Shown: positions 1 to 64,000 of the stretch, one piece after another
Numbering within the stretch: the stretch's first letter is position 1
How the letters are laid out: each line of letters begins with the position of its first letter
DNA from: an uncultured delta proteobacterium
GTDB taxonomy: Bacteria; Desulfobacterota; Binatia; UBA9968
Direction of reading: 5' to 3'
Assembly (NCBI GenBank): GCA_963771465.1
Contig: CAVYTU010000019.1
Coordinates: forward strand, 96,001-160,000
DNA length: 64,000 nt
Translations under genes and position numbers: made by a program
The notes under the pieces: model-generated
Database searches by the model: none
Told to the model about the DNA's origin: nothing
The model's input: the letters and a program-made list of their open reading frames with translations, nothing else

Positions 1-2
1 TC

Positions 3-1145
3 GCCGGGACGCTAGGTTTGTTTGGCTTGATCTTACTCGGTCCGATGCTGACCCAGGTAGCTTTGAGCTTCGGGCCACCGGAATATTTCGCCTTGATGAC
101 GATGGGCCTTACGACCGTCGCCTATCTGGCCGGTCGGTCGATCAGCAAAGCGCTTTTGACGACGGCTGTCGGCCTGCTGCTCTCGACTGTAGGTTTCGAT
201 ATCTTCACCGGCAAACTGCGCTTCACTTTCAATCACAGTGATCTCTCCGACGGCATCAGCTTCATTACCGTTGCCACCGGATTATTCGCCATCGGCGAAG
301 TGCTGTTCAATGTTGGCAGATCATCCGCCCAAGTGGAGATGTTCAAAGTGTCATCGCGGGTGCGCGATCTTCTGCCCAGTTGGCAAGATTTGCGCGATTG
401 CCGCTGGTCGTTCATTCGCGGCACGGTAATCGGTTTCGTCGTCGGCGTGCTTCCCGGGGCGGGTTCGTCGATATCGTCGTTTCTCTCTTACGCGTTGGAG
501 AAGCGCTACTCGGATCATCCCGAACGCTTCGGCAAAGGCGCCATCGAAGGCGTCGCTGGGCCGGAGGGAGCCAACAATGCCGACACCGCCGGCGCCATGG
601 TGCCGATGCTCAGTTTAGGGCTGCCCGGCTCTGGCGGCACAGCCGTTTTGCTCGGCGCGCTGATACTTTACGGCGTCCAGCCAGGCCCGCTGCTTTTTCA
701 ACAACAGCCTAAACTCGTGTGGGGACTGATCGCCAGCATGTACGTCGGCAACGTCATGCTGCTTATTTTAAACCTGCCGCTGGTGCCGCTCTTCGCCAGC
801 ATGTTGCGGCTACCTTATCGTTTTCTCTATCCTTTGATTCTCGGCTTCTGTTTCGTTGGGGTTTACAGCGTCCGCCAAAGCGCGACCGACCTGTGGTTGC
901 TGTCATTTTTTGGCTTGCTCGGCTACTTGTTTCGGATTTACGATTATCCCGCCGCGCCGCTGGTGTTAGGACTTGTCCTCGGGCCGCTGATCGAGCGCGC
1001 GCTGCGCCAGTCGATGGTTCTATCTCAGGGCGACCCGATGATTTTTCTGACCCGGCCGATTTCGGCCAGCCTCATTGGCGTCGCCATCGTCTTGCTCGTC
1101 GGGCCGACGCTGCTCGCGTCGTTCAAAGGAAAGTCTAGCGGGTGA
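3..1145 (+). CDS. tctA: Tripartite tricarboxylate transporter permease (TctA family), 5'-truncated by window edge
   Basis: Hydrophobic ORF open to the window edge, with TctA signatures [33 protein letters not shown] and GVQPGPLLF. Confidence 0.9.
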
Positions 1146-1224
1146 ATTCGCGGTGGGATGACAATAACTAGCGCCACCCGACCGTGAATTTGTAAGTTAC
1201 TGCTCTCGACGAGAAAAACTGAAC

Positions 1225-1296
1225 TCACCACGAAGATCGCGAAGGTTCAGATGTATATGATTCCGACCTTCGTGCTCTTCGTGTCCTTCGTGGTGA
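1225..1296. repeat. Palindromic intergenic repeat built from CACGAAG-type ~9-mer units
   Basis: tcaccacgaag...cttcgtgctcttcgtgtccttcgtggtga inverted repeat between convergent genes; related copies near 28303, 31913 and 38651. Confidence 0.75.
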
Positions 1297-1338
1297 ATAA
1301 TCTCCCTCACTCCAAGCAAAAATCAATGACAATTCAAT

Positions 1339-2451
1339 TCAATGCTGCGGCACGACGCTGACGTGGACCGGGTCCGGCAAGCCTTCGCCGCTCGCGGTCC
1401 GGAGCGCCTCGTCCACATGGTTCAAATCGAATTGATGGCTGCACATCGCGCCGAGGGGAAATTTACCGGACGCAATCGTGTTTAGCGCCATTTCCACCGA
1501 GTTGTAACTATGGCCGCGCGCGGCTTTAACCGCCATGTATTTTAGTTTGATGATACCCAATGGGAAGTTGTTGATCGTTTGATTCATGTTGCCGGCAGCG
1601 ATCACCAAGGTGCTGCGCTTCATATTCAATAAATCCATCGCCGGCAGGATCGTTTGCTCGCTTGCCGCGGCGACATCGATCGCCACGTCGACACCGCGCC
1701 CGCCGGTGATCTCGCGCACCCGTTCGCGCAAATCTTCCTTCTCGACGTTAATGGTAAAATCGGCGCCCAAACGCTTCGCCAGCTCGAGCCGGCTGGTGTC
1801 ACGGGACAAACCTGAGACGATGATGCAGGATGCACCGGCTTCCTTGGCCGCAATCACGCAGCCCAGTCCCTGCTGACCCGGCCCTTCCACCAGCACGCTC
1901 TTGCCCGGACTCACACCGCCCTCGACATAAGCCCACTGCCAGCCGTTGCCGAGGGGCAGCGCCATCGCGGCCTGCTCGGCGGGCACATGGCTCGGCACTT
2001 TGTGAAAAACCGAATTGGTATGCAGATAAAGATACTGGCTAAAACCGCCCCACAATGCCGGCGCCACCGTCACCGCCGTCGAGCCGTAGCGCGCCGCGTT
2101 GGGCGTGTTGTGAATATCGGTTTCATAGCACATGCGAAAATCGCCCGCTCGGCAATACTCGCAGTAGCCGCACGGCAGATATTCTTCCAGGGCAACTCGA
2201 TCGCCTTCCTTGACGCCCCAACGCTGCGCCGCGATTTTGCCGACCTTGGCGATGAAACCGATATTCTCATGCCCCATGATATGCGCCCCATTGCGCGAGG
2301 CGCGCGGATAGGAACGCACGTCGCTGCCGCAAATCCCCGCAGCCTCGACTTTCAATAGTCCGCCGTCAATCGGCACCTCCGGCAAATCGAACTCCCGCAC
2401 CTCAGTCTGCTTGGGCCCAATCTTGACTGCCGCCGTTACTTTCCCTGCCAT
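1339..2451 (-). CDS. Zinc-dependent alcohol dehydrogenase (MDR family)
   Basis: GICGSD and GHE catalytic Zn ligands, CGYCEYCRAGDFRMC structural Zn motif, GPGQQG nucleotide-binding motif. Confidence 0.9.
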   Translation of the reverse strand: MAGKVTAAVKIGPKQTEVREFDLPEVPIDGGLLKVEAAGICGSDVRSYPRASRNGAHIMGHENIGFIAKVGKIAAQRWGVKEGDRVALEEYLPCGYCEYCRAGDFRMCYETDIHNTPNAARYGSTAVTVAPALWGGFSQYLYLHTNSVFHKVPSHVPAEQAAMALPLGNGWQWAYVEGGVSPGKSVLVEGPGQQGLGCVIAAKEAGASCIIVSGLSRDTSRLELAKRLGADFTINVEKEDLRERVREITGGRGVDVAIDVAAASEQTILPAMDLLNMKRSTLVIAAGNMNQTINNFPLGIIKLKYMAVKAARGHSYNSVEMALNTIASGKFPLGAMCSHQFDLNHVDEALRTASGEGLPDPVHVSVVPQH

Positions 2452-2591
2452 GTGACTAACTCTCTTTCCCGCATGCAGCGTCGCATGCGACTTTCGGTAT
2501 TGGATTGAAAAATCTTTTACTCACCTCATGGGCCACGAAAGGTTGATTCGTTCTTGTGACCTTTGTGCTCCACGGGGTCGTTCTTTTATCT

Positions 2592-3860
2592 CTACCAGCG
2601 CGCCACCAATTTGTCCTTTGCCGCTTCTTGCCAGCGCACATCTTTTGGAATAGTCACATCGGTCGCGCGCAGATTGCGATAGCCGTTGGAATCCGCTCCC
2701 GGCGGATCGATGCCGTTGCGCAGATCGTTAGCGGCATCGAGCATGCAGCGGCGAAATTGGATGATCGCTTTATCCGTCGTGCCCAGATGTTCCCGCGAGC
2801 GGTCGATGATCGGTCCCATACTTTCTTGTACCGCCAAATCTTGAGTATTGAGACCGCGAATACCGGTAAACGTTTTCTTGCGCTGCAACTCGCGATCGAT
2901 GAGCCAATCATTGGCGCGGGTTTGATGACGAATGACACCTTCGCCGTTGGGACCGCGGCCCGCCGAAGTTTCGCGTTTCAGGATAAGTTCCGGCGATAGC
3001 GTTTTGTCTTCGTCCACTGAAAGCATCCAGTTAAACACCATGGTATTTTCATCGTCCATGGGTACCCACATATGGCCTTGGATCATCGGTAATGCTTCCC
3101 GATTGCCGCTGCCACCGAAATCCACTTGATGGGAACGGAACTGGTGAAACGGCAGCACGAACTGATAAATGCGCACGTAGTTGCCGATCTCGCCCAGATT
3201 GCGGATGCCGGCGTAGCGAAATCCATAGGCGGTCCGTTCGACCTCCAGTTTTGGCGCCGTGTCGATGCGCTTGAAGTGGCGCTCGTTGGATAAATCGTTG
3301 TTGTGCAAGAACGAAGAGTGAACCGTATCGATGCCGCCCTCGACCGCTTGGGCATAGTTGGCGAACTCGTGAGTCTTGGAAACGGCGCGGTATTGCTCCG
3401 GCGCCCGGCTCCACTCCATACCCGGCGACTCAGGCTGCTTATCCGACGGACCCATATAAGCCCAAATCACTCCGCCCTGATCGAGGGTTGGATAAGATGT
3501 GATATGAATCTTGTCTTTGAAGTTACTCTCCGCGGGTTCATTGGGCATGTCGACGCAAGCGCCCGCCACGTCGAATTTCCAACCGTGATAAACACAGCGC
3601 AGGCCGCACTCTTCGTTTCGCCCCAAGAATAGCGACGCTCGGCGATGCGGGCAGAACTCGTCGAGCAAGCCGACCCGTCCCTCTGTATCGCGAAATGCGA
3701 CCAACTCTTCGCCCAGAAGCTTGACCCGCACCGGAGGACAATCAGGCGCGGGAATGTCAGATGAAAGCAGCGCCGGCATCCAATAGCGCCGCATCAGGTC
3801 GCCCATCGGCGTGCCCGGTCCGACTTGCGTGAGGATTTTGTTCTCTTCGCGCGATAACAT
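2592..3860 (-). CDS. Rieske non-heme iron oxygenase alpha subunit (phthalate 4,5-dioxygenase/LigXa-like)
   Basis: CPHRRASL...CVYHGWKF Rieske motif; EGGIDTVHSSFLH and QDLAVQESMGPIIDRSREHLG mononuclear-iron region. Confidence 0.92.
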   Translation of the reverse strand: MLSREENKILTQVGPGTPMGDLMRRYWMPALLSSDIPAPDCPPVRVKLLGEELVAFRDTEGRVGLLDEFCPHRRASLFLGRNEECGLRCVYHGWKFDVAGACVDMPNEPAESNFKDKIHITSYPTLDQGGVIWAYMGPSDKQPESPGMEWSRAPEQYRAVSKTHEFANYAQAVEGGIDTVHSSFLHNNDLSNERHFKRIDTAPKLEVERTAYGFRYAGIRNLGEIGNYVRIYQFVLPFHQFRSHQVDFGGSGNREALPMIQGHMWVPMDDENTMVFNWMLSVDEDKTLSPELILKRETSAGRGPNGEGVIRHQTRANDWLIDRELQRKKTFTGIRGLNTQDLAVQESMGPIIDRSREHLGTTDKAIIQFRRCMLDAANDLRNGIDPPGADSNGYRNLRATDVTIPKDVRWQEAAKDKLVARW

Positions 3861-3952
3861 TTACTTTCCTCCCAGGTTGCTAAACTAACTCACTCACTAC
3901 CTGTCCTATCGAAAGAACGGTCGTTGCTCAAGAGCGGAATGGCATTGCTAGA

Positions 3953-3980
3953 TTGACACAGATTACGATTCTATTATAGG
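3953..3980 (+). promoter_or_regulatory. Candidate sigma70 promoter for the cupin/ABC operon
   Basis: TTGACA (3953-3958), 16-nt spacer, TATAGG in the divergent intergenic region. Confidence 0.35.
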
Positions 3981-4049
3981 TGTCAGGATGTACAGTTCAA
4001 AATCTTGGCAATCATGCACAAGCATCGTCGATCTATCTAGGAGTCATTC

Positions 4050-5105
4050 ATGGCCAATCCCCCAGCGCGATATTCCAAGCCGCGAGTTTTTGTTCGGGCA
4101 GTCGAAAGCATCACCTATTCACTCAACGATATGCGGCGCCAGCGGCTCGCGAACACGCCACGGGTGATTCGCCGTGACTATCAGGAATTACTGCACGCCA
4201 CCGGCGATAAGGTCGAAGAAAAATCCATCATCAGCCCCGGCAAAGAACCCTTCGTCACGCAAAGCCTCCATTGCCACTTCGTCCTGCTCCCGCCCGGCGC
4301 GCGCGACAAGGGTCACGGCCACCAGAACGAGGCGTTCATTTACTTTCTCCAGGGGCGCGGTTTCGACATGCACGACGGCGTCCGCTACAACTGGGAAGCC
4401 GGCGATTGTTTGGCCGTGCACAACGATTCGGTGCACTGGCACAACAATCTCGATCCCGACCGGCCGGCGGTGGGACTGATCATGAAGGCGAAACCGACAT
4501 GGCTATTCTTAGGCCTGCACCAGCAAGGACCGCTCGGCACCACACCGGCGGCGGACGACGACCGCTGGGGCCCGCCGACCGAACTTTCCATCGTTCGCGC
4601 GCCGGCCGATGAAAAGCTACAAAAAGTTCTCAAGGCCAATGACACACCGTGGCAAATGACGCCGCACGGCAAATTGCGTTTGCTCGCCGACGCCACCGTG
4701 CCCCTGCGGGTCAAGGCCATCGATGTGCATCTGCAGGATATTCCCGGCGGCAGCCGGTCGGGAAAACAGTGGCAGATGGCCGATGAAGTCTTCTACGTAC
4801 TTGAAGGCAAAGGCTACGATCACCACTGGGACGTCGACGTCGATATAACCGACAAGTACTACGCGCGTATCGCCAAGCAGCCGAGCCGCTGGGATTGGCA
4901 AGCCGGCGATCTGGTCTACATTCCGCATAACAGCGTCCATCAGCACTTCAATGCCGATCCAGCAAAACCGGCACGTCTAATCTCCGCCACCAATCGGCTT
5001 TACAAAATGCTCGGCTACTCCAGAATCGAGCAGCTTGAGAATGCGCCGGAGTATGGCGCGTCGACCCAACCTCGCGCGGCGGTCATGGAGCATCGGGTGT
5101 CGTAG
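4050..5105 (+). CDS. Bicupin protein (gentisate-dioxygenase-like cupin architecture)
   Basis: Two cupin repeats: GHGHQNEAFIYFLQGRG...HWHNN and GKQWQMADEVFYVLEGKG...PHNSVHQHFN; RBS AGGAG. Confidence 0.8.
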   Translation: MANPPARYSKPRVFVRAVESITYSLNDMRRQRLANTPRVIRRDYQELLHATGDKVEEKSIISPGKEPFVTQSLHCHFVLLPPGARDKGHGHQNEAFIYFLQGRGFDMHDGVRYNWEAGDCLAVHNDSVHWHNNLDPDRPAVGLIMKAKPTWLFLGLHQQGPLGTTPAADDDRWGPPTELSIVRAPADEKLQKVLKANDTPWQMTPHGKLRLLADATVPLRVKAIDVHLQDIPGGSRSGKQWQMADEVFYVLEGKGYDHHWDVDVDITDKYYARIAKQPSRWDWQAGDLVYIPHNSVHQHFNADPAKPARLISATNRLYKMLGYSRIEQLENAPEYGASTQPRAAVMEHRVS

Positions 5106-5133
5106 GTCAAGGATAAACGATGGAGCAGGAAAG

Positions 5134-6258
5134 ATGGCGTTTCTCCTAATAAAATTATTGGTGATTTTTTTGGCAGCGGCGTGGTTTTCCGGGTCGAGCG
5201 CCCTCGCGGCTGCCGCGAGCCCGGCTTTGTTGAAAGCAAAAAAAGACGCCGACGCCCGAGGCTACACGTTCGTCACCAGCCGCGACGAGATCGTCAACAA
5301 AGCCAAGCAAGAAGGCAGACTGCGCGTGCTTGCCGAGATGGAGCCGCCGACGATCAAAGCCGCGGTCAAGGCGTTTACCAGCAAATATCCATTCATCAAC
5401 CTGCACATTGAAGAGATCAGCGGCGCCGACGCCGCGCGGCGCAATATTCTGGAAATCAAGAGCGGCATGGCCAAAGACTGGGACGTGCTCCATCTCTCCA
5501 CCGATTTCTACAACGAATATCTACCCTATTTGTGGAAGATGGATATCGTCGGCATGGCCCAGCAGGGAATTTTGCAGATTCCGGTGGCGATGATCGATCC
5601 CAAACATCGTAACGTGGCCGGCTTTTACAGCCGCTTTCAAGTGACCCCCTACAACAAGACTCTGGTCCCTACGGACAAACTGCCAAGACTCTGGGAAGAT
5701 TTGCTCAAGCCAGAATTCAAAGGCAAAAAATTCGCCGCCGATATACGCCCGACGGAAATAGCCGCACTGGTGCCGGCGTTCGGTTTGGAGAAAACCCTCG
5801 ACTTTGCTCGAAAGATAGCGGCGCAAGACCCCATTTGGGTGCGCGGCGGCAGTCGGACCGTAACTCGATCGCCGCCGGCGAGGTGCCGATGATGATCGGC
5901 CCCAATTTTCACACCACCAAACGGGCGATCAGGCAAAGACCGTTTGGGCAATTTGCAATTCGTAGCGCTCGAACCAGTGCCGGTGCGTTTGTCGCTGGAA
6001 GAAGCGATTCAGGCCGGCAGCAAGAATCCCCATGCCGGGCTGTTGTTTCTCGAATGGATGGCCAGTCCCGAGTCGCAAAAAATTGCCGATGAAAACGAGC
6101 CGGCGAGCTCGTCGTTGCATGTGCGCGGCGGCATTGTCGAACAGGAACTGCGTGGCAAGAAACTTTCCACCGTGAGCTGGGAGCATCACCAACAGATGGA
6201 CCAATGGCAGGCGAAAGTTTTCGAGGCCTACGGTTTTCCGAAGGCCGAGGGCAAATAA
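5134..6258 (+). CDS. ABC solute-binding protein (Fe3+/thiamine-like family), two apparent frameshifts (~5861, ~5929)
   Basis: Signal peptide; three frames join into a protein collinear with paralog 8617-9759 (ADIRPTEIAALVPA; WVRGGSR / IAAGEVPMMIGPNFH / EPVPVRL...AYGFPKAE). Confidence 0.8.
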
Positions 6259-6297
6259 CCGCTACAACGTCGAGCACGAATCATAGGAGGAAACCCA

Positions 6298-6864
6298 ATG
6301 CCAATGGAAGAGTCCAGAAAATGGCGCAAAGGTAGCAAGACGGCGACCTACTACGCCGACGACCTGAAGCGCACCAAGGAAGAGAAACTTGAGCTCGATA
6401 AATATCCCAAAGCGGTCAAGCCGGAAGAAATGCCCTGGGAAGACAGTCCTCATGGCCGCCTTAAGCACATGGCGCGCGAGGACATCAACGCGCGAATCAA
6501 AGATATCGACATGTACCAGCAGGAATTGGCGCCCGGCGGGCGTTCGGGCAAACATCGCCACACCGCCGAAGAGCTGATGTTTATATTGGAAGGACGCGGC
6601 TACTCGCTTCATTGGGACGTCGACTTCGATCTCGACGACGAAGGCTACAAATGGCATACCCCTACCGAACCTAAGCGCTTCGATTGGGAAGAAGGCGATC
6701 TGGTTTTCATCCCGATCAACACCGTACATCAGCATTTCAACAGCGATCCAGATAAACCGGCGCGCTTTGTTTCGGCTAGTAACCGCATCTACAAGACGCT
6801 CGGCTTGGGCGACGTGGAAGAGCTCGAAGAAGCTCCGCCGTTCGATAAAAAAATCGGTCTCTAA
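6298..6864 (+). CDS. Monocupin protein (homologous to C-terminal domain of 4050-5105)
   Basis: GGRSGKHRHTAEELMFILEGRGYSLHWDVD...PINTVHQHFN; RBS GGAGG. Confidence 0.82.
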   Translation: MPMEESRKWRKGSKTATYYADDLKRTKEEKLELDKYPKAVKPEEMPWEDSPHGRLKHMAREDINARIKDIDMYQQELAPGGRSGKHRHTAEELMFILEGRGYSLHWDVDFDLDDEGYKWHTPTEPKRFDWEEGDLVFIPINTVHQHFNSDPDKPARFVSASNRIYKTLGLGDVEELEEAPPFDKKIGL

Positions 6865-6885
6865 AAAATTGAGGAGGATCATCCA

Positions 6886-7439
6886 GTGGAACAACAAATG
6901 TATGACGAAGAACGTTGTTACGTGCGCGGCATCGGCGCCAAGAGCTACAGTCTCAAGCAGGAATTGGAACGATTGCGCAGCATGCCGCGGGTCATCAAAG
7001 GCGCGAATTTACCTTGGCGCAGCGGCCCGCAAGTATTTCACAAAAATATGTTGAACCCGGGTCACAAACTTACCAAAGCTTGCACTGTTCCCAGGAGGAA
7101 TTGGCGCCCGGCGGCAAGTCGCAGAAGCACGGCCACCAGAACTCGGCGCTGCTCTACGTGCTGGAGGGCGAAGGGTACGATATCCACGACGGCAAACGCT
7201 ACGACTGGAACGCCGGCGACCTCGTGCTGGTCACGCCCGGCTGCGTGCATCAACATTTCAACGCGCTTAAAGATCGCCCGGCTCGCGTTCTAATTATCAA
7301 GGCGAAACCCATGTTTCTATTCATGGGGCTAATTCAGCAGGGTTTCGTCGAAAAAGCGCCAAAACAGGCTCAGCCAGGCTGGGAAGATTTCAAGCCGTTG
7401 CACGGCTCGTTTCTCGAACAGATCGAAAAAAATAAATAA
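6886..7439 (+). CDS. Monocupin protein (homologous to N-terminal domain of 4050-5105), one apparent frameshift ~7072
   Basis: GTG start after GAGGAGG; a frame change restores TQSLHC...KHGHQNSALLYVLEGEGYDIHDG...HQHFN...IIKAKP. Confidence 0.75.
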
Positions 7440-7458
7440 ATGGTTTAGGAGGCAGGCT

Positions 7459-8586
7459 GTGAAAGTGCGTCTCTTCATAGGAATGGTTGCGTTGGTCGTG
7501 CTCGGCTGTTGGATTCATTCATCAGAAGCGTTTGGCGCTGCCGCTCCAAGCCCGGCGTTGATCAAAGCCAAACAGGAGGCCGAGGCGAGGGGTTTAACGT
7601 TCGAAACCAGCCGCGATGAGATTCTCGCCAAAGCCAAGAAGGAGGGCCGGTTGCGGGTTTTGAGCTCTCTCGATCCCATCAGTTTCAAGCCGATGGCCGA
7701 CTCGTTCAAGAAAAAATACCCGTTCATCGACATTCAGATCTCGGAGCTCACCGGCACGGAGGCGCTGCAGCGCCACTTGTTGGAATTGAAAGCCGGCACG
7801 CTCAAGGATTGGGACATCCTGCACGCCTCCGAAGATTCCTACACCGATTTTACTAACCACACGATGAAGCTCGACGTCTTGGGCATGGCTGAGCAGGGAG
7901 TATTGCGGATCAATCCCAAGATGGTCGATCCGGAAAATCGCGCCATCGTCGCCGTCGCCAGCGGCATGTGCGGCATCGCCTACAACAAGACGCTCGTGCC
8001 GGGCGACCGGGTGCCGAACCAGTTGGAAGATGTGCTCAAGCCTGAATTCAAAGGCAAGAAGTTGGTGGTCGACATCCGACCGCACTGCATGTCGGCGCTG
8101 ATGGTCGCCCAGGGTGAAGAATGGGTGGTGAACTATGCGCGCAAAATCAAGGAGCAAGACCCCGTCTGGGTGCGCGGCAACACGCGCTCGCTGACATCGA
8201 TCTCCGTCGGCGAGTACACCATGCACCAACTCAGCAACTACCATTCCTGCGTGCGTGCCGCGCAAAAGGATAAGAGCAAGAATCTCGTTTGTAAAATCGT
8301 CGAGCCGGTGTCGATCCGGATTCAAGAACCCGATTTTGTCGTCAAGAGCGCGGCCAATGTTTCCTCGGCGCTGCTGTTTTTAGAACATCAAGCGAGCCCG
8401 GAAGGCCAAAAGGTTCTCGATGAAATTGAACCGATGAAATCCAGCATCTTCGGCCCCGGTCAAGTCAGCAAAACAGTTCAGGGGAAGAAAATTTCGCTCA
8501 ATGATTTTCGCACCTATCACAAAACTCAAGGCTGGATGAAAATGATTGTCGAGGCATACGGCTTTCCCAAAGCCGAGATTCGTTAG
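7459..8586 (+). CDS. ABC solute-binding protein (Fe3+/thiamine-like family)
   Basis: Signal peptide, AKAKKEGRL, IAYNKTLV, LKPEFKGK, C-terminal AYGFPKAE. Confidence 0.85.
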   Translation: MKVRLFIGMVALVVLGCWIHSSEAFGAAAPSPALIKAKQEAEARGLTFETSRDEILAKAKKEGRLRVLSSLDPISFKPMADSFKKKYPFIDIQISELTGTEALQRHLLELKAGTLKDWDILHASEDSYTDFTNHTMKLDVLGMAEQGVLRINPKMVDPENRAIVAVASGMCGIAYNKTLVPGDRVPNQLEDVLKPEFKGKKLVVDIRPHCMSALMVAQGEEWVVNYARKIKEQDPVWVRGNTRSLTSISVGEYTMHQLSNYHSCVRAAQKDKSKNLVCKIVEPVSIRIQEPDFVVKSAANVSSALLFLEHQASPEGQKVLDEIEPMKSSIFGPGQVSKTVQGKKISLNDFRTYHKTQGWMKMIVEAYGFPKAEIR

Positions 8587-8616
8587 CAAACGTTGTTAAT
8601 CAATGAATCAAGCGCC

Positions 8617-9759
8617 ATGAACAACGCCAAAACGTATTCATTGCCTGGGATTATTTTCCTAATCTGCGCGCTCCAATGGTTGGCAACTGTGGTCGGCGCT
8701 TATGGCGCCGCTGCGCCCGCTGCGGCGTTGCTCAAAGCCAAGCAGGAGGCCGAAACCAGAGGTTATGTCTTCGAAACCAGCCGCGACGAGATATTGGCTA
8801 GAGCCAAAAAAGAGGGACGCCTACGTGCGCTTAGCTCCCTCGAAGGCCCGACGATCAAGGCGATGGCCGATGGGTTTCGCGCCGAGTATCCCTTCCTCAA
8901 TGTATATATCGAGGAAGTCACCGGCACTGACGCCAATCAGCGCTTCGTTTTGGAAATGAAAGCGGGCCGGACCGCCAATTGGGACGTTACCCATTTGGCC
9001 ACCGACCTTTACAACGATTACCATCCTTATCTTAGAAAATTGGATATTCTAGGAATGTCGCAACAAAGCGTGTTGACTATCCCGCCACAACTGATCGATC
9101 CTGTGAACCGCAACATCATCGCTTCAACCAGCGCGCTCCAAGTGGTCGCCTATAACAAGAAGCTAATACCGACGGAAAAAGTCCCGGAGGCCTGGGAGGA
9201 TTTTCTCAAGCCGGAATTCAAAGGACAAAAATTCGTTGCCGATATTCGGCCCACGGAAATCGCCGCGTTGGTTCCGGCCTGGGGTTTAGAAAAGACGATC
9301 GACTTCGCGCGGCGGCTCGGCGCGCAACAGCCGGTGTGGGTGCGCGGCGGCTCGCGCATGATCACCGCGATCATGCTCGGAGAGTATGCGCTGTTTATCG
9401 GCCCCAATTACCACACCGTGAAACGGGCGCAGACCAAAGACCCGGCTGGCGTACTCGACTACAAGATCGTCGAACCGGTTCCTACTCGGCTGAGCGATGC
9501 CGCAGCCGTCTTGACCGCGGCACCGAATCCCTACGCTGGGCTTTTGTGGTTGGAATTTCTCGGCTCGCCGCGAGGACAAAAGATCGCTGAAGACTCAGAG
9601 CCCTTCGGCGCGTCGATCTTCATACCCGGATTCGCTCAGGAGCAAATCACCCGCGGCAAAAAACGTTCGATCGTCGATTGGAACCATTTCGCCAAAATGC
9701 CAGAGTATCAATCCAAAATCGTTGAAGCCTACGGCTTCCCCAAAGCAGAAAGAAAGTAG
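8617..9759 (+). CDS. ABC solute-binding protein (Fe3+/thiamine-like family)
   Basis: Same motifs as paralogs (AYNKKLI, WEDFLKPEFKG, AYGFPKAE); start uncertain (8593 or 8617). Confidence 0.85.
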   Translation: MNNAKTYSLPGIIFLICALQWLATVVGAYGAAAPAAALLKAKQEAETRGYVFETSRDEILARAKKEGRLRALSSLEGPTIKAMADGFRAEYPFLNVYIEEVTGTDANQRFVLEMKAGRTANWDVTHLATDLYNDYHPYLRKLDILGMSQQSVLTIPPQLIDPVNRNIIASTSALQVVAYNKKLIPTEKVPEAWEDFLKPEFKGQKFVADIRPTEIAALVPAWGLEKTIDFARRLGAQQPVWVRGGSRMITAIMLGEYALFIGPNYHTVKRAQTKDPAGVLDYKIVEPVPTRLSDAAAVLTAAPNPYAGLLWLEFLGSPRGQKIAEDSEPFGASIFIPGFAQEQITRGKKRSIVDWNHFAKMPEYQSKIVEAYGFPKAERK

Positions 9760-9770
9760 CGATTAGCTCT

Positions 9771-11546
9771 ATGGCCAAAACTGAAACAAGATTGCCCCCC
9801 GGCGCGATGGCGTTGCCCAAATGGCGCATCGGACGTGCGCTGAAAAATAATGCGCTTTCGCTCGGCATCACCTTCCTACTTTTATGGGTCGTCGCGGCGC
9901 CGATCATCATGCTGCTGCTTTCCAGCCTGCGCGAAGGCAACTTTATTACTCCCGGCGCCTTTACCCTGGGCAACTATCGAACCGTATACTTGAGCGCGCT
10001 CACTTATCCCGCGCTGGTGAATACGCTCATCTACGCGGTCGCTGTCAGCGCCATCAGTCTCACCATGGCGACGATCTTCGCTTGGTTGGTGGAGCGCACC
10101 GACATGCCGGGCGCCAACTGGGCCTGGACGATGATGCTGCTGCCGCTCGCCATGCCCGGCATTCTGCGCAGCATGTCGTGGATTCTTCTGCTCAGTCCAA
10201 GAAGCGGTATCGTCAATGTCTACACCCGCGAGCTATTGGGATTTTTCGGGACGAAATTAGATACCGGGCCTTTCAATATATTTACTATGCCCGGAATGGT
10301 TTTTATCGAGGGCATGAGCGGCAGCACGACGTTGTTTCTGTTGATGGTCGGCGCCTTTCGCTTGATGGATCCGTCGATGGAAGAGGCCGCGCGAATCTCC
10401 GGCGCCGGCACCATGACGACACTGCGCCGGGTCACTCTCGGTCTGATGTTGCCGGCGGTGCTGGCGGCAGCGATGTACGCTTTTCTCGGCAACCTCGACG
10501 ACTTTGAAACGCCTCTGCTGATTGGACTTCAAGCCGGCATCTATCTGCTGCCGACCTTGATCTATTTCACCGCCTACGTCAGCCCGAGCTACGGATTAGC
10601 CACCGCCTATTCTTCGATCTTCATTCTCTTCACCATCGTCATGGTGTGGGTTTATTACCGGGTCATCATCCGCCGCTCGGATCGCTACGCCTCGATCACC
10701 GGCAAGGGCTTTCGGCCGCGCCGGCTTACCTTGGGCAAATGGCGCTGGCCGGCTCTGGGTCTGTTCATCGTTTTTTTCACGCTCAATATCATTCTGCCGT
10801 TCTTTACCTTACTCTGGGCCGCGTTATTGCCGAGTTACATGGTGCCATCGAAGGCCGCCTTGCAATATTTGACCCTCGACAATTTTGTCACGCTGATCAA
10901 TGAACCATCGATCGTCAACAGCACGCTCAACACGATTTTTCTCGGCGTCGTGACAGCTACGGGCACCATGGGCCTGTCCTATCTCGTCTCGTGGCTCATT
11001 GTCCGATTGAAAGTTAAAGGCGGCATGATCCTGGACGGCCTGGCATTTATCCCGCATGCGATCCCGACGGTTTCGATCACCTTGGCGCTCATCGTTTTGT
11101 ATCTCCATCCCGCGCTGCGCTGGATTCCGATCTACGGCACCATGTGGATCATGACGCTGGCGCTAATGACGCGCTACATCGCGTTTGGCACGCGAACGTC
11201 CAACTCGGCGATGACTCAAATTCACAAAGAGTTGGAAGAAGCCGCGCGCACCAGCGGCGCCAGCAAATTTACAACGCTGTTTAGAATCACCTTCCCGCTG
11301 CTTTTGCCGCCGTTCATTGGCGGCTGGGTTTGGGTATTTTCGCACACGATCCGAAGTTTCAGCATCCCGCTGATGCTCGCGACTCCCGGCAACGAAACCA
11401 TTGCCGTGGTGATGTATCATTACTGGGAACGCAAAGCCGATTTCTCGCTGGCGTCGACTTTAGGCGTGGTGATGCTGGTGGCGGTCGGTTTGCTCACCTT
11501 CGCCTCGCGCCGGTATATCTCCCAGGGATTTACCCGTAGCCAGTAG
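9771..11546 (+). CDS. ABC transporter permease, FbpB/ThiP-type with two fused membrane domains
   Basis: Two EAA loops (MEEAARISGAG, LEEAARTSGAS), ERTDMPG, YASITGKGFRP linker. Confidence 0.9.
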   Translation: MAKTETRLPPGAMALPKWRIGRALKNNALSLGITFLLLWVVAAPIIMLLLSSLREGNFITPGAFTLGNYRTVYLSALTYPALVNTLIYAVAVSAISLTMATIFAWLVERTDMPGANWAWTMMLLPLAMPGILRSMSWILLLSPRSGIVNVYTRELLGFFGTKLDTGPFNIFTMPGMVFIEGMSGSTTLFLLMVGAFRLMDPSMEEAARISGAGTMTTLRRVTLGLMLPAVLAAAMYAFLGNLDDFETPLLIGLQAGIYLLPTLIYFTAYVSPSYGLATAYSSIFILFTIVMVWVYYRVIIRRSDRYASITGKGFRPRRLTLGKWRWPALGLFIVFFTLNIILPFFTLLWAALLPSYMVPSKAALQYLTLDNFVTLINEPSIVNSTLNTIFLGVVTATGTMGLSYLVSWLIVRLKVKGGMILDGLAFIPHAIPTVSITLALIVLYLHPALRWIPIYGTMWIMTLALMTRYIAFGTRTSNSAMTQIHKELEEAARTSGASKFTTLFRITFPLLLPPFIGGWVWVFSHTIRSFSIPLMLATPGNETIAVVMYHYWERKADFSLASTLGVVMLVAVGLLTFASRRYISQGFTRSQ

Positions 11547-11850
11547 AGGGCAATCGAAGCGGCCAGGCGTTTGCTGCGCGATAGGTTGAATGGTGCGCTA
11601 TTTCCCGAGCTGGCGATTACAGTCGAGAGTTTGTTTGGATGGCTGCGCCCATCCAAAATAGCGCATGAATGAAATCGCTCTCAGTGGCGATAATACTCGC
11701 CATCCTGAGAAGAATTCCGTCGCGCCAGCGCTGAGAGCGGCCAGACATATCCATACAGTTCTGCTTATCTGAGGTTGCCCGACGCGACAAACAATATTCT
11801 TTATATCTTCCCGTGAGGGCCATAAAAAACAGCTGCGTGAGGGAAAACCA

Positions 11851-12843
11851 ATGAATATTCAGTTGAGCGTCGGCATGGCTCCCAATCCCCGCACCTGGCC
11901 GCTTTTCGACGGTCGGGTGAAACCCGACGGCATCGACCTGATCATGTCGCCGGTTCACGCTTCTGAATTATTTTGGCGCCAGCTTCGCTTCGCCGACTTC
12001 GACTTATCCGACATGTCGTTCTCGTCGTTGCTGATCGCCATTGCTCACGGCGATCAGCGTTGGGTTGGTTTGCCGATCTTCACCACCCGTCGTTTGTTTC
12101 ATACAGGGATTCTCGTGAGGCGCGATGCCGGGATTGACACTCCGGCCGATCTCAAGGGCAAACGCGTCGGCGTCCCAGAATACCAACAAACCGCTGCATT
12201 ATGGACGCGTGGCGCGCTGCAGCACGAGTTCGGCATCGAACCGAAGGATATGGAGTTTTGGATGGAGCGCGTTCCCGAGCAGAGCCACGGCGGCGCCACG
12301 GAATTCAAAGCGCCGCCGGGAGTCACGATTCATCAGATCCCGCTCGGCAAAGATATCGGCTCGATGATGCTTTCAGGCGAACTCCAAGCCGCGCTGCATT
12401 ACCTCGTCAACCAAAATCTCGTCGACCGCGCCAGCGCCGACCTTTGGAACCACCCAGCGATAAAATACTTATTCCCGGATCCGAAAGCGGAAGGCATCAG
12501 GTATTTCAACAAGACGGGAATTTATCCGATCAACCACTGCGTCGCGCTCAAACGGGATGTCGCCGAGAAGCATCCCTGGACGATTCTCAATATCTATAAG
12601 GCCTTCGAGCGCGCCAATGCCATCGCCAACGAACAACGGATGGAACACGTCAACTACTACCTCGAGACCGGCCGGCTGCCGCCGGATGCGAAAGCGGCGC
12701 TGGCGACTCCGTTGGTCCAATACGGCATAAAAGCCAACCGTAAAGTGTTGGAAACCGCCGCGCAATATTCAGTCGAGCAAGGCTTGACGCCGCGGCTCTA
12801 CAAGCTCGACGACGTGTTTGCGCCAAGTACTCTGCAGCAATAA
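11851..12843 (+). CDS. 4,5-dihydroxyphthalate decarboxylase-like protein (Pht5/OphC family, SBP-like fold)
   Basis: PLFDGRVKPDGIDL, ELFWRQLRFADFD, DLKGKRVGVPEYQQTAALW, TGIYPINH motifs. Confidence 0.78.
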   Translation: MNIQLSVGMAPNPRTWPLFDGRVKPDGIDLIMSPVHASELFWRQLRFADFDLSDMSFSSLLIAIAHGDQRWVGLPIFTTRRLFHTGILVRRDAGIDTPADLKGKRVGVPEYQQTAALWTRGALQHEFGIEPKDMEFWMERVPEQSHGGATEFKAPPGVTIHQIPLGKDIGSMMLSGELQAALHYLVNQNLVDRASADLWNHPAIKYLFPDPKAEGIRYFNKTGIYPINHCVALKRDVAEKHPWTILNIYKAFERANAIANEQRMEHVNYYLETGRLPPDAKAALATPLVQYGIKANRKVLETAAQYSVEQGLTPRLYKLDDVFAPSTLQQ

Positions 12844-12868
12844 AAATCGTAAATGGACGAGTGACACG

Positions 12869-13816
12869 ATGATTCTAATCACCGGCGGTCTTGGCTTTAT
12901 CGGCCTCCACACCGCGAAACGTTTCTTAGACGTTGGCGAGCAGGTCGTGCTTACGCAATTTCGCGTCCGGCGCGAACCCGATTTCATCAAAGCTGAGATC
13001 GGCAAACGCGCGTTCATCGAGAGGCTCGATGTCACGGCGAGCCACGATGTGATCGACATCGTGCGCAAGCACAAGGTCACCGGCGTCGTCCACCTCGCCG
13101 TTCCCGGCCTTGGAGCTTTATCCGCGGCGGAAGATTACCGCATGAACGTGATGGGATTCTTAAATATCCTCGAGGCCGCAAGGTTGTTTGACGTAAAGCG
13201 GGTAAGCTTGGCGAGCTCCGTAGCCGTCTACGCCGGCCTTGCCGAGGGTCCTTTCCGTGAAGACGCGCTCGTGCCGATACCATCCGGCAATCCCACCGAG
13301 ACATTCAAAAAAGCGCTGGAGATCCTCGGCATGCACTACGCCTCTCGGACAAATCTCGAGGTCGTCGCATTGCGCATCGGGACTCCGTTCGGGCCGCTCT
13401 ATCACAGCCTAGCGGCGCCGACGAGTCGGATCATTCATGCCGCGGCGAAAGGCGTGGCCGCGGATTTTACCGGTGCGCGCGGCGGCCCACCGCATCAAGA
13501 GGACGACACTGGCGCGTTTTACGTCAAGGACTGCGCCGCGGCAATCCAGCTGCTGCAGATGGCCGACAAACTGACGCACAGAATTTTCAATATCAGCAGT
13601 GAAGGACCGATGAAGTACCACCAGTTTGTCGAGGTGGTGAAAAAAGTCGCTCCGAGCGCGCGCGTCGACTTGCCGCCGGGCCGTGGCCCGCGCCACCGAC
13701 CGGACGCTTACATGGATGTCTCCCGGCTGAAGCAAGAAGTGGGTTACCGGCCGGAGTACACGATCGAGCGCGCGGTGGAGGAATACATCGACTGGCTAAA
13801 GAAATATCCCGAATGA
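12869..13816 (+). CDS. NAD-dependent epimerase/dehydratase (extended SDR)
   Basis: ILITGGLGFIG Rossmann motif, VHLA, ASSVAVY; the YxxxK position reads TETFK. Confidence 0.85.
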   Translation: MILITGGLGFIGLHTAKRFLDVGEQVVLTQFRVRREPDFIKAEIGKRAFIERLDVTASHDVIDIVRKHKVTGVVHLAVPGLGALSAAEDYRMNVMGFLNILEAARLFDVKRVSLASSVAVYAGLAEGPFREDALVPIPSGNPTETFKKALEILGMHYASRTNLEVVALRIGTPFGPLYHSLAAPTSRIIHAAAKGVAADFTGARGGPPHQEDDTGAFYVKDCAAAIQLLQMADKLTHRIFNISSEGPMKYHQFVEVVKKVAPSARVDLPPGRGPRHRPDAYMDVSRLKQEVGYRPEYTIERAVEEYIDWLKKYPE

Positions 13817-13875
13817 TATGCGCGAGTGAACGGTGTAGATAATTATTGGCAAATTCTTCGTAGGAGGAGCGAGCG

Positions 13876-15174
13876 ATGCTTACTCGTGAAGAGAATGAAC
13901 GATTGACACGCGTGGGCCGCGGCACGCCGACGGGCGAACTGCTGCGGCGGTTTTGGCTGCCGTTCCTACTCACCGCCGATTTGTCCGAGCCTGACGGAGC
14001 GCCCGTGCGGGTAGGCTTGCTCGGCGAAAGGCTCTTGGCGTTTCGCGACACCAGCGGCCGCATCGGGCTGATCGACCGCGCCTGCGCGCACCGCTGCGCC
14101 GATCTGTTTTTCGGCCGCAATGAAGAGAACGGTCTGCGCTGTACTTACCATGGCTGGAAATACGACGTGGAAGGTAAATGCTTGGACATGCCGACCGAAG
14201 ATTCGGAAAGTTCTTTCAAAGATAATATCAAGCTCACCGCATACCCGGTGCGCGAGCGGGCGGGAATTTTGTGGACCTACATGGGTCCCAAAGAGCAAAT
14301 TCCCGAGCTGCCGGAATTTGAATGGGCACGAGTTCCCGATGGGCACCGATTTATTTCGTGGAACTTCCAGAAAAACAACTTCGTTCAGGCGATCGACGGC
14401 GGCATCGACACCGTCCATTCGGTATTTCTCCACAGCTCACTGGACTCCCATCACCGGCTTGATCAATGGCAGAAACAGGCGAAGCGTGACGGAGACGCGC
14501 GCCTGATGCATCGAGTGCGCACCAATCCGCCCAAGTTGGTCGCCAAGGATACCGACTATGGCGTCCTGATCGGCGGCAAGTATCGTGGCCGCGACGGCAC
14601 CGACTACTGGCGTTACAATAATTTTCTCATGCCGTTTTACACCATGCCTCCAGGCGGCGGCAGCGGTCTTAGCAAGAAAATTGCCCACGCCTTTGTGCCC
14701 ATCGACGACGAAAGTTGCATACGCTGGGTGTTCACCTGGAATTTTGCCGAGCCTTTGAGCGCAAAAGAAATCGCGGAGATGCGCGCCGGTTCGAGCGTCC
14801 ACGTGGAATTTATTCCGGGCACGCACTACCCGGCGCGAAACATGTCCAATGATTATCTGATCGACCGTGAGTCGCAAAAAACTCTGACGTTCACCGGCAT
14901 CAAAGGAATTGGCGAGCAAGATTTTTCGGTGCAAGAGGGCATGGGTGCAGTCGTCGACCGCACTCGGGAACATCTCGGCAGTAGCGATATCGGCATCGTC
15001 GCCATGCGCCGGCGGCTACTCAAGGCAGCGGCTGATCTTCAGGAAGGCGTCGCGCCGTACGCGGCGCTGCATGGCGACGTCTATCGAATACGGTCGGCTG
15101 AATTGGTCCTGCCTGCGGATGCGCCATGGGACGAAAATGAGAATTTGAAAGCAGCGATGACGGCAACCTGGTAG
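13876..15174 (+). CDS. Rieske non-heme iron oxygenase alpha subunit (phthalate 4,5-dioxygenase/LigXa-like)
   Basis: CAHRCADL...CTYHGWKY; DGGIDTVHSVFLH; EQDFSVQEGMGAVVDRTREHLG; RBS AGGAGG. Confidence 0.92.
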   Translation: MLTREENERLTRVGRGTPTGELLRRFWLPFLLTADLSEPDGAPVRVGLLGERLLAFRDTSGRIGLIDRACAHRCADLFFGRNEENGLRCTYHGWKYDVEGKCLDMPTEDSESSFKDNIKLTAYPVRERAGILWTYMGPKEQIPELPEFEWARVPDGHRFISWNFQKNNFVQAIDGGIDTVHSVFLHSSLDSHHRLDQWQKQAKRDGDARLMHRVRTNPPKLVAKDTDYGVLIGGKYRGRDGTDYWRYNNFLMPFYTMPPGGGSGLSKKIAHAFVPIDDESCIRWVFTWNFAEPLSAKEIAEMRAGSSVHVEFIPGTHYPARNMSNDYLIDRESQKTLTFTGIKGIGEQDFSVQEGMGAVVDRTREHLGSSDIGIVAMRRRLLKAAADLQEGVAPYAALHGDVYRIRSAELVLPADAPWDENENLKAAMTATW

Positions 15175-15346
15175 TTGCCGAGGATGCGAACCGGATGGAG
15201 ACGCGCGGGCGAAGATATCGGCCGGGAAAATCGCGTCGTCCAGATCGGCGAGCATTACTGTATCACGGACAAAAGTGCGCTCAGACTCGGCAAACGGGAA
15301 CTAAAAATTCTACCGACCGAAGCGTGAAGGCATTATAATAGCCTTC

Positions 15347-16339
15347 ATGAGAAGCTTCTCGCGTGGCTTGCTGATTGCGACGTTAGTTGTAGCGCCTTTA
15401 GCTTCGGCTGTTGGCGAGGCGATAAAATCGCAACGGCCAATGCCGATACTGCGCGCCGGAAATTCCGGGCCGAAGCAGCCCGTCCGCTTTGCCGCAGCGA
15501 ACTCCCGAAGCGATCCGATCACCTTGGGTATTGCCTCGATCAATACGCAAAAAAAGATCGCTGAGTATCAGGACTTTGTTAATTACCTCACCCGCAAGCT
15601 CACGTCGCGAAACAATCGCCGGGGCACGCTGCATGTTGTCCCGACGCCGTTCGAGCTCGCCCAGCTGCTGATCGACCATAAAATCGATTTTTTCATGGAC
15701 AGCCCCTATCCCACGCATAGAGTCAACGCGCACGCAGGCTCGCGGTTGCTAGCGCGCCGCTGGAAAAACGGAGTCAGCGAATACCGCAGCGTAATCATTA
15801 CCCGCAGAGATAGCGGCCTCGCACGGTTGGAGGATTTGCGCGGAACGATCATCGCATTTGAAGATCGTGACTCCACGTCGGGTTACTTTTTGCCCAGAAC
15901 GCTGCTGGCGCGCAAAGGGCTCGATCTTCGGCAATTGTCGTCGTTCAATGAAACCGCGGCACCAAAGGAAATCGGTTACCTCTTCGCCGGTAGCTCGGAA
16001 ATCACTGTCATCGAATGGGTGCTTGGCAAAAACGTGGCGGCTGGCGCGGTGAGCGACAACGACCTAGAGCGACTCGATAGTAAAAAGCGAGCTGAACTCA
16101 TGGTCCTCACGGCATCGGATCCGTTGCCCCGTTATTTGGTATCCGTACGCAAAGAATTAGCGCCTCGATTTGGCAATCAGCTCAAGAGTGTCTTGCTCGC
16201 CATGCATCTTGATCCTGAAGGGAAGAATATTCTTCGCAAAATGGAAAATACCACCAAATTCGATGCATTGCCCCTCGCCCACGAAGACTTACAGCGCCGG
16301 CTGTTCGGCATGCCGCCGAACGGAAGCCCGGCCAATTAA
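15347..16339 (+). CDS. Phosphate/phosphite/phosphonate-type solute-binding protein (PhnD-like)
   Basis: Signal peptide; YRSVIITRRDSG, DLRGTIIAFEDRDSTSGYFLP, AAGAVSD. Confidence 0.8.
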   Translation: MRSFSRGLLIATLVVAPLASAVGEAIKSQRPMPILRAGNSGPKQPVRFAAANSRSDPITLGIASINTQKKIAEYQDFVNYLTRKLTSRNNRRGTLHVVPTPFELAQLLIDHKIDFFMDSPYPTHRVNAHAGSRLLARRWKNGVSEYRSVIITRRDSGLARLEDLRGTIIAFEDRDSTSGYFLPRTLLARKGLDLRQLSSFNETAAPKEIGYLFAGSSEITVIEWVLGKNVAAGAVSDNDLERLDSKKRAELMVLTASDPLPRYLVSVRKELAPRFGNQLKSVLLAMHLDPEGKNILRKMENTTKFDALPLAHEDLQRRLFGMPPNGSPAN

Positions 16340-16340
16340 T

Positions 16341-17327
16341 CTAGGAAATCTCGGTAAAGTACGGTATCGCTCTGAGCGCCATGCTGGCGGCGAGAATTCC
16401 CAGCGACGTCAAGGCGAATGGATAAAACCACGGCACTTGCCGGTCCAAGGTTTTCACTAGGAACGCGCCCCTTTCGGTGTTGTTGATATCGGCGTAAGCG
16501 CTTTGGAGCTGCTGCGCGTCGCGCACGTCATAATATTTACCGCCGGTGCTTTCCACCGCGGCGATGAGCCGCGGCGCGTCGCGCACCCGATCGACCTCGA
16601 CGCCGATGAAGTGGATCTTAAAATTTTCCGCCTTAGCTTTCGTGATCGCCTCGTAGAGATCCCGGCCGGTATTGTTCTCGCCGTCCGTGAGCACCACCAT
16701 GACTTTGCCTTTGGTCGCTCCTCTGCCCTCGCGCGCCTGCTTCAACGCCAGGTCGACCGAAGTAAAAATTCCTTCGCCGATGGCCGTTTGACCTTCGCCG
16801 GCGAGAGTCTTGTTATCGACCATTTGGAGGTAACGCCGAACATAGGCCTCATCGAAGGTCATCGGCGCCACGACATAACCGTTCTCGGAAAAAACGACAA
16901 TCGCCAATCGGTCATCCTGGCGCCGCTGCACGAATGCCGACATCGCCTCCTTGACAGCTTCAAGACGGCTCTTTTCTCTGGTCTTGATCCCCTGCCTGAG
17001 TCGCTCCAAAGAGCCCTTAAGATCGATCGGCTCCTGCATGCTCGACGACAGGTCGAGTACCATGACGATGTCCAACCCCTGCTTCGCCACCAAACGTTCC
17101 GCGTAGGGCAGCACCGGATCTAACAAGGCGACGACCAAAAAACCAAGCGCGACGTATTCGAGAAACTTAGGCAAGAAGACCAGGGGAGAGGCCGGGCGCA
17201 GATGCGGCTTGAGATAGAACAAGAGCGGGTGAACAAAATAATTCTTCCGGCGCCGCCAGCGAATCAGCAAGACCACGCCGATAATCGCGAGTAGAATCCA
17301 GAGCAGATCGAGCCGGGCAAATTGCAT
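16341..17327 (-). CDS. Membrane-anchored VWA protein (BatA/MxaC-like)
   Basis: N- and C-terminal TM segments; MIDAS DLSSSM, TAIGEGI, VLTDGENN. Confidence 0.88.
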   Translation of the reverse strand: MQFARLDLLWILLAIIGVVLLIRWRRRKNYFVHPLLFYLKPHLRPASPLVFLPKFLEYVALGFLVVALLDPVLPYAERLVAKQGLDIVMVLDLSSSMQEPIDLKGSLERLRQGIKTREKSRLEAVKEAMSAFVQRRQDDRLAIVVFSENGYVVAPMTFDEAYVRRYLQMVDNKTLAGEGQTAIGEGIFTSVDLALKQAREGRGATKGKVMVVLTDGENNTGRDLYEAITKAKAENFKIHFIGVEVDRVRDAPRLIAAVESTGGKYYDVRDAQQLQSAYADINNTERGAFLVKTLDRQVPWFYPFALTSLGILAASMALRAIPYFTEIS

Positions 17328-17503
17328 TATTCGTTCCCGTGCATTAGTTCAATGCCGCGAGCAGTACCGACATCAGACCGAGCGTCTTTTCATCACAAAG
17401 CCGGCAGGGGCAACCACCAGTGTAGTCGCTAAAACTCGGTATTCCATTATTGCGTTCTTTGCGGTTAATACTCCGAAGCTTGAACCTCGTGTACGATTCG
17501 GCG

Positions 17504-18475
17504 TTAGTGGCGCGCCAGGTCGGCGAATTTGCCGAGATCACCCTGCACTTGATCGCGCCAGTCTTTCCCCAGTTGAATACCTTGCGGGCTATAGAGCACC
17601 TGCTCGCAGCGCTCTAAAATACTTTTTACCGGCGCGCTCAGACCGTTCTGTCCGTGCTCTCGCAACATGGTTTCAATTTCCTGGGCGGTGAGACTTGCCG
17701 CTTCGATTTCCAACGACTCGCTCAAATAGCTGCGTAGGAACTGGCTCACTTGGGAATAATAACGCTGCTGATCCCCGGGAGATTCTCTGCCGATCGCTTG
17801 CGTTTGCTGCATGAAATCGCGCACCCTGCGCCGCCGCGCGCGCCGGCTGAGACGCTTTTTCACGGGTTTTTCTCGATGCGATTTCGCCCACAGACGGCGA
17901 ACCAACTGGATCATCAGCAATAGGAGTCCTGCCAATCCGAGAGCGATTGGAATAATCCATCTCTGTCTCGTCACTTGCCATAGATCACGGTTATCGCGAA
18001 GTCGCAGAGTGTCGGCGGTCAAAGTGGAACGCAGTCCCACTTTGGTAACCGGCACCGGCACGGACTCGGCCGCGCTTTCGCCGGCCGCGCGGGCTGCGCC
18101 CGTGCGGGTGAAATAATAGAGCGGAAACGACGGAATCCTGAGCTCCACGTGGCCGCTCTCGTAGGTGGTAAGAAGGATTTTGACTTCAGTGACCTGTTTG
18201 TTCGCTCCCAACGAGCCCTGACGCACGGCGATCTCGCGCACCACGAACGGCGCTAAATTCAGGTTTTCCTTTTTTAGATTGTCGACGACGATTTCGATAG
18301 TGGGATCATGCACCGCTTTGACAGTGTAATAAAAAGTATCGCCGACCCATATCGCGGTCCGGTCGAGCTGCGTCGACAGCACGATCTTAGCTTCTTTGGG
18401 TTTTTGAACCGGCGCGGCGGCGCTGAGTGTTAGGAAAGCGAGTAGCAATAACCCCATTGATTGAAGCGACTTCAT
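17504..18475 (-). CDS. Exported/membrane protein of MoxR-VWA clusters (MxaA/BatD-like)
   Basis: Signal peptide, beta-rich domain, one TM helix, C-terminal YYSQVSQFLRSYLSE...SLTAQEI; overlaps the DUF58 stop codon. Confidence 0.6.
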   Translation of the reverse strand: MKSLQSMGLLLLAFLTLSAAAPVQKPKEAKIVLSTQLDRTAIWVGDTFYYTVKAVHDPTIEIVVDNLKKENLNLAPFVVREIAVRQGSLGANKQVTEVKILLTTYESGHVELRIPSFPLYYFTRTGAARAAGESAAESVPVPVTKVGLRSTLTADTLRLRDNRDLWQVTRQRWIIPIALGLAGLLLLMIQLVRRLWAKSHREKPVKKRLSRRARRRRVRDFMQQTQAIGRESPGDQQRYYSQVSQFLRSYLSESLEIEAASLTAQEIETMLREHGQNGLSAPVKSILERCEQVLYSPQGIQLGKDWRDQVQGDLGKFADLARH

Positions 18476-19356
18476 TTACGCCTCTTACGCGCCAGGAAGA
18501 AACCCAAGAGCGAATCCAAGTAGGGCGAACCGACGGGGAGAAACAGATGATCCAGATTGAGATGATAAAATGATCGCTGCAGGCCAACCCTGCGCTCGTG
18601 CATGAGCGTGCGATATATATTTTTGTTGTGCCGGTTAAGATTGACCACCAACGCGCCGCCCGACTCGGCGTCGTGGAAACGCACGAACCCTTTGCCGCCG
18701 GGCAGCGCGGTGTCCCACTCGTCTTCAATAACAATGGGCATGAGATCATGCTTGCGCGCCAGATGGCTCAGCGCATGGGAGTGAAAACGATCTTCCACCT
18801 GAACGAAGTCCGAGATCAAAAACAATAGCGTCGACGTCGTCAGCCGCGTCAGCAGATGTTCGAACGGGAGACTGAAGTCGGTGCGCGTCGATCGCGGTTT
18901 TGCGTTCCACAGCGTTTCGACGACGCGCCAACTGTGCGCCTGTCCTTGCTTTAATGGCATATCCAATTCTATGCGATCGGTGAAGCCGAGCAGACCGACT
19001 TTCATATTGTCGCTGGCGGCGGAGAAAGCCAAAGTCGCGGCGATCCGCACCAGCAACTCGCGCTTCGAGCCATCGACGCTGGCGAAGTCCATGGAACGTG
19101 ACAAGTCGGCGATGATCACCGCGCTTAATTCCTTTTCTTCAAAGTCTTTCTTCACGAACGGATAACCCATGCGCGCCGTGGCGTTCCAGTCGATCTGCCG
19201 GTAGTCATCGCCATGCTGATAGCGCTTGTGCTGATCGAACTCGAAGCCACGCCCGCGCAAGGGGCTGCGATAATCGCCCACATGATGATCCCGCACCGCC
19301 TTGCGCGTATAGATCTCCAGATAGCGAAGTTCTTCCATTAGTTCTTGGGGAATCAT
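18472..19356 (-). CDS. DUF58 protein (MxaS-like)
   Basis: GDYRSPLRGRGFEF, YQHGDDYRQIDWNATAR, DLSRSM, FLISDF. Confidence 0.9.
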   Translation of the reverse strand: MIPQELMEELRYLEIYTRKAVRDHHVGDYRSPLRGRGFEFDQHKRYQHGDDYRQIDWNATARMGYPFVKKDFEEKELSAVIIADLSRSMDFASVDGSKRELLVRIAATLAFSAASDNMKVGLLGFTDRIELDMPLKQGQAHSWRVVETLWNAKPRSTRTDFSLPFEHLLTRLTTSTLLFLISDFVQVEDRFHSHALSHLARKHDLMPIVIEDEWDTALPGGKGFVRFHDAESGGALVVNLNRHNKNIYRTLMHERRVGLQRSFYHLNLDHLFLPVGSPYLDSLLGFFLARKRRK

Positions 19357-19466
19357 TTAGTCACACCTCGCCCCCACTCCACACGAAAGGGTGAAGGGTA
19401 AGCGGTTTTAGCGCGAGAATTGTTTTCATTTACAATTTGGAATTTTTAATTTTAAATTGAATCGTC

Positions 19467-20468
19467 CTATGGTATCGGCACCTTGCCTAACATCTCATCG
19501 ATAATTTCATCCGGCGAAATATTCTCGGCCTCCGCGCGCACGGTGCGGATCAAACGATGGCGCAGCGCGTCCGGCGCGATCCGCTTGACGTCGGCCGGCA
19601 GCACGTAGTCCCGGCCGGCAAAGAAGGCAGTCGTCCGCGCTAGAGCCAGCAGATGCTGCGCCGCGCGCGGCGAGGCGCCGTGCAGCACCATTTCGCTGAC
19701 CAAGGTCAAGCTCGTCGGCAATCCATTACGGGTCGCCCGCACGATGCGGATGACGTACTCGCGAATCGCGTCGCTGACGTAGGTTTGGCCGATCTCTCGA
19801 CGAATGCGGATCACATCCGCCGGCGTCATGATCGAGTGCACCGTCACCGCGCTCAAGTTACGCGCCAACATCGCCGCTTCGTCGGCGTGGGACGGATAGT
19901 CCACTTTTACTTTTAGAGAAAATCGATCCACCTGCGCTTCCGGGAGGGCGTACACGCCTTCCTGCTCCACCGGGTTTTGCGTCGCCAGAACCCAAAAGGG
20001 TTCTTCCAACGGATAGGTTGTTTCGCCGATCGTCACTTGGCGCTCCTGCATCGCCTCCAAAAGCGCGCTCTGAGTTTTTTGCGTCGCGCGATTGATCTCG
20101 TCGGCGAGTATCAAATTGGCGAAGATCGGCCCCTTCTCGGTGCGAAAAGAGCTCAGCGCCGTATCGAAGATGCGCGTGCCGATGATGTCGGCGGGAAGCA
20201 GATCGGGGGTGAACTGAATGCGCTGAAACTTGGCGCTGATGGTGTTGGCCAGCGTCATCACCGTCAGTGTCTTGGCCAAGCCGGGAACGCCTTCGAGCAA
20301 CACGTGGCCATAACCCGACTTCTCGTCGCCGTCGCGCCGAAACGAATAAGGAATCTCGGAAAATAGACCGATGAGTAAGCGCTGAATCAGCCACTCCTGG
20401 CCGACGATCACCTTGTTGATCTCCTGCGCCACCGCCTGCACGGCATCCGCAGCGCGTTTCTCACTCAT
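19467..20468 (-). CDS. moxR: MoxR family AAA+ ATPase (MxaR-like)
   Basis: GHVLLEGVPGLAKT, RIQFTPDLLPADIIG, LADEINRA, QSALLEAMQERQVT, ATQNPVEQEG, GASPRA. Confidence 0.93.
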   Translation of the reverse strand: MSEKRAADAVQAVAQEINKVIVGQEWLIQRLLIGLFSEIPYSFRRDGDEKSGYGHVLLEGVPGLAKTLTVMTLANTISAKFQRIQFTPDLLPADIIGTRIFDTALSSFRTEKGPIFANLILADEINRATQKTQSALLEAMQERQVTIGETTYPLEEPFWVLATQNPVEQEGVYALPEAQVDRFSLKVKVDYPSHADEAAMLARNLSAVTVHSIMTPADVIRIRREIGQTYVSDAIREYVIRIVRATRNGLPTSLTLVSEMVLHGASPRAAQHLLALARTTAFFAGRDYVLPADVKRIAPDALRHRLIRTVRAEAENISPDEIIDEMLGKVPIP

Positions 20469-20543
20469 TGCTTCGCCAGCATGCACAGACTACTTGACCT
20501 CGCAGAATGATCTGGAGTTCGAATTGAGAGTACTCGTCGCATC

Positions 20544-21545
20544 TCACAATAACAGCGCGACCAGAAACATCCCTACCGCGGCCATCAATACCGCGTGATG
20601 AAAATCCTGATATTCGACGGACTTTCTAAATCCGACAATTTCGCGCTCGCTCAAGACAATTTCGGCGAAGGACTTTTCCAACTCTAGACCGCTGAAAGAG
20701 CGGTAAAATTTGCCGCCGGTGCTCTCGGCGATCCAATGCAAATTGCTCTCATCGAAGCGGCTGATGATCCGGTTGCCCTTGTCGTCTTCGAGATAGATCG
20801 GCCGGTCCTTCTCATAGCCGACCGGTATCGGCGCGCCGTCGCGCGAACCGACGCCGATGGTATGAACTTTTATGCCCTGCTCTTTGACCTCGGCGACCGC
20901 CGCATTGAGCTCATTGCCGTTGTCCTCGCCGTCCGAAAGCAAAATGAAAACCTTTTTGTGGCGCGCCGTTTCCGGCAGGATTTCAGTTTCTTTCTTGACC
21001 ACGGTTAGACCGTTTCTCAGCCCGCGGCCGATATTGGTGCCGTGATTGATCGTTGCGTCGTCTTTTAAATAGTCGATGTAGTAGTGAATATTATTGGCGT
21101 CCTCGGTTAGGTACGAAACGACTATGCTGTTGCCGGCAAAAGAGACCAGACCGATGCGGTCTTGTGCCAACTTGGTGCGCACGAACGAACCCATCACGTC
21201 TAACGCGCGCGCCAAGCGCGACGGCTGAATATCGCCGGCGCGCATCGACGGCGAGGTATCGAGCAAAAAAACCAAATCCATGATGCCGGGCTGGGGAATC
21301 TTTCGCTCTTGAATCCACTGCGGATGAGCCAGCGCGACAATGATCGCGGTCATCACCAAGTTCAATAATAAGCAGCGTAAGAAATCCTTGCGCACGGACG
21401 CGACGTGGGAGATGCGCGTGAGCGCGCGGCCGACGCCCAAGATTTTCCGCGTGCGCCGTTTGGTATAGATAAAGTAGAGCCAACACGGCAACAGCGCGAG
21501 CAGCAGAAAAAACCACTTGAAATAGTCAGGGTAGAGAAATTTCAT
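20544..21545 (-). CDS. Membrane-anchored VWA protein (BatB/MxaL-like)
   Basis: MIDAS DTSPSM, DIQPSRL, DRIGLVSFAG, LLSDGED, IGVGSRDGAPIP. Confidence 0.88.
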   Translation of the reverse strand: MKFLYPDYFKWFFLLLALLPCWLYFIYTKRRTRKILGVGRALTRISHVASVRKDFLRCLLLNLVMTAIIVALAHPQWIQERKIPQPGIMDLVFLLDTSPSMRAGDIQPSRLARALDVMGSFVRTKLAQDRIGLVSFAGNSIVVSYLTEDANNIHYYIDYLKDDATINHGTNIGRGLRNGLTVVKKETEILPETARHKKVFILLSDGEDNGNELNAAVAEVKEQGIKVHTIGVGSRDGAPIPVGYEKDRPIYLEDDKGNRIISRFDESNLHWIAESTGGKFYRSFSGLELEKSFAEIVLSEREIVGFRKSVEYQDFHHAVLMAAVGMFLVALLL

Positions 21546-21559
21546 CGCCAACAAGCCAT

Positions 21560-22177
21560 CTAGCCGCGCTTCTCAGGTGCCATCTGCTGTTGCGATGGGT
21601 CTTGGGGACGCATTTTTTCGATCAGGGTTTTGACTTTTTGCTGCTGCTTTTCCTGACTGCGATCTTGCTTCGCAAAAATCGCGCGAACCAACTCGTAGTC
21701 GAACTTTAGATCCCAATCGTCGGGCTTCGCCGCCAGTCCTTTCTGATATTCGGACAATGCCCCTTTGAGCGCAGCCAACGACGCCTCCGGGTTTTTGCTC
21801 TCGGTGGCTTGACGGAACAACAGATTGCCCATCCAGAACGCGTAATCGCTGCTTTCGGCCAACTCCGGTAGATTAGCCGGCGATTGTTCAAGTTTTTCCA
21901 CGGCCGCTTGATTTTGTTTCTGGTGATAGAGAATCGCTACCTGGTTGAGATTGACCTGGGTGTATTCTTCCTTGAACAGCCTTGCCAACCAAGGCAGTTT
22001 TTGAAATGGCATCTCGGCGCGGCGATAGGACTCCAGCGCTGCCGTGCTATCGCCCTGCTGAAACGCATTTTGAGCGGCCTCGAACTGCCGTGTCATCCAG
22101 CCGTAACCCAACAGTCCCAGAGAGAGCAGCAGCAACAACAGATAACCGGCGGTAATAAGATATTTTCGAATCGGCAT
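21560..22177 (-). CDS. TPR-like membrane-anchored protein (MxaK/BatC-like)
   Basis: N-terminal TM helix; GNLLFRQA...YQKGLAAKPDDWDLKFDYEL; Q-rich tail. Confidence 0.65.
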   Translation of the reverse strand: MPIRKYLITAGYLLLLLLSLGLLGYGWMTRQFEAAQNAFQQGDSTAALESYRRAEMPFQKLPWLARLFKEEYTQVNLNQVAILYHQKQNQAAVEKLEQSPANLPELAESSDYAFWMGNLLFRQATESKNPEASLAALKGALSEYQKGLAAKPDDWDLKFDYELVRAIFAKQDRSQEKQQQKVKTLIEKMRPQDPSQQQMAPEKRG

Positions 22178-22181
22178 TGTT

Positions 22182-22580
22182 TCACTTGCTCTCAGTGGGA
22201 AACTTGCGCTGTGCCCAGGCAGAGAAGCCATTTTCCAGCACCGCGACGTTGCGATAGCCTTTGCCGCGCAGCATCAAGTAGGAATACGACTCATCGACGC
22301 CGCCGGGCGGACAAGCGCAATAAAGCACCACGCGGCCCGCTTTCGGGATCTCTCCGAGCCGTTTCGCCAACTCGGCGATGGGAATCGACAGCGCGCCCGG
22401 TAAATGCGCCTTTTGGAAATCGCCAGCCGGACGCAGATCGACAAAGATAAACTTCTCGCCGCCCTCGAGCAGCTTCTTAACCCGTTCGGCGGAAATCGGT
22501 TCAATATATTCGTCATCGTGGCCCGCATGCGCTACCATCGGCGCGACCGTCGCGCAGGCCAAAGATCGCCAAGGTGACAA
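22182..22580 (-). CDS. Exported rhodanese-domain protein #1 (true start probably ~22650, with indels in the signal peptide)
   Basis: FVDLRP..F...HLPGALSIP, VVLYCACP, GYRNVAVLENGFSAW; predicted cleavage AHA|GHDDE. Confidence 0.85.
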   Translation of the reverse strand: MSPWRSLACATVAPMVAHAGHDDEYIEPISAERVKKLLEGGEKFIFVDLRPAGDFQKAHLPGALSIPIAELAKRLGEIPKAGRVVLYCACPPGGVDESYSYLMLRGKGYRNVAVLENGFSAWAQRKFPTESK

Positions 22581-22652
22581 TCGCAGGTAAGCGTCTGAAT
22601 CGACGTATGCCCGCGATGCGAGCGCCGAGTCTGATTTGCCGGCCGTACATGA

Positions 22653-24370
22653 TTACTTGAGATTGTCGTAGATAACCTTGCCGCCGACGATCGTCATGAC
22701 GCTGGTGATCTTGCCAATCTCTTCGTCACTGACGGTCAGGTAATCCTTGTCTAGCACCACCATGTCACCCCATTTGCCGATTTCCAAGGTGCCGAGAAGT
22801 TTGTCACGGAGCACGTACTCCGATGCCCAACGGGTCGCCATCAGCAGCGCGGTTTTGCGGTCGATGGCGTTGCGCGCGCCCCAGACTCGGCCATCGGCGT
22901 CTTTGCGGGTAATTAGAGTGCCCAGCCCGGAAAACGGCTTGATCCCAAGATCAGCGTCGTCTTGCTGCCAGGCCACCCGGCCACCGGCATCGAGAATCGA
23001 TTTCACCGGCAACACCCAACGGTGCGCCGCCTCCTCGCCGTAATCGCGCATCACTTGATTGGTGCGCAGGAGATATTTCGGCGCGCAGCTCCAGGTAATG
23101 TTGAGTTTCTTGGCGCGCTCGATCTGATCCGGCCGCGGGTTCATGGTGCAATGATCGATGGCGTGGTTCTTGGAGCGGATTTGATCCAACGTCAGCCCGC
23201 TTCCGCGCTGGCTTTCTCGATAATGTCCATCAGCACGTCGGTGGCTTTATCGCCGGCACTATGAGTTCCAGCGATCCGAACGCCCGCCTTGACGGCCGCC
23301 CAAGCGGCACGCCCACGCACGTTATCGGTAGTCAGCCGGCAATCCTCGCGCGCTTTAATTTTGGGATCCGGCGACAGCGTCGTGCACACGCCTGGATAGG
23401 AAGAATCCGTCGAGCCGGACGAAATGCCGATCAGCCAGAACCGCTCGGTGCCGTGGCCGATCAGATTGCCAAAGCGATTGACGAAACTCTCGCCATAAAT
23501 GTTATCGCGATAACCGGCCTCATTGGTGTAAGCGAGCCGGATCGGCATCATGCCTTTTTGATCCATGTAATGAAACGCCGAGATCGCTTCCGAACCCAAA
23601 GACGAAGACCAGGTCGTGACTCCGGCGGCGCCCCACATCTCCAATTCCTTCAAATAGATCGGCGCGAGATCTTCCGGCTTGGGCTTGGGAATAATCTCTT
23701 CGTAGAATATGAGACTGACGCCGGCGCCGATGCGGCCGGTAAATTCTCCCTGTTGGTTTTTCGGAATCTCGAGCTGCGCTGGATCGTAGCGCTTGAGCAG
23801 CTGCTCCAACGCTTTGCTGTTGGCCATCGCTTTGGTGTCGGTGACATGAACCATGGTCGGATTGTTCGGCGTAAACTTGTCCAAGTCGAAGCGTGTCTTG
23901 TTGTTGACGAAACCATCGGCGACGCTGCGCGGGCGGATGCGCGTGATCAGCCACTCGCCGGGTTTCTTTTTCTTGGCTGCTTCGGCCAAACGCTCAAGCA
24001 TTTCCTCTTCGGTGCGCCCTTCGATCTTCACTTCTAACAAATCTGGGTTCATCGTCGGCGCATGGCGGTCGAGGCCGTACTCATGCAAGTGGGAATGAGT
24101 ATCGATAAGGCCGGGAATCACCGCGCGACCGCGCAAATCGATGCGCCGGGTCGCTGGGCCGGCGAGCGCCAGCACTTCCGCATTGCGCCCGACTTTGAGA
24201 ATCTTGCCGTCGCGCACGGCGATCGCCTGCGCCAGACTGAAATTCGCATCCACCGTGATGATCTTACCGTTGTGCAGCACCAAGTCGGCATAACGAATCA
24301 CTTCGGCGGGCAGAGCCTGCGCCCAAGCGTGTCCGCCGCCCAGCGCGAAATATAGGGCGATCACGCGCAT
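22653..24370 (-). CDS. Exported amidohydrolase_3 (YtcJ/NfdA-like) paralog 1, one apparent frameshift ~23195
   Basis: PGLIDTHSH, THSAGD, DHCTMNPRPDQ, SCAPKY, GTLEIGKWGDMVVLD; adding one G in GCGGGCTG joins the two ORFs. Confidence 0.85.
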
Positions 24371-24428
24371 GAAAATCTTTCTTTCGCGTTGTCAGAGTGA
24401 ATCGCATCGCTATCTCTCCCTCTTAGCT

Positions 24429-25505
24429 TTATTCACCAACCCGCGGCAGCCCCCAAGCATCCACCGCGATCCGTTTCATTAAATCGTCTTCCCGGTCACG
24501 GCAACCGACGCCACAGATCGAAACGTTCGCGCCCGTCGCTAGTTTATGCGCCAACGTCTTTGGCACCAGAAACGACGCCCGGCCGGGATCCACCGCATCC
24601 AATACCTCCTGACCTTCCTGTGATGCGAGAAATTCAATCCACAACAGCGCCGCATGGCGATTTGGCGCGCGGGCGAAAACCGCGGTCGGCTCGTGGAAGG
24701 CCGCCGGCAAAGGATTGGCCACCAGCCGCTTGATCGGCGCGCTGGGATTGTCCCTGACAAAACGTTCCAACGCGTGCAAATAGACACCGCACATGAACGA
24801 GAATTCGCCGGCGGCGAGTCGGGTCAACCCTTGAGTGCTGCCGCGCACCACGATGGGATTATTTTGCTTGAGCTTGCGCGCGTAGTCCAAAAGTTTGTCC
24901 TGTCCCCAACGAGCGGCCAGCGACGCCAGCACATTGGGTTTGCTGTCGACGGTGAATTTGCCGTTCCATTTGGCATCGAGACAGCTCTCCCAGCCGGACG
25001 GCAGAGAATCGGCGCCAACTCGATTGGCATTGTAAGCCATGATGCCGATGATGCTGCCGCTCCACACCACTACGCCGGAATCATCGATCATTTCCTGGGG
25101 AATGTTTAGCTGCCCATTTTGGACAATTTTTTTGTAGTCGTACTGGCGAAACAAGTTATTCGAAAAGTATTGGCTCCAGACATTGGGTGCCGGCCGAAAC
25201 GCGTCCACCACCGTCTTGCCTTCGATCAATTCGCCCAACTGCTTTCGAAAGTCGGCCGGTTTGGACCAAACGACATCGTTAATGAACGGGTATTTCTTCT
25301 TGAACGCTTCGATCAGATGGGGCGTCGTGCTCTCCTCAAATCCCGGAGAAACGATCAGCTTGCCTTCTTTCCGCGCGCCTTCGAGAATATGCCCCCTGGT
25401 TTCGTAGATCAGTTCGGGCGCGCTTTGTGAGAATGCGCGCGAGCAAAATGGCCAAGCTGCCAGAGCAAAAATAATCAAGCCAAGCACGCTCTTATTTCTG
25501 TTCAT
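24429..25505 (-). CDS. ABC solute-binding protein (Fe3+/thiamine-like family)
   Basis: Signal peptide, GARKEGKL, MAYNANRV, APNRHAALLWIEFLASQEGQ, C-terminal AWGLPR. Confidence 0.8.
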   Translation of the reverse strand: MNRNKSVLGLIIFALAAWPFCSRAFSQSAPELIYETRGHILEGARKEGKLIVSPGFEESTTPHLIEAFKKKYPFINDVVWSKPADFRKQLGELIEGKTVVDAFRPAPNVWSQYFSNNLFRQYDYKKIVQNGQLNIPQEMIDDSGVVVWSGSIIGIMAYNANRVGADSLPSGWESCLDAKWNGKFTVDSKPNVLASLAARWGQDKLLDYARKLKQNNPIVVRGSTQGLTRLAAGEFSFMCGVYLHALERFVRDNPSAPIKRLVANPLPAAFHEPTAVFARAPNRHAALLWIEFLASQEGQEVLDAVDPGRASFLVPKTLAHKLATGANVSICGVGCRDREDDLMKRIAVDAWGLPRVGE

Positions 25506-25655
25506 GTCATGTTCTCCAGCAGAAAACAGCGGCCCAATCTCACTTGGATAACTATTTGCCTTATACTACCGCGCTTCGGCTAGCGTCAAACGACGTAACC
25601 CAACTTTAATCGACGACATGAATTTCTGTTTGCGTGCTTTGCGGCTAATTCATTT

Positions 25656-27711
25656 CTAGTGCACGTGGTCATCGGGCGCCGGCGCGGACGGCGTCTCCTG
25701 GTTCAGTCGATCGACGTCGCGAAAAAGATTATCCAGTTTGTCCCAACCCGGCGCCATCGCGCGGGATCCAGCGCGCGCGCACATAGCCTTGGCGATCGAT
25801 GAGAAACTCCATATGCGGCGGCACCGGCGGGTCGGGCTGGGTGCCCTGCTCGGAAAAACTACGGCGGTAAAGCGCGTAGGCGTCGAACGCTTCACGGCTG
25901 CCGTCGGTAACCAGCGATAGCGACTTGATCTTGGCGTCGAGGCCGCGCACTTCGCTCAACTCTCTCGGTACGAGGAGAACCTTTACGTTCTTGGACTGCA
26001 GTTCACTCGATAATTTTTCCAGCTCGGTGAGCCGCGCTAGCGAATCCGGCAAGGAAAAAAGCACGAGCATGACGACATTGTTGCCGCGATGATCCTTGAG
26101 CGAGTGGTTCTCGTCGTTGACAGTGCGATAAACAAAATCCGGCGCCACCAACCAAGGCTCAGGCTCCACCAGCGCGGACATCTGGCGCGCCCGCTCGGCC
26201 GCCGACAGCGTGCGCAGAAAATTGATCATGTCCCAGCGTTCTTCTTCGTCCAAGCTCGCGCGCGAAACCCGGCATCCGGCTGGCGTGCCGTCTCGTTTGA
26301 ATCCGTAAGTCAGCCACCAGAAGAGATCGCCGGCCGTGTGATCGGCGGAGTGCTTGGCCGTCAAATCCGCCGGTCTGGGTTTGAACCCTTTGCCATTGGG
26401 ACCGTCGCCGTAGCCGCCGACGCCGTGGCAGGTCGCGCACGCTTCTTGGTAAAAATGATCACCATTGGCGACGGAAATAACGTTGTAGGGAACCGAGGGA
26501 CGAAGATAGGTGGTCGGGTAAGCGTCGATGGAAATCGCCGTGTGATAAATCCAACCGCCGTAACCGAGTGTCGCCAAACTGACGCCGAGCAAACGATAAC
26601 GTGGCCGGCGCCGCAGCATAAACGCGCAGGCGAAACCGATAACGCCGGCGCCCACGAGCCACTTGGCGTCGCTCATTTGCGCGCGGAGCTTCGCGCTTAC
26701 GCCAGTGGTGTTCCAATTCCAGCGAAACGCAAACGGCCACTCCGGCTGGACATGGCGCGCCGGCGGCGTGACGCTCATCATGCCGACAACGACTAAAATA
26801 CCTGCGCCAAAAATCGCCTCCCGCGTGACGTTGCGCCGGAGCCGATGCAGCAGTTCGGCAATGTTCGCCGCGGCTTGTGCAACGCCCGACGCGAGAATGC
26901 GCGGTTTGAGTTTAAAAAGATTGACCGCTGCGAGCGCGATCAATGGCACAATCAACGCGAGCTTTGTCAGAAGTAATTGCCCATAACTCGTTCCGAGCAG
27001 GGGCGGCACCGCGCCGACCAGCGTCCAAGCGTTGTATGCGCCGGTTGCGATGAGAATCGTAACGCTGACAAATCCAAGCGCGGAGAAGCGCCGGGTAGCC
27101 GCCTTAAACACGGCTTCATTCCAAGCTGGCACCACGCGGCTCAACCAAAGCAGAAACCATGCGAAGAAGACCAATCCGCCCAGCCACGTGCTGGCTGCAA
27201 GCAAATGCGCCGCTGCGACCGCGAGCTGCACAGCGAGCCAAAGGCCTTCGCCAGCAGCAGCATGACCGGAGAAAACCGGCGCCATCACCAACAATGCCGC
27301 GAATATTAACCCAGCTGCCCGCCAATTAGTGGATTCGCTCCGATCCAAGCGATTGAAGATAACTTCCAAGAACAGCAGCAAGATCATTCGCATCGACCAC
27401 ACCAAGCCGTAGCGGGTGCCGATCAATACTCCGGCCATGACCGTCGGATTCAACGCCGCGGCGAAGGACAAACCGGAGACGGCGACGATTTGCAGCCAGA
27501 ACGCCAACAGGCCGGATAAGAAAACCGCCAGCAGCGCCCAGCGCGCGACGCGCCGCTGGCGGCCGTCGAATGCCGCGAACTCAGGCGATTCTAAACCGCC
27601 GGCGCTGGCCAATGCGGGGCGTGATACCAGGAAGTAAAATGCCAAAGAGCCAAACAGCAGCGCGGTGGAAGCGAGATGAAAAAATCGAATGAGGCCTGAA
27701 GCGGTAATCAC
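25656..27711 (-). CDS. CopD-cytochrome c-thioredoxin-like fusion (copper-resistance D family), with apparent indels
   Basis: CopD motifs (SGHAAA, HLLAASTWLGG, RRFS, TSYGQLLLTK, PPARH), heme motif CATCH, redoxin-like C-terminal domain; an alternate frame ends APAPDDHVH; GTG start inferred. Confidence 0.82.
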
Positions 27712-27826
27712 TGGACTAGATAATTTACATTCGCCCCCGTTTCGTTCTTGCAGCCGCGCCGAGGGCGCCGGAACGCTGGCGCGGCGACAAACTTCGACAC
27801 CAGCGAGAGCTGTTAGTGTGGATGGA

Positions 27827-28276
27827 TCAGTTGGTCTTGGCGCCGCTCGCCACGGGGAATTTGCGCTGCAGCCAGCCTTTGATGCCCTCGGGCATGATCG
27901 CGATATTGCGATAGCCGTGATCATCCTTGAGCACCTGAAAGGCATCCTGAATTAGCGTTGCCTGCGGACAGTCGCAGTAAAGAATCACCCGGCCTGAGCG
28001 TGGAATCGCTTTCAAGTTATTTTCCAGTTCCTTCATCGGAATCGAGCGCGCGCCGGGCAATCGACGCTCTTGAAACTCTTTAGTCGTGCGCAGGTCGATG
28101 ATGACCAAAGCTTCCTTGTTGTCCAAATAGAACTTCACCCGCTCCGGCGTCACCATGTCGACGACATCTTCGGCGTCGTGCGCCGCTTCAATAATCGGGG
28201 CGATGGACAATAGTGCCGCGCCAAGCGCGAGCAACAGAATCCCCAAGCAAACACGATTGCGAATTCGTCCAACCAT
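27827..28276 (-). CDS. Exported rhodanese-domain protein #2
   Basis: IDLRT..F...RLPGARSIP, VILYCDCP, GYRNIAIMPEGIKGW; predicted cleavage IEA|AHDAE. Confidence 0.88.
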   Translation of the reverse strand: MVGRIRNRVCLGILLLALGAALLSIAPIIEAAHDAEDVVDMVTPERVKFYLDNKEALVIIDLRTTKEFQERRLPGARSIPMKELENNLKAIPRSGRVILYCDCPQATLIQDAFQVLKDDHGYRNIAIMPEGIKGWLQRKFPVASGAKTN

Positions 28277-28302
28277 AATCAGAAACTCCCTAAAGGTGCT
28301 GA

Positions 28303-28386
28303 TTCACCACAGGGTCACGAAGGTTTTGTGTAGTGGCGCAGCGCGCTGCGCCACTACTTCGTGCGCTTTGTGTCCTTCGTGGTGAA
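28303..28386. repeat. Palindromic CACGAAG-type repeat with a nested GTAG-type REP-like hairpin
   Basis: ttcaccac...gtggtgaa arms enclosing the perfect palindrome gtagtggcgcagcgcgctgcgccactac. Confidence 0.75.
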
Positions 28387-28413
28387 GCCCTACTCTCTCG
28401 CACCGCGCTGCCG

Positions 28414-30172
28414 TTAGAAATTTGGCGCCTGATGCAAGACCTTGCCGCCGACCATGGTGAGCAGCGACTTGATTTTCCTGATCTCTCTTTCCGGCACCGT
28501 GAAGTAATCATTGTCCAAGATCAGCAGATCGCCGAATTTGCCGCGCTCCAAGGAGCCGAGCAGGTTCTGGCGAAGCACGTACTCCGCCGCCCAGTTGGTC
28601 GACATCTTCATCGCTCGCACCCGGTCGATGCGCTCGCGGCCATTGTACACTTTGCCTTCGACTTCGCGATTGACCAGCACGTCAAGATAGTGAAACACCG
28701 TGCCGACTTTGAAAATCTCGTTGTCATCTACTTCCATCACGGTTTTTACATTGGCGTCAAGCAAACTCTTGATCGGCGCCACCCAGGACAAATATTTTTC
28801 ACCGTAATCGCGCAGCACCCGCGGGCTCTCCTCGATATATTTGGGCGCGCAACTCATCATGATATTGAGCTTTTGCAGCCGTGGAATTTGGTCCGGGCGG
28901 GGATTCATCGTGCAGTGGTCGATGGCATGCCCCTTGGCGCTAATTTGCTCCAGGGAATAGCCGGCCCGCGCGCTGCCTTTTTCAATGGCGTCTAACGTCA
29001 TGTCGAGAGCCTTGTCCCCGGCGGTGTGAGTGCCCGACCAGCGCAAGCCGGACGCAACGGCACTCTCGACGAAATCCTCGAAACCGGTGTTGTGTATCTC
29101 GCGATCCTTGATCTCTTTGGGAATGTCCGGTGGTTGGATGGTGGTAAGAATGCCGGGATAGGAAGCATCGATGCCGCGCATGCTAGCGCCGACAAACCAG
29201 AGATAATCGGTTCCGTAGCCGCTTATCCCGTGCATCTCTGGAACCACCTGCGCCGGCGTGCCGACGCCCGGCGTATAACCGTATCGAATACCGATCTCGC
29301 CGCGTTGATCCAAAAGCTGATAAGCGGCGAGGATCTTGAGCGAACGAATGTTACTCGACCAAGTCGTGACGCCGTAGCTTGCCCAGCGAAGATTTTCTGC
29401 TTTGTAGATTTCCGCGAGTTTCTCCACGGTCGGAATCAAGTGATCCGACAACACCATGCGATTGATGGTATTCGAGGAAAAACCATCCTCGCGCATCAGA
29501 TTCGGTTCCATCGGTCCATGCCAACCGGCGCGAATCAGCTCCTGCGCTTTGCCGTTGGTGATCGACGAAGTCCGCGTCCGCAAATAAACCGGATTATTGG
29601 GCGCGATCTGGTCCATCTCGCTGCGGGTGACCACTTGGCTGCGCATCGCGGCCTGCACGGCATCCATCGGCTTGCCGTCTTTACCGATCGCTTGTCTCGG
29701 CAAGTCCAATGCGATCCACTCGCCAGGCTTGCGCTTCTTCACTTCTTGGCGAATCACGTCAAGAGTTTTTTGTTTCACGTTTTCCCAAGTTTCGTTTTGC
29801 TCGGCGCGCACGCGCAAGCCTCGGCGAGCCTTCGCCGAGCGAATCCATCGCATAATCGAAGAGATGTGAATGGGTATCAATAATCCCCGGCACCACCGTA
29901 CGCCCTTTGGCGTCAATCACCCGGGTCTGCGGTCCGCGCAAGGCAAGAATCTGTTTATTCGTAGCCGCGAGTAAAATTTTGCCATCTCTGACCGCCACCG
30001 CTTCAACAACCGCGCCGGCATTGGCGGAATTACTCTTATCGTCCATCGTGTAGATTTTGCCGTTATGCACGATGACATCCGGATAGCTGACAACCTCCGG
30101 CGGCAAGCTTTGGGACCACGCGGCCGTCGTCACACTGAAGAGCACGAGCAAACTAAAAAACAATCGTTTCAT
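28414..30172 (-). CDS. Exported amidohydrolase_3 paralog 2, one apparent frameshift ~29819
   Basis: MKRLFF signal peptide, PGIIDTHSH, THTAGD, DHCTMNP, SCAPKY, GSLERGKFGD. Confidence 0.85.
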
Positions 30173-30328
30173 GAGATCCTCCCCAACCAATTTTAAGTCG
30201 ATGTTGTTGTTAACGCGCAGTTTCTTGCCGTGTAGCACACACCCAGTCGTTTGAAAAGCCATTGATCGCAAACGAATAGCTTCGCATCGGGCGCAACGAT
30301 GACCACACCCGCGTTAAGCGCAAAAAAA

Positions 30329-31444
30329 TCATTTCTCCGCGCGTGGAAAACCGTAAGCGTCGACCACCAGTTGCATCCACTTCGGCATGTTAAGAAAAGT
30401 GCGGTGATCGTTGACGGAAACTTTTTTGCCTTTGATCAAGCGTGACACCTCGCCGTCGGTGTACATGCTGGATTTGAGCGGCTCATTGTCATCGATGATT
30501 TTTTGTCCTTCACGGCTCGCCATATGTTCGATAAATAGAAGGGCGGCGTGCCGATGGGGAGCGGTCTTGAGAATAAACTGATTCTCACGCAGCCACACCG
30601 GCGCCGGCTCGATGATTTTACACATCAGCGATTTGGTCACATCCTTGCGTTGGGCGTCGACGCAGCTGTTGTAAAAAGTCATCTGATGGACCGCCTGCTC
30701 GCCGGTAGCGATGGCGCCCATGGCACGGGCGTTGCCGCGCAGCCAGACCGGCTGCTGGTCTTTGATCTGGCGGGCGTATTTCACCACCCACTCCTCGCCC
30801 ATAAGGACCACCAGCGTGGCCATGCACTGAGTGCGGATGTCGGAAATGAACTTTCGCCCTTTGAATTCCGGCTTGAGAAAATCTTCCCATTTGTCGGGCA
30901 CCGCCTCCGCGGCGATGCGGTTCTTATTATAGGCGATGCCGCAAATGCTGCTCGCCACAGACACCAAATTACGGTTCTCAGGATCAACCATTCTCGGATT
31001 GATGTTGAGCACGCCCTGCTGCGACATGCCTAAAATATCGATCTTCATACCGTTCGCGATGTTCTCGACATAGAACTCGGAGCTCGCCTCCGAGGTGTCG
31101 ATGTCTTTCACCGCCCCAGCCTTCAGTTCCAGCAGAAAACGCTGATACGCTTCCGGACCGCCGATCTCGTCAACGCGAACTTTGATAAACGGATACTTCT
31201 TACTAAACGATTCCGCCATCGGCTTGAAGGATTCGGGATCGAGCGACGATATAACCCGCACCGAGCCTTCTTGTTTTGCCTTGGCGAGAATCTCATCGCG
31301 CGAACCGATAAACATGAAACCTTTGCTCTCGGCAGCTTTCTTAGCTTCGAGAGCGGCCGAACTCGCCGTCGCAGCTTCGGCGGCGGGCCTAATGAACCAA
31401 AAACCAATCAACAAGGAAATGACTACAGACAAATATCTTCCCAT
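30329..31444 (-). CDS. ABC solute-binding protein (Fe3+/thiamine-like family)
   Basis: Signal peptide; close paralog of 7459-8586 (SSLDP.SFKPMA, CGIAYNK, AYGFPRAE). Confidence 0.85.
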   Translation of the reverse strand: MGRYLSVVISLLIGFWFIRPAAEAATASSAALEAKKAAESKGFMFIGSRDEILAKAKQEGSVRVISSLDPESFKPMAESFSKKYPFIKVRVDEIGGPEAYQRFLLELKAGAVKDIDTSEASSEFYVENIANGMKIDILGMSQQGVLNINPRMVDPENRNLVSVASSICGIAYNKNRIAAEAVPDKWEDFLKPEFKGRKFISDIRTQCMATLVVLMGEEWVVKYARQIKDQQPVWLRGNARAMGAIATGEQAVHQMTFYNSCVDAQRKDVTKSLMCKIIEPAPVWLRENQFILKTAPHRHAALLFIEHMASREGQKIIDDNEPLKSSMYTDGEVSRLIKGKKVSVNDHRTFLNMPKWMQLVVDAYGFPRAEK

Positions 31445-31494
31445 ATCGATCCTCCTCGAATTTTTTAGCATCACGATAATAAGGTTGCTGCTGT

Positions 31495-31853
31495 CTATTT
31501 ACTTTCGCGCACGGTAAACGGAAAACTCTGCTCCACCACATGGCCATCGACGGACAATACCCGAAACTTGACAATATAACGACCCGATGGCATCTGCTTG
31601 AGTGCGACAGACAGTTGCTTGGGATCCTCAGCCGACACCTGAGCGTTGTCCGCATCGACGCGCTTGCCGCTCGGGGTCAAAGACCGACGCCGAAGAATAT
31701 TTCGGCTCCAGCCGCTCGTTGAACCACAACTGAATTTTCCCAGGCGAAGAAAACAGCGTAGCGCGTCCCGCCGGCACGGATTTCACCAGATACGCGTGGG
31801 CCGACGCGACGGCGGGAATTAAGCAAAATGGTAAAAAGTAATAGCCGATACAC
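31495..31853 (-). CDS. copC: CopC periplasmic copper-binding protein, with apparent indel(s)
   Basis: Read manually: ASA|HAYLVKSVPAG...LWFNERLEP in one frame, then G.Y.V.FRVLSVDGHVV; joined by removing one base from the GGGG run at ~31675; start approximate. Confidence 0.82.
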
Positions 31854-31912
31854 CTAATGTGTCCTAAGCCGTCTGATGCGAGAAACGCGCGTCCGAGAAA
31901 TGCGAATCACTA

Positions 31913-31995
31913 TTCACCACGAAGCAGGGTAGGCAACCATAGGGGTTGCCCTACAAGTCCGATTCCCTTTTGTGCACTTGCTTTCTTTGCGGCCA
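31913..31995. repeat. CACGAAG-type repeat remnant containing a REP-like hairpin
   Basis: ttcaccacgaag, then ggcaacc-atagg-ggttgccctac, then ...tttctttgcggc. Confidence 0.6.
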
Positions 31996-32065
31996 ATTCT
32001 CCGAATAAGATTCCCCAACTTTGAGACCTCCGTCTAGTTCGTGGCGCGCCTGGAAACCGCGACGA

Positions 32066-33814
32066 TTAGAAATTATCCGCCTGAAAAAGGATCTTGCCGC
32101 CGACCATGGTGAGCAGCGGTTTAATTTTCCTGATCTCTCTTTCGGGAACGGTGAAGTAATCGTTGTTCAGAACCACGAGATCGGCATATTTGCCACGCTC
32201 CAAGGAGCCCAAAACTTTCTCTCTCTCGACGTACTCTGCCGCCCAGACGGTGCCGGTTTTAAGAGCCAGCACGCGATCGACTCTTTCCTTGCCGGTGTAA
32301 ACTTTGCCTTCGATTTCTCGATTCACCATCGTATCGAGATAGTGGAAAACAGTGCCGACCTTAAAAATTTCGCGGTCGTCGACCTCGAACACCGTTTTCA
32401 CCCCGCCATCGATCAGGCTCTTCATAGGAGCTACCCAGGCGAGGTACTTTTCTCCATAATCGCGCAGTATTTCGGGTGAGTCCTCGACATACTTGGGCGC
32501 GCAGCTCATGTAAATATTGAGCTGCTTGAGCTTTGGAATCTGATCGGGACGCGGATTTAAGGCGCAATGGTCGATGGAATGGCGCTTGGCGCGGATCTGC
32601 TCATCAGTGAGTCCGGCTCGGGCGCTACCCTTTTCAATCGCCTCTAGCATGATATCGAGCGCCTTGTCCCCAGCCGTGTGCGTTCCGGCGATGCGCAGTC
32701 CGGCGGCGACCGCGTTTTCAAGAAATTCGGGGAGCCCTTCGTTGAAGACCTCACGATCCTTAATCTCTTTGGGTGCGTCTGTTATGGTTGTCAGTAGACC
32801 AGGATAGGATTGGTCCGTACCCCTCGTGCTCGCCCCTATAAACCAGACGTAATCGGTGCCGTATCCGCTTACGCCTTGCATTTCGGGAACCCCCTGGATG
32901 GGCGTACCAAGGCTGGGCGTATAGGCAAACCTCAGTCCGATGTCGCCTCTTTTATCGAGGAGCTGGTATGCGGCCAATGCCTTCACGGATCGCATAGAAC
33001 TGGACCACGTGGTGATGCCGTAGCTCGCCCAGCGTAGATTTTCTTCCTTATATAATCCGGCCAGCTGATCTAAACTCTTGACCAAGAAGTCCGACCCAAT
33101 GATCCGGTTTAAAGTATTCGAGGAAAAGCCGTCTTCCCGCATCAGTCCCGGTTCCAAAGGGCCGGACCAAATGGTTTTAACAATCTCCATCGATTTGCTA
33201 TTCAGAATCGACGTGGTGCGCACCCGAAGGTATACGGGATTGTTGGGCGCGATCTGATCCAACTCGGTTCTATGGATGAGCCCCCTGCGTGAAGCTACGA
33301 TGCCGTTTAAAATCTTGCCGTCCTTGCCCACCGCCTCGTTGGGCAATTGCAGTGAAATCCATTCGCCGGGTTTCTTTTTCGCCACCTCCTGGCGCACCGC
33401 GTCGAGAGTTTTCTTTTTGACGCTGTCCCAGGTTTCTCCGGCTTGAGTGCGGATGCGCGTGCGCACCGCGGAACTCTCCTCGGCATCGAGCGCGTAGTCG
33501 AATAGATGCGAGTGGGTATCGATGATGCCCGGCACGACGGTGCGTCCTTTGAGGTCGACGATTTTCGTCGCGGGCCCTCTCAGTGCAAGCATTCGCTGGT
33601 TAGTACCGCCAGCCAAGACTTTCCCTTCGCGAATCGCCAACGCCTGGACAATAGTCCCAGGATTCGACGATGTTGTCTTATCGTCCATGGTCGCGATCTT
33701 GCCATTGTGCAAGATCATATCGGGATAGTTGACCAACTCCGGCGGCACAGTTTGGGCCCAAGAACGGCTTGCCAGAAAAGCGAGAAAGAGAACGAAAGAA
33801 GTAAATTTTTTCAT
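32066..33814 (-). CDS. Exported amidohydrolase_3 paralog 3 (intact, 582 aa)
   Basis: Signal peptide SWA|Q, PGIIDTHSH, THTAGD, DHCALNP, SCAPKY, GSLERGKYADLVVL. Confidence 0.92.
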   Translation of the reverse strand: MKKFTSFVLFLAFLASRSWAQTVPPELVNYPDMILHNGKIATMDDKTTSSNPGTIVQALAIREGKVLAGGTNQRMLALRGPATKIVDLKGRTVVPGIIDTHSHLFDYALDAEESSAVRTRIRTQAGETWDSVKKKTLDAVRQEVAKKKPGEWISLQLPNEAVGKDGKILNGIVASRRGLIHRTELDQIAPNNPVYLRVRTTSILNSKSMEIVKTIWSGPLEPGLMREDGFSSNTLNRIIGSDFLVKSLDQLAGLYKEENLRWASYGITTWSSSMRSVKALAAYQLLDKRGDIGLRFAYTPSLGTPIQGVPEMQGVSGYGTDYVWFIGASTRGTDQSYPGLLTTITDAPKEIKDREVFNEGLPEFLENAVAAGLRIAGTHTAGDKALDIMLEAIEKGSARAGLTDEQIRAKRHSIDHCALNPRPDQIPKLKQLNIYMSCAPKYVEDSPEILRDYGEKYLAWVAPMKSLIDGGVKTVFEVDDREIFKVGTVFHYLDTMVNREIEGKVYTGKERVDRVLALKTGTVWAAEYVEREKVLGSLERGKYADLVVLNNDYFTVPEREIRKIKPLLTMVGGKILFQADNF

Positions 33815-33895
33815 AGCTCCTCCTTTTTATTGGACCATCACTCGGTCACCACTCTTTACTGCGTTCCGCCCTGGCTTTGCAATCGCACAAAAGGT

Positions 33896-34330
33896 CTATT
33901 TTTTGCCCTTCTCAACCGGATATTTTTTCTTCACCCACTCTTTAAAGGCATCGCCCATGATCGAGATATTGCGATAGTCATAGTCGTCGCGGAGGGACAG
34001 ATAGGCTTCTTGGATCAGCTCGCTCTGCGGGCAATCGCAGTAGAGAATCACCCGGCCCGCCTTGGGAACCTCGTTCATCCGTTTTTCCAGTTCCGCCATC
34101 GGCAGCGAGCGCGCGCCGGGGATGTGTGACTGCTGAAAATCTTTCGCGGGTCTGAGATCGACGAGAATCATCGCTTCACGCGCCGTGAGATAATACTTCA
34201 CCCGCTCCATCGGCACGACTGCGACCGGCTCCTCCGAGCCGTGGCCAGCGAGGGCGACACAGGACCAGAGTCCGATGAATGCCACCAAGCCAATAAGCAG
34301 CATTCGCGACATTCTGTGCATTTGCAGCAA
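33896..34330 (-). CDS. Exported rhodanese-domain protein #3
   Basis: VDLRPAKDFQQSHIPGARSLP, VILYCDCP; predicted cleavage ALA|GHGSE. Confidence 0.88.
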   Translation of the reverse strand: MLQMHRMSRMLLIGLVAFIGLWSCVALAGHGSEEPVAVVPMERVKYYLTAREAMILVDLRPAKDFQQSHIPGARSLPMAELEKRMNEVPKAGRVILYCDCPQSELIQEAYLSLRDDYDYRNISIMGDAFKEWVKKKYPVEKGKK

Positions 34331-34401
34331 GAACCGTTTGGACGATTGAATTTCTTCAATGCATCGATCGGTTTGAACTAACTACACGGGTCATCGTTTC
34401 G

Positions 34402-36251
34402 CTATTCAATCACTCCCGGCGCTTCCTTGCCGCCGAAATCCGCCACCTGTAGACCGTGGGTTTTGCCTCTCAACGCCGAGTTCTCATTGACGATCTTGCC
34501 CGCCACCATAGTAAGAATCGGCGTCACCGTGCCGATCTCCTTCTCCGGCACCGTGAAATAATCGCGGTTGAGTACCAGCAGATCAGCCAACTTTCCCAAC
34601 TCCAGGGAGCCCAGAACTTTTTCTTTTAAAACATATTCCGACGCCCATACCGTGGCCATCTTTAACGCGGTCACTCGGTCGATCTTCTCTCGCCCTGCGT
34701 AAACTTTGCCATTGACGTCGCGAGTCACCAGGAGCTCGAGATAGTAGAACGGCCCCTTGGTCGGCGTGTAATGAATATCGGTTTCGAGAACCGTCTTCAC
34801 ACCGGCATCAATCAAGCTCTTCGCCGGCGCGACCCAGTTCAAATATTTTTCACCATAGTCACGCAGCACTTCCGGACTGGCGTTTTCGATATACTTGGGG
34901 CTGCAACTGACCATGATACCGAGCTGCTTCAAGCGCGGCATCTGCTCCGGCCGAGGGTTCATCGTGCAGTGATCGACCGTATGGCGCTGCGCTTGGATCT
35001 GCTGCGGCGACATGCCTGCCTTCTTGCTTCCCTCTTCGATGATGTCCATCACTTGATCGAGCGTGAAGTCGCCGGCGACATGGGTGTTGCTGAAGCGCGC
35101 CCCGCGAGCGACGATTTCCTCCAAGACCTTGCGCCGATAATCGCCGGCGTCGAGACGCGACATTTCGCGGGATTTGATTTCCGGCGGCGCGTCGGCAACC
35201 GATTTTAGCTGCGGGTACGGAGCCGTCGGCGCTCACCAGGCTGATGCCGTTGGGCCAAAGGAACTCCGATCCTTGTCCTTCCATCAGCTCCATGTAGCCG
35301 CGCACCATCGCCGGTCCCTGGGAAGTTCCGGTGATGAGACTGCCCAAACCGTAAGCGAAACGCACGGTCATCTCGCCCTTTTGATCGAGCAAGCGGTAAG
35401 CGCGGATGGTGTTCAACGCCGACGTCGAAGACGACCAAGTGGTAACGCCGTAGGCGGCCAATTCCTCTTGTTCTTTTTTGTAGAGGTCGGCCAAGACATT
35501 GAAGCTTGCCGTCGAGAATGATGTCGGTCTGCAGCGATCGCCGAATACTCGCGCTCCAGACGATGCCGTCTGCGCTGATCTCTTCATCCAGCGCACCGTA
35601 ATAATTTTTGAACGCTTCCAGCGCTCGGCTGTTAAACAAGCCGCGATTACCCGCTTGGATGAATATCGGATGATCGCGCGAGATTTTATCCAGCTCTTCT
35701 TTGGTGAACATCTTGAGATCGGTCATCGCCACTTTGATGTCCACTGGCTTATCGTCTTTAAACACACGGTTCGGCAACCGTACCCAGATCCACTGCCCGG
35801 GTTTAGCGCTTTGCGCCTCCTTTCCGGCGGTTTCCAAAGCGCCTTTCCTCAACTCCTCCCAGGTGCGACCTTTGACCGTGGGTTTGCGCAGTTCGGGCAC
35901 GCTCCTGCCCCAGTGATCCATGGTGTATTCCATCGCGTGGTAGTGCGTGTCGATGATTCCCGGCACGACGGTTCTGCCGCGTAAATCTATGACCTCAGTC
36001 TTGGGGCCTTTCAGCGCCAGAATCTTGCTATTCGGTCCCTGCGCCAGAATTTTTCCGTCCCTTAGCGCCAGCGCTTGGCTGATCGTGCCGGGACTCGCGG
36101 AGGTCGTTTTGTTATCCATGGCAACGACCTTGCCGTTGTGCAGAATCGTTTCCGGATAACGGATCAATTCCGCCGGTATCGTTTGCGCCCAAGCGAGGCG
36201 CAAAGGCAGCAGAGCAAAAACTAGCAACAGTAAAGAAAATCGCTTTGTCAT
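34402..36251 (-). CDS. Exported amidohydrolase_3 paralog 4, two apparent frameshifts (~35500, ~35218)
   Basis: PGIIDTHYH / YGVTTWSSS / THVAGD, DHCTMNP, SCSPKY, GSLELGKLAD distributed over three frames. Confidence 0.82.
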
Positions 36252-36281
36252 ATGAACCTCCCTTCTGGTTCACCTCACGAG

Positions 36282-36731
36282 TTATTTCTTCGCTCCCGTC
36301 TCAACCGGATACTTGCGTTTTAACCAGTCTTGATACGGATCTGCCAGCACGGCAGTGTTGCGATAACCGTAATCTTTGAGCACTTGATACGCTAGCTCGA
36401 TGATCTGATTCTGCGAACAATCGCAGTAAAGCACCACACGGCTTGACTGTGGGATCTCGCGGAAACGCTTCTCCAAGTCTTTCATCGGCAGCGAGCGCGC
36501 GCCGGGCAATCTGGATTTTTGGAACTCCATGGCCGGCCGCAAATCAATCAGCACCATCTTCTCTCTCGCGTCGAGAAAGCCCTTGACCTGCTCTGCGGTC
36601 ACCGTGACCACGTCGTCCTCAGTGCCATGGCCGGCCTGGATGATGCCTGGCCAAATTAGCAACAACGCCGTCACCGTTCCGACCAGCGGTCTTAAGTTTG
36701 CCACGGCGGAGTGAATCAACCGAGCGATCAT
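36282..36731 (-). CDS. Exported rhodanese-domain protein #4
   Basis: IDLRPAMEFQKSRLPGARSLP, VVLYCDCS, GYRN; predicted cleavage IQA|GHGTE. Confidence 0.88.
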   Translation of the reverse strand: MIARLIHSAVANLRPLVGTVTALLLIWPGIIQAGHGTEDDVVTVTAEQVKGFLDAREKMVLIDLRPAMEFQKSRLPGARSLPMKDLEKRFREIPQSSRVVLYCDCSQNQIIELAYQVLKDYGYRNTAVLADPYQDWLKRKYPVETGAKK

Positions 36732-36741
36732 CTAGCAGGCT

Positions 36742-38548
36742 TTATTTTGCGGCGCCGAATCTTAACCCGACGGCGCTCAATCCTTCGCTCTTGGCGAACT
36801 GTGGCGCCGTGTAGACCGGCTTGCCGGCTACCGCAGTCATCATAACGTTTATCTTTGACAACTCTTGATCAGGGGTACTGAGGTAGTCGCGGTCGATGAT
36901 GACAAAGTCCGCCCATTTGCCGGGCTCCAGCGAGCCAAGCTGATTGTCACGCAAGACATACTCCGCCGCCCAGCGCGTAAACATCTTGAGCGCAGTTGTC
37001 TTGTCCACCGCTTGTTTCGCACCCCAGACGCGCCCCTGGCTGTCCTGTCGCGTAACGGCGTACTTGATGTGCGCGAACGCGCCACCCTCTTTGTTGTGCA
37101 CTCTGCGGTCGTCCATTTCCATGACGACTTTGCCGCCGGCGCGCAGGATGGTTTGCACCGGTGCGTTAAGCTCGTGGGCATATTTCTCGCCGTAGTCGCG
37201 CGAGATGTCGGCGGCGTCTTCAATATAGCGCGGCGCGCAGCTCCAGATAATGTCGAGCTTCTTGCCGCGCTCGACCTGATCGGCGCGCGGGCTCATGCCG
37301 CAATGGTCGATGTTATGTTTGCGGGCGCGAATTTCGTCCGGTGTCAGCCCGGCCTCCGCGCTGGCTTTTTCAATCACATCGAGAAACCGATCCACCGCGC
37401 CGTCGCCGTAAACATGAGTGCCGGAAATTCTTTGGCCGGCTCCCACCGCCGCACGCATAATTTTATACTCCGCCTCGGCCTCGCATTTCTCCCGCGATTT
37501 GATCTCTTTCCTGGCATCGACTGTCGTGCATTGGCGCGGATAGCTACTGTCCAATGCGGAAAGCGAAACGCCGATGGCCCACAGAAAATCCGTGCCGTGG
37601 CCGGAAATATTACCGATACGCTTATAGAATTCCGCGGCGCCGGATGAGCCGGCCGCGCCCATGCGGTGCGAATACGCGAATCGGATCGGCAATTCGCCGC
37701 GATTGTCCAAGAGAACGAACGCGTTGAACACTTTCACGGTCGGCAAGGACGACGACCAAGTCGTCACGCCATGAGCACCCCACGCCTGCAATTCCTTTTT
37801 ATAAATCGCCGCCAACGTTTGGGGTCGCTTCACCAAGATCTCGCCGATCAGAGTGCGCATCGATCCAGAACCGATCGGTCCGCGCGGTTTCCCTTGGTTG
37901 TCGGTCTGGATCTCTTCGGGCAGCGCTCCGAAATATTCGCTGAACAGGTTGAAAATATGGCTGTTGGCGCGCCGGTCCGTGCCACGCAACTGAACAACGA
38001 TGGGATTGCTCGGCGCCAGCTCGTCCATCTCCTTGAGCATCATTTTATTGCCGAACTCCTCGGCCACGCTGCTCGGCAAGAGTTGCACATGGATCATCTT
38101 CCCGGCGCCGGCTTCGGCGATCTTCGCTTTTAGCTGCGCCACGGCGTCTGCCACCGATTTCACCTGCAGCGGAGTTTGCCGGTACTGTTTGAGTTCGGGC
38201 TCGAGAACTTCGAGATCATTAGCCCAATTGGCCGGCGCGTAGTCGAACAGATGGGAATGGGTATCGATGAAGCCGGGGACGATCGATTTTGCCTTTGAGA
38301 TCGAGCCGGATCGTCTTGGGACCGGCAAGGTTGATAATCTCAGCATTGCTTCCCACCGCCATCACTTTGCCGTCGCGCACGGCGAGCGCTTGGGCGATCG
38401 AGAAGCGCTCATCGACGGTAAGAACTTTTCCGTTGTGATAGACGGCATCGGCAAAGATCACCATACCCTTGCCGGTCTGTGCGGAGGCCTGGAAAGCAAG
38501 AAGCGAAACGAGAGAACACAAAAGCCAAGTGGAAATTTTTAAACTCAT
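36742..38548 (-). CDS. Exported amidohydrolase_3 paralog 5, one apparent frameshift ~38288
   Basis: Signal peptide ORF 38548 down to LDLKGK; an extra A in a run precedes SIVPGFIDTHSH, THVYGD, DHCGMSP, SCAPRY. Confidence 0.85.
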
Positions 38549-38650
38549 AAGTGCTCCTAACCGGCGGTTTAGTTATCTCAGATGATTCCTGCTGATACGA
38601 ATTCTTGTTAGTTGGGATCGTGTTAAGTGGTGAATGGCTACCTTGCTTAA

Positions 38651-38721
38651 TCACCACCAAGGACACCAAGCGCACGAAGGCGTCAAAACTTTTCATCTTA
38701 AACTTTGTGTCCTTCGGGGTG
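38651..38721. repeat. CACGAAG-type palindromic intergenic repeat
   Basis: tcaccaccaaggacaccaagcgcacgaagg...ctttgtgtccttcggggtg. Confidence 0.65.
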
Positions 38722-38728
38722 CGAGGTC

Positions 38729-39160
38729 CTAGCGCATGCCGCTCGGCCGGCGCCCCGTTTCGACCGGAAACTTGCGCTTTTCCCAACCCTGAAACCCATC
38801 TAGCATGACCGCGATGTTTTTATACCGTTCGTCTTCGAATAGTTGAAAGACCGCGTCCGGGATATCGTTTGACGGCATCGCGGCATAAATCACGACCCGT
38901 CCCGATTTGGGAATCTCGCCGAGCCGTTTTTCTAATTCGGTCGCCGGGATCGAGCGCGATCCGGCGAGCCGCTTCTCTTGGAATTCTTGCGCCGGCCGCA
39001 AATCGATGAGTATAAATTTTTCGCCAGCGTCGAGCAAAAGTTTAAGCCGATCAGCCGCGATGGTCGTGACATCCCGGTTCTCATGCCCGGCATTGGCAAG
39101 CGCCGGGCAAAACGCAAGGAGCCAGAGCGTTAGGACAACAACTAGGTGCGCCGCCGTCAC
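38729..39160 (-). CDS. Exported rhodanese-domain protein #5, lacking the active-site Cys
   Basis: IDLRPAQEFQEKRLAGSRSIP; loop reads VVIYAAMP instead of YCxC; predicted cleavage ANA|GHENR. Confidence 0.85.
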   Translation of the reverse strand: MTAAHLVVVLTLWLLAFCPALANAGHENRDVTTIAADRLKLLLDAGEKFILIDLRPAQEFQEKRLAGSRSIPATELEKRLGEIPKSGRVVIYAAMPSNDIPDAVFQLFEDERYKNIAVMLDGFQGWEKRKFPVETGRRPSGMR

Positions 39161-39240
39161 ACTTCGATTCTCTCTTTTTGCGGTCTATACGTTCTTTGCG
39201 GTTAAACTTCTTCCCTCTGAGGTGCGCGCAGTTCGCGTTC

Positions 39241-41067
39241 TTACTTCGCTCCCGTCCGTTGATAAACCACCTTGCCGCCGACGATCGTCAAATCGACGAG
39301 TAACTCGTCGATCTTATCGTCCGCCACCGCCATGTAGTCGCCGTTAAACACCACCATGTCGGCGTACTTGCCCTTCTCGAGGGAACCGAGCATTTTTTCA
39401 TCACCCATGAACTTCGCCGCATTATAGGTCGTCATCATCAAGGCTTGCTTGCGATCGATCGCTTGGTTTTTCCCCCACACGCGCCCTTCGCGCGCGCTGC
39501 GCGTGCTTTTATCCGTCCTTGTGACGAATCGTTCGATGCGCCACACCGGCGGCTCGTCCGGCTTGCCGCCTTCGAGGTGAACGTTCACGCCGGCACCGAG
39601 CAATTCCTTCACCGGCTGCATGCTGTGCATCTGTTCGCCGTATTGGGAGAAAACCATTTCTTCGCCGCGCACCACGCGCTGGCTGAATATCTCCGAGTTC
39701 AAACCGAAGGCTAATTTATCGCCCAATTGTTTGGCCAACGTGATCGACTTCTGATCCCAGATCAGGTTGTGGTCGAGCGCGTTGCGGCCGAGCATTTTAT
39801 GCACTTTGATTTCGGACTGCTTCTCGGCGTCGGCGAGACTTTCCAAAACGATCGTCGTCGCGCCGCTGCCCATGTTGTGATTGCCGCTGATATTCCAGCC
39901 GTGCTTGCGCAGCAATTGCAGCGTCGTCCATTCGGTGTCGCGCTTTTCCCCGAGGGTCAAATCGCCCCACTGCTTGCCAGTCCACTCGGGCCCAGTCCAT
40001 TTGTTACGTCCATAGAGTCCGCCTTTGACCTCGGCGTGCGCGTTGCGCTTGGCTTCGTTGGTGAGAATGCCGCCGTCGTCCGACGCGCCGTCCACCGGAC
40101 CGACCGCGGCGCCGACGATGCGAATCATATCGTCGCCAAGACTAAAGTTCACCAAGTTAGGCGTGCGCCGAAGTATCTGGTCGGCCATGGGATTTTGCCG
40201 CGCGAAATCTAGCGTCGGGCGAATGCGCATCTTGAGGCGATCTTGATGATGCATCTGGCTGACGATCGTGACCGTGTAACCGCTGGCGTGGCCGGTGATC
40301 GTGGTCACGCCGACTCTGAGAAATTGCTCGATGATCTCCGCCTGCTCTTTAAATATCTCTTCGGTCAACTCCGGCCAATCGCGCAGGTTCCAGCCGACAA
40401 AACCGAGCGCCTGGCTGAACATTTGCCCTGTGGGGTTACCACTCGAATCCTTGACGACCTGAAAGTGATCTTTGCGTAGCCCAGCGGCGAACGCCTTTTC
40501 CAGCATGAGCGTGTTGACGACGCCCTCCGAGCTGGATAGCGAAAGCATCAGCGGATTATCAGGCGCGAGCTTGTCCAAATCCTTGGCGGTCAATTTGGAA
40601 AGATCGCTGACAAACTCGTCCGCCATGCGTACGTAAACGTTGGAACCGGGTTTCGCTTGCGACACCAGCTTGCGCACCTGCTCGAGCATCTCGGGCACGT
40701 TCTTGCCGCGAACTTTTTTGCCGACCACGCCATTGACCATGGTGTCTTTATACAAGTCGCCGCCGGCAAAGGCGTTGTCGCCGTCACTATCGATGAATCC
40801 CGGCACCAAGCTTCTTCCCGCCAGATCGACACGGCGGGTCGCCGGGCCGGCCATTCGTTGAATCTCGGCGTTGGTGCCGACAGCGAGTATCTTGCCATCG
40901 CGCACCGCCACCGCTTGCGCGACGGTGAAATTTTTGTCGGCGGTGAGAACTTTGCCGTTGTAGAGAATCGAGTCGGCATAACGGATCAACTCCGGCGGCA
41001 GACTCTGCGCCGCGCCCTGGGTCACGCCAACCGCTAGCACGATCAATGCGTAAAGAATCGCTCGCAT
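39241..41067 (-). CDS. Exported amidohydrolase_3 paralog 6, divergent (HxH replaced by DGD)
   Basis: Family N- and C-terminal beta domains (NGKVLTAD, AVRDGKI, GSLEKGKYADMVV, TIVGGKVVY), but PGFIDSDGD and no Cys. Confidence 0.88.
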   Translation of the reverse strand: MRAILYALIVLAVGVTQGAAQSLPPELIRYADSILYNGKVLTADKNFTVAQAVAVRDGKILAVGTNAEIQRMAGPATRRVDLAGRSLVPGFIDSDGDNAFAGGDLYKDTMVNGVVGKKVRGKNVPEMLEQVRKLVSQAKPGSNVYVRMADEFVSDLSKLTAKDLDKLAPDNPLMLSLSSSEGVVNTLMLEKAFAAGLRKDHFQVVKDSSGNPTGQMFSQALGFVGWNLRDWPELTEEIFKEQAEIIEQFLRVGVTTITGHASGYTVTIVSQMHHQDRLKMRIRPTLDFARQNPMADQILRRTPNLVNFSLGDDMIRIVGAAVGPVDGASDDGGILTNEAKRNAHAEVKGGLYGRNKWTGPEWTGKQWGDLTLGEKRDTEWTTLQLLRKHGWNISGNHNMGSGATTIVLESLADAEKQSEIKVHKMLGRNALDHNLIWDQKSITLAKQLGDKLAFGLNSEIFSQRVVRGEEMVFSQYGEQMHSMQPVKELLGAGVNVHLEGGKPDEPPVWRIERFVTRTDKSTRSAREGRVWGKNQAIDRKQALMMTTYNAAKFMGDEKMLGSLEKGKYADMVVFNGDYMAVADDKIDELLVDLTIVGGKVVYQRTGAK

Positions 41068-41199
41068 GGCCAACCTCCTCTGCTAATTGACACTACGAAA
41101 GCGAATAACGGACGGCATGACGCGTGTCCCGCCCGGCGTCGAGTTAGAGATTTCTTACTTTGCGTTCTTTGCGGCTCATCCGCTCTTTTTCCCGGACTT

Positions 41200-41793
41200 T
41201 TACCCATCATTCGTCGCCTTTTCAATGACCTTGTCGTGGCGCTGAGCCCACTCCTCCTCATCGACACGCGTCAGCAACTGCTCGGTGGTTTGAATTAGGC
41301 TCTCCCGCTCCTCCAGACCTTTCAGGGCCTGAAAAACTGCTCGATTGAGCGAGGCGCGCACCGTCCCGCGCACGTCCCACGCGCTGTAACCGCGATAGCC
41401 CTCGCGCGTCGCCTTACCGAACAAAGTGAGCCCGCCCTTGACCGTCTCGAGCCCTTTGGCATTCTCGCCTACTCTGAGTTGGGCCAAGCCATAAACTAGC
41501 CAGGCGATCTCATCGTCTTTGTTCACTGCCAAAGCCCGCTGCGTGATCGAATAGGCGTCGGAGTAACGGCCCTTACGATAGTACGCCCTACCCAACAAAG
41601 TTAAGGTGTCCTTATAGGTCGGATCCGTTTGGACGACCGTCTGAAGATTACCGATCGCCTTGTCCAAGTCCCCGCTGCGCCCGCGGATAAGTTCGAGGTG
41701 TGCCTCGTTATACTTACCGCCAGTGCCAATAAACCAGTCCGGCCGGGAAACACATCCCGAGATGATGAGCAAACTCAAAAATTGAATTGTCAT
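41200..41793 (-). CDS. TPR-containing lipoprotein
   Basis: Lipobox ISG|C; TPR-like LLGRAYYRKGRYSDA...AWLVYGLAQLRVG; start uncertain. Confidence 0.72.
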   Translation of the reverse strand: MTIQFLSLLIISGCVSRPDWFIGTGGKYNEAHLELIRGRSGDLDKAIGNLQTVVQTDPTYKDTLTLLGRAYYRKGRYSDAYSITQRALAVNKDDEIAWLVYGLAQLRVGENAKGLETVKGGLTLFGKATREGYRGYSAWDVRGTVRASLNRAVFQALKGLEERESLIQTTEQLLTRVDEEEWAQRHDKVIEKATNDG

Positions 41794-42138
41794 CAACCCG
41801 CAAATGCTCTTGTGGCGAACTACTTCGTCTCTGAATGCGGTAGGCAAATTATAAATTTTACTAATCCAGCTATGCACCAAATCCACCTCCATATTGAAAA
41901 CGTAGAAGTCTACAGCGACAACCTATAGTGCAACAAACGATATCCAAAGGCTCTGAGGCTGTCAAATATGTGCCAACGACCGATGCAGCTGTATTTCGAC
42001 AGACACTCCAAGTAAGAAACCCAAGCGCTCGGCGCGGAAATCTCGTAAGGGGGTGGCTTAGGTGTACCACAAAGAGGGAATTGTCTCCAAGTCCATTTTG
42101 CGATAACGTAATCACGATCTGTCGAAAGGAGAACGATT

Positions 42139-42813
42139 ATGAACGATCTAACTTTCATTGCTAAATTGGCCAAACCTAGACGAGGAGGTTTTTCACTCTT
42201 AATCTTGCCAATTGCCTTTTACCTTTCTGCGTGCGCCTCTTTTGACGCCGGCAGTAATCTCCAGCGCGGCCGCTACGCGCTCTTGCGCGGTGATTCGAAG
42301 CTCGCGCTGCAACACTTTCAGCGCACCTCGGAAATTGATCCGAACTACCACTACCGCATCGGTCCGATGAAAGAAGGAGTTTGGACCTACGTCGGCCGAG
42401 CACACTACTCCGGCGGGGATTATAAGGCGGCCCAAAAGGCCTTGGAGCTAGCTCGCACGCGCCATCCCGACGACTCATTTGCGCCGCTATATCTTGGCTT
42501 GACGCTATCGAGAGATGGCGATCGCCAGCGGGGTGCGAAAGAGATTCAACTAGGCCTCACCGGACTGAATGATTGGCTGGAATACATCGACCAATACACC
42601 AGCGACCGAGCCTACTGGGATCCCGGTGCGATCATCCGCAAGGGCATCCAGAAAGAAATCGCGAATATCAACGGCAGAGAGGTCAATTGGACCGAGCTGA
42701 TTGCCGGGGCCGAACGCGTCGGCATCGATCTAGAAACTGAGGCCGACGAAGCCCAGCGTGAAAGACGTCGCGAACAACGAGACTCTGCAAAGGGCGACGG
42801 CAAGGGTAATTAG
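42139..42813 (+). CDS. TPR-containing lipoprotein (paralog of 41200-41793)
   Basis: Lipobox LSA|C; YVGRAHYSGGDYKAA...APLYLGLTLSRDG. Confidence 0.75.
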   Translation: MNDLTFIAKLAKPRRGGFSLLILPIAFYLSACASFDAGSNLQRGRYALLRGDSKLALQHFQRTSEIDPNYHYRIGPMKEGVWTYVGRAHYSGGDYKAAQKALELARTRHPDDSFAPLYLGLTLSRDGDRQRGAKEIQLGLTGLNDWLEYIDQYTSDRAYWDPGAIIRKGIQKEIANINGREVNWTELIAGAERVGIDLETEADEAQRERRREQRDSAKGDGKGN

Positions 42814-42822
42814 ACAACAGAC

Positions 42823-42852
42823 CATTCCCCCGCGGTGCACCGCGGGGGAATG
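42823..42852. repeat. Perfect palindrome downstream of the TPR gene (possible terminator or REP-like element)
   Basis: cattcccccgcggtgcaccgcgggggaatg is self-complementary. Confidence 0.55.
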
Positions 42853-43280
42853 GTCACCAACTTATCCTCACCTGCAAAGCTAGACGTTCCGAAGCAGCGA
42901 CAAGCTAGCCTCTCTGCCTTCAGTCGCTCCCGCGAAAACGGGAACCCAGGCTGCTTCCGACGACATAATTTCCAAACAGCTGCATTCGCAGCATCGCAGT
43001 TTGCAGCTTCGTGACAATCTGACATGGCGCGATTCGATTGATCCCGAAGCTATGTTCTCAGCCCCCGAATTTTTCACTCCAGGGAATTAGCCGTTCCGAC
43101 CCGGCCGGATTCCCGCTTTAAGCAAGGAATCAACTTAACGCAGCAATCTGCGCACAAAGAATCTGAGGAGAGAAAAGCTGCCGAGCGTTGGAGCAATCGG
43201 ATAACATCAACACGCGTGGCAAATTTGCTCTTTATCGGGGTAGGTTAAGATACTTCATCTCAAGATCGACTCGCTATCAA

Positions 43281-43326
43281 GCACAAAAAAAAGGGGCGCG
43301 ACCTTTCGCGCCCCTTTTTGCTTTTT
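43281..43326 (-). terminator. Rho-independent (bidirectional) terminator of porin copy 1
   Basis: A-run, GGGGCGCGA-CCTT-TCGCGCCCC, T-run. Confidence 0.85.
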
Positions 43327-43340
43327 CAGCTCAGCCGATA

Positions 43341-44903
43341 TTACCAGCGGAACCGAAGACCCGTGTTGAGCGAATGCATGGAGCAAGATCGGCCGGCACC
43401 TTTGCCAGATGCCGCCTCTGCGTTGCTATCCTTACAACCGCTGCCTATTTGGGTTCTAAGAGGCGTATTGGACGAGGTCCAGTAGTGATGCCACATGCCA
43501 ACACCCAAGCTCGGTTGAATCCAATACCATAGTGCCGTTTCCCGGTTAAGGATGGTTTGGGAATGAAAAGACCCCGCACCCGGCGATGCATCGCAGCCGG
43601 CGCCGCAATTCATGTCCGCGCGCTCAAAACCAAAGGAGAGCATGACCGTGTTCGGCGTCGTTTGACTGCCGGTCAGGAAACCCTTAGGGCTCCATACCAT
43701 GAGCTGGTTGTCGATCGTCCAACCTTTGCCCGACATGCCTCTACCCAGTCCAGGATCCACGCTGTTATATCGGGTAAAAACATAGACCGCGCGGAACATG
43801 TACGGACCGACCGTCCACTTCAAACCAGGAATAAATACATGGCCCCATCCGGAACCAACGTTTTGAGAGCTACAAACGTCGTCGAGTTGGCAATTAGCAA
43901 CATTCTGCCCGAGAGCGGCGGGACGGAAATAATCAAACCGTCCACGTCTTTCCGCATTACGAACGCGAATTTCAACAGCGCTCGTATCATCAAGGGAATT
44001 CTCCGGTCGATCCAGTGAATGCCCCTGATAACCTACACCCATTTCCAACCCGGAGAGCCATTTGCTCTTGGTGTTGGCGAACGGTTTGCCACCGACATAC
44101 GCCATGATGCCTTTGCGGTCGTCGTTGATGAACTCCTGATGCGTTCCCTGGCGGCTGGTCACGTAGTTGAGGAATAGATCGTATTCACCCGTCCCGATAT
44201 CTACGCCCTCCCAGCCAATACCCATGCCTGCGTGCGATCCGTCGCCACCCCAGGCAAAGCCGTCAAGGATCACGCTATGCTCCATCTTGCCGTCGTTATC
44301 GGAGCTACGGCCAACGTGAGTCTTGCCGGCCCCTCGTCTGAGACCGATGGAGAAATACGGAAAATACGGATTCAACTGGTTGAAACCGACCATGAACTCA
44401 TTGTCACGGAATAAAGCCTCCCGCTCGGCCGTCTCGCCGTCGATTGAAGTCTCAAACTGGAAAAAACAATCCTGCCAACACATTGTCGTGTAGAGCCGGT
44501 TACGCCGAGGAAACAACTCGCCTTGTGTGGCACCCGAGCTGCGCTCTTGGCCGTCGTTAAAGTTCGGCTTGCCGCCAATAATATTGTAGTTGTAGATGTT
44601 GATCCGGTACGTCGTGTTGAACGACCAGCTCTTGTCCGCCGCCGCGATCGTCATGCCGCGTCCCGGTCGATACGAAAAGGTCGGCATCTCGGCCGCAGCC
44701 GCCGTCGCTTCCTTCTTCATCTCCAACTGCTGATATCTCAGCCGCTCGATCTGATCCTTCAGAGGCTCGATTTTTTGAACCTCCGACTCCAACGCTTTGA
44801 TCTGCTCCTCGATGTCGCTCTGTGCCTGTACCGGCCAGACCGCAGCGAGGCTAGCGACCAATCCGAAACTCATCGCTGTGAAAAACTTGCCCTGTTTTGC
44901 CAT
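43341..44903 (-). CDS. Outer-membrane beta-barrel protein/putative porin, copy 1
   Basis: Signal peptide VQA|Q, N-terminal coiled coil, amphipathic aromatic-rich strands, C-terminal beta-signal GLRFRW. Confidence 0.7.
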   Translation of the reverse strand: MAKQGKFFTAMSFGLVASLAAVWPVQAQSDIEEQIKALESEVQKIEPLKDQIERLRYQQLEMKKEATAAAAEMPTFSYRPGRGMTIAAADKSWSFNTTYRINIYNYNIIGGKPNFNDGQERSSGATQGELFPRRNRLYTTMCWQDCFFQFETSIDGETAEREALFRDNEFMVGFNQLNPYFPYFSIGLRRGAGKTHVGRSSDNDGKMEHSVILDGFAWGGDGSHAGMGIGWEGVDIGTGEYDLFLNYVTSRQGTHQEFINDDRKGIMAYVGGKPFANTKSKWLSGLEMGVGYQGHSLDRPENSLDDTSAVEIRVRNAERRGRFDYFRPAALGQNVANCQLDDVCSSQNVGSGWGHVFIPGLKWTVGPYMFRAVYVFTRYNSVDPGLGRGMSGKGWTIDNQLMVWSPKGFLTGSQTTPNTVMLSFGFERADMNCGAGCDASPGAGSFHSQTILNRETALWYWIQPSLGVGMWHHYWTSSNTPLRTQIGSGCKDSNAEAASGKGAGRSCSMHSLNTGLRFRW

Positions 44904-44965
44904 ACACACCTCCCTAAAATATTACGAACTTTCCAGCTCTTACTAAGTCTAATTCGATGTCGCGA

Positions 44966-45005
44966 TTTTTATGCTGATACGTGTTTTAAATCAATACGAC
45001 TTTAG
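44966..45005 (-). promoter_or_regulatory. Conserved upstream motif/putative promoter of porin copy 1
   Basis: Minus strand CTAAAGTCGTA-TTGATT-N17-TAAAAA, conserved with 46913-46952. Confidence 0.55.
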
Positions 45006-45215
45006 CAGTCTTTTTTGCTCGCAACAGGCAGTTTTGCCGTAGACTTACTTCTTTAGTTTTACTTTTTGAGTTTGAAGCGTGGATTTGTGTCACCGGAAGG
45101 TAAGTAAGTTTGGAAATTAGACTGATAATGGTGAAACTAGGCAGCATTGTGGGAACTCTCGCTTCATCCGTTTAGCTCCGTGAGGGCATCATTGATCCGG
45201 AAATTGCCATACTAG

Positions 45216-45260
45216 GCACAAAAAAAGGGGCGCGAAAGGTCGCGCCCCTTTTGTGCTTTT
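45216..45260 (-). terminator. Rho-independent terminator of porin copy 2
   Basis: A-run, GGGGCGCGA-AAGG-TCGCGCCCC, T-run. Confidence 0.85.
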
Positions 45261-45275
45261 CCAGCTCAGCCGATA

Positions 45276-46838
45276 TTACCAGCGGAACCGAAGACCCGTG
45301 TTGAGCGAATGCATGGAGCAAGATCGGCCGGCACCTTTGCCAGATGCCGCCTCTGCGTTGCTATCCTTACAACCGCTGCCTATTTGGGTTCTAAGAGGCG
45401 TATTGGCCGAGGTCCAGTAGTGATGCCACATGCCAACACCCAAGCTCGGTTGAATCCAATACCACAGTGCCGTTTCCCGGTTAAGGATGGTTTGGGAATG
45501 AAAATTCCCCGCACCCGGCGATGCATCGCAGCCGGCGCCGCAATTCATGTCCGCGCGCTCAAAACCAAAGGAGAGCATGACCGTGTTCGGCGTCGTTTGA
45601 CTGCCGGTCAGGAAACCCTTAGGGCTCCATACCATGAGCTGGTTGTCGATCGTCCAACCTTTGCCCGACATGCCTCTACCCAGTCCAGGATCCACGCTGT
45701 TATATCGGGTAAAAACATAGACCGCGCGGAACATGTACGGACCAACCGTCCACTTCAAACCAGGAATAAATACATGGCCCCATCCGGAACCGACGTTTTG
45801 AGAGCTACAAACGTCGTCGAGTTGGCAATTAGCAACATTCTGCCCGAGAGCGGCGGGACGGAAATAATCAAACCGTCCACGTCTTTCCACATTACGAACG
45901 CGAATTTCAACAGCGCTCGTATCATCAAGGGAATTCTCCGGTCGATCCAGTGAATGCCCTTGATAACCAACACCCATTTCCAACCCGGAGAGCCATTTGC
46001 TCTTGGTGTTGGCGAACGGTCTGCCACCGACATACGCCATGATTCCTTTGCGGTCGTCGTTGATGAACTCCTGGTGCGTTCCCTGGCGGCTGGTCACGTA
46101 GTTGAGGAATAGATCGTATTCACCCGTCCCGATATCTACGCCCTCCCAGCCAATACCCATGCCTGCGTGCGATCCGTCGCCACCCCAGGCAAAGCCGTCA
46201 AGGATCACGCTATGCTCCATCTTGCCGTCGTTATCGGAGCTACGGCCAACGTGAGTCTTGCCGGCCCCTCGTCTGAGACCGATGGAGAAATACGGAAAAT
46301 ACGGATTCAACTGGTTGAAACCGACCATGAACTCATTGTCACGGAATAAAGCCTCCCGCTCGGCCGTCTCGCCGTCGATTGAAGTCTCAAACTGGAAAAA
46401 ACAATCCTGCCAACACATTGTCGTGTAGAGCCGGTTACGCCGAGGAAACAACTCGCCTTGTGTGGCACCCGAGCTGCGCTCTTGGCCGTCGTTAAAGTTC
46501 GGCTTGCCGCCAATAATATTGTAGTTGTAGATGTTGATCCGGTACGTCGTGTTGAACGACCAGCTCTTGTCCGCCGCCGCGATCGTCATGCCGCGTCCCG
46601 GTCGATACGAAAAGGTCGGCATCTCGGCCGCAGCCGCCGTCGCTTCCTTCTTCATCTCCAACTGCTGATATCTCAGCCGCTCGATCTGATCCTTCAGAGG
46701 CTCGATTTTTTGAACCTCCGACTCCAACGCTTTGATCTGCTCCTCGATGTCGCTCTGTGCCTGTACCGGCCAGACCGCAGCGAGGCTAGCGACCAATCCG
46801 AAACTCATCGCTGTGAAAAACTTGCCCTGTTTTGCCAT
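45276..46838 (-). CDS. Outer-membrane beta-barrel protein/putative porin, copy 2
   Basis: Same length as copy 1; four amino-acid differences seen. Confidence 0.7.
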   Translation of the reverse strand: MAKQGKFFTAMSFGLVASLAAVWPVQAQSDIEEQIKALESEVQKIEPLKDQIERLRYQQLEMKKEATAAAAEMPTFSYRPGRGMTIAAADKSWSFNTTYRINIYNYNIIGGKPNFNDGQERSSGATQGELFPRRNRLYTTMCWQDCFFQFETSIDGETAEREALFRDNEFMVGFNQLNPYFPYFSIGLRRGAGKTHVGRSSDNDGKMEHSVILDGFAWGGDGSHAGMGIGWEGVDIGTGEYDLFLNYVTSRQGTHQEFINDDRKGIMAYVGGRPFANTKSKWLSGLEMGVGYQGHSLDRPENSLDDTSAVEIRVRNVERRGRFDYFRPAALGQNVANCQLDDVCSSQNVGSGWGHVFIPGLKWTVGPYMFRAVYVFTRYNSVDPGLGRGMSGKGWTIDNQLMVWSPKGFLTGSQTTPNTVMLSFGFERADMNCGAGCDASPGAGNFHSQTILNRETALWYWIQPSLGVGMWHHYWTSANTPLRTQIGSGCKDSNAEAASGKGAGRSCSMHSLNTGLRFRW

Positions 46839-46912
46839 ACACACCCCCCTTTAAATTTTGTACTCGAACTAATATTACTTAGGTCTTATAAGAGCTAACT
46901 ACCAGATCTAGG

Positions 46913-46952
46913 TTTTTATGCTTATAGCGCGCGTAAATCAATACAACTTTAG
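46913..46952 (-). promoter_or_regulatory. Conserved upstream motif/putative promoter of porin copy 2
   Basis: Minus strand CTAAAGTTGTA-TTGATT-N17-TAAAAA. Confidence 0.55.
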
Positions 46953-47172
46953 TCGTATTTATCAGTAAGTATTGCCTGGAACCCCGGAATAGTGGGAATA
47001 ATATTGAAATTTTATGGAACTTTAGGCTCTGAGACCAGTCGAACTATTGGGTTGACTCACCGACTAGAACAGCTGAAAACAAAATGAACCTTACGGGTTG
47101 GAACGTTTACGCAAGTGAACTAAACGACTTATAGTTTACGGACACCAAAATTATCGGCAACGATTTAGCCAG

Positions 47173-47385
47173 TTACTGCCAGGTTACCGGATCGGTAATC
47201 ACAATCTCTTCGGACGAAACCAGCGAGCGTGTGCCGTCGTCCCAGCAAACGTTGACTAACTGACCGCCTTCGCCTTCGAGCTCATAGACGATCGTCCCCT
47301 CGGTTGATTCGCCGATGGTGCCGTCGATATCGAGAATTTCCTGCGCCGCGCGACAACGCATTCCTTTCAAACTGACGTCTATCAT
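47173..47385 (-). CDS. Small acidic hypothetical protein (possible SH3-like barrel)
   Basis: 70-aa ORF after GGAG RBS; EGTIVY...LVNVCWDDG pattern. Confidence 0.5.
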   Translation of the reverse strand: MIDVSLKGMRCRAAQEILDIDGTIGESTEGTIVYELEGEGGQLVNVCWDDGTRSLVSSEEIVITDPVTWQ

Positions 47386-47548
47386 TGGCCTGCTCCCGTC
47401 ACTGAAATCCGCTCTGTTTCGTCGTCGAAGATTGGCACTGTAATCATGATTGAAATGCCATTTCAACTGCGAAAATGTGAAATTCTAATCAAATGTAGAC
47501 GGCCAATAAAAATACCATCGTCGTGCAAAACCGCGTCTGCGAAAATAC

Positions 47549-48892
47549 TCAGTTCACGAGGATAATTTGCAGGTCCATGATGTTAGTGAGCGTGGGTCCG
47601 GTGATGAACAAATCGCCGGTCGCTTGGAGAAAGCGATAGGAATCGTTGCGCGCCAGAAACTTCTGCGCGTCGAGCCCTTTCAACTCGCCGCGCCGAATTG
47701 TTGTTGTGTCGACAATTCCTCCTGCGGCGTCCGTCGGCCCGTCCGTACCGTCCGTTCCAGCGCTGAGAATGACCACGTCTTTCAGCCGGCCCATCGCATC
47801 ATTCAGCGCGAGCGCGGCAGCCAGGGCAAACTCTTGATTGCGCCCGCCCACGCCATCACCACGAACAGTCACGGTCGTTTCGCCGCCGGAGAGCAAACAT
47901 GCCGGTCGCGGGATCGGTTCATTCTGTTGCAGAACACTTTTCACCAGCGCGACGTGGGACTGCGCGACCATGCGGCTCTCGCCTTCGATAGCGCTGGAAA
48001 CAATCTGCGCATGATATCCCAACGCTTCGGCCTTCTGTTTTGCCGCCGCCAACGCCCAACGATTGCTGCCAACGATAAGGTTTTGGACATTTTGAAAAAT
48101 CGGGTTGGATGGCTTGGGTGTTTCGGCAAACTCGCCGCGCGCGCCACCATCTAAGAAATTAAGCACTACCGGGGCTATCTTGTTGGTAAGTTCGTAACGC
48201 CGAATAATTTCGCGACAGTCCGTGAACGTCGTCGTATCGGCAACCGTCGGCCCCGAAGCGATCGCTTCGAGGACATCGTCGACGACGTCGGAAAGAATCA
48301 GTGCAATGATTCTGGACGGCTGGGCTAACGCGGCCAGTCGGCCGCCTTTTAGTTGTGAGAGATGCTTGCGCACGGCATTCACTTCGCCAATCCTCGCGCC
48401 GCACATGAGTAGGGATTGAGTCGTAGTTTGTTTGTCTGCCAACGTCAGCCCAGCAACCGGCATCGGCAAAAGCGCCGAGCCACCGCCGGAAACCACAAAC
48501 AGTATCAAATCGGCTACGCCGGTATTGGCCACGATCTCCATGATTCGCCGCGCGCCAGTAACTCCATTCTCGTCAGGAATCGGATGACCCGCTTCGATGA
48601 TCTGGATGGTTGTCAACGGCGTCCCATGACCATACTTGACGACCACGGCGCCGTCGGCGATGCGTGCGCCAAGAATTTCTTCAAGCGCCAAAGCCATCCG
48701 AGCTGCGGCTTTGCCGCAGCCGACGACGTAGACGTGGCGAATTTCCGCTAGGTCATACTCCGTTCCGCCAACCCGTAGCCAACTACCGTTCAGCGTCACA
48801 TGCCGTTTGACTGCTTCCAAGGGATCGGCAGATGCCAAGCCGGTGGCAAAAATTTGCCGGGCGTGATCGCGCAGCTGTATCAACGACGCCAT
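47549..48892 (-). CDS. Glycerate 2-kinase (TtuD/MOFRL family)
   Basis: GCGKAA, EAGHPIPD, SGGGSAL, RKHLSQLKGG, SGGETTV, GGRNQE, GTDGTDGPTDAAG, TGPTLTNIMD. Confidence 0.93.
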   Translation of the reverse strand: MASLIQLRDHARQIFATGLASADPLEAVKRHVTLNGSWLRVGGTEYDLAEIRHVYVVGCGKAAARMALALEEILGARIADGAVVVKYGHGTPLTTIQIIEAGHPIPDENGVTGARRIMEIVANTGVADLILFVVSGGGSALLPMPVAGLTLADKQTTTQSLLMCGARIGEVNAVRKHLSQLKGGRLAALAQPSRIIALILSDVVDDVLEAIASGPTVADTTTFTDCREIIRRYELTNKIAPVVLNFLDGGARGEFAETPKPSNPIFQNVQNLIVGSNRWALAAAKQKAEALGYHAQIVSSAIEGESRMVAQSHVALVKSVLQQNEPIPRPACLLSGGETTVTVRGDGVGGRNQEFALAAALALNDAMGRLKDVVILSAGTDGTDGPTDAAGGIVDTTTIRRGELKGLDAQKFLARNDSYRFLQATGDLFITGPTLTNIMDLQIILVN

Positions 48893-49015
48893 AGTCGGAA
48901 TTTAGCAAGCACCGACCGTGGAACACAATTGGCATGTCGTGCGTGACGACGCACGCAGCCGTACTAGCAGCGAGCGGATTTAACTAGAGGGAAACGATCT
49001 CGATTTGGGTAGAAG

Positions 49016-49387
49016 TCAGAAGAGACGAAAACCGCCGAAGCCGTACTCACCGATCCACTTGTTAGTCGTGGGGTCGTAGATATCGATGAGCATATTCTTC
49101 TCTGGATGTCCGGCAAGAAAACGTGAAAAGACCTCGATGAACTCTTCTTTGGCCTCAGCGTCAGCCTGCATGAACCCTTCACCGATGTAGAGACGATGGG
49201 GTCGTTTGCTGCTGTCGAGTCTAAGCCAAAAACGTGTCCCGCCTACTCCGGCCAAGTCGAGCCACTTGCGGTACTCCAGAACGCGCGCTTCGATCGCTTT
49301 GAAGTTGGGAACCTGCGCCGGGACGACGGTTGGGAAAAAAAATGCGGATGCCAAGAAAAGAATTTTCACTTTTCCTAGCATCCGCAT
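49016..49387 (-). CDS. Exported hypothetical protein
   Basis: 123 aa with signal peptide VPA|Q; co-oriented just downstream of the OmpA gene. Confidence 0.6.
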   Translation of the reverse strand: MRMLGKVKILFLASAFFFPTVVPAQVPNFKAIEARVLEYRKWLDLAGVGGTRFWLRLDSSKRPHRLYIGEGFMQADAEAKEEFIEVFSRFLAGHPEKNMLIDIYDPTTNKWIGEYGFGGFRLF

Positions 49388-49411
49388 GTTGACAGCCCTC
49401 GTCAGCCTAAA

Positions 49412-50128
49412 TTAGTTGACTTTGATCTCGACGCGGCGGTTTTTGGAGCGGCCTTCAGCGGTTTTATTATCCGCGATCGGCTTGCTCTCGCCAAAACCCT
49501 GTCCAGAGACGCGTCCGCCATCCACACCCTTCTTCACGACGTAATCTTTCACCGAAGCTGTGCGCCGTTCCGACAGAGCCTGGTTGTACGCATCTGAACC
49601 GACGCTGTCGGTATGGCCGGCCAAGCTCGCCTTTTTGTCTTTATTCTCGTTCATGAAAGCGACCAGCCGATCCAAGATCGCGCCCGCTTCCGACTTGATG
49701 TTACTCTTGTCGAAATCAAAGAGCACGTCATCCAGAATAATCGTCCGCTCAACCACTGGCGCGGGCTTGGGTGCCGGCGGCGGCGGTGGTGGTGGTGCCG
49801 GCTTTGGCGCAGGCGGTGGAGGCGGCGGAGGTGGTGGCGGAGGTGGTGGTGGCGGTGGCGGCGGCGCTGGCTTTGGATCTTCAGTCAATAAGTAAGCCAA
49901 ACCACCGCAGACCAATGCGCCGGTAACCGCGCCAATCGCAGCTCCTAAAGCCTCGTTACGATGTTTGCCGTTGACACCTTGGTGCGCGACAGCTGCGCCG
50001 CCCGCGCCGCCCATGACACCGCAAACGCTAGCGCCCACAAGCGCAGCCTGGTTCCTGGTTAACCCAGTACAACCCGCCATGAAAAAACCTAGCGCCGTCA
50101 GCGCCAGATATTTGTTGTTTTTAGTCAT
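49412..50128 (-). CDS. OmpA-family lipoprotein with glycine zipper and polyproline linker
   Basis: Lipobox MAG|C, glycine zipper, VLFDFDKS, GHTDSVGSDAYNQALSERR, GFGESKP, NRRVEI. Confidence 0.92.
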   Translation of the reverse strand: MTKNNKYLALTALGFFMAGCTGLTRNQAALVGASVCGVMGGAGGAAVAHQGVNGKHRNEALGAAIGAVTGALVCGGLAYLLTEDPKPAPPPPPPPPPPPPPPPPPPAPKPAPPPPPPPAPKPAPVVERTIILDDVLFDFDKSNIKSEAGAILDRLVAFMNENKDKKASLAGHTDSVGSDAYNQALSERRTASVKDYVVKKGVDGGRVSGQGFGESKPIADNKTAEGRSKNRRVEIKVN

Positions 50129-50165
50129 TTTTGCCTCCCCAAAATTTGATGCGAAAATTTTGGCC

Positions 50166-50194
50166 AAATTAGTACAACGTTCCGGGTATGTCAA
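50166..50194 (-). promoter_or_regulatory. Candidate sigma70 promoter of the OmpA gene
   Basis: Minus strand TTGACA-N17-TAATTT. Confidence 0.5.
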
Positions 50195-50679
50195 GTAATA
50201 TTTTCGCGTTGTAGTAGCAAAGTGAGTATGACAGGGGCCAACAACAAGCGGAAAGGCTTCCTCGATGGACCTATTTCCAATCAATCAACCCTGCACCATG
50301 AACTGCCACCCTGACATTTTTTCGTTGCTATTAACCTGACATATTGACGTTGCCACGACAGTAATATTTTCGCGTATTTAAATCAGTATATCATCCGATC
50401 GGTCACTATTGCCTCCCAATTTCAACCATTTATCGTGCCGCTGGTTCGTCTTTTAGGTTTGCGGCCATGTTTGATTTACCAATGATATGAGAAAGGGTCG
50501 CTCGGGCGTTTAGCTGTTTTTCTTCGGGCCCGTTGCCGCTACCATGCCGTTTTATCGCGGAGGTCCAGCGACAGATGGAAAAGAAAATTATCAGCTGCTT
50601 GAGGCGAGATCGAATTTTCGCTTAAAATAGTTCGGGCGCAAGGAATCGCCACGCCATTTGTAGTTTATTAGATGAAGGC

Positions 50680-51951
50680 TCACCTGCTGTAACAGCTTTT
50701 CACGGCCATTTCCTGGCCGGAGCTGACTGATTGGAATTTTGTCCAGAAAGCGTCGTCGACTTTTTTCCACGTCGCACTCTGGCGCACGCCGCGATAGCGC
50801 GCCACCCCGCCAGGTCCGGCGTTGTAGGCTGAATAGGTTGACCGCGCCAAGTGGCCGCCGGGTTGTTTATCTTCTTTTTTGGGAATCACGTAGCGAGTCA
50901 AATAGTAATGCAAGATTTCCGCGCCGGCGTTGCCGTTGTAACTGATATCGCCGTTTAGTCCTTTAACATCGTAGAGGTTGCGCCAGGTGATGCGGTTAAC
51001 CTGCATCAAGCCGACGTCGCCCGTACTCGATGCCAACGGCGTCAGCTTCGCGCCTTTTTTTATGAATTGGCGCCAGCAGCTTTCTTGCCAGCCCGTGGCG
51101 AAAACGATTTGCCGATAGAGCCGCTGATGATTCGGCGCCAACGCCGATTTGGCAAATACTTTGTCCGCCGTCTCCGTCAGTAACTGGCGTACCTCGACCA
51201 GATAATCTTGAATCTCCTGCTGCTCCGGCACCCATTGATTCAAGCGGTCGAAGTCGACCGCCGCCGCATGGGCCACCCGCGCATCTAGCAATCTCAACGC
51301 AGCCGAGGCTTTCTCGCGCAATTGCTGCAACCTCCCCTGCTCCAATTGCGGCGACGGACGAGCCGATGGCAGCGCGCTGGTGAAACCGAGAAAACTTCTA
51401 AGCGCGGCGTCGATGTCGAGCGAATAGGCTAACGGATCGCTGTTGCTCGTGTCGAGAAACTTTGCCGCGCCGCGCAAGGCGTCGGGGGTGATGCGGAACA
51501 AACCGAATTGAGCGCCGACGCCAGCCAAGGACTTAATCCCATCCATGGCGCTGATGAAGCTGGTGAACTGGGCCGCGCTCGCCGGCGAGAGAGTCGACAG
51601 CGACCGTTTCAACACCGGCGCTAAACGGTCCCAACTCGTTAAAAACAAACTGGGCACCGGGTCGGGCGCGCCGCTGGCGACCGTTTGAGTCAGTTGATAG
51701 CGGGCATCGAGAAAAACTTCGCCCACTTGATCGCGCTGCGCCGGGCGCAACTCCTGCCCCAATCGTTTGACCGCAAACGTCAAAAACGAATCCCACTGTT
51801 GCCAATCCGCGCGCGCGCCTGTCGGCAACGCTAACGCAGCGATTTGCACTTCGCGGGTTGGCGTCCTTTCCGCGGCCCAAGCTGCGCTTACGAGCGCCGC
51901 CACAACCGGGACTAGCCACAAGCCAAGCTTCAACAGACGTATCATGGTCAT
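50680..51951 (-). CDS. Exported lytic-transglycosylase (SLT)-domain protein
   Basis: WQESCWRQF (catalytic E-S), GDVGLMQVN, SAYNAGPG; start approximate. Confidence 0.75.
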   Translation of the reverse strand: MTMIRLLKLGLWLVPVVAALVSAAWAAERTPTREVQIAALALPTGARADWQQWDSFLTFAVKRLGQELRPAQRDQVGEVFLDARYQLTQTVASGAPDPVPSLFLTSWDRLAPVLKRSLSTLSPASAAQFTSFISAMDGIKSLAGVGAQFGLFRITPDALRGAAKFLDTSNSDPLAYSLDIDAALRSFLGFTSALPSARPSPQLEQGRLQQLREKASAALRLLDARVAHAAAVDFDRLNQWVPEQQEIQDYLVEVRQLLTETADKVFAKSALAPNHQRLYRQIVFATGWQESCWRQFIKKGAKLTPLASSTGDVGLMQVNRITWRNLYDVKGLNGDISYNGNAGAEILHYYLTRYVIPKKEDKQPGGHLARSTYSAYNAGPGGVARYRGVRQSATWKKVDDAFWTKFQSVSSGQEMAVKSCYSR

Positions 51952-52000
51952 CTTACTTGGGGACATTTACAATGAGCCGTCGCGACAAAACACCTCAATA

Positions 52001-52438
52001 CTATTTCAAGTCCGACGTGCAGTGTCCGCACTTGGTCGCCTTGATCGGGATCATCGCCAGGCAGTGCGGGCACTCTTTCGTCGGCGCCGCGGCTGGAGCA
52101 ACCGGTGGAGCCTGCATTCGATTGATCTGTTTGACCAGCATGAAAATCGCGAAAGCGACGATCACGAAATTGATGATATGGTTAAAAAACATGCCGTAGT
52201 TCAGCGTCGCCGCCCCGGCCGCCTTGGCCGCAGCCACACTGGGAAAGTCTTTTCCGGATAGATTGAGAAACAAGTTGGAAAAATCGACCTTGCCCAGCGC
52301 CAACCCGATCGGCGGCATGAGCACGTCCTCGACAAATGATGTAACGATCTTGCCGAACGCGGCGCCGATCACCACGGCCACTGCCAAATCGACGACGTTT
52401 CCCCGGGCAATAAATTCTTTGAATTCTTTTAACATCAT
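52001..52438 (-). CDS. mscL: Large-conductance mechanosensitive channel
   Basis: [32 protein letters not shown]; [11 protein letters not shown]. Confidence 0.95.
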
Positions 52439-52507
52439 CCCTCCTGATTGATTTAGAAACAGTAATGGCAAACAGCGAGCAGATTCACCCACGCCGGCAA
52501 TACGCCG

Positions 52508-52537
52508 CTTATACGTCAGTCAAAAATGCGAAGTCAA
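52508..52537 (-). promoter_or_regulatory. Candidate sigma70 promoter of mscL
   Basis: Minus strand TTGACT-N18-TATAAG. Confidence 0.4.
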
Positions 52538-52626
52538 TCAAACGATTTTATTGCACGCGCAAGCTCGGGCAAGATAATGCTGAGACGGAGTTGCCGTGAG
52601 ATTCGTCAACCTGTATCGTTTTTCTC

Positions 52627-55530
52627 ATGGCCGTTTCGGCGCGCACCGGTCGGAGAATCTTGCTTCTTGTGCTCGCATTCTTAGGCCTCCTCATTGTCAC
52701 CCTGTTGAGTGTTGTTCGCTCCAATGTATTTAGGGATTGGCTCCAAGCGGAAATTTCCGCGCGCAGCGGTTACACCGTTCGTGCCGGCGCGCTGAGCTAC
52801 CGTCTGCCTTTCGGCATCGTCGCGGCCGCCGTGCAACTTTCCAAAGCACCGCAGTTTGAGCTAACCACCGAGCGTCTAAGCGTGAGCTTCAATCCATTCG
52901 ATTTAGGGTCCAGCACGCTCGGTCGCTTGGAGTTTGAAAAGCCTGAGCTGCAACTCGACATCGATGAGATGATGAAGGCACCGCGCAGCCATCCGGCGCA
53001 AATCGGCTTGCGCCATCTAAATATCCGGGATGGCACGATCGTGGTGCGCAAAGGCCGCAAGACTCTATTCCAGTTGCCGAACATCACCTTGAGCGCAGAG
53101 AACCTAAACCTGGGAGGGCAATCGGGAGTAAATCTGCGCGCCGATGTGCCGCAATTCCATGGCGAAGCAGAGCTAGCGATCAAAGGCCAACTACGCGATC
53201 TAGATTCTCAACTGATCGTCCGGCCGAAACAGTCAAAAGGAATTTTTAGCCGGCGCACGACGGAGCGAGCGGAATTGTTAAATCTACGGCTCAAGCTGCG
53301 CGCGCCGGCGGAACAGCCGGCCGAGGCGATGATTGAGAGCAAGTTCGACAATCTCGCCGTCGGCGCCTACAAACTCACAGGTACACTCAACACGCAGGTC
53401 GCTATCGATGCCAATGTTACCGAGGCAAGCATTTCGGGCGCAACGACCATCGCCGATTTTCCCCATAGCGTGAGCCCCGTGGCGCTTCAGCTTGCCAAGG
53501 GAAATGCCAGCGCGAAGTTTACCGCCAATTATTCAATCGCGAATAAGACGCTGAGAGTCAAAGAATTCTCCCTCCACTCTCATCTCGGCAAAGGCAGCGG
53601 GGCCGGGGAAATCACGTTTACCCCGCCAACACCAAGCGTTAATGCCAAGATCACACTGCGCGAGCTACCGGTGGAAGCTCTCAAGTCGCACTTGCCCGCG
53701 CCCATGCATCATTGGAACTACCAAGGCCACGGGCAACTCGAGTTGGACCTGCAAGGCGCGTGGAATGCGCTGGTGACCAAGGGAACAATCCAGAGCGACA
53801 AGTTACAGATGCGCGGCGACGATGTTGTCATCGCCAGCGCGACTGTTGCGGCGCCATTTGAATGGACCAACCCGACGCTTCGTTTCAAGGAAACAAAAAT
53901 ACGCGCTGAGAAATTAACCTACACGCCCAAAGACCGTTGGCAGGCCGCGGCGGAGAAGTTGCAAATCGATGCAACGTTCGACTACCAAGCGAAACAACCC
54001 TTGATAAAGCTCAATGGTCGCGTCGAAACCACCGGCGCGAAGTTCAACTCCCCGGATAGCACGAAAATTGGCGAGAATTTAAATTTGCGCGGCCCGCTTC
54101 AACTCATGGTCGACTCGGAAAAACAGATAACCACCGTTAGCGGCAAAATCAGCGCCGACAACGGCGAGATATTGTGGGGAAAGTTTTTCGGCGATGTAAA
54201 ACTTCAGAAGCCGGTCGTCGATCTTGAGGTTGACTATGTTCGCAACCGAGACCGGCTCGACTGCCGGCGCTGTAGTGTGAACTTCGCGGCCATTGGCACC
54301 GTCGACGCTAACGGCGCCATCGAACGCTTGATGGAAAACCCGGAGTTCCGCTTGCGAGCGCAGAGCGCGAGTTTTTCGCCGAACGGATTTTTCGAGTTTT
54401 TTCTGCGCGAAACCTTCAAACGCCAATATCCCGTGCTCGACCGGCTGAACCTGGCAGGCCAGATGGCCTTCCAGCTCGAACTCCAAGGCAGCCTTGACAC
54501 ACTCAACGCCGAAGGCGAGCTGTCTCTCAAAGGCGCCGAGCTAACCGCGAAATCCAATGACTGGCGGATCGGACCTTTCGCCCTCGAGCTGCCGTTTCAG
54601 GTAAATTTAGCTCAAGCGAAAGCGAAGTCGTCGGGCAATCCGCGCATCGGAACGCTCACCATCGAACGGGCGCGCTTCGCCAAGCAAACCATCCCAAGGG
54701 TCAGCACGTCCTTGTCTCTCGCGAACAACAGCCTGCGCCTGCATCAGCCCATTCGTATGGCCGTCTTTGGCGGCACGGTGGAGATCGGCAATCTTTTCTG
54801 GCCAGACATCATAAATGATCCGAGGAAAGTCTCCTTTTCAGCCGAAACCAAGCAGCTGCAGCTGCAAGAGTTAACTGAAGCGATAGATTGGCCGCGTTTC
54901 AGCGGCACGATGACGGGTTCGATTCCTGAAGTGCAGTCAATCGGCACAACGCTACGCACCGGCGGCGAGATTCAAGCCGAAGTATTCGGCGGTCGCGTGC
55001 GCATGGGCAGATTGGAAATTGAAAATCCCTTTTCAGCGCTGGCGTCGATCAAGCTCGATGCCAAGCTTGACAATATACAGCTGGAACAGCTCTCGAAGAC
55101 GTTTGCCTTCGGCCGCATCTCAGGCATTCTGGAAGGGACGATTGACGAACTCGTCTTGACCGATGGTCAACCGGCCGAACTGCGCGCCGATCTGCATTCG
55201 GTCGACCGCGGCGGCGAGCAGCGGATTAGCGTCGAGGCACTCAATAAGATTACCGTGCTAAGCTCCGGCCAAGAGGCTGGCGCGCTTTATGGCGGCCTGG
55301 CGAGTTTTTTCGACAGCTTTCGCTACAGTAAGCTCGGCTTCAAAGCGACGTTGAAAAACGACCGGCTCACCTTGCGCGGCGTCGAAAGCCAGGGTGATAA
55401 AGAAATGCTCGTAGTCGGCAGCCTGTTGCCGCCGACGGTTAATATCGTGAGCCACACGCAAAATATCGCCTTTTCTGAACTTTTGCGGCGGCTGGAGCGT
55501 ATCAAATCCGACAAACCAAACGTCAAATAG
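52627..55530 (+). CDS. AsmA-like/YdbH-type large beta-rich envelope protein
   Basis: N-terminal TM anchor, long beta-strand repeats, C-terminal FGGRV...FGRISG...FDSFRYSKLGF; followed by a YdbL-like gene. Confidence 0.7.
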   Translation: MAVSARTGRRILLLVLAFLGLLIVTLLSVVRSNVFRDWLQAEISARSGYTVRAGALSYRLPFGIVAAAVQLSKAPQFELTTERLSVSFNPFDLGSSTLGRLEFEKPELQLDIDEMMKAPRSHPAQIGLRHLNIRDGTIVVRKGRKTLFQLPNITLSAENLNLGGQSGVNLRADVPQFHGEAELAIKGQLRDLDSQLIVRPKQSKGIFSRRTTERAELLNLRLKLRAPAEQPAEAMIESKFDNLAVGAYKLTGTLNTQVAIDANVTEASISGATTIADFPHSVSPVALQLAKGNASAKFTANYSIANKTLRVKEFSLHSHLGKGSGAGEITFTPPTPSVNAKITLRELPVEALKSHLPAPMHHWNYQGHGQLELDLQGAWNALVTKGTIQSDKLQMRGDDVVIASATVAAPFEWTNPTLRFKETKIRAEKLTYTPKDRWQAAAEKLQIDATFDYQAKQPLIKLNGRVETTGAKFNSPDSTKIGENLNLRGPLQLMVDSEKQITTVSGKISADNGEILWGKFFGDVKLQKPVVDLEVDYVRNRDRLDCRRCSVNFAAIGTVDANGAIERLMENPEFRLRAQSASFSPNGFFEFFLRETFKRQYPVLDRLNLAGQMAFQLELQGSLDTLNAEGELSLKGAELTAKSNDWRIGPFALELPFQVNLAQAKAKSSGNPRIGTLTIERARFAKQTIPRVSTSLSLANNSLRLHQPIRMAVFGGTVEIGNLFWPDIINDPRKVSFSAETKQLQLQELTEAIDWPRFSGTMTGSIPEVQSIGTTLRTGGEIQAEVFGGRVRMGRLEIENPFSALASIKLDAKLDNIQLEQLSKTFAFGRISGILEGTIDELVLTDGQPAELRADLHSVDRGGEQRISVEALNKITVLSSGQEAGALYGGLASFFDSFRYSKLGFKATLKNDRLTLRGVESQGDKEMLVVGSLLPPTVNIVSHTQNIAFSELLRRLERIKSDKPNVK

Positions 55531-55542
55531 ATGGGAGAAACT

Positions 55543-56124
55543 ATGCTAAATCGAATGTTAATAATGGCCGCGTTCCTGATCAGCGCTTGCGTGACGGTGA
55601 ACATTTACTTTCCGGCCGCCGCCGTCGAGCGCGCCGCGGAACAAATCGTTAAGGAAACTTGGGGCGACGTCGCCGGACCGGCAAAAATGCCCGCGCCGCA
55701 GAGTTTCAACTTGTTTTCGCCGTTGCGTTTAGCAGCGATGACGCTAGTCAGTGAAGCCCAGGCCCAGGAAGCCGACATCAATGTGTCCAATCCGGGTATC
55801 CGCGCGTTGAAAGATTCGATCAAAGCGCGAAGCGCGGCCATCATGCCGTTTATGGATCGTGGTAACATTGGCATCGCTCAGGACGGCCTGCTTGCCATCC
55901 GCAGCACCGAAGGGCTCAATCTCAAAGAGCGCGCCGAAACCCAGCAACTCGTCGACGCCGAAAACCGCGACCGGGAAAATCTCTACGCCGAGATCGCCAA
56001 AGCCAACGGCTTCCAGAAAGAAAGCATCGCCAAGATCAAGACCATTTTCGCCAAAAGCTGGCTCGATCAAGCGCGCCCAGGCTGGTGGATACAGGACGGT
56101 CCGGGAAATTGGAAGAAAAAATAG
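55543..56124 (+). CDS. YnbE-like lipoprotein fused to a YdbL (DUF1318) domain
   Basis: ISA|CVTVNIYFPAAAVERAA; GNIGIAQDGLL, LVDAENRDRENLY, ARPGWWIQ...W.KK. Confidence 0.8.
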   Translation: MLNRMLIMAAFLISACVTVNIYFPAAAVERAAEQIVKETWGDVAGPAKMPAPQSFNLFSPLRLAAMTLVSEAQAQEADINVSNPGIRALKDSIKARSAAIMPFMDRGNIGIAQDGLLAIRSTEGLNLKERAETQQLVDAENRDRENLYAEIAKANGFQKESIAKIKTIFAKSWLDQARPGWWIQDGPGNWKKK

Positions 56125-56155
56125 CCTCGTGCCAACTCAAAGGAGAGACGCAGTC

Positions 56156-56680
56156 ATGAGACGCATATTTGTGATACCGTTGCGAATATTTTTTTTCATC
56201 GTTGCGCTGGGTCTACTAAACGTTTGGTCCTATGCTCAAACTACGAAAGGAGCGTATACAACCACGGCCGACGTGCCGCTGCGCAGCGGGCCGGGGAACT
56301 TCCACGAAGTCGTCACGACGCTACCGAAGGGCATCAATATCAACGTCGTCGGCAAAGAAGGTTTCTGGCTGAAGATCGAATCCAAACACGGCGACAAGCC
56401 GGGCTACATCGACGAACAGTTCGCTAAACCGTTAACGACGGAACCGGCCGCGCAAACCAGTGCGAGCACCAATCCAATCGCCGGCCCGTACCGCACGCTG
56501 AAGGAACTCGACCTACACGAAGGGCCGGGAACAAAATACCCGACCGTCGCGAGAGTCCCAGCCGACGTCAAGGTCAACGTCTTGCGCGCCGAAGGCGACT
56601 GGCTGAGAGTCGAATCGAAACAAGGCGGCAAACCGGGCTACGTCGACAAACGCGACGTCGAGCGCTGGCGCGATCGTTAA
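56156..56680 (+). CDS. Exported protein with two bacterial SH3 domains
   Basis: LRSGPG...WLKIES...GYI and LHEGPG...WLRVES...GYV. Confidence 0.85.
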   Translation: MRRIFVIPLRIFFFIVALGLLNVWSYAQTTKGAYTTTADVPLRSGPGNFHEVVTTLPKGININVVGKEGFWLKIESKHGDKPGYIDEQFAKPLTTEPAAQTSASTNPIAGPYRTLKELDLHEGPGTKYPTVARVPADVKVNVLRAEGDWLRVESKQGGKPGYVDKRDVERWRDR

Positions 56681-56791
56681 TGAAATAGACCAAAGGACTT
56701 TTCACCGCGAAGGAGCGGAACTCGTCGAGATTGGTTTTATACTCTTCCTCCTCGTCGTTCGACAAACCGCCGCATACTCGCAGCCAACTCG

Positions 56792-57604
56792 TTACCCTTT
56801 GCCCAACTCCTGTGAGCGTTTGGTCGCGCTAACCACCGCTTCCATCACGGTGCCGTGAAAACCTTTTTGCTCCATGGCGTAGAGGCCGGCGATGGTCGTA
56901 CCTCCGGGTGAAGTGACTTCGTCCTTCAACTCGCCTAAATGCTTGTTTGCTTCCAACGCCATTTTCGCGGCGCCGTAGACGGTTTGCACGGCGAGCTTGA
57001 GCGCGACGTCGCGCGCGAGGCCGACCTGCACGCCGCCGTCGGCGAGCGCTTCCATGAATAGATATACATAAGCCGGCCCGCTGCCGCTGAGGCCGGTGAC
57101 CGCGTCCAAATATTTTTCTTCCACCGCCATACCGACGCCGAAGCTGTTGAGAATCGCGCCGACCTTCTCCAAGTCGGCAGCGGTCGCATGGGCGCCGCCA
57201 GCGTAGCCCGCCGCGCCGGCGCCGACGACGCAAGCAATGTTGGGCATCACCCGGACGACGCGCGCTCCTTGGGCCAAACCAGCCTCGATGCGCGCCAATG
57301 GCACGCCGGCGGCGACTGACACCAACAATTTTTTCGCGCCGAGCTTTTTGGCGATCTCGCGGGCTACCGAGTCGACGATCTGCGGTTTGACGGCGAGAAT
57401 GACAATGTCGGCGAAGTCACAGAGTGTAGCGTTGTCTGCGCTGACTTTGATGCCTAGTTCATCGCCCGCCGCCTGACGCAGCGCTTCGCTGACATCGCTA
57501 GCCATTACGTTCTCTTTCGCGGTAAGCCCCGCGCCGATAACGCCGCGCGCGATCGCTGAACCGATTTTTCCCGCACCGATCACACCGATTTTTTCCGTCA
57601 ACAC
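56792..57604 (-). CDS. proC: Pyrroline-5-carboxylate reductase
   Basis: IGAGKIG, LAVKPQ, RVMPN, TGLSGSGPAY, VTSPGGTT; GTG start after GGAGG. Confidence 0.95.
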   Translation of the reverse strand: MLTEKIGVIGAGKIGSAIARGVIGAGLTAKENVMASDVSEALRQAAGDELGIKVSADNATLCDFADIVILAVKPQIVDSVAREIAKKLGAKKLLVSVAAGVPLARIEAGLAQGARVVRVMPNIACVVGAGAAGYAGGAHATAADLEKVGAILNSFGVGMAVEEKYLDAVTGLSGSGPAYVYLFMEALADGGVQVGLARDVALKLAVQTVYGAAKMALEANKHLGELKDEVTSPGGTTIAGLYAMEQKGFHGTVMEAVVSATKRSQELGKG

Positions 57605-57812
57605 TGGAAACCTCCTGGGTGGCACATCGAATAGACGCCAGCATAAATGCTAGCAGCAAGAACTTCAAAGGCCGAAAAAATGAAAAGGCCCGCGGCAGTT
57701 AGCCGAAGGCCTTCAATTCAAAACGCAGCTCAGACAGTGCCAAGGGGCGAGCGTGGAGCAGTCACCCAATTCCTGACTGCCGACTTCTGACTCCTGTCTT
57801 CCGAATTCTCTT

Positions 57813-60800
57813 CTAATACCGTTTGCCCAGATCCTGCAGCGCTTTCAACGCTTCGGCGTCATCGGCAGTGAGCGAAAGAATTTCGCGATACTTTTGTTCA
57901 GCTTGGTTGATCTTCCCCAACTGGGCATAGGATTGACCTAGCGCAAAGCGCAAATCGGTGCGGCGCCGCCGCATGCGCAATGCCTGCTCATAAGCCTCAG
58001 CGGCTTTCTCCCACATCGCAAGCTTGTAGTAGACCGCGCCCATTTCTGAATAGAAAGTTGCCGAGTCCTCGCCCTTGGCACGCGTCTTTTCCAATAACAC
58101 GCGCGCTTCCTGCAGCAGTTTCTTGCTCTGGGCTTCGTCCTTCAAACGCTGAGCACTCGCTAGGTTCCACCTTCCCCAGGCGAGCAGAACGGCCGGATGT
58201 TCCGGGTGGAGATCGCGCGCCTGCACGAACCATTTCTCCGCTTCCGGAAGATCGCCGGAATGAAGCGCGATATTTCCCAAGCCCAGATAAGGTAAAACCT
58301 CTTTGCTGCCCATTTTGATTATTTTCCCGTACACTTCCTTGGCATCGGGCAAATAAAATTCGTCGCTCATCGCCAGAACGTCAGGAATGTATTCTGCGCC
58401 CTGCTCCAGGGCTGCAAACGCTTCCTTGGCGCCCTCGGCGCTTTTGTCCTGCTCCAAAAGAATTTTCATCTTGAGCAGGTGAAATCTCGGGTTCTTGGGT
58501 TCGAGGCGAATTGCCTCCTCTAATTCATTCAACGCCCGGCCGCGTGAAACGCTCGCCGAGTAGGATTGTGCCATGTAAAAATGGTGCATGGCTTGCGGCA
58601 CCGGCAGCGCTGACGTTTTTAACCACGGCGGGCTGTCGACCAGAAATGGCGTCATGATCTTACGGTTGAGTTCGGTGGTGGAGCGGCGCAAACTCTTCGG
58701 CGCGGAGAATTCCAACTGTGCGCCGTCGTCGGTATTGATCGACGCGCCTTTGGAAAACGCCAGAAAACCTTCTCGATTCATCCGGTAAAAACCCTGCACC
58801 GCGTAGACATCGGAAAGGCCGAGATAATCGAGATCCGATTGCAGCATTTTGTTGTTGTCATAAATCGCTTTGACCGCCGGATAATTGAACTTCTGTTCCG
58901 TCTTGCTGCCGATGAGAAGGAAGTCGCTTTCTTTCATGCTCCACAGTGAAACGTAGGGGAACGCCTCGGCGAAGGTCCGAAACACCATGCGGAAGTCGTC
59001 CGGCGACATCGAATAATTGTGAAACCACTGGGCGAAAATGCCGTCGTTTTTGATCTTCGATTTGACGACGGAATAAAATTCGCGCGTGTAAAGGTTGGCG
59101 ATGCCGGCGATCCACGGGTTGGACGGCTCGGCGGTAATGACATCGTAGAATTTCGGCGTGGCGAGAATATAATTTTTGCCGTCGGTGGGAATCACCCGCA
59201 CCCGCGGGTCTTCGAGGACGCTCGAATGGCGCGAATGACGCGCATTGCGCGATAACCGGTCGATGGCGCCGCGGTAGTTAAGATCCTCGGAGCGCTTCAT
59301 CAGCTCGGTGCGCGCTTCAGGTTCCATCACACCTTTGTAATAGAGCCGCTCTTCTTTCGCGTTATACCAAATCCGGCTCTTGGAATCGTCGGCGGGGAAT
59401 GTCACGCCGTCGGGAAACTTATCGATCTTGACCGAGGCGCGGTCAAAAAACTTACTCGCTTCAATCATGGCCGGTTCGATTTCGATGACTTCGATGTCCT
59501 TGAGCGACTTAAAAGTTGCCAACGCCTTGGCCGACATGCCGCTGCCGAGACCGATGGTCAGCGCGGTTTCGGCTTTCGGGTTAAGCATCATGGCGATGTA
59601 GCTGGTCATTAACTGGCTCAGCGCGTCGCCATAGGAGCCGTCGATTTTGCCGTTGGAGCGAAAATACAGGTAATCGCTGCCGGTGATCCGATGAACGCTC
59701 ACCGTAGTGGTCAAACCTTCGCGGTAAAACAGTACGTCGTCGCGCTTCATCTCTTCCCGCCGCAAGCTGTCGGTCGGCAGCGACTCGTAACGGTCGGCAT
59801 ACACCGTTACGCCGCTGGTGAGGATGCTCGGATCCCAGCGGCGAATCTTGAACGGCACGATCGCCGCCAGCACCAACACGGCGACACCGAGAGTATAACG
59901 CGGCAACGGCGCGAGCTTGTGATCGCAAATCAACAGCCAAGCGCCGATCAAAAGATTCATCACCACGGCGAAAATGATCGTGTTCTGCACCCCGAGGTTG
60001 GGGATCAAAATAAATCCGCCGGCAAACGCGCCGAGTACGGCGCCGACGGTATTGGCCGCATAGGAACTGCCGACGCCGCTACCGACGCGGTACAAGCTTT
60101 GGGTGAACAAACGCGCGACCAGAGGAAACGTCATGCCCAAGAGAATCGTTGGCACGAACATCACCAGCGCCGACAGAAATATTTGCAGATAGAGAAACAC
60201 GGTAAAGGTGTCGCCGAAGCCGTGCAGCAACCGGACGAAGATCAATGGCAGTTTTTCAAAAAGCGGAATCGTCGCCAACGCTGATAAGCCGACCCAGAGC
60301 TCGATCAAACCGAAGGTGCTCAAACGCGCCTCCCGGCCGCCCAACACCCGTGCGTAGAAAAACCCGCCGAGCGCTAGGCCGATCAAGAAAGTTACTAACA
60401 TCGTCGAGAAAGAATAAATCGAGCTGCCAATGACCAGGGTCAAGGCGCGTGTCCAAGCGTTCTCATAAACCAAGGAGGCGAAGCCGGAGAGCGCGAACGA
60501 TGTTAAAACCACCCAGGCAAGCGCACGGTTCGATGACGACGAGCCGTTCTCGGTTGCCGGCGCATCGCTCACCGTCTCCGCCGTTTCCTGCTCGGCGGGC
60601 AATGGCATTTTGTCGCGCAGCCTGTCGACGATGAGAATCACCGCGGCGATCACCAGGTTGACACTAGCGGCAACGAACACCGTCGCGCGCATGCCGAGAG
60701 TCGGGATCAGTACAAAACCGCCCGCGGCGCAGCCGATCACCGCGCCGAGCGTGTTGGTGGCGTAGAGATCGCCAACCCGACGGCCGAACTGCGCATAACT

Positions 60801-61259
60801 CTTGACGAAGAACCGGCTCAGCACCGGCAACGTCGCGCCCATCAGCAAGGTTGGAAAAACCAACAAAACAAAGGACAGAAAAAACAGCACGAGATTAAAT
60901 ATAAATGGATACGATTGGTTGAGGCCGAAGATCGGGCCGTAAAGTTTTTGCGCGCCGGCGAACAGCCACGGCACGAGAAATCCGTAAACACCGACACCGG
61001 CTTCGAGAATACCGTAGAGAACAAAATCATTTTTGCCGCGGTCGGCGATCTTGCCGAACCAATAGCTGCCGATCGCTAGTCCCGCCATGAACGCCGACAA
61101 CACCGTCGCGATCGCGTACGTCGTGTTGCCGAAAATCTGCGTCAGCATACGCGTCCACACCACTTGATAAATCAAACCCGCGGCGCCGGAAAAGAAAAAA
61201 CAGAACAGTCCGACGATGAGAAGCCAGTCTTGTTTGGAACGCGGCACACCATCCGTCAT
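57813..61259 (-). CDS. Membrane (MFS-like) spermidine-synthase-family methyltransferase fusion with C-terminal TPRs
   Basis: SGAAGLIYQVVW...LMGATLP...LYATNTLGA repeated twice; IGLGSG, EIEPAM, DVITAEPSNPW; C-terminal TPRs. Confidence 0.88.
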   Translation of the reverse strand: MTDGVPRSKQDWLLIVGLFCFFFSGAAGLIYQVVWTRMLTQIFGNTTYAIATVLSAFMAGLAIGSYWFGKIADRGKNDFVLYGILEAGVGVYGFLVPWLFAGAQKLYGPIFGLNQSYPFIFNLVLFFLSFVLLVFPTLLMGATLPVLSRFFVKSYAQFGRRVGDLYATNTLGAVIGCAAGGFVLIPTLGMRATVFVAASVNLVIAAVILIVDRLRDKMPLPAEQETAETVSDAPATENGSSSSNRALAWVVLTSFALSGFASLVYENAWTRALTLVIGSSIYSFSTMLVTFLIGLALGGFFYARVLGGREARLSTFGLIELWVGLSALATIPLFEKLPLIFVRLLHGFGDTFTVFLYLQIFLSALVMFVPTILLGMTFPLVARLFTQSLYRVGSGVGSSYAANTVGAVLGAFAGGFILIPNLGVQNTIIFAVVMNLLIGAWLLICDHKLAPLPRYTLGVAVLVLAAIVPFKIRRWDPSILTSGVTVYADRYESLPTDSLRREEMKRDDVLFYREGLTTTVSVHRITGSDYLYFRSNGKIDGSYGDALSQLMTSYIAMMLNPKAETALTIGLGSGMSAKALATFKSLKDIEVIEIEPAMIEASKFFDRASVKIDKFPDGVTFPADDSKSRIWYNAKEERLYYKGVMEPEARTELMKRSEDLNYRGAIDRLSRNARHSRHSSVLEDPRVRVIPTDGKNYILATPKFYDVITAEPSNPWIAGIANLYTREFYSVVKSKIKNDGIFAQWFHNYSMSPDDFRMVFRTFAEAFPYVSLWSMKESDFLLIGSKTEQKFNYPAVKAIYDNNKMLQSDLDYLGLSDVYAVQGFYRMNREGFLAFSKGASINTDDGAQLEFSAPKSLRRSTTELNRKIMTPFLVDSPPWLKTSALPVPQAMHHFYMAQSYSASVSRGRALNELEEAIRLEPKNPRFHLLKMKILLEQDKSAEGAKEAFAALEQGAEYIPDVLAMSDEFYLPDAKEVYGKIIKMGSKEVLPYLGLGNIALHSGDLPEAEKWFVQARDLHPEHPAVLLAWGRWNLASAQRLKDEAQSKKLLQEARVLLEKTRAKGEDSATFYSEMGAVYYKLAMWEKAAEAYEQALRMRRRRTDLRFALGQSYAQLGKINQAEQKYREILSLTADDAEALKALQDLGKRY

Positions 61260-61613
61260 AGAGTATCTCCTGCAAACATCCGCAAAGAATTCAAAGATTG
61301 ATAGCAAGCCGTGGGTTAACTGTAAAGGGTAACGCGCGCCAACAAATGCTTCGCGCAGCGTCGTTGCGATGCGGGACAATCATTCCGCGCACGAGTGAAA
61401 ACGATGCGCGCCGGCCACCGCGTTCGTTGACTTCAAGAAAAAATTCATATAGGCATTAGGACCGTCCAAACTTCTAGAATCTGAAATTCATCCCCGTATT
61501 ATTACTCGGGTTTGGTCTCAAATGTTCGTGGTTGGTTTCAAATGCAGGACCTATTTTTTACGCTGACGTAGATATCGCGGCCAGAATAAACATAAACGAT
61601 TCGGAGGAAAGCA

Positions 61614-63185
61614 ATGGCAAACGCAAAACGAGACGGGGCATCGCCGGAAGAAGCCAGAGATCTACGGAGTGCCATCGAATGGATGAAAAAAGAAGGGGAT
61701 ATCATCGTCACCGATAAAGAGGTCGACCCCAACCTGGAACTCACCGGCATTCAAAAAAAACTCGACGGTGGCTGCCCAATCCTTTTTAATAACGTCAAAG
61801 GCAAACCGCAGCATCGCTGCGTCACTAATTTGTTCGGTGATATGAACGTCATCAACAAAATGTTCGGCTGGAAAGACCACGCCGACCGGACCCGAAAATT
61901 GGCCTACGCCATCACTCATCCGATCGCGCCGATCGTCGTCGAGCAAAAAGATGCGCCGGTGCAAGAAGAAGTTTATGAGAAACCGGCGGAAGCAAACGAC
62001 TACGTCGTGCCGATCCGTCATACCGACATCGAACCCGAATTGACCGTCGGTTCCGGCAATCGATTGATTGCCGGCGAGTATTTTGAAGGCGGCACCGACC
62101 TCGGTTATAACCGTATGAACTTTCGCTGGGGTAACGTCGGAACTTTTCAAATTTCCCCCGGCTCGCACATGTGGCAGGTCGTCAGCAAGTATTACAAAGA
62201 CAACAAAGTGGTGCCGATCACGATGAACTTCGGCTTGCCGGTGGCCGGTTCGCTGCTCGCGGGCGCGGGTTTCGATTACGTGATCCTGCCGCAAGGCTGT
62301 GACGAAGTCGGCATCGCCGGCGCCGTGCAAGGCGCGCCCATGCGTTTGGTCAAAGCGCGCACGGTGGACGCCTACGCGTTGGCGGACGCGGAAGTGATTC
62401 TCGAAGGCTACGTCAACCCGCGCGACCGCCGCTTTGAAACCGCCGAGTCGGAGAAAGCCGGCATCCAAGGCCGTTTCCATTTCCATCCGGAATGGGCCGG
62501 CTACATGGGCAAAGCTTACAAAGCACCGACCTTTCACGTCACCGCCGTCACCACGCGCAAACGCGAAGGCAAACCGATTATTTTCCCGCTCGGCGTACAC
62601 ACTCTTGACGATCACAACATCGACACCACCGTGCGTGAGGCGGCGATGTTCGAGCTCTGTGAAAGAATGCAGCCAGGCATCATCATGGACGTGAACATTC
62701 CCTATTGCATGACCGACTGGGGCGGCGCGATCATTCAAGTGAAAAAACGCAACCGCATTGAAGAAGGCTGGCAGCGCAATTTCATGGCGGCGATCCTCGC
62801 CACCTCGCAGGGTTCCCGTCTCGTCGTCGCGGTGAGCGAAGATAGCGATCCCTATGACATGGATGATATCATGTGGAACTTGACCACTCGGGTCAATCCC
62901 AAAACCGACATCATCAATCCGCTTCCCGGCGGTCGCGGCCAGACCTTCATGCCCGCCGAGCGTATGACCGCCGGCGAAAAAGAATGGACGGCATCGAATA
63001 CCAGTTTCGAAGGCGGTATGGGCATCGATGCCACCGTGCCGTTCGGTTACGAGAGCGATTTCATGCGGCCGGTTTATCCCGTCGACAGAGTCGATCTTAA
63101 AAATTGGTTTAGTGACAAAGACATTCAAAACGCCAAGAGCCGCATGCAAGGCTGGGTGCATTCCTTGGCGCGCACAGGCAGATAA
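61614..63185 (+). CDS. UbiD-family (prFMN-dependent) (de)carboxylase
   Basis: EVDPNLEL, LFNNVKG, VTNLFG, YNRM, AEVILEG, PEWAGY, MWNLTTRVNP, GIDATVP. Confidence 0.88.
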   Translation: MANAKRDGASPEEARDLRSAIEWMKKEGDIIVTDKEVDPNLELTGIQKKLDGGCPILFNNVKGKPQHRCVTNLFGDMNVINKMFGWKDHADRTRKLAYAITHPIAPIVVEQKDAPVQEEVYEKPAEANDYVVPIRHTDIEPELTVGSGNRLIAGEYFEGGTDLGYNRMNFRWGNVGTFQISPGSHMWQVVSKYYKDNKVVPITMNFGLPVAGSLLAGAGFDYVILPQGCDEVGIAGAVQGAPMRLVKARTVDAYALADAEVILEGYVNPRDRRFETAESEKAGIQGRFHFHPEWAGYMGKAYKAPTFHVTAVTTRKREGKPIIFPLGVHTLDDHNIDTTVREAAMFELCERMQPGIIMDVNIPYCMTDWGGAIIQVKKRNRIEEGWQRNFMAAILATSQGSRLVVAVSEDSDPYDMDDIMWNLTTRVNPKTDIINPLPGGRGQTFMPAERMTAGEKEWTASNTSFEGGMGIDATVPFGYESDFMRPVYPVDRVDLKNWFSDKDIQNAKSRMQGWVHSLARTGR

Positions 63186-63207
63186 TCTCCTAGATGGTTA
63201 CAACCGC

Positions 63208-63242
63208 AAAAAAAGGCAGGGACCCAATCCCTGCCTTTTTTT
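63208..63242 (+). terminator. Rho-independent terminator after the UbiD gene
   Basis: AAAAAAAGGCAGGGA-CCCAA-TCCCTGCCTTTTTTT. Confidence 0.88.
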
Positions 63243-63469
63243 GTCGAGCGCGGGGGAGAAATGTTTCCGGTGAGAAAGTTTCTCAAAACCAAACATTTCC
63301 TTTGATTTCAGCGACTCAGGAACGCAGAGAAGTTTTTCGATCCGCGTTAGGAATTTTTTCTGAAAATCGCGTTGACTTAGCGAACCCTATTTGATACCTA
63401 ACCAACAACCTCGGCGGCTTCAAATCGCCAACGCAGTCTTCTTCAGTCAAAATCACCCGGGAATAAAGC

Positions 63470-64000
63470 ATGGAGAAACGCCATAAAAACCCCCTCGCTC
63501 GTACTTTAAGTTGCGGCAAAATCACCCTCGTCGTTGCATTGTTTGTTCCCGCGTTACTGGCATTCAAAAATCTGACAAAAAATAACAAAGTCGTCAGAAC
63601 AACGGAAATCTTAAAAATTGTCCACATCACGGAAAAACCCAGACCGAGAGAACTAGTCAAAATTTATTCCATCGTCAAATCACACCGCCCCGACATCACT
63701 GAATCCGAAGCGTGGCGAGTTTCTGAAGTGATCTTGGAAGAAAGCCTAAAGCGCGACATCGATCCGATACTCGTGCTGGCGGTGATCGAGGTAGAGAGCC
63801 GGTTTCAGTACACGGCGGTTTCGCCAATGGGTGCCCGCGGTATTATGCAGATCATGCCGGACACCGGTAAATTCCTGACTGAAACGCGCGGCCACGAAAT
63901 CGGCCTGCGCCCGGCGTCGTTTCGCCCGGAATCACTGGATGATCCGCTGTTAAGTATTCGCTTGGGAGTTTTCTATTTGCACGATCTCAAGAAGCAATTT
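63470..64000 (+). CDS. Lytic transglycosylase (SLT domain), 3'-truncated by window edge
   Basis: Manual translation MEKRHK...IDPILVLAVIEVESRFQYTAVSPMGARGIMQIMP; absent from the ORF track because no stop lies in the window. Confidence 0.88.
   Translation, partial: MEKRHKNPLARTLSCGKITLVVALFVPALLAFKNLTKNNKVVRTTEILKIVHITEKPRPRELVKIYSIVKSHRPDITESEAWRVSEVILEESLKRDIDPILVLAVIEVESRFQYTAVSPMGARGIMQIMPDTGKFLTETRGHEIGLRPASFRPESLDDPLLSIRLGVFYLHDLKKQF

Follow-up and report, generated by a model that had tools for sequence, protein, structure and literature searches.

The window, i.e. the whole stretch of DNA analysed (64,000 nucleotides), contains a cluster of 21 genes at positions 16341-41073, all on the minus strand, as revealed by the ORF listing and Pfam analysis. 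The gene content includes six Amidohydro_3 paralogs (AH), five exported single-domain rhodaneses (Rhd), CopC, a CopD-cytochrome c-thioredoxin-like fusion, two orphan binding proteins, and a TPR-VWA-MoxR-DUF58-DUF4381-like-VWA block. All five Rhd genes are directly downstream of an AH gene; AH4 is followed by CopC. A preliminary description had proposed about 21 co-oriented genes, including these five pairs, CopC in the sixth slot and two binding proteins, and all of them were recovered, the binding proteins as SBP_bac_6 matches. It had also supposed that no such system was described, and no description of such a cluster was found in the literature searched. The cluster is a conserved, undescribed soil-bacterial gene set. 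Its features, and two that are possibly associated, are:

AH1, 39241..41073, minus strand: exported Amidohydro_3 protein, intact, 610 aa, degenerate
Rhd1, 38729..39160, minus strand: exported rhodanese-like protein, N-terminal Gly-His kept, AAM, without the CxC loop
AH2, 36742..38548, minus strand: Amidohydro_3 in two frames, extra base at ~38287; N-terminal piece with signal-like sequence
Rhd2, 36282..36731, minus strand: exported rhodanese-like protein, AGH N-terminus, CDC loop
AH3, 34402..36251, minus strand: Amidohydro_3 in three frames, extra bases at ~35502 and ~35218
Rhd3, 33896..34330, minus strand: exported rhodanese-like protein, AGH, CDC
AH4, 32066..33814, minus strand: exported Amidohydro_3 protein, intact, 582 aa, modelled; next gene CopC, not Rhd
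CopC, 31495..31786, minus strand: two frames, extra base at ~31669; N-terminus hidden by further upstream indels
SBPa, 30329..31474, minus strand: orphan SBP_bac_6 binding protein
AH5, 28414..30172, minus strand: Amidohydro_3 in two frames, extra base at ~29816
Rhd5, 27827..28276, minus strand: exported rhodanese-like protein, AAH, CDC
CopD fusion, 25729..27945, minus strand: CopD membrane domain, cytochrome c (CATCH) and Cys-less thioredoxin-like domain
SBPb, 24429..25505, minus strand: orphan SBP_bac_6 protein, directly upstream of AH6, also in other loci
AH6, 22653..24370, minus strand: Amidohydro_3 in two frames, frameshift at ~23192; orthologs single-frame
Rhd6, 22182..22580, minus strand: exported rhodanese-like protein, AGH, CAC
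'TPR' gene, 21560..22231, minus strand: 223 aa, membrane-anchored, helical
VWA1, 20544..21554, minus strand: BatA/BatB-like, DxSxS MIDAS motif; two N-terminal hydrophobic segments and one C-terminal
MoxR, 19467..20486, minus strand: MoxR-type AAA+ ATPase (AAA_3, Pfam)
DUF58 protein, 18472..19356, minus strand: Pfam match
'MxaA-like' gene, 17504..18475, minus strand: 323 aa, signal-like N-terminus, one internal hydrophobic segment, DUF4381-like
VWA2, 16341..17327, minus strand: BatA-like VWA protein, DxSxS motif
TPR protein, 41200..41892, minus strand: lipobox-like N-terminus, 127 nt upstream of AH1; possibly associated
522-aa exported protein in tandem, 43341..46844, minus strand: two copies, ~99% identical; possibly associated

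A homolog of the 41200..41892 TPR protein is present near the cluster in locus L007, and homologs of the 522-aa protein border it in L002 as well as in L007. The feature search gave OprO/P-type porins for the tandem proteins, as a lead only. No permease or ATPase gene for SBPa was found within the cluster.

The two intact AH genes matched Amidohydro_3 with 116-140 bits (Pfam cut-off 29.7). Signal-like hydrophobic N-termini, ending in AxA followed by Q and without a twin-arginine motif, were called by eye in AH1-AH5; for AH6 such a sequence is clear only in the L013 ortholog. The AlphaFold2 model of AH4 (pLDDT 92.1) is nearest in fold to 3IGH and 3ICJ, two uncharacterised metal-dependent hydrolases from Pyrococcus (best PDB matches, Foldseek E 5e-28 and 4e-27), and the profile search also matched AH to the Pyrococcus structures (E 1.8e-19). 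Profile alignment showed that HxH, His378, His415 and Asp479 (L013 numbering) are retained in the AH clade. There is no conserved Lys opposite the GVKLF...DGS segment of 3IGH/3ICJ; the canonical bridging Lys of amidohydrolases, at the carbamyl-lysine position, is not conserved, and a non-canonical metal site, as proposed in the preliminary description, is therefore plausible. Cys416 and Cys437 (L013 numbering) are near-invariant and sit at the ends of strands 6 and 7. In AH1, DxD replaces HxH, N and F stand at the positions of the conserved Cys pair, and G takes the place of the strand-8 Asp.

The five Rhd matched the rhodanese family with 38-58 bits (Pfam cut-off 22.2). The His at the predicted mature position 2 is invariant (48/48 Rhd), and 44 of the 48 contain a CxC loop, the first Cys of which occupies the canonical rhodanese catalytic position in the alignment to 1YT8 and 3TP9. 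In NCBIfam, the rhodanese_LYCAU (seleno)protein family matched best (50.6 bits, under the cut-off of 115), and many of the weaker relatives in the phylum search have an in-frame TGA; these suggest a redox-active CxC/CxU pair. The start of Rhd6 is probably further upstream, given the 154-aa length of a protein 99% identical to it. A seventh Rhd paralog in the genome is preceded not by AH but by an LVIVD-repeat β-propeller, which has a weak, below-cut-off match to SBP56 (methanethiol-oxidase family), and therefore this type of partner is not specific to the AH fold. In the window locus and in L002, which are closely related, AH apparently lost its metal ligands together with the CxC of Rhd; however, L001 contradicts a joint loss, as its AH1-type gene is followed by an Rhd with CDC.

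The two CopC fragments scored 43 and 27 bits (Pfam cut-off 23.3), and intact CopC orthologs have a mature N-terminal His (HAYLVKS) and a DGH motif. The CopD domain (74 bits) is fused to a cytochrome c with the CATCH motif, as claimed earlier; whereas the redoxin part of the claimed fusion is an AhpC/TSA-like domain that has no Cys and scored 23.7 bits, under the cut-off of 26. Orthologs of the fusion have a conserved C-terminal tail (...PAPD(D/E)HVH); indels disrupt both this tail and the cytochrome c part of the window copy. CopC and CopD are single copies in the 6.9-Mb genome, both in the cluster. For the terminal block, the family search recovered the two VWA proteins, MoxR (AAA_3, 213 bits) and DUF58 (178 bits); whereas the 'MxaA-like' gene had only a DUF4381 match of 26.3 bits, under the cut-off of 27.2, and the 223-aa 'TPR' gene had no Pfam match. 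The latter is syntenic in every locus that reaches its position. The genome encodes five other MoxR paralogs, one within another MoxR-DUF58-VWA set, and therefore the MoxR/VWA block of the cluster looks like a dedicated copy. VWA1 has the same three-segment layout as the BatA-type protein in the excerpt of PMC5700661, which reports experimental exposure of the VWA domain to the periplasm.

The survey of gene neighbourhoods that had been suggested was carried out, and the same architecture was found in 16 other independent loci, so that the arrangement is beyond chance. The TPR-VWA-MoxR block is present in all eight loci reaching at least 3 kb past the last pair, and 11 of the 17 loci have CopC, the CopD fusion or both (hand counts); on every contig that is long enough, synteny extends to CopC, the CopD-cytochrome c fusion and the MoxR/VWA block. 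Locus records labelled Acidobacteriota, Binatia, 'Deltaproteobacteria' and Thermodesulfobacteriota share this gene order at 42-94% protein identity. The link of AH to these genes, also claimed earlier, appears again in the divergent L053 (AH 29% identical), where MoxR, DUF58 and two VWA genes come after AH and a CopD-cytochrome c fusion lies close by. MoxR is also the gene immediately after the AH genes in L011 and L094.

An Rhd gene directly follows 30 of the 39 AH genes in the window and the 16 loci (hand count); the next gene after the other nine is AH in seven cases and CopC in two. No Rhd directly follows AH in the 29-46% identical clade (0/8; L009, L011, L012, L053, L094), and the 78 loci of distant Amidohydro_3 genes had no adjacent Rhd, Cop or MoxR gene (hand count). 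The pairing claimed earlier is thus conserved; the proposed need of every enzyme for a dedicated partner is putative, as nine AH genes have no adjacent Rhd. The AH and Rhd distance matrices are correlated (r = 0.67, reached by 0/2000 permutations). The nearest Rhd was the partner of the nearest AH in 17 of 28 pairs, and the remaining 11, from a reading of the printed list, are in the same ortholog group or divergent outliers. For the deep paralogs within genomes, the correlation is uneven (r = -0.04, 0.43 and 0.67, reached by 58, 22 and 4 of 120 permutations, respectively). The adjacency counts and the comparison across all pairs support the AH-Rhd pair as a conserved unit, with orthologous pairs inherited together.

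The complex prediction suggested earlier was run with residues 26-580 of AH6 and 46-158 of Rhd6 from L013. The median ipSAE was 0.64 vs 0.00 for the best of three controls; the runs had at least 75% of contacts in common, with a partner pLDDT of at least 84. The ipSAE mark, reached by 58/80 solved complexes and 2/110 mismatched pairs, is roughly valid here, own alignments having been used. The AH-side interface includes His102 (of HxH), His378, and residues 328 and 331-334, in the loop where the carbamyl-Lys would sit. The Rhd side includes residues 47-51 (His-Asp-Asp-Glu-Tyr), matched to the AH catalytic residues by elimination from the interface list and not as a listed pair. The model supports binding of Rhd to AH and predicts that the N-terminal His tail takes part in the contact with the catalytic face. 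The confident part of the interface includes this His but not the CxC loop, and the sulfane sulfur transfer proposed earlier stays hypothetical.

The AH and Rhd pairs might be two-protein periplasmic metallohydrolases with dedicated metal-loading machinery, a tentative reading to which we give slightly less than an even chance. The AH would be Sec-exported metalloenzymes of the amidohydrolase fold, with a non-canonical active site that consists of HxH, His, His-Cys, Cys and Asp and lacks a conserved carbamylated Lys. A small exported Rhd would work with each AH, docking on the insertion domain. Its N-terminus, if processed at the predicted cleavage site (small residue, His, acidic residues), may reach the AH catalytic face, where the invariant His could hand over a metal ligand, or complete or gate the metal site. 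Because the AH enzymes would cross the membrane unfolded, they would be metallated in the periplasm, their presumed location. CopC, with its N-terminal His copper site, and the CopD-cytochrome c-thioredoxin-like fusion could be part of metal supply and insertion. The third part of this machinery would be a Bat/Mxa-type complex of cytoplasmic MoxR and DUF58 with membrane-anchored VWA proteins bearing periplasmic MIDAS domains; the direction of metal flow and the role of ATP hydrolysis are likewise putative. The two orphan binding proteins, perhaps with the porin-like genes, might handle the passage of substrate or product. Among candidate metals copper comes first; only the co-location of CopC/CopD and the chemistry of N-terminal Xaa-His peptides point to it. 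The excerpts of PMC8689200 and PMC13344008 describe copper binding and uptake for CopC and CopD homologs. Several observations run against this reading: the CxC hallmark outside the confident interface is left unexplained by the complex model, the thioredoxin-like domain of the CopD fusion lacks Cys, and the cytoplasmic MoxR would have to act across the membrane. The AH genes with no adjacent Rhd, the seventh Rhd behind a β-propeller and the uneven correlation of deep paralogs count against it too.

The same interface could also belong to enzyme-inhibitor or gatekeeper pairs, in which the Rhd tail plugs the AH active site and chelates the catalytic metal, keeping AH silent until release or further export. 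TIMPs on matrix metalloproteinases and the periplasmic Inh/AprI inhibitors on serralysins are comparable. The predicted contact of Rhd 47-51 with the face including His102 and His378 would suit such a plug, as would the invariance of its His and the small partner gene directly after most of the enzyme genes, as in protease-inhibitor gene pairs. We consider inhibition unlikely, since it accounts neither for the retention of the CxC loop nor for the co-inheritance of CopC/CopD and MoxR/VWA, and leaves the control of the nine partnerless AH unexplained; moreover, Pfam analysis over the cluster genes showed no secretion system genes.

Sulfur chemistry, the line of the preliminary description, with Rhd as true sulfurtransferases or redox proteins, seems rather improbable. 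Rhd might deliver sulfane sulfur for the assembly of a Cu-S or persulfide site in AH, take up sulfur set free by AH, or manage Cys416/Cys437 via thiol-disulfide exchange, with electrons passing to the cytochrome c domain encoded within the cluster. The canonical position of the first Cys of CxC and the near-invariant AH Cys pair fit these versions, and so does the SBP56-like neighbour of the seventh Rhd, weak as that match is. Likewise, the Cu-S-Mo site of CO dehydrogenase is built by the MoxR/VWA proteins CoxD/CoxE. However, the LYCAU match, which with the in-frame TGA of weaker relatives would favour sulfur, is under its cut-off; the Rhd loop lacks the basic residues typical of thiosulfate sulfurtransferases; CxC lies outside the confident interface; the most conserved Rhd residue is the N-terminal His and not Cys; and no sulfur-oxidation or sulfur-carrier genes were found by Pfam among the cluster genes.

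Nutrient-scavenging hydrolases, CopC/CopD copper homeostasis and a Bat envelope-stress operon might instead be independent modules sharing a genomic island, which we find quite improbable. Bat-type MoxR/VWA operons and CopCD are widespread alone, and CopC/CopD could be housekeeping genes since they are the only copies in the genome; for the Bat proteins, the excerpt of PMC3557215 states that a specific function has not been demonstrated. Against such independence, the gene order recurs across differently labelled taxa, AH is linked with MoxR/DUF58/VWA and CopD-cytochrome c again in L053, and the block looks dedicated beside the other MoxR paralogs.

Single-nucleotide indels interrupt AH2, AH3 (twice), AH5, AH6, CopC and the cytochrome c part of the CopD fusion. 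Soil-metagenome contigs (90-100% match) lack the extra base at 29816, 31669, 35218, 35502 and 38287, and therefore the frameshifts look like assembly errors. Five of the six predicted sites are thus corrected, the AH6 site at ~23192 being outside the matches listed; the indel pair 26262/26282 is also corrected in these contigs. A decaying locus, with real frameshifts and the cluster as pseudogenes in this organism, is very hard to credit. In its favour, about ten such indels crowd into the AH/Rhd/Cop part (19 kb) while the 6 kb of the MoxR/VWA block are free of them, and only ~2-3 of ~60 close SBP paralogs in the same genome gave split matches (rough count). Against it, the contigs omit one base exactly at five predicted sites, and the orthologs in the 16 loci are in frame, save L002 and L007 with their own, different frameshifts. 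An in-frame stop in AH6 was rejected in favour of the frameshift at ~23192.

The cluster comprises 21 co-oriented genes on the minus strand (16341-41073), according to the ORF calls and the Pfam search. It contains six exported Amidohydro_3 paralogs (AH1-AH6), five small exported rhodanese-like proteins (Rhd, numbered by the preceding AH), two orphan binding proteins (SBPa and SBPb), and two BatA/BatB-like VWA proteins (VWA1 and VWA2). The genes are arranged as follows.

39241-41073, minus strand: AH1, first in transcription order, then Rhd1
After Rhd1, minus strand: AH2, then Rhd2; AH3, then Rhd3
32066-33814, minus strand: AH4, then CopC, then SBPa
After SBPa, minus strand: AH5, then Rhd5, then a CopD-cytochrome c-thioredoxin-like fusion, then SBPb
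After SBPb, minus strand: AH6, then Rhd6
After Rhd6, minus strand: in this order, a 223-aa helical membrane protein, VWA1, MoxR, DUF58 and a 323-aa DUF4381-like protein
16341-17327, minus strand: VWA2, last in transcription order

The Pfam family Amidohydro_3 (PF07969) was matched by all six AH genes or fragments (42-140 bits; cut-off 29.7), Rhodanese (PF00581) by all five Rhd genes (38-58 bits; cut-off 22.2), and SBP_bac_6 by both binding proteins, alongside which no permease or ATPase gene is found in the cluster. The preliminary description had proposed AH-rhodanese pairs with CopC/CopD and a MoxR-VWA module, and three of its labels are weaker than it implied. The third domain of the CopD fusion, called a redoxin, matches AhpC/TSA below the cut-off and has no Cys; the 'MxaA-like' protein of 323 aa only approaches DUF4381 (26.3 bits; cut-off 27.2); and the 'TPR' protein of 223 aa has no Pfam match. 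A PhnD-like binding protein (15347-16339) was excluded from the system, as it is not conserved beside the cluster in L013, a locus with intact AH6 and Rhd6 orthologs. The Rfam scan of the whole window gave no match.

The AlphaFold2 model of AH4 (pLDDT 92.1) is a (beta/alpha)8 barrel with a composite domain. The best Foldseek matches, and the nearest solved structures, are the uncharacterised Pyrococcus metal-dependent hydrolases 3IGH and 3ICJ (E 5e-28 and 4e-27; TM 0.6-0.7), with about 22% identity. The AH clade shares the Pfam family, the fold and the HxH/His/His/Asp ligands with these YtcJ-type proteins; however, it is exported, paired with a small partner protein, devoid of a conserved carbamyl-lysine, and equipped with two extra near-invariant Cys. 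The metal ligands include HxH (strand 1), His378 (THxxGD, strand 5), His415 (strand 6) and Asp479 (strand 8) in L013 AH6 numbering, and are present in every canonical member aligned. Two Cys are near-invariant: Cys416, in the 'DHC' motif directly after the strand-6 His, and Cys437, in 'SC(A/S)P(K/R)Y' where strand 7 ends.

The strand-4 carbamylated Lys, which bridges two metals in subtype I enzymes such as urease and phosphotriesterase, was not found in the AH clade alignment. Opposite the 3IGH/3ICJ segment GVKLF..DGS, presumably the site of the carbamylated Lys, the clade reads G(A/I)Sxx(G/S)xDxSYP, and the column is occupied by G, S, R, V, K, E or H; the loop alignment is possibly one residue off here, and the neighbouring columns also have no conserved Lys. 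The AH metal site is therefore unlikely to be of the classical carboxylate-bridged binuclear type. The AH1-type genes (in the window, L002 and partly L001) have DxD for HxH, and have lost both Cys and the strand-8 Asp. Simultaneous loss of the AH ligands and of the CxC in Rhd was rejected as evidence of coupling, since it is confined to one lineage (the window with L002) and L001 contradicts it. The AH N-termini, judged by eye, resemble Sec signals without twin arginines; if this is correct, the AH proteins would fold and acquire their metal outside the cytoplasm.

The Rhd proteins were compared in an alignment of 48 sequences (five window genes, eight ORFs of other loci, and 35 of 105 database relatives). 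All 48 have a His right after the predicted cleavage site (A-x-A before the site, G/A/S-His after it), usually followed by acidic residues. The Tyr-Cys-x-Cys loop is present in 44, the four exceptions being of the Rhd1 type, and the N-terminal His is thus more conserved than the Cys. The best NCBIfam model is the rhodanese_LYCAU (seleno)protein NF041203 (50.6 bits, below the cut-off of 115). The Rhd family shares a single rhodanese domain, a signal peptide and a Cys at the catalytic position with rhodanese_LYCAU and PspE; two residues on, the LYCAU family has Sec or Cys, and Rhd has its second Cys. Rhd differs from both in the invariant processed N-terminal His, and in its place directly after the gene of an exported enzyme.

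Among 401 genomes of the phylum, the Rhd profile scored above 150 bits only in the window's own genome, whereas 109 others contained weaker rhodaneses (at most 96 bits). Many of these weaker matches have a single in-frame TGA inside, which fits a selenocysteine (LYCAU-type) rhodanese family. No AH, Cop, MoxR or LVIVD neighbours were found by tblastn at 20 such places that were fetched; the sole exception was L105, with weak cytochrome-c-like hits, and these places offered no clue to function. A seventh Rhd family member lies elsewhere in the window's genome (contig C15, about 768730-769130), with GH after the cleaved A, a CDC loop and a frameshift. It directly follows an exported LVIVD-repeat beta-propeller of 468 aa (PF08309, 79 bits; weak SBP56 match below the cut-off).

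C15, about 767322-769130 (L100:5323-7130): LVIVD propeller and seventh Rhd

About nine such propeller paralogs are present in the genome, and only this one has the rhodanese beside it. Whatever the partner does is thus independent of the amidohydrolase fold.

The AH6-Rhd6 pair of L013 (93% and 85% identical to the window AH6 and Rhd6) was modelled as a complex after removal of the signal peptides. The pair reached a median ipSAE of 0.64, against 0.00 for the best of three controls. Among solved complexes, 58 of 80 attain the mark of the tool, compared with 2 of 110 among mismatched pairs; these rates apply only roughly because self-supplied alignments were used. The runs had at least 75% of contacts in common, with a partner pLDDT of at least 84. 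We know of no solved amidohydrolase-rhodanese complex, and hence the score seems unlikely to reflect a structure memorised by the predictor. The contacts defined best are those of Rhd 121-132 with AH 123-127 and 154-158, which belong to the insertion domain. Also listed at the interface are Rhd 47-51 (His-Asp-Asp-Glu-Tyr) and, along the catalytic face of AH, His102, His378, 328, 331-334, 444, 482 and 500-501. The only printed pair of the Rhd tail is Glu50 with AH residue 156; by elimination from the interface list, the N-terminal tail of Rhd is probably what contacts the catalytic residues of AH. The model supports AH-Rhd binding as a prediction.

The window copy of CopC (PF04234) is interrupted, and is matched in two adjacent fragments (43 and 27 bits; cut-off 23.3). 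Seven CopC orthologs have a His after the predicted cleavage site (...A, then HAYL(V/I)KS...) and a DGH motif (...SVDGH...); the mature N-terminal His and the DxH are taken by us as marks of the Cu(II)-binding CopC type. The CopD fusion of 738 aa matches the Pfam families CopD (PF05425, 74.3 bits; cut-off 32.1), Cytochrom_C and, below the cut-off, AhpC/TSA; its score with the NCBIfam CopD equivalog NF033808 is below the cut-off (158.8 against 195). It has a CxxCH haem motif. In the orthologs, an MPGF motif, a thioredoxin-like domain devoid of Cys and a conserved ...D(D/E)HVH tail at the C-terminus are also present. The CopC/CopD proteins (YobA/YebZ, YcnJ) are associated with copper binding and uptake (PMC8689200, PMC13344008). 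The cluster has in common with them the CopC N-terminal His and DxH (in the orthologs) and the CopD membrane domain; however, its CopD is fused to cytochrome c, the Cys-less thioredoxin-like domain and the HVH tail. Both genes are also embedded in an enzyme cluster, in contrast to a copper-resistance or ycn-type operon.

The MoxR/VWA block shows Pfam matches to AAA_3 (213 bits), DUF58 (178 bits) and VWA (71 and 68 bits). Mxa genes (MxaRSACKL) help to load Ca into the periplasmic methanol dehydrogenase; the cluster contains no dehydrogenase gene, and its block is tied to amidohydrolases and CopCD instead. It shares MoxR AAA_3, DUF58, two membrane-anchored MIDAS VWA proteins and a putative helical-repeat protein with Bat (Bacteroides aerotolerance)- and Mxa-type operons; whereas its order is TPR-VWA-MoxR-DUF58-x-VWA, and the NCBIfam scores are far below the cut-offs (BatA 100 against 380, BatB 95 against 350; Pfam BatA PF07584, 22.3 against 25.9). 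VWA1 and VWA2 each have a DxSxS MIDAS motif, and the same three-hydrophobic-segment layout as Borrelia BB0173, whose VWA domain was shown to face the periplasm (PMC5700661). For Bat proteins in general, PMC3557215 states that no specific function had been demonstrated.

The distribution of the architecture was examined in 19 loci (one genome per species) and 80 kept of at least 295 metagenome relatives. The window's 24 protein pieces were compared with all loci by tblastn, ORFs and motifs were listed, and counts were made by hand. Among 7999 environmental candidates scored, 421 were AH4 relatives at E <= 0.001; the best 120 are 47% to 100% identical, with two or three paralogs on several contigs. 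Parts of the locus occur in soil or rhizosphere runs of 14 studies, and this frequency of the AH family in soil metagenomes suggests that a periplasmic activity of some ecological weight may underlie it. The 80 metagenome relatives, used as a negative control and not as a census, are mostly distant Amidohydro_3 genes, with five close loci.

A close clade is formed by the window and 16 of the loci listed (L001-L008, L010, L013, L014, L020-L023 and L037), with record labels of Acidobacteriota/'Acidiferrales', Binatia, 'Deltaproteobacteria', Thermodesulfobacteriota and Verrucomicrobiia. The order in L002 is nearly as complete as that of the window, and L001 has seven AH genes. The smallest versions, L003 and L007, combine a single AH-Rhd pair with CopC, the CopD fusion and all six genes of the MoxR/VWA block. 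Among the AH genes of the window and these 16 loci with enough downstream DNA, 30 of 39 are directly followed by Rhd, and the other nine by another AH (7) or CopC (2). The TPR-VWA-MoxR block was found in all eight listed close-clade loci reaching at least 3 kb past the last pair. CopC and/or the CopD fusion is present in 11 of the 17 close-clade loci; the remaining six either are short or fall inside an AH array.

Five of the loci listed (L009, L011, L012, L053 and L094) form a distant group with AH proteins 29-46% identical. Rhd follows none of their eight AH genes. In L011, L053 and L094, the last AH gene is immediately succeeded by MoxR, and L053 has in addition DUF58, a pair of VWA genes and a fusion of CopD to cytochrome c. 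These results indicate that the links to MoxR/VWA and CopD-cytochrome c are older and wider than the AH-rhodanese link. The remaining 78 loci listed served as a distant control (AH 23-37% identical, or a fragment only). No Rhd, Cop or MoxR homolog adjoins the AH in any of them; in one, a rhodanese-like hit lies 5.9 kb off.

The reading that we hold tentatively, with confidence slightly short of even, is that the AH proteins are periplasmic metalloenzymes acting as complexes with the rhodanese-like small protein. The processed N-terminal His of Rhd would extend to the AH metal site, where it would hand over the metal, or complete or gate the site. Supply and insertion of the metal, for which copper is the leading candidate, would fall to CopC, the CopD-cytochrome c fusion and the MoxR/DUF58/VWA complex. 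Three alternatives all accept AH-Rhd binding, and differ over what the contact does. The first, which we consider unlikely, is that Rhd inhibits AH in the manner of TIMP or Inh. N-terminal metal-binding arms are known in metallochaperones and inhibitors, such as the Met-His-Glu nickel site of HypA, TIMP, and the serralysin inhibitor Inh. These have a free N-terminus with a His or terminal amine that binds metal or reaches the metal site of the partner, as predicted for the Rhd tail. However, Rhd has no sequence or fold relationship to any of them, and the modelled resemblance would be at the level of mechanism only; it covers chaperones and inhibitors alike.

Sulfur or redox chemistry through the Rhd CxC is rated as less probable still. 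The first Cys takes the canonical rhodanese catalytic position (aligned with 1YT8 domain 2), and is present in four of the five window Rhd. The active-site loop reads C-x-C-P-(P/Q), without the basic residues typical of active sulfurtransferase rhodaneses, and the CxC is outside the confident interface list of the model.

The third alternative, that independent modules are merely co-located, appears improbable.

The AH clade, CopC and CopD are found only in this cluster in the window's genome; MoxR has five other paralogs there, including another MoxR-DUF58-VWA set. Orthologous AH-Rhd pairs remain together across genomes, and 17 of 28 nearest neighbours are concordant between AH and Rhd. The distance matrices correlate (r = 0.67, reached by 0 of 2000 permutations), a result that largely restates synteny. 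Within genomes, where a correlation would speak for deep co-duplication of the paralogous pairs, the values vary (r = -0.04, 0.43 and 0.67).

AH1 and AH4 are the only intact AH genes in the window. Single-base indels interrupt AH2, AH3 (twice), AH5, AH6 and CopC; in the CopD fusion, they affect the cytochrome c part and the C-terminal tail. Contigs of four soil-metagenome runs were aligned to 22001-41200, and matches of at least 90% were kept. One base is missing in the contigs at 29816, 31669, 35218, 35502 and 38287, all of which had been predicted as frameshift sites from the changes of frame; at each site, two or three runs contribute a single contig apiece (depth about 3-8). A paired change at 26262/26282 restores the cytochrome c region. 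AH6 and CopC orthologs elsewhere are in a single frame, and L002 and L007 have their own frameshifts at different places. An in-frame stop or selenocysteine in AH6 was ruled out, as the break is a frameshift. Real pseudogenes were largely rejected through the soil contigs, which leave the AH6 site near 23192 almost uncovered. The broken frames of the window are most likely assembly errors, to judge from these alignments, and the cluster genes are treated as functional in nature because the contigs omit the extra bases and the orthologs are in frame. A locus decaying in the source organism, with real frameshifts, is hardly credible given the five corrected sites and the single-frame orthologs.

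Each component of the cluster belongs to a known family, and the cluster is rated as a variant on MoxR/VWA-assisted periplasmic enzyme maturation, combined with an enzyme that has a small dedicated partner. No paper describing the gene combination was found among the openly accessible full-text articles searched. To our knowledge, Bat-type MoxR/VWA operons are common in bacteria, their clients are not known, and the role of CopD beyond copper uptake is unsettled. The repeated tie of MoxR/VWA and CopD to one exported enzyme family across divergent lineages thus provides a concrete candidate client. A rhodanese scaffold whose processed N-terminus bears an invariant His, predicted by the model to reach an amidohydrolase active site, also offers a simple idea for periplasmic metallation or gating. 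It is doubtful that this is a truly new type of two-subunit periplasmic metalloenzyme. In that case the AH fold would have given up its carbamyl-lysine bridge and acquired a His-Cys/Cys set; the centre would be non-canonical, possibly copper-thiolate, and completed or loaded by the Gly-His N-terminus of Rhd; and CopC, CopD-cytochrome c and the Bat-type MoxR/VWA proteins would be a dedicated periplasmic metallation and electron-supply line. It would then represent the first defined client for Bat-type MoxR systems, and the 'hydrolases' may be redox enzymes.

Several other features were observed in and around the cluster. The AH proteins of the rhodanese-less loci L009 and L011 (39-42% identical) are about 70-90 residues longer, and three of them end in a conserved His-containing tail, ...LEHIAIWEAEAAA..., which might stand in for the arm of the missing partner. 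A Rieske/LigXa-like oxygenase (13876-15174) adjoins the cluster, and is 92% identical to one beside the L013 cluster, which may simply mirror the close kinship of both genomes. Two tandem copies (about 99% identical; 43311-44910 and 45246-46845; spacing 1935 nt) encode an exported protein of 522 aa without a Pfam match. Its homologs flank the cluster in L002 and L007, and a feature search led to OprO/P-type phosphate porins and mostly Binatota clusters, as a lead only. The SBP_bac_6 family of SBPa is hugely expanded in the window's genome, with well over 100 tblastn hit rows genome-wide, of which roughly 60 (a rough count) have at least 37% identity; three copies lie at 5128-9759. Finally, an intergenic palindromic element without an Rfam match lies between AH5 and Rhd5 (28290-28400), and its 30-nt core has three copies in the genome. 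The depth of soil-metagenome contigs is 39-132x in the bin 27761-28400 and 1-14 elsewhere (summed, about 2700 at 28369), and the element may be a repeat common to many soil organisms.
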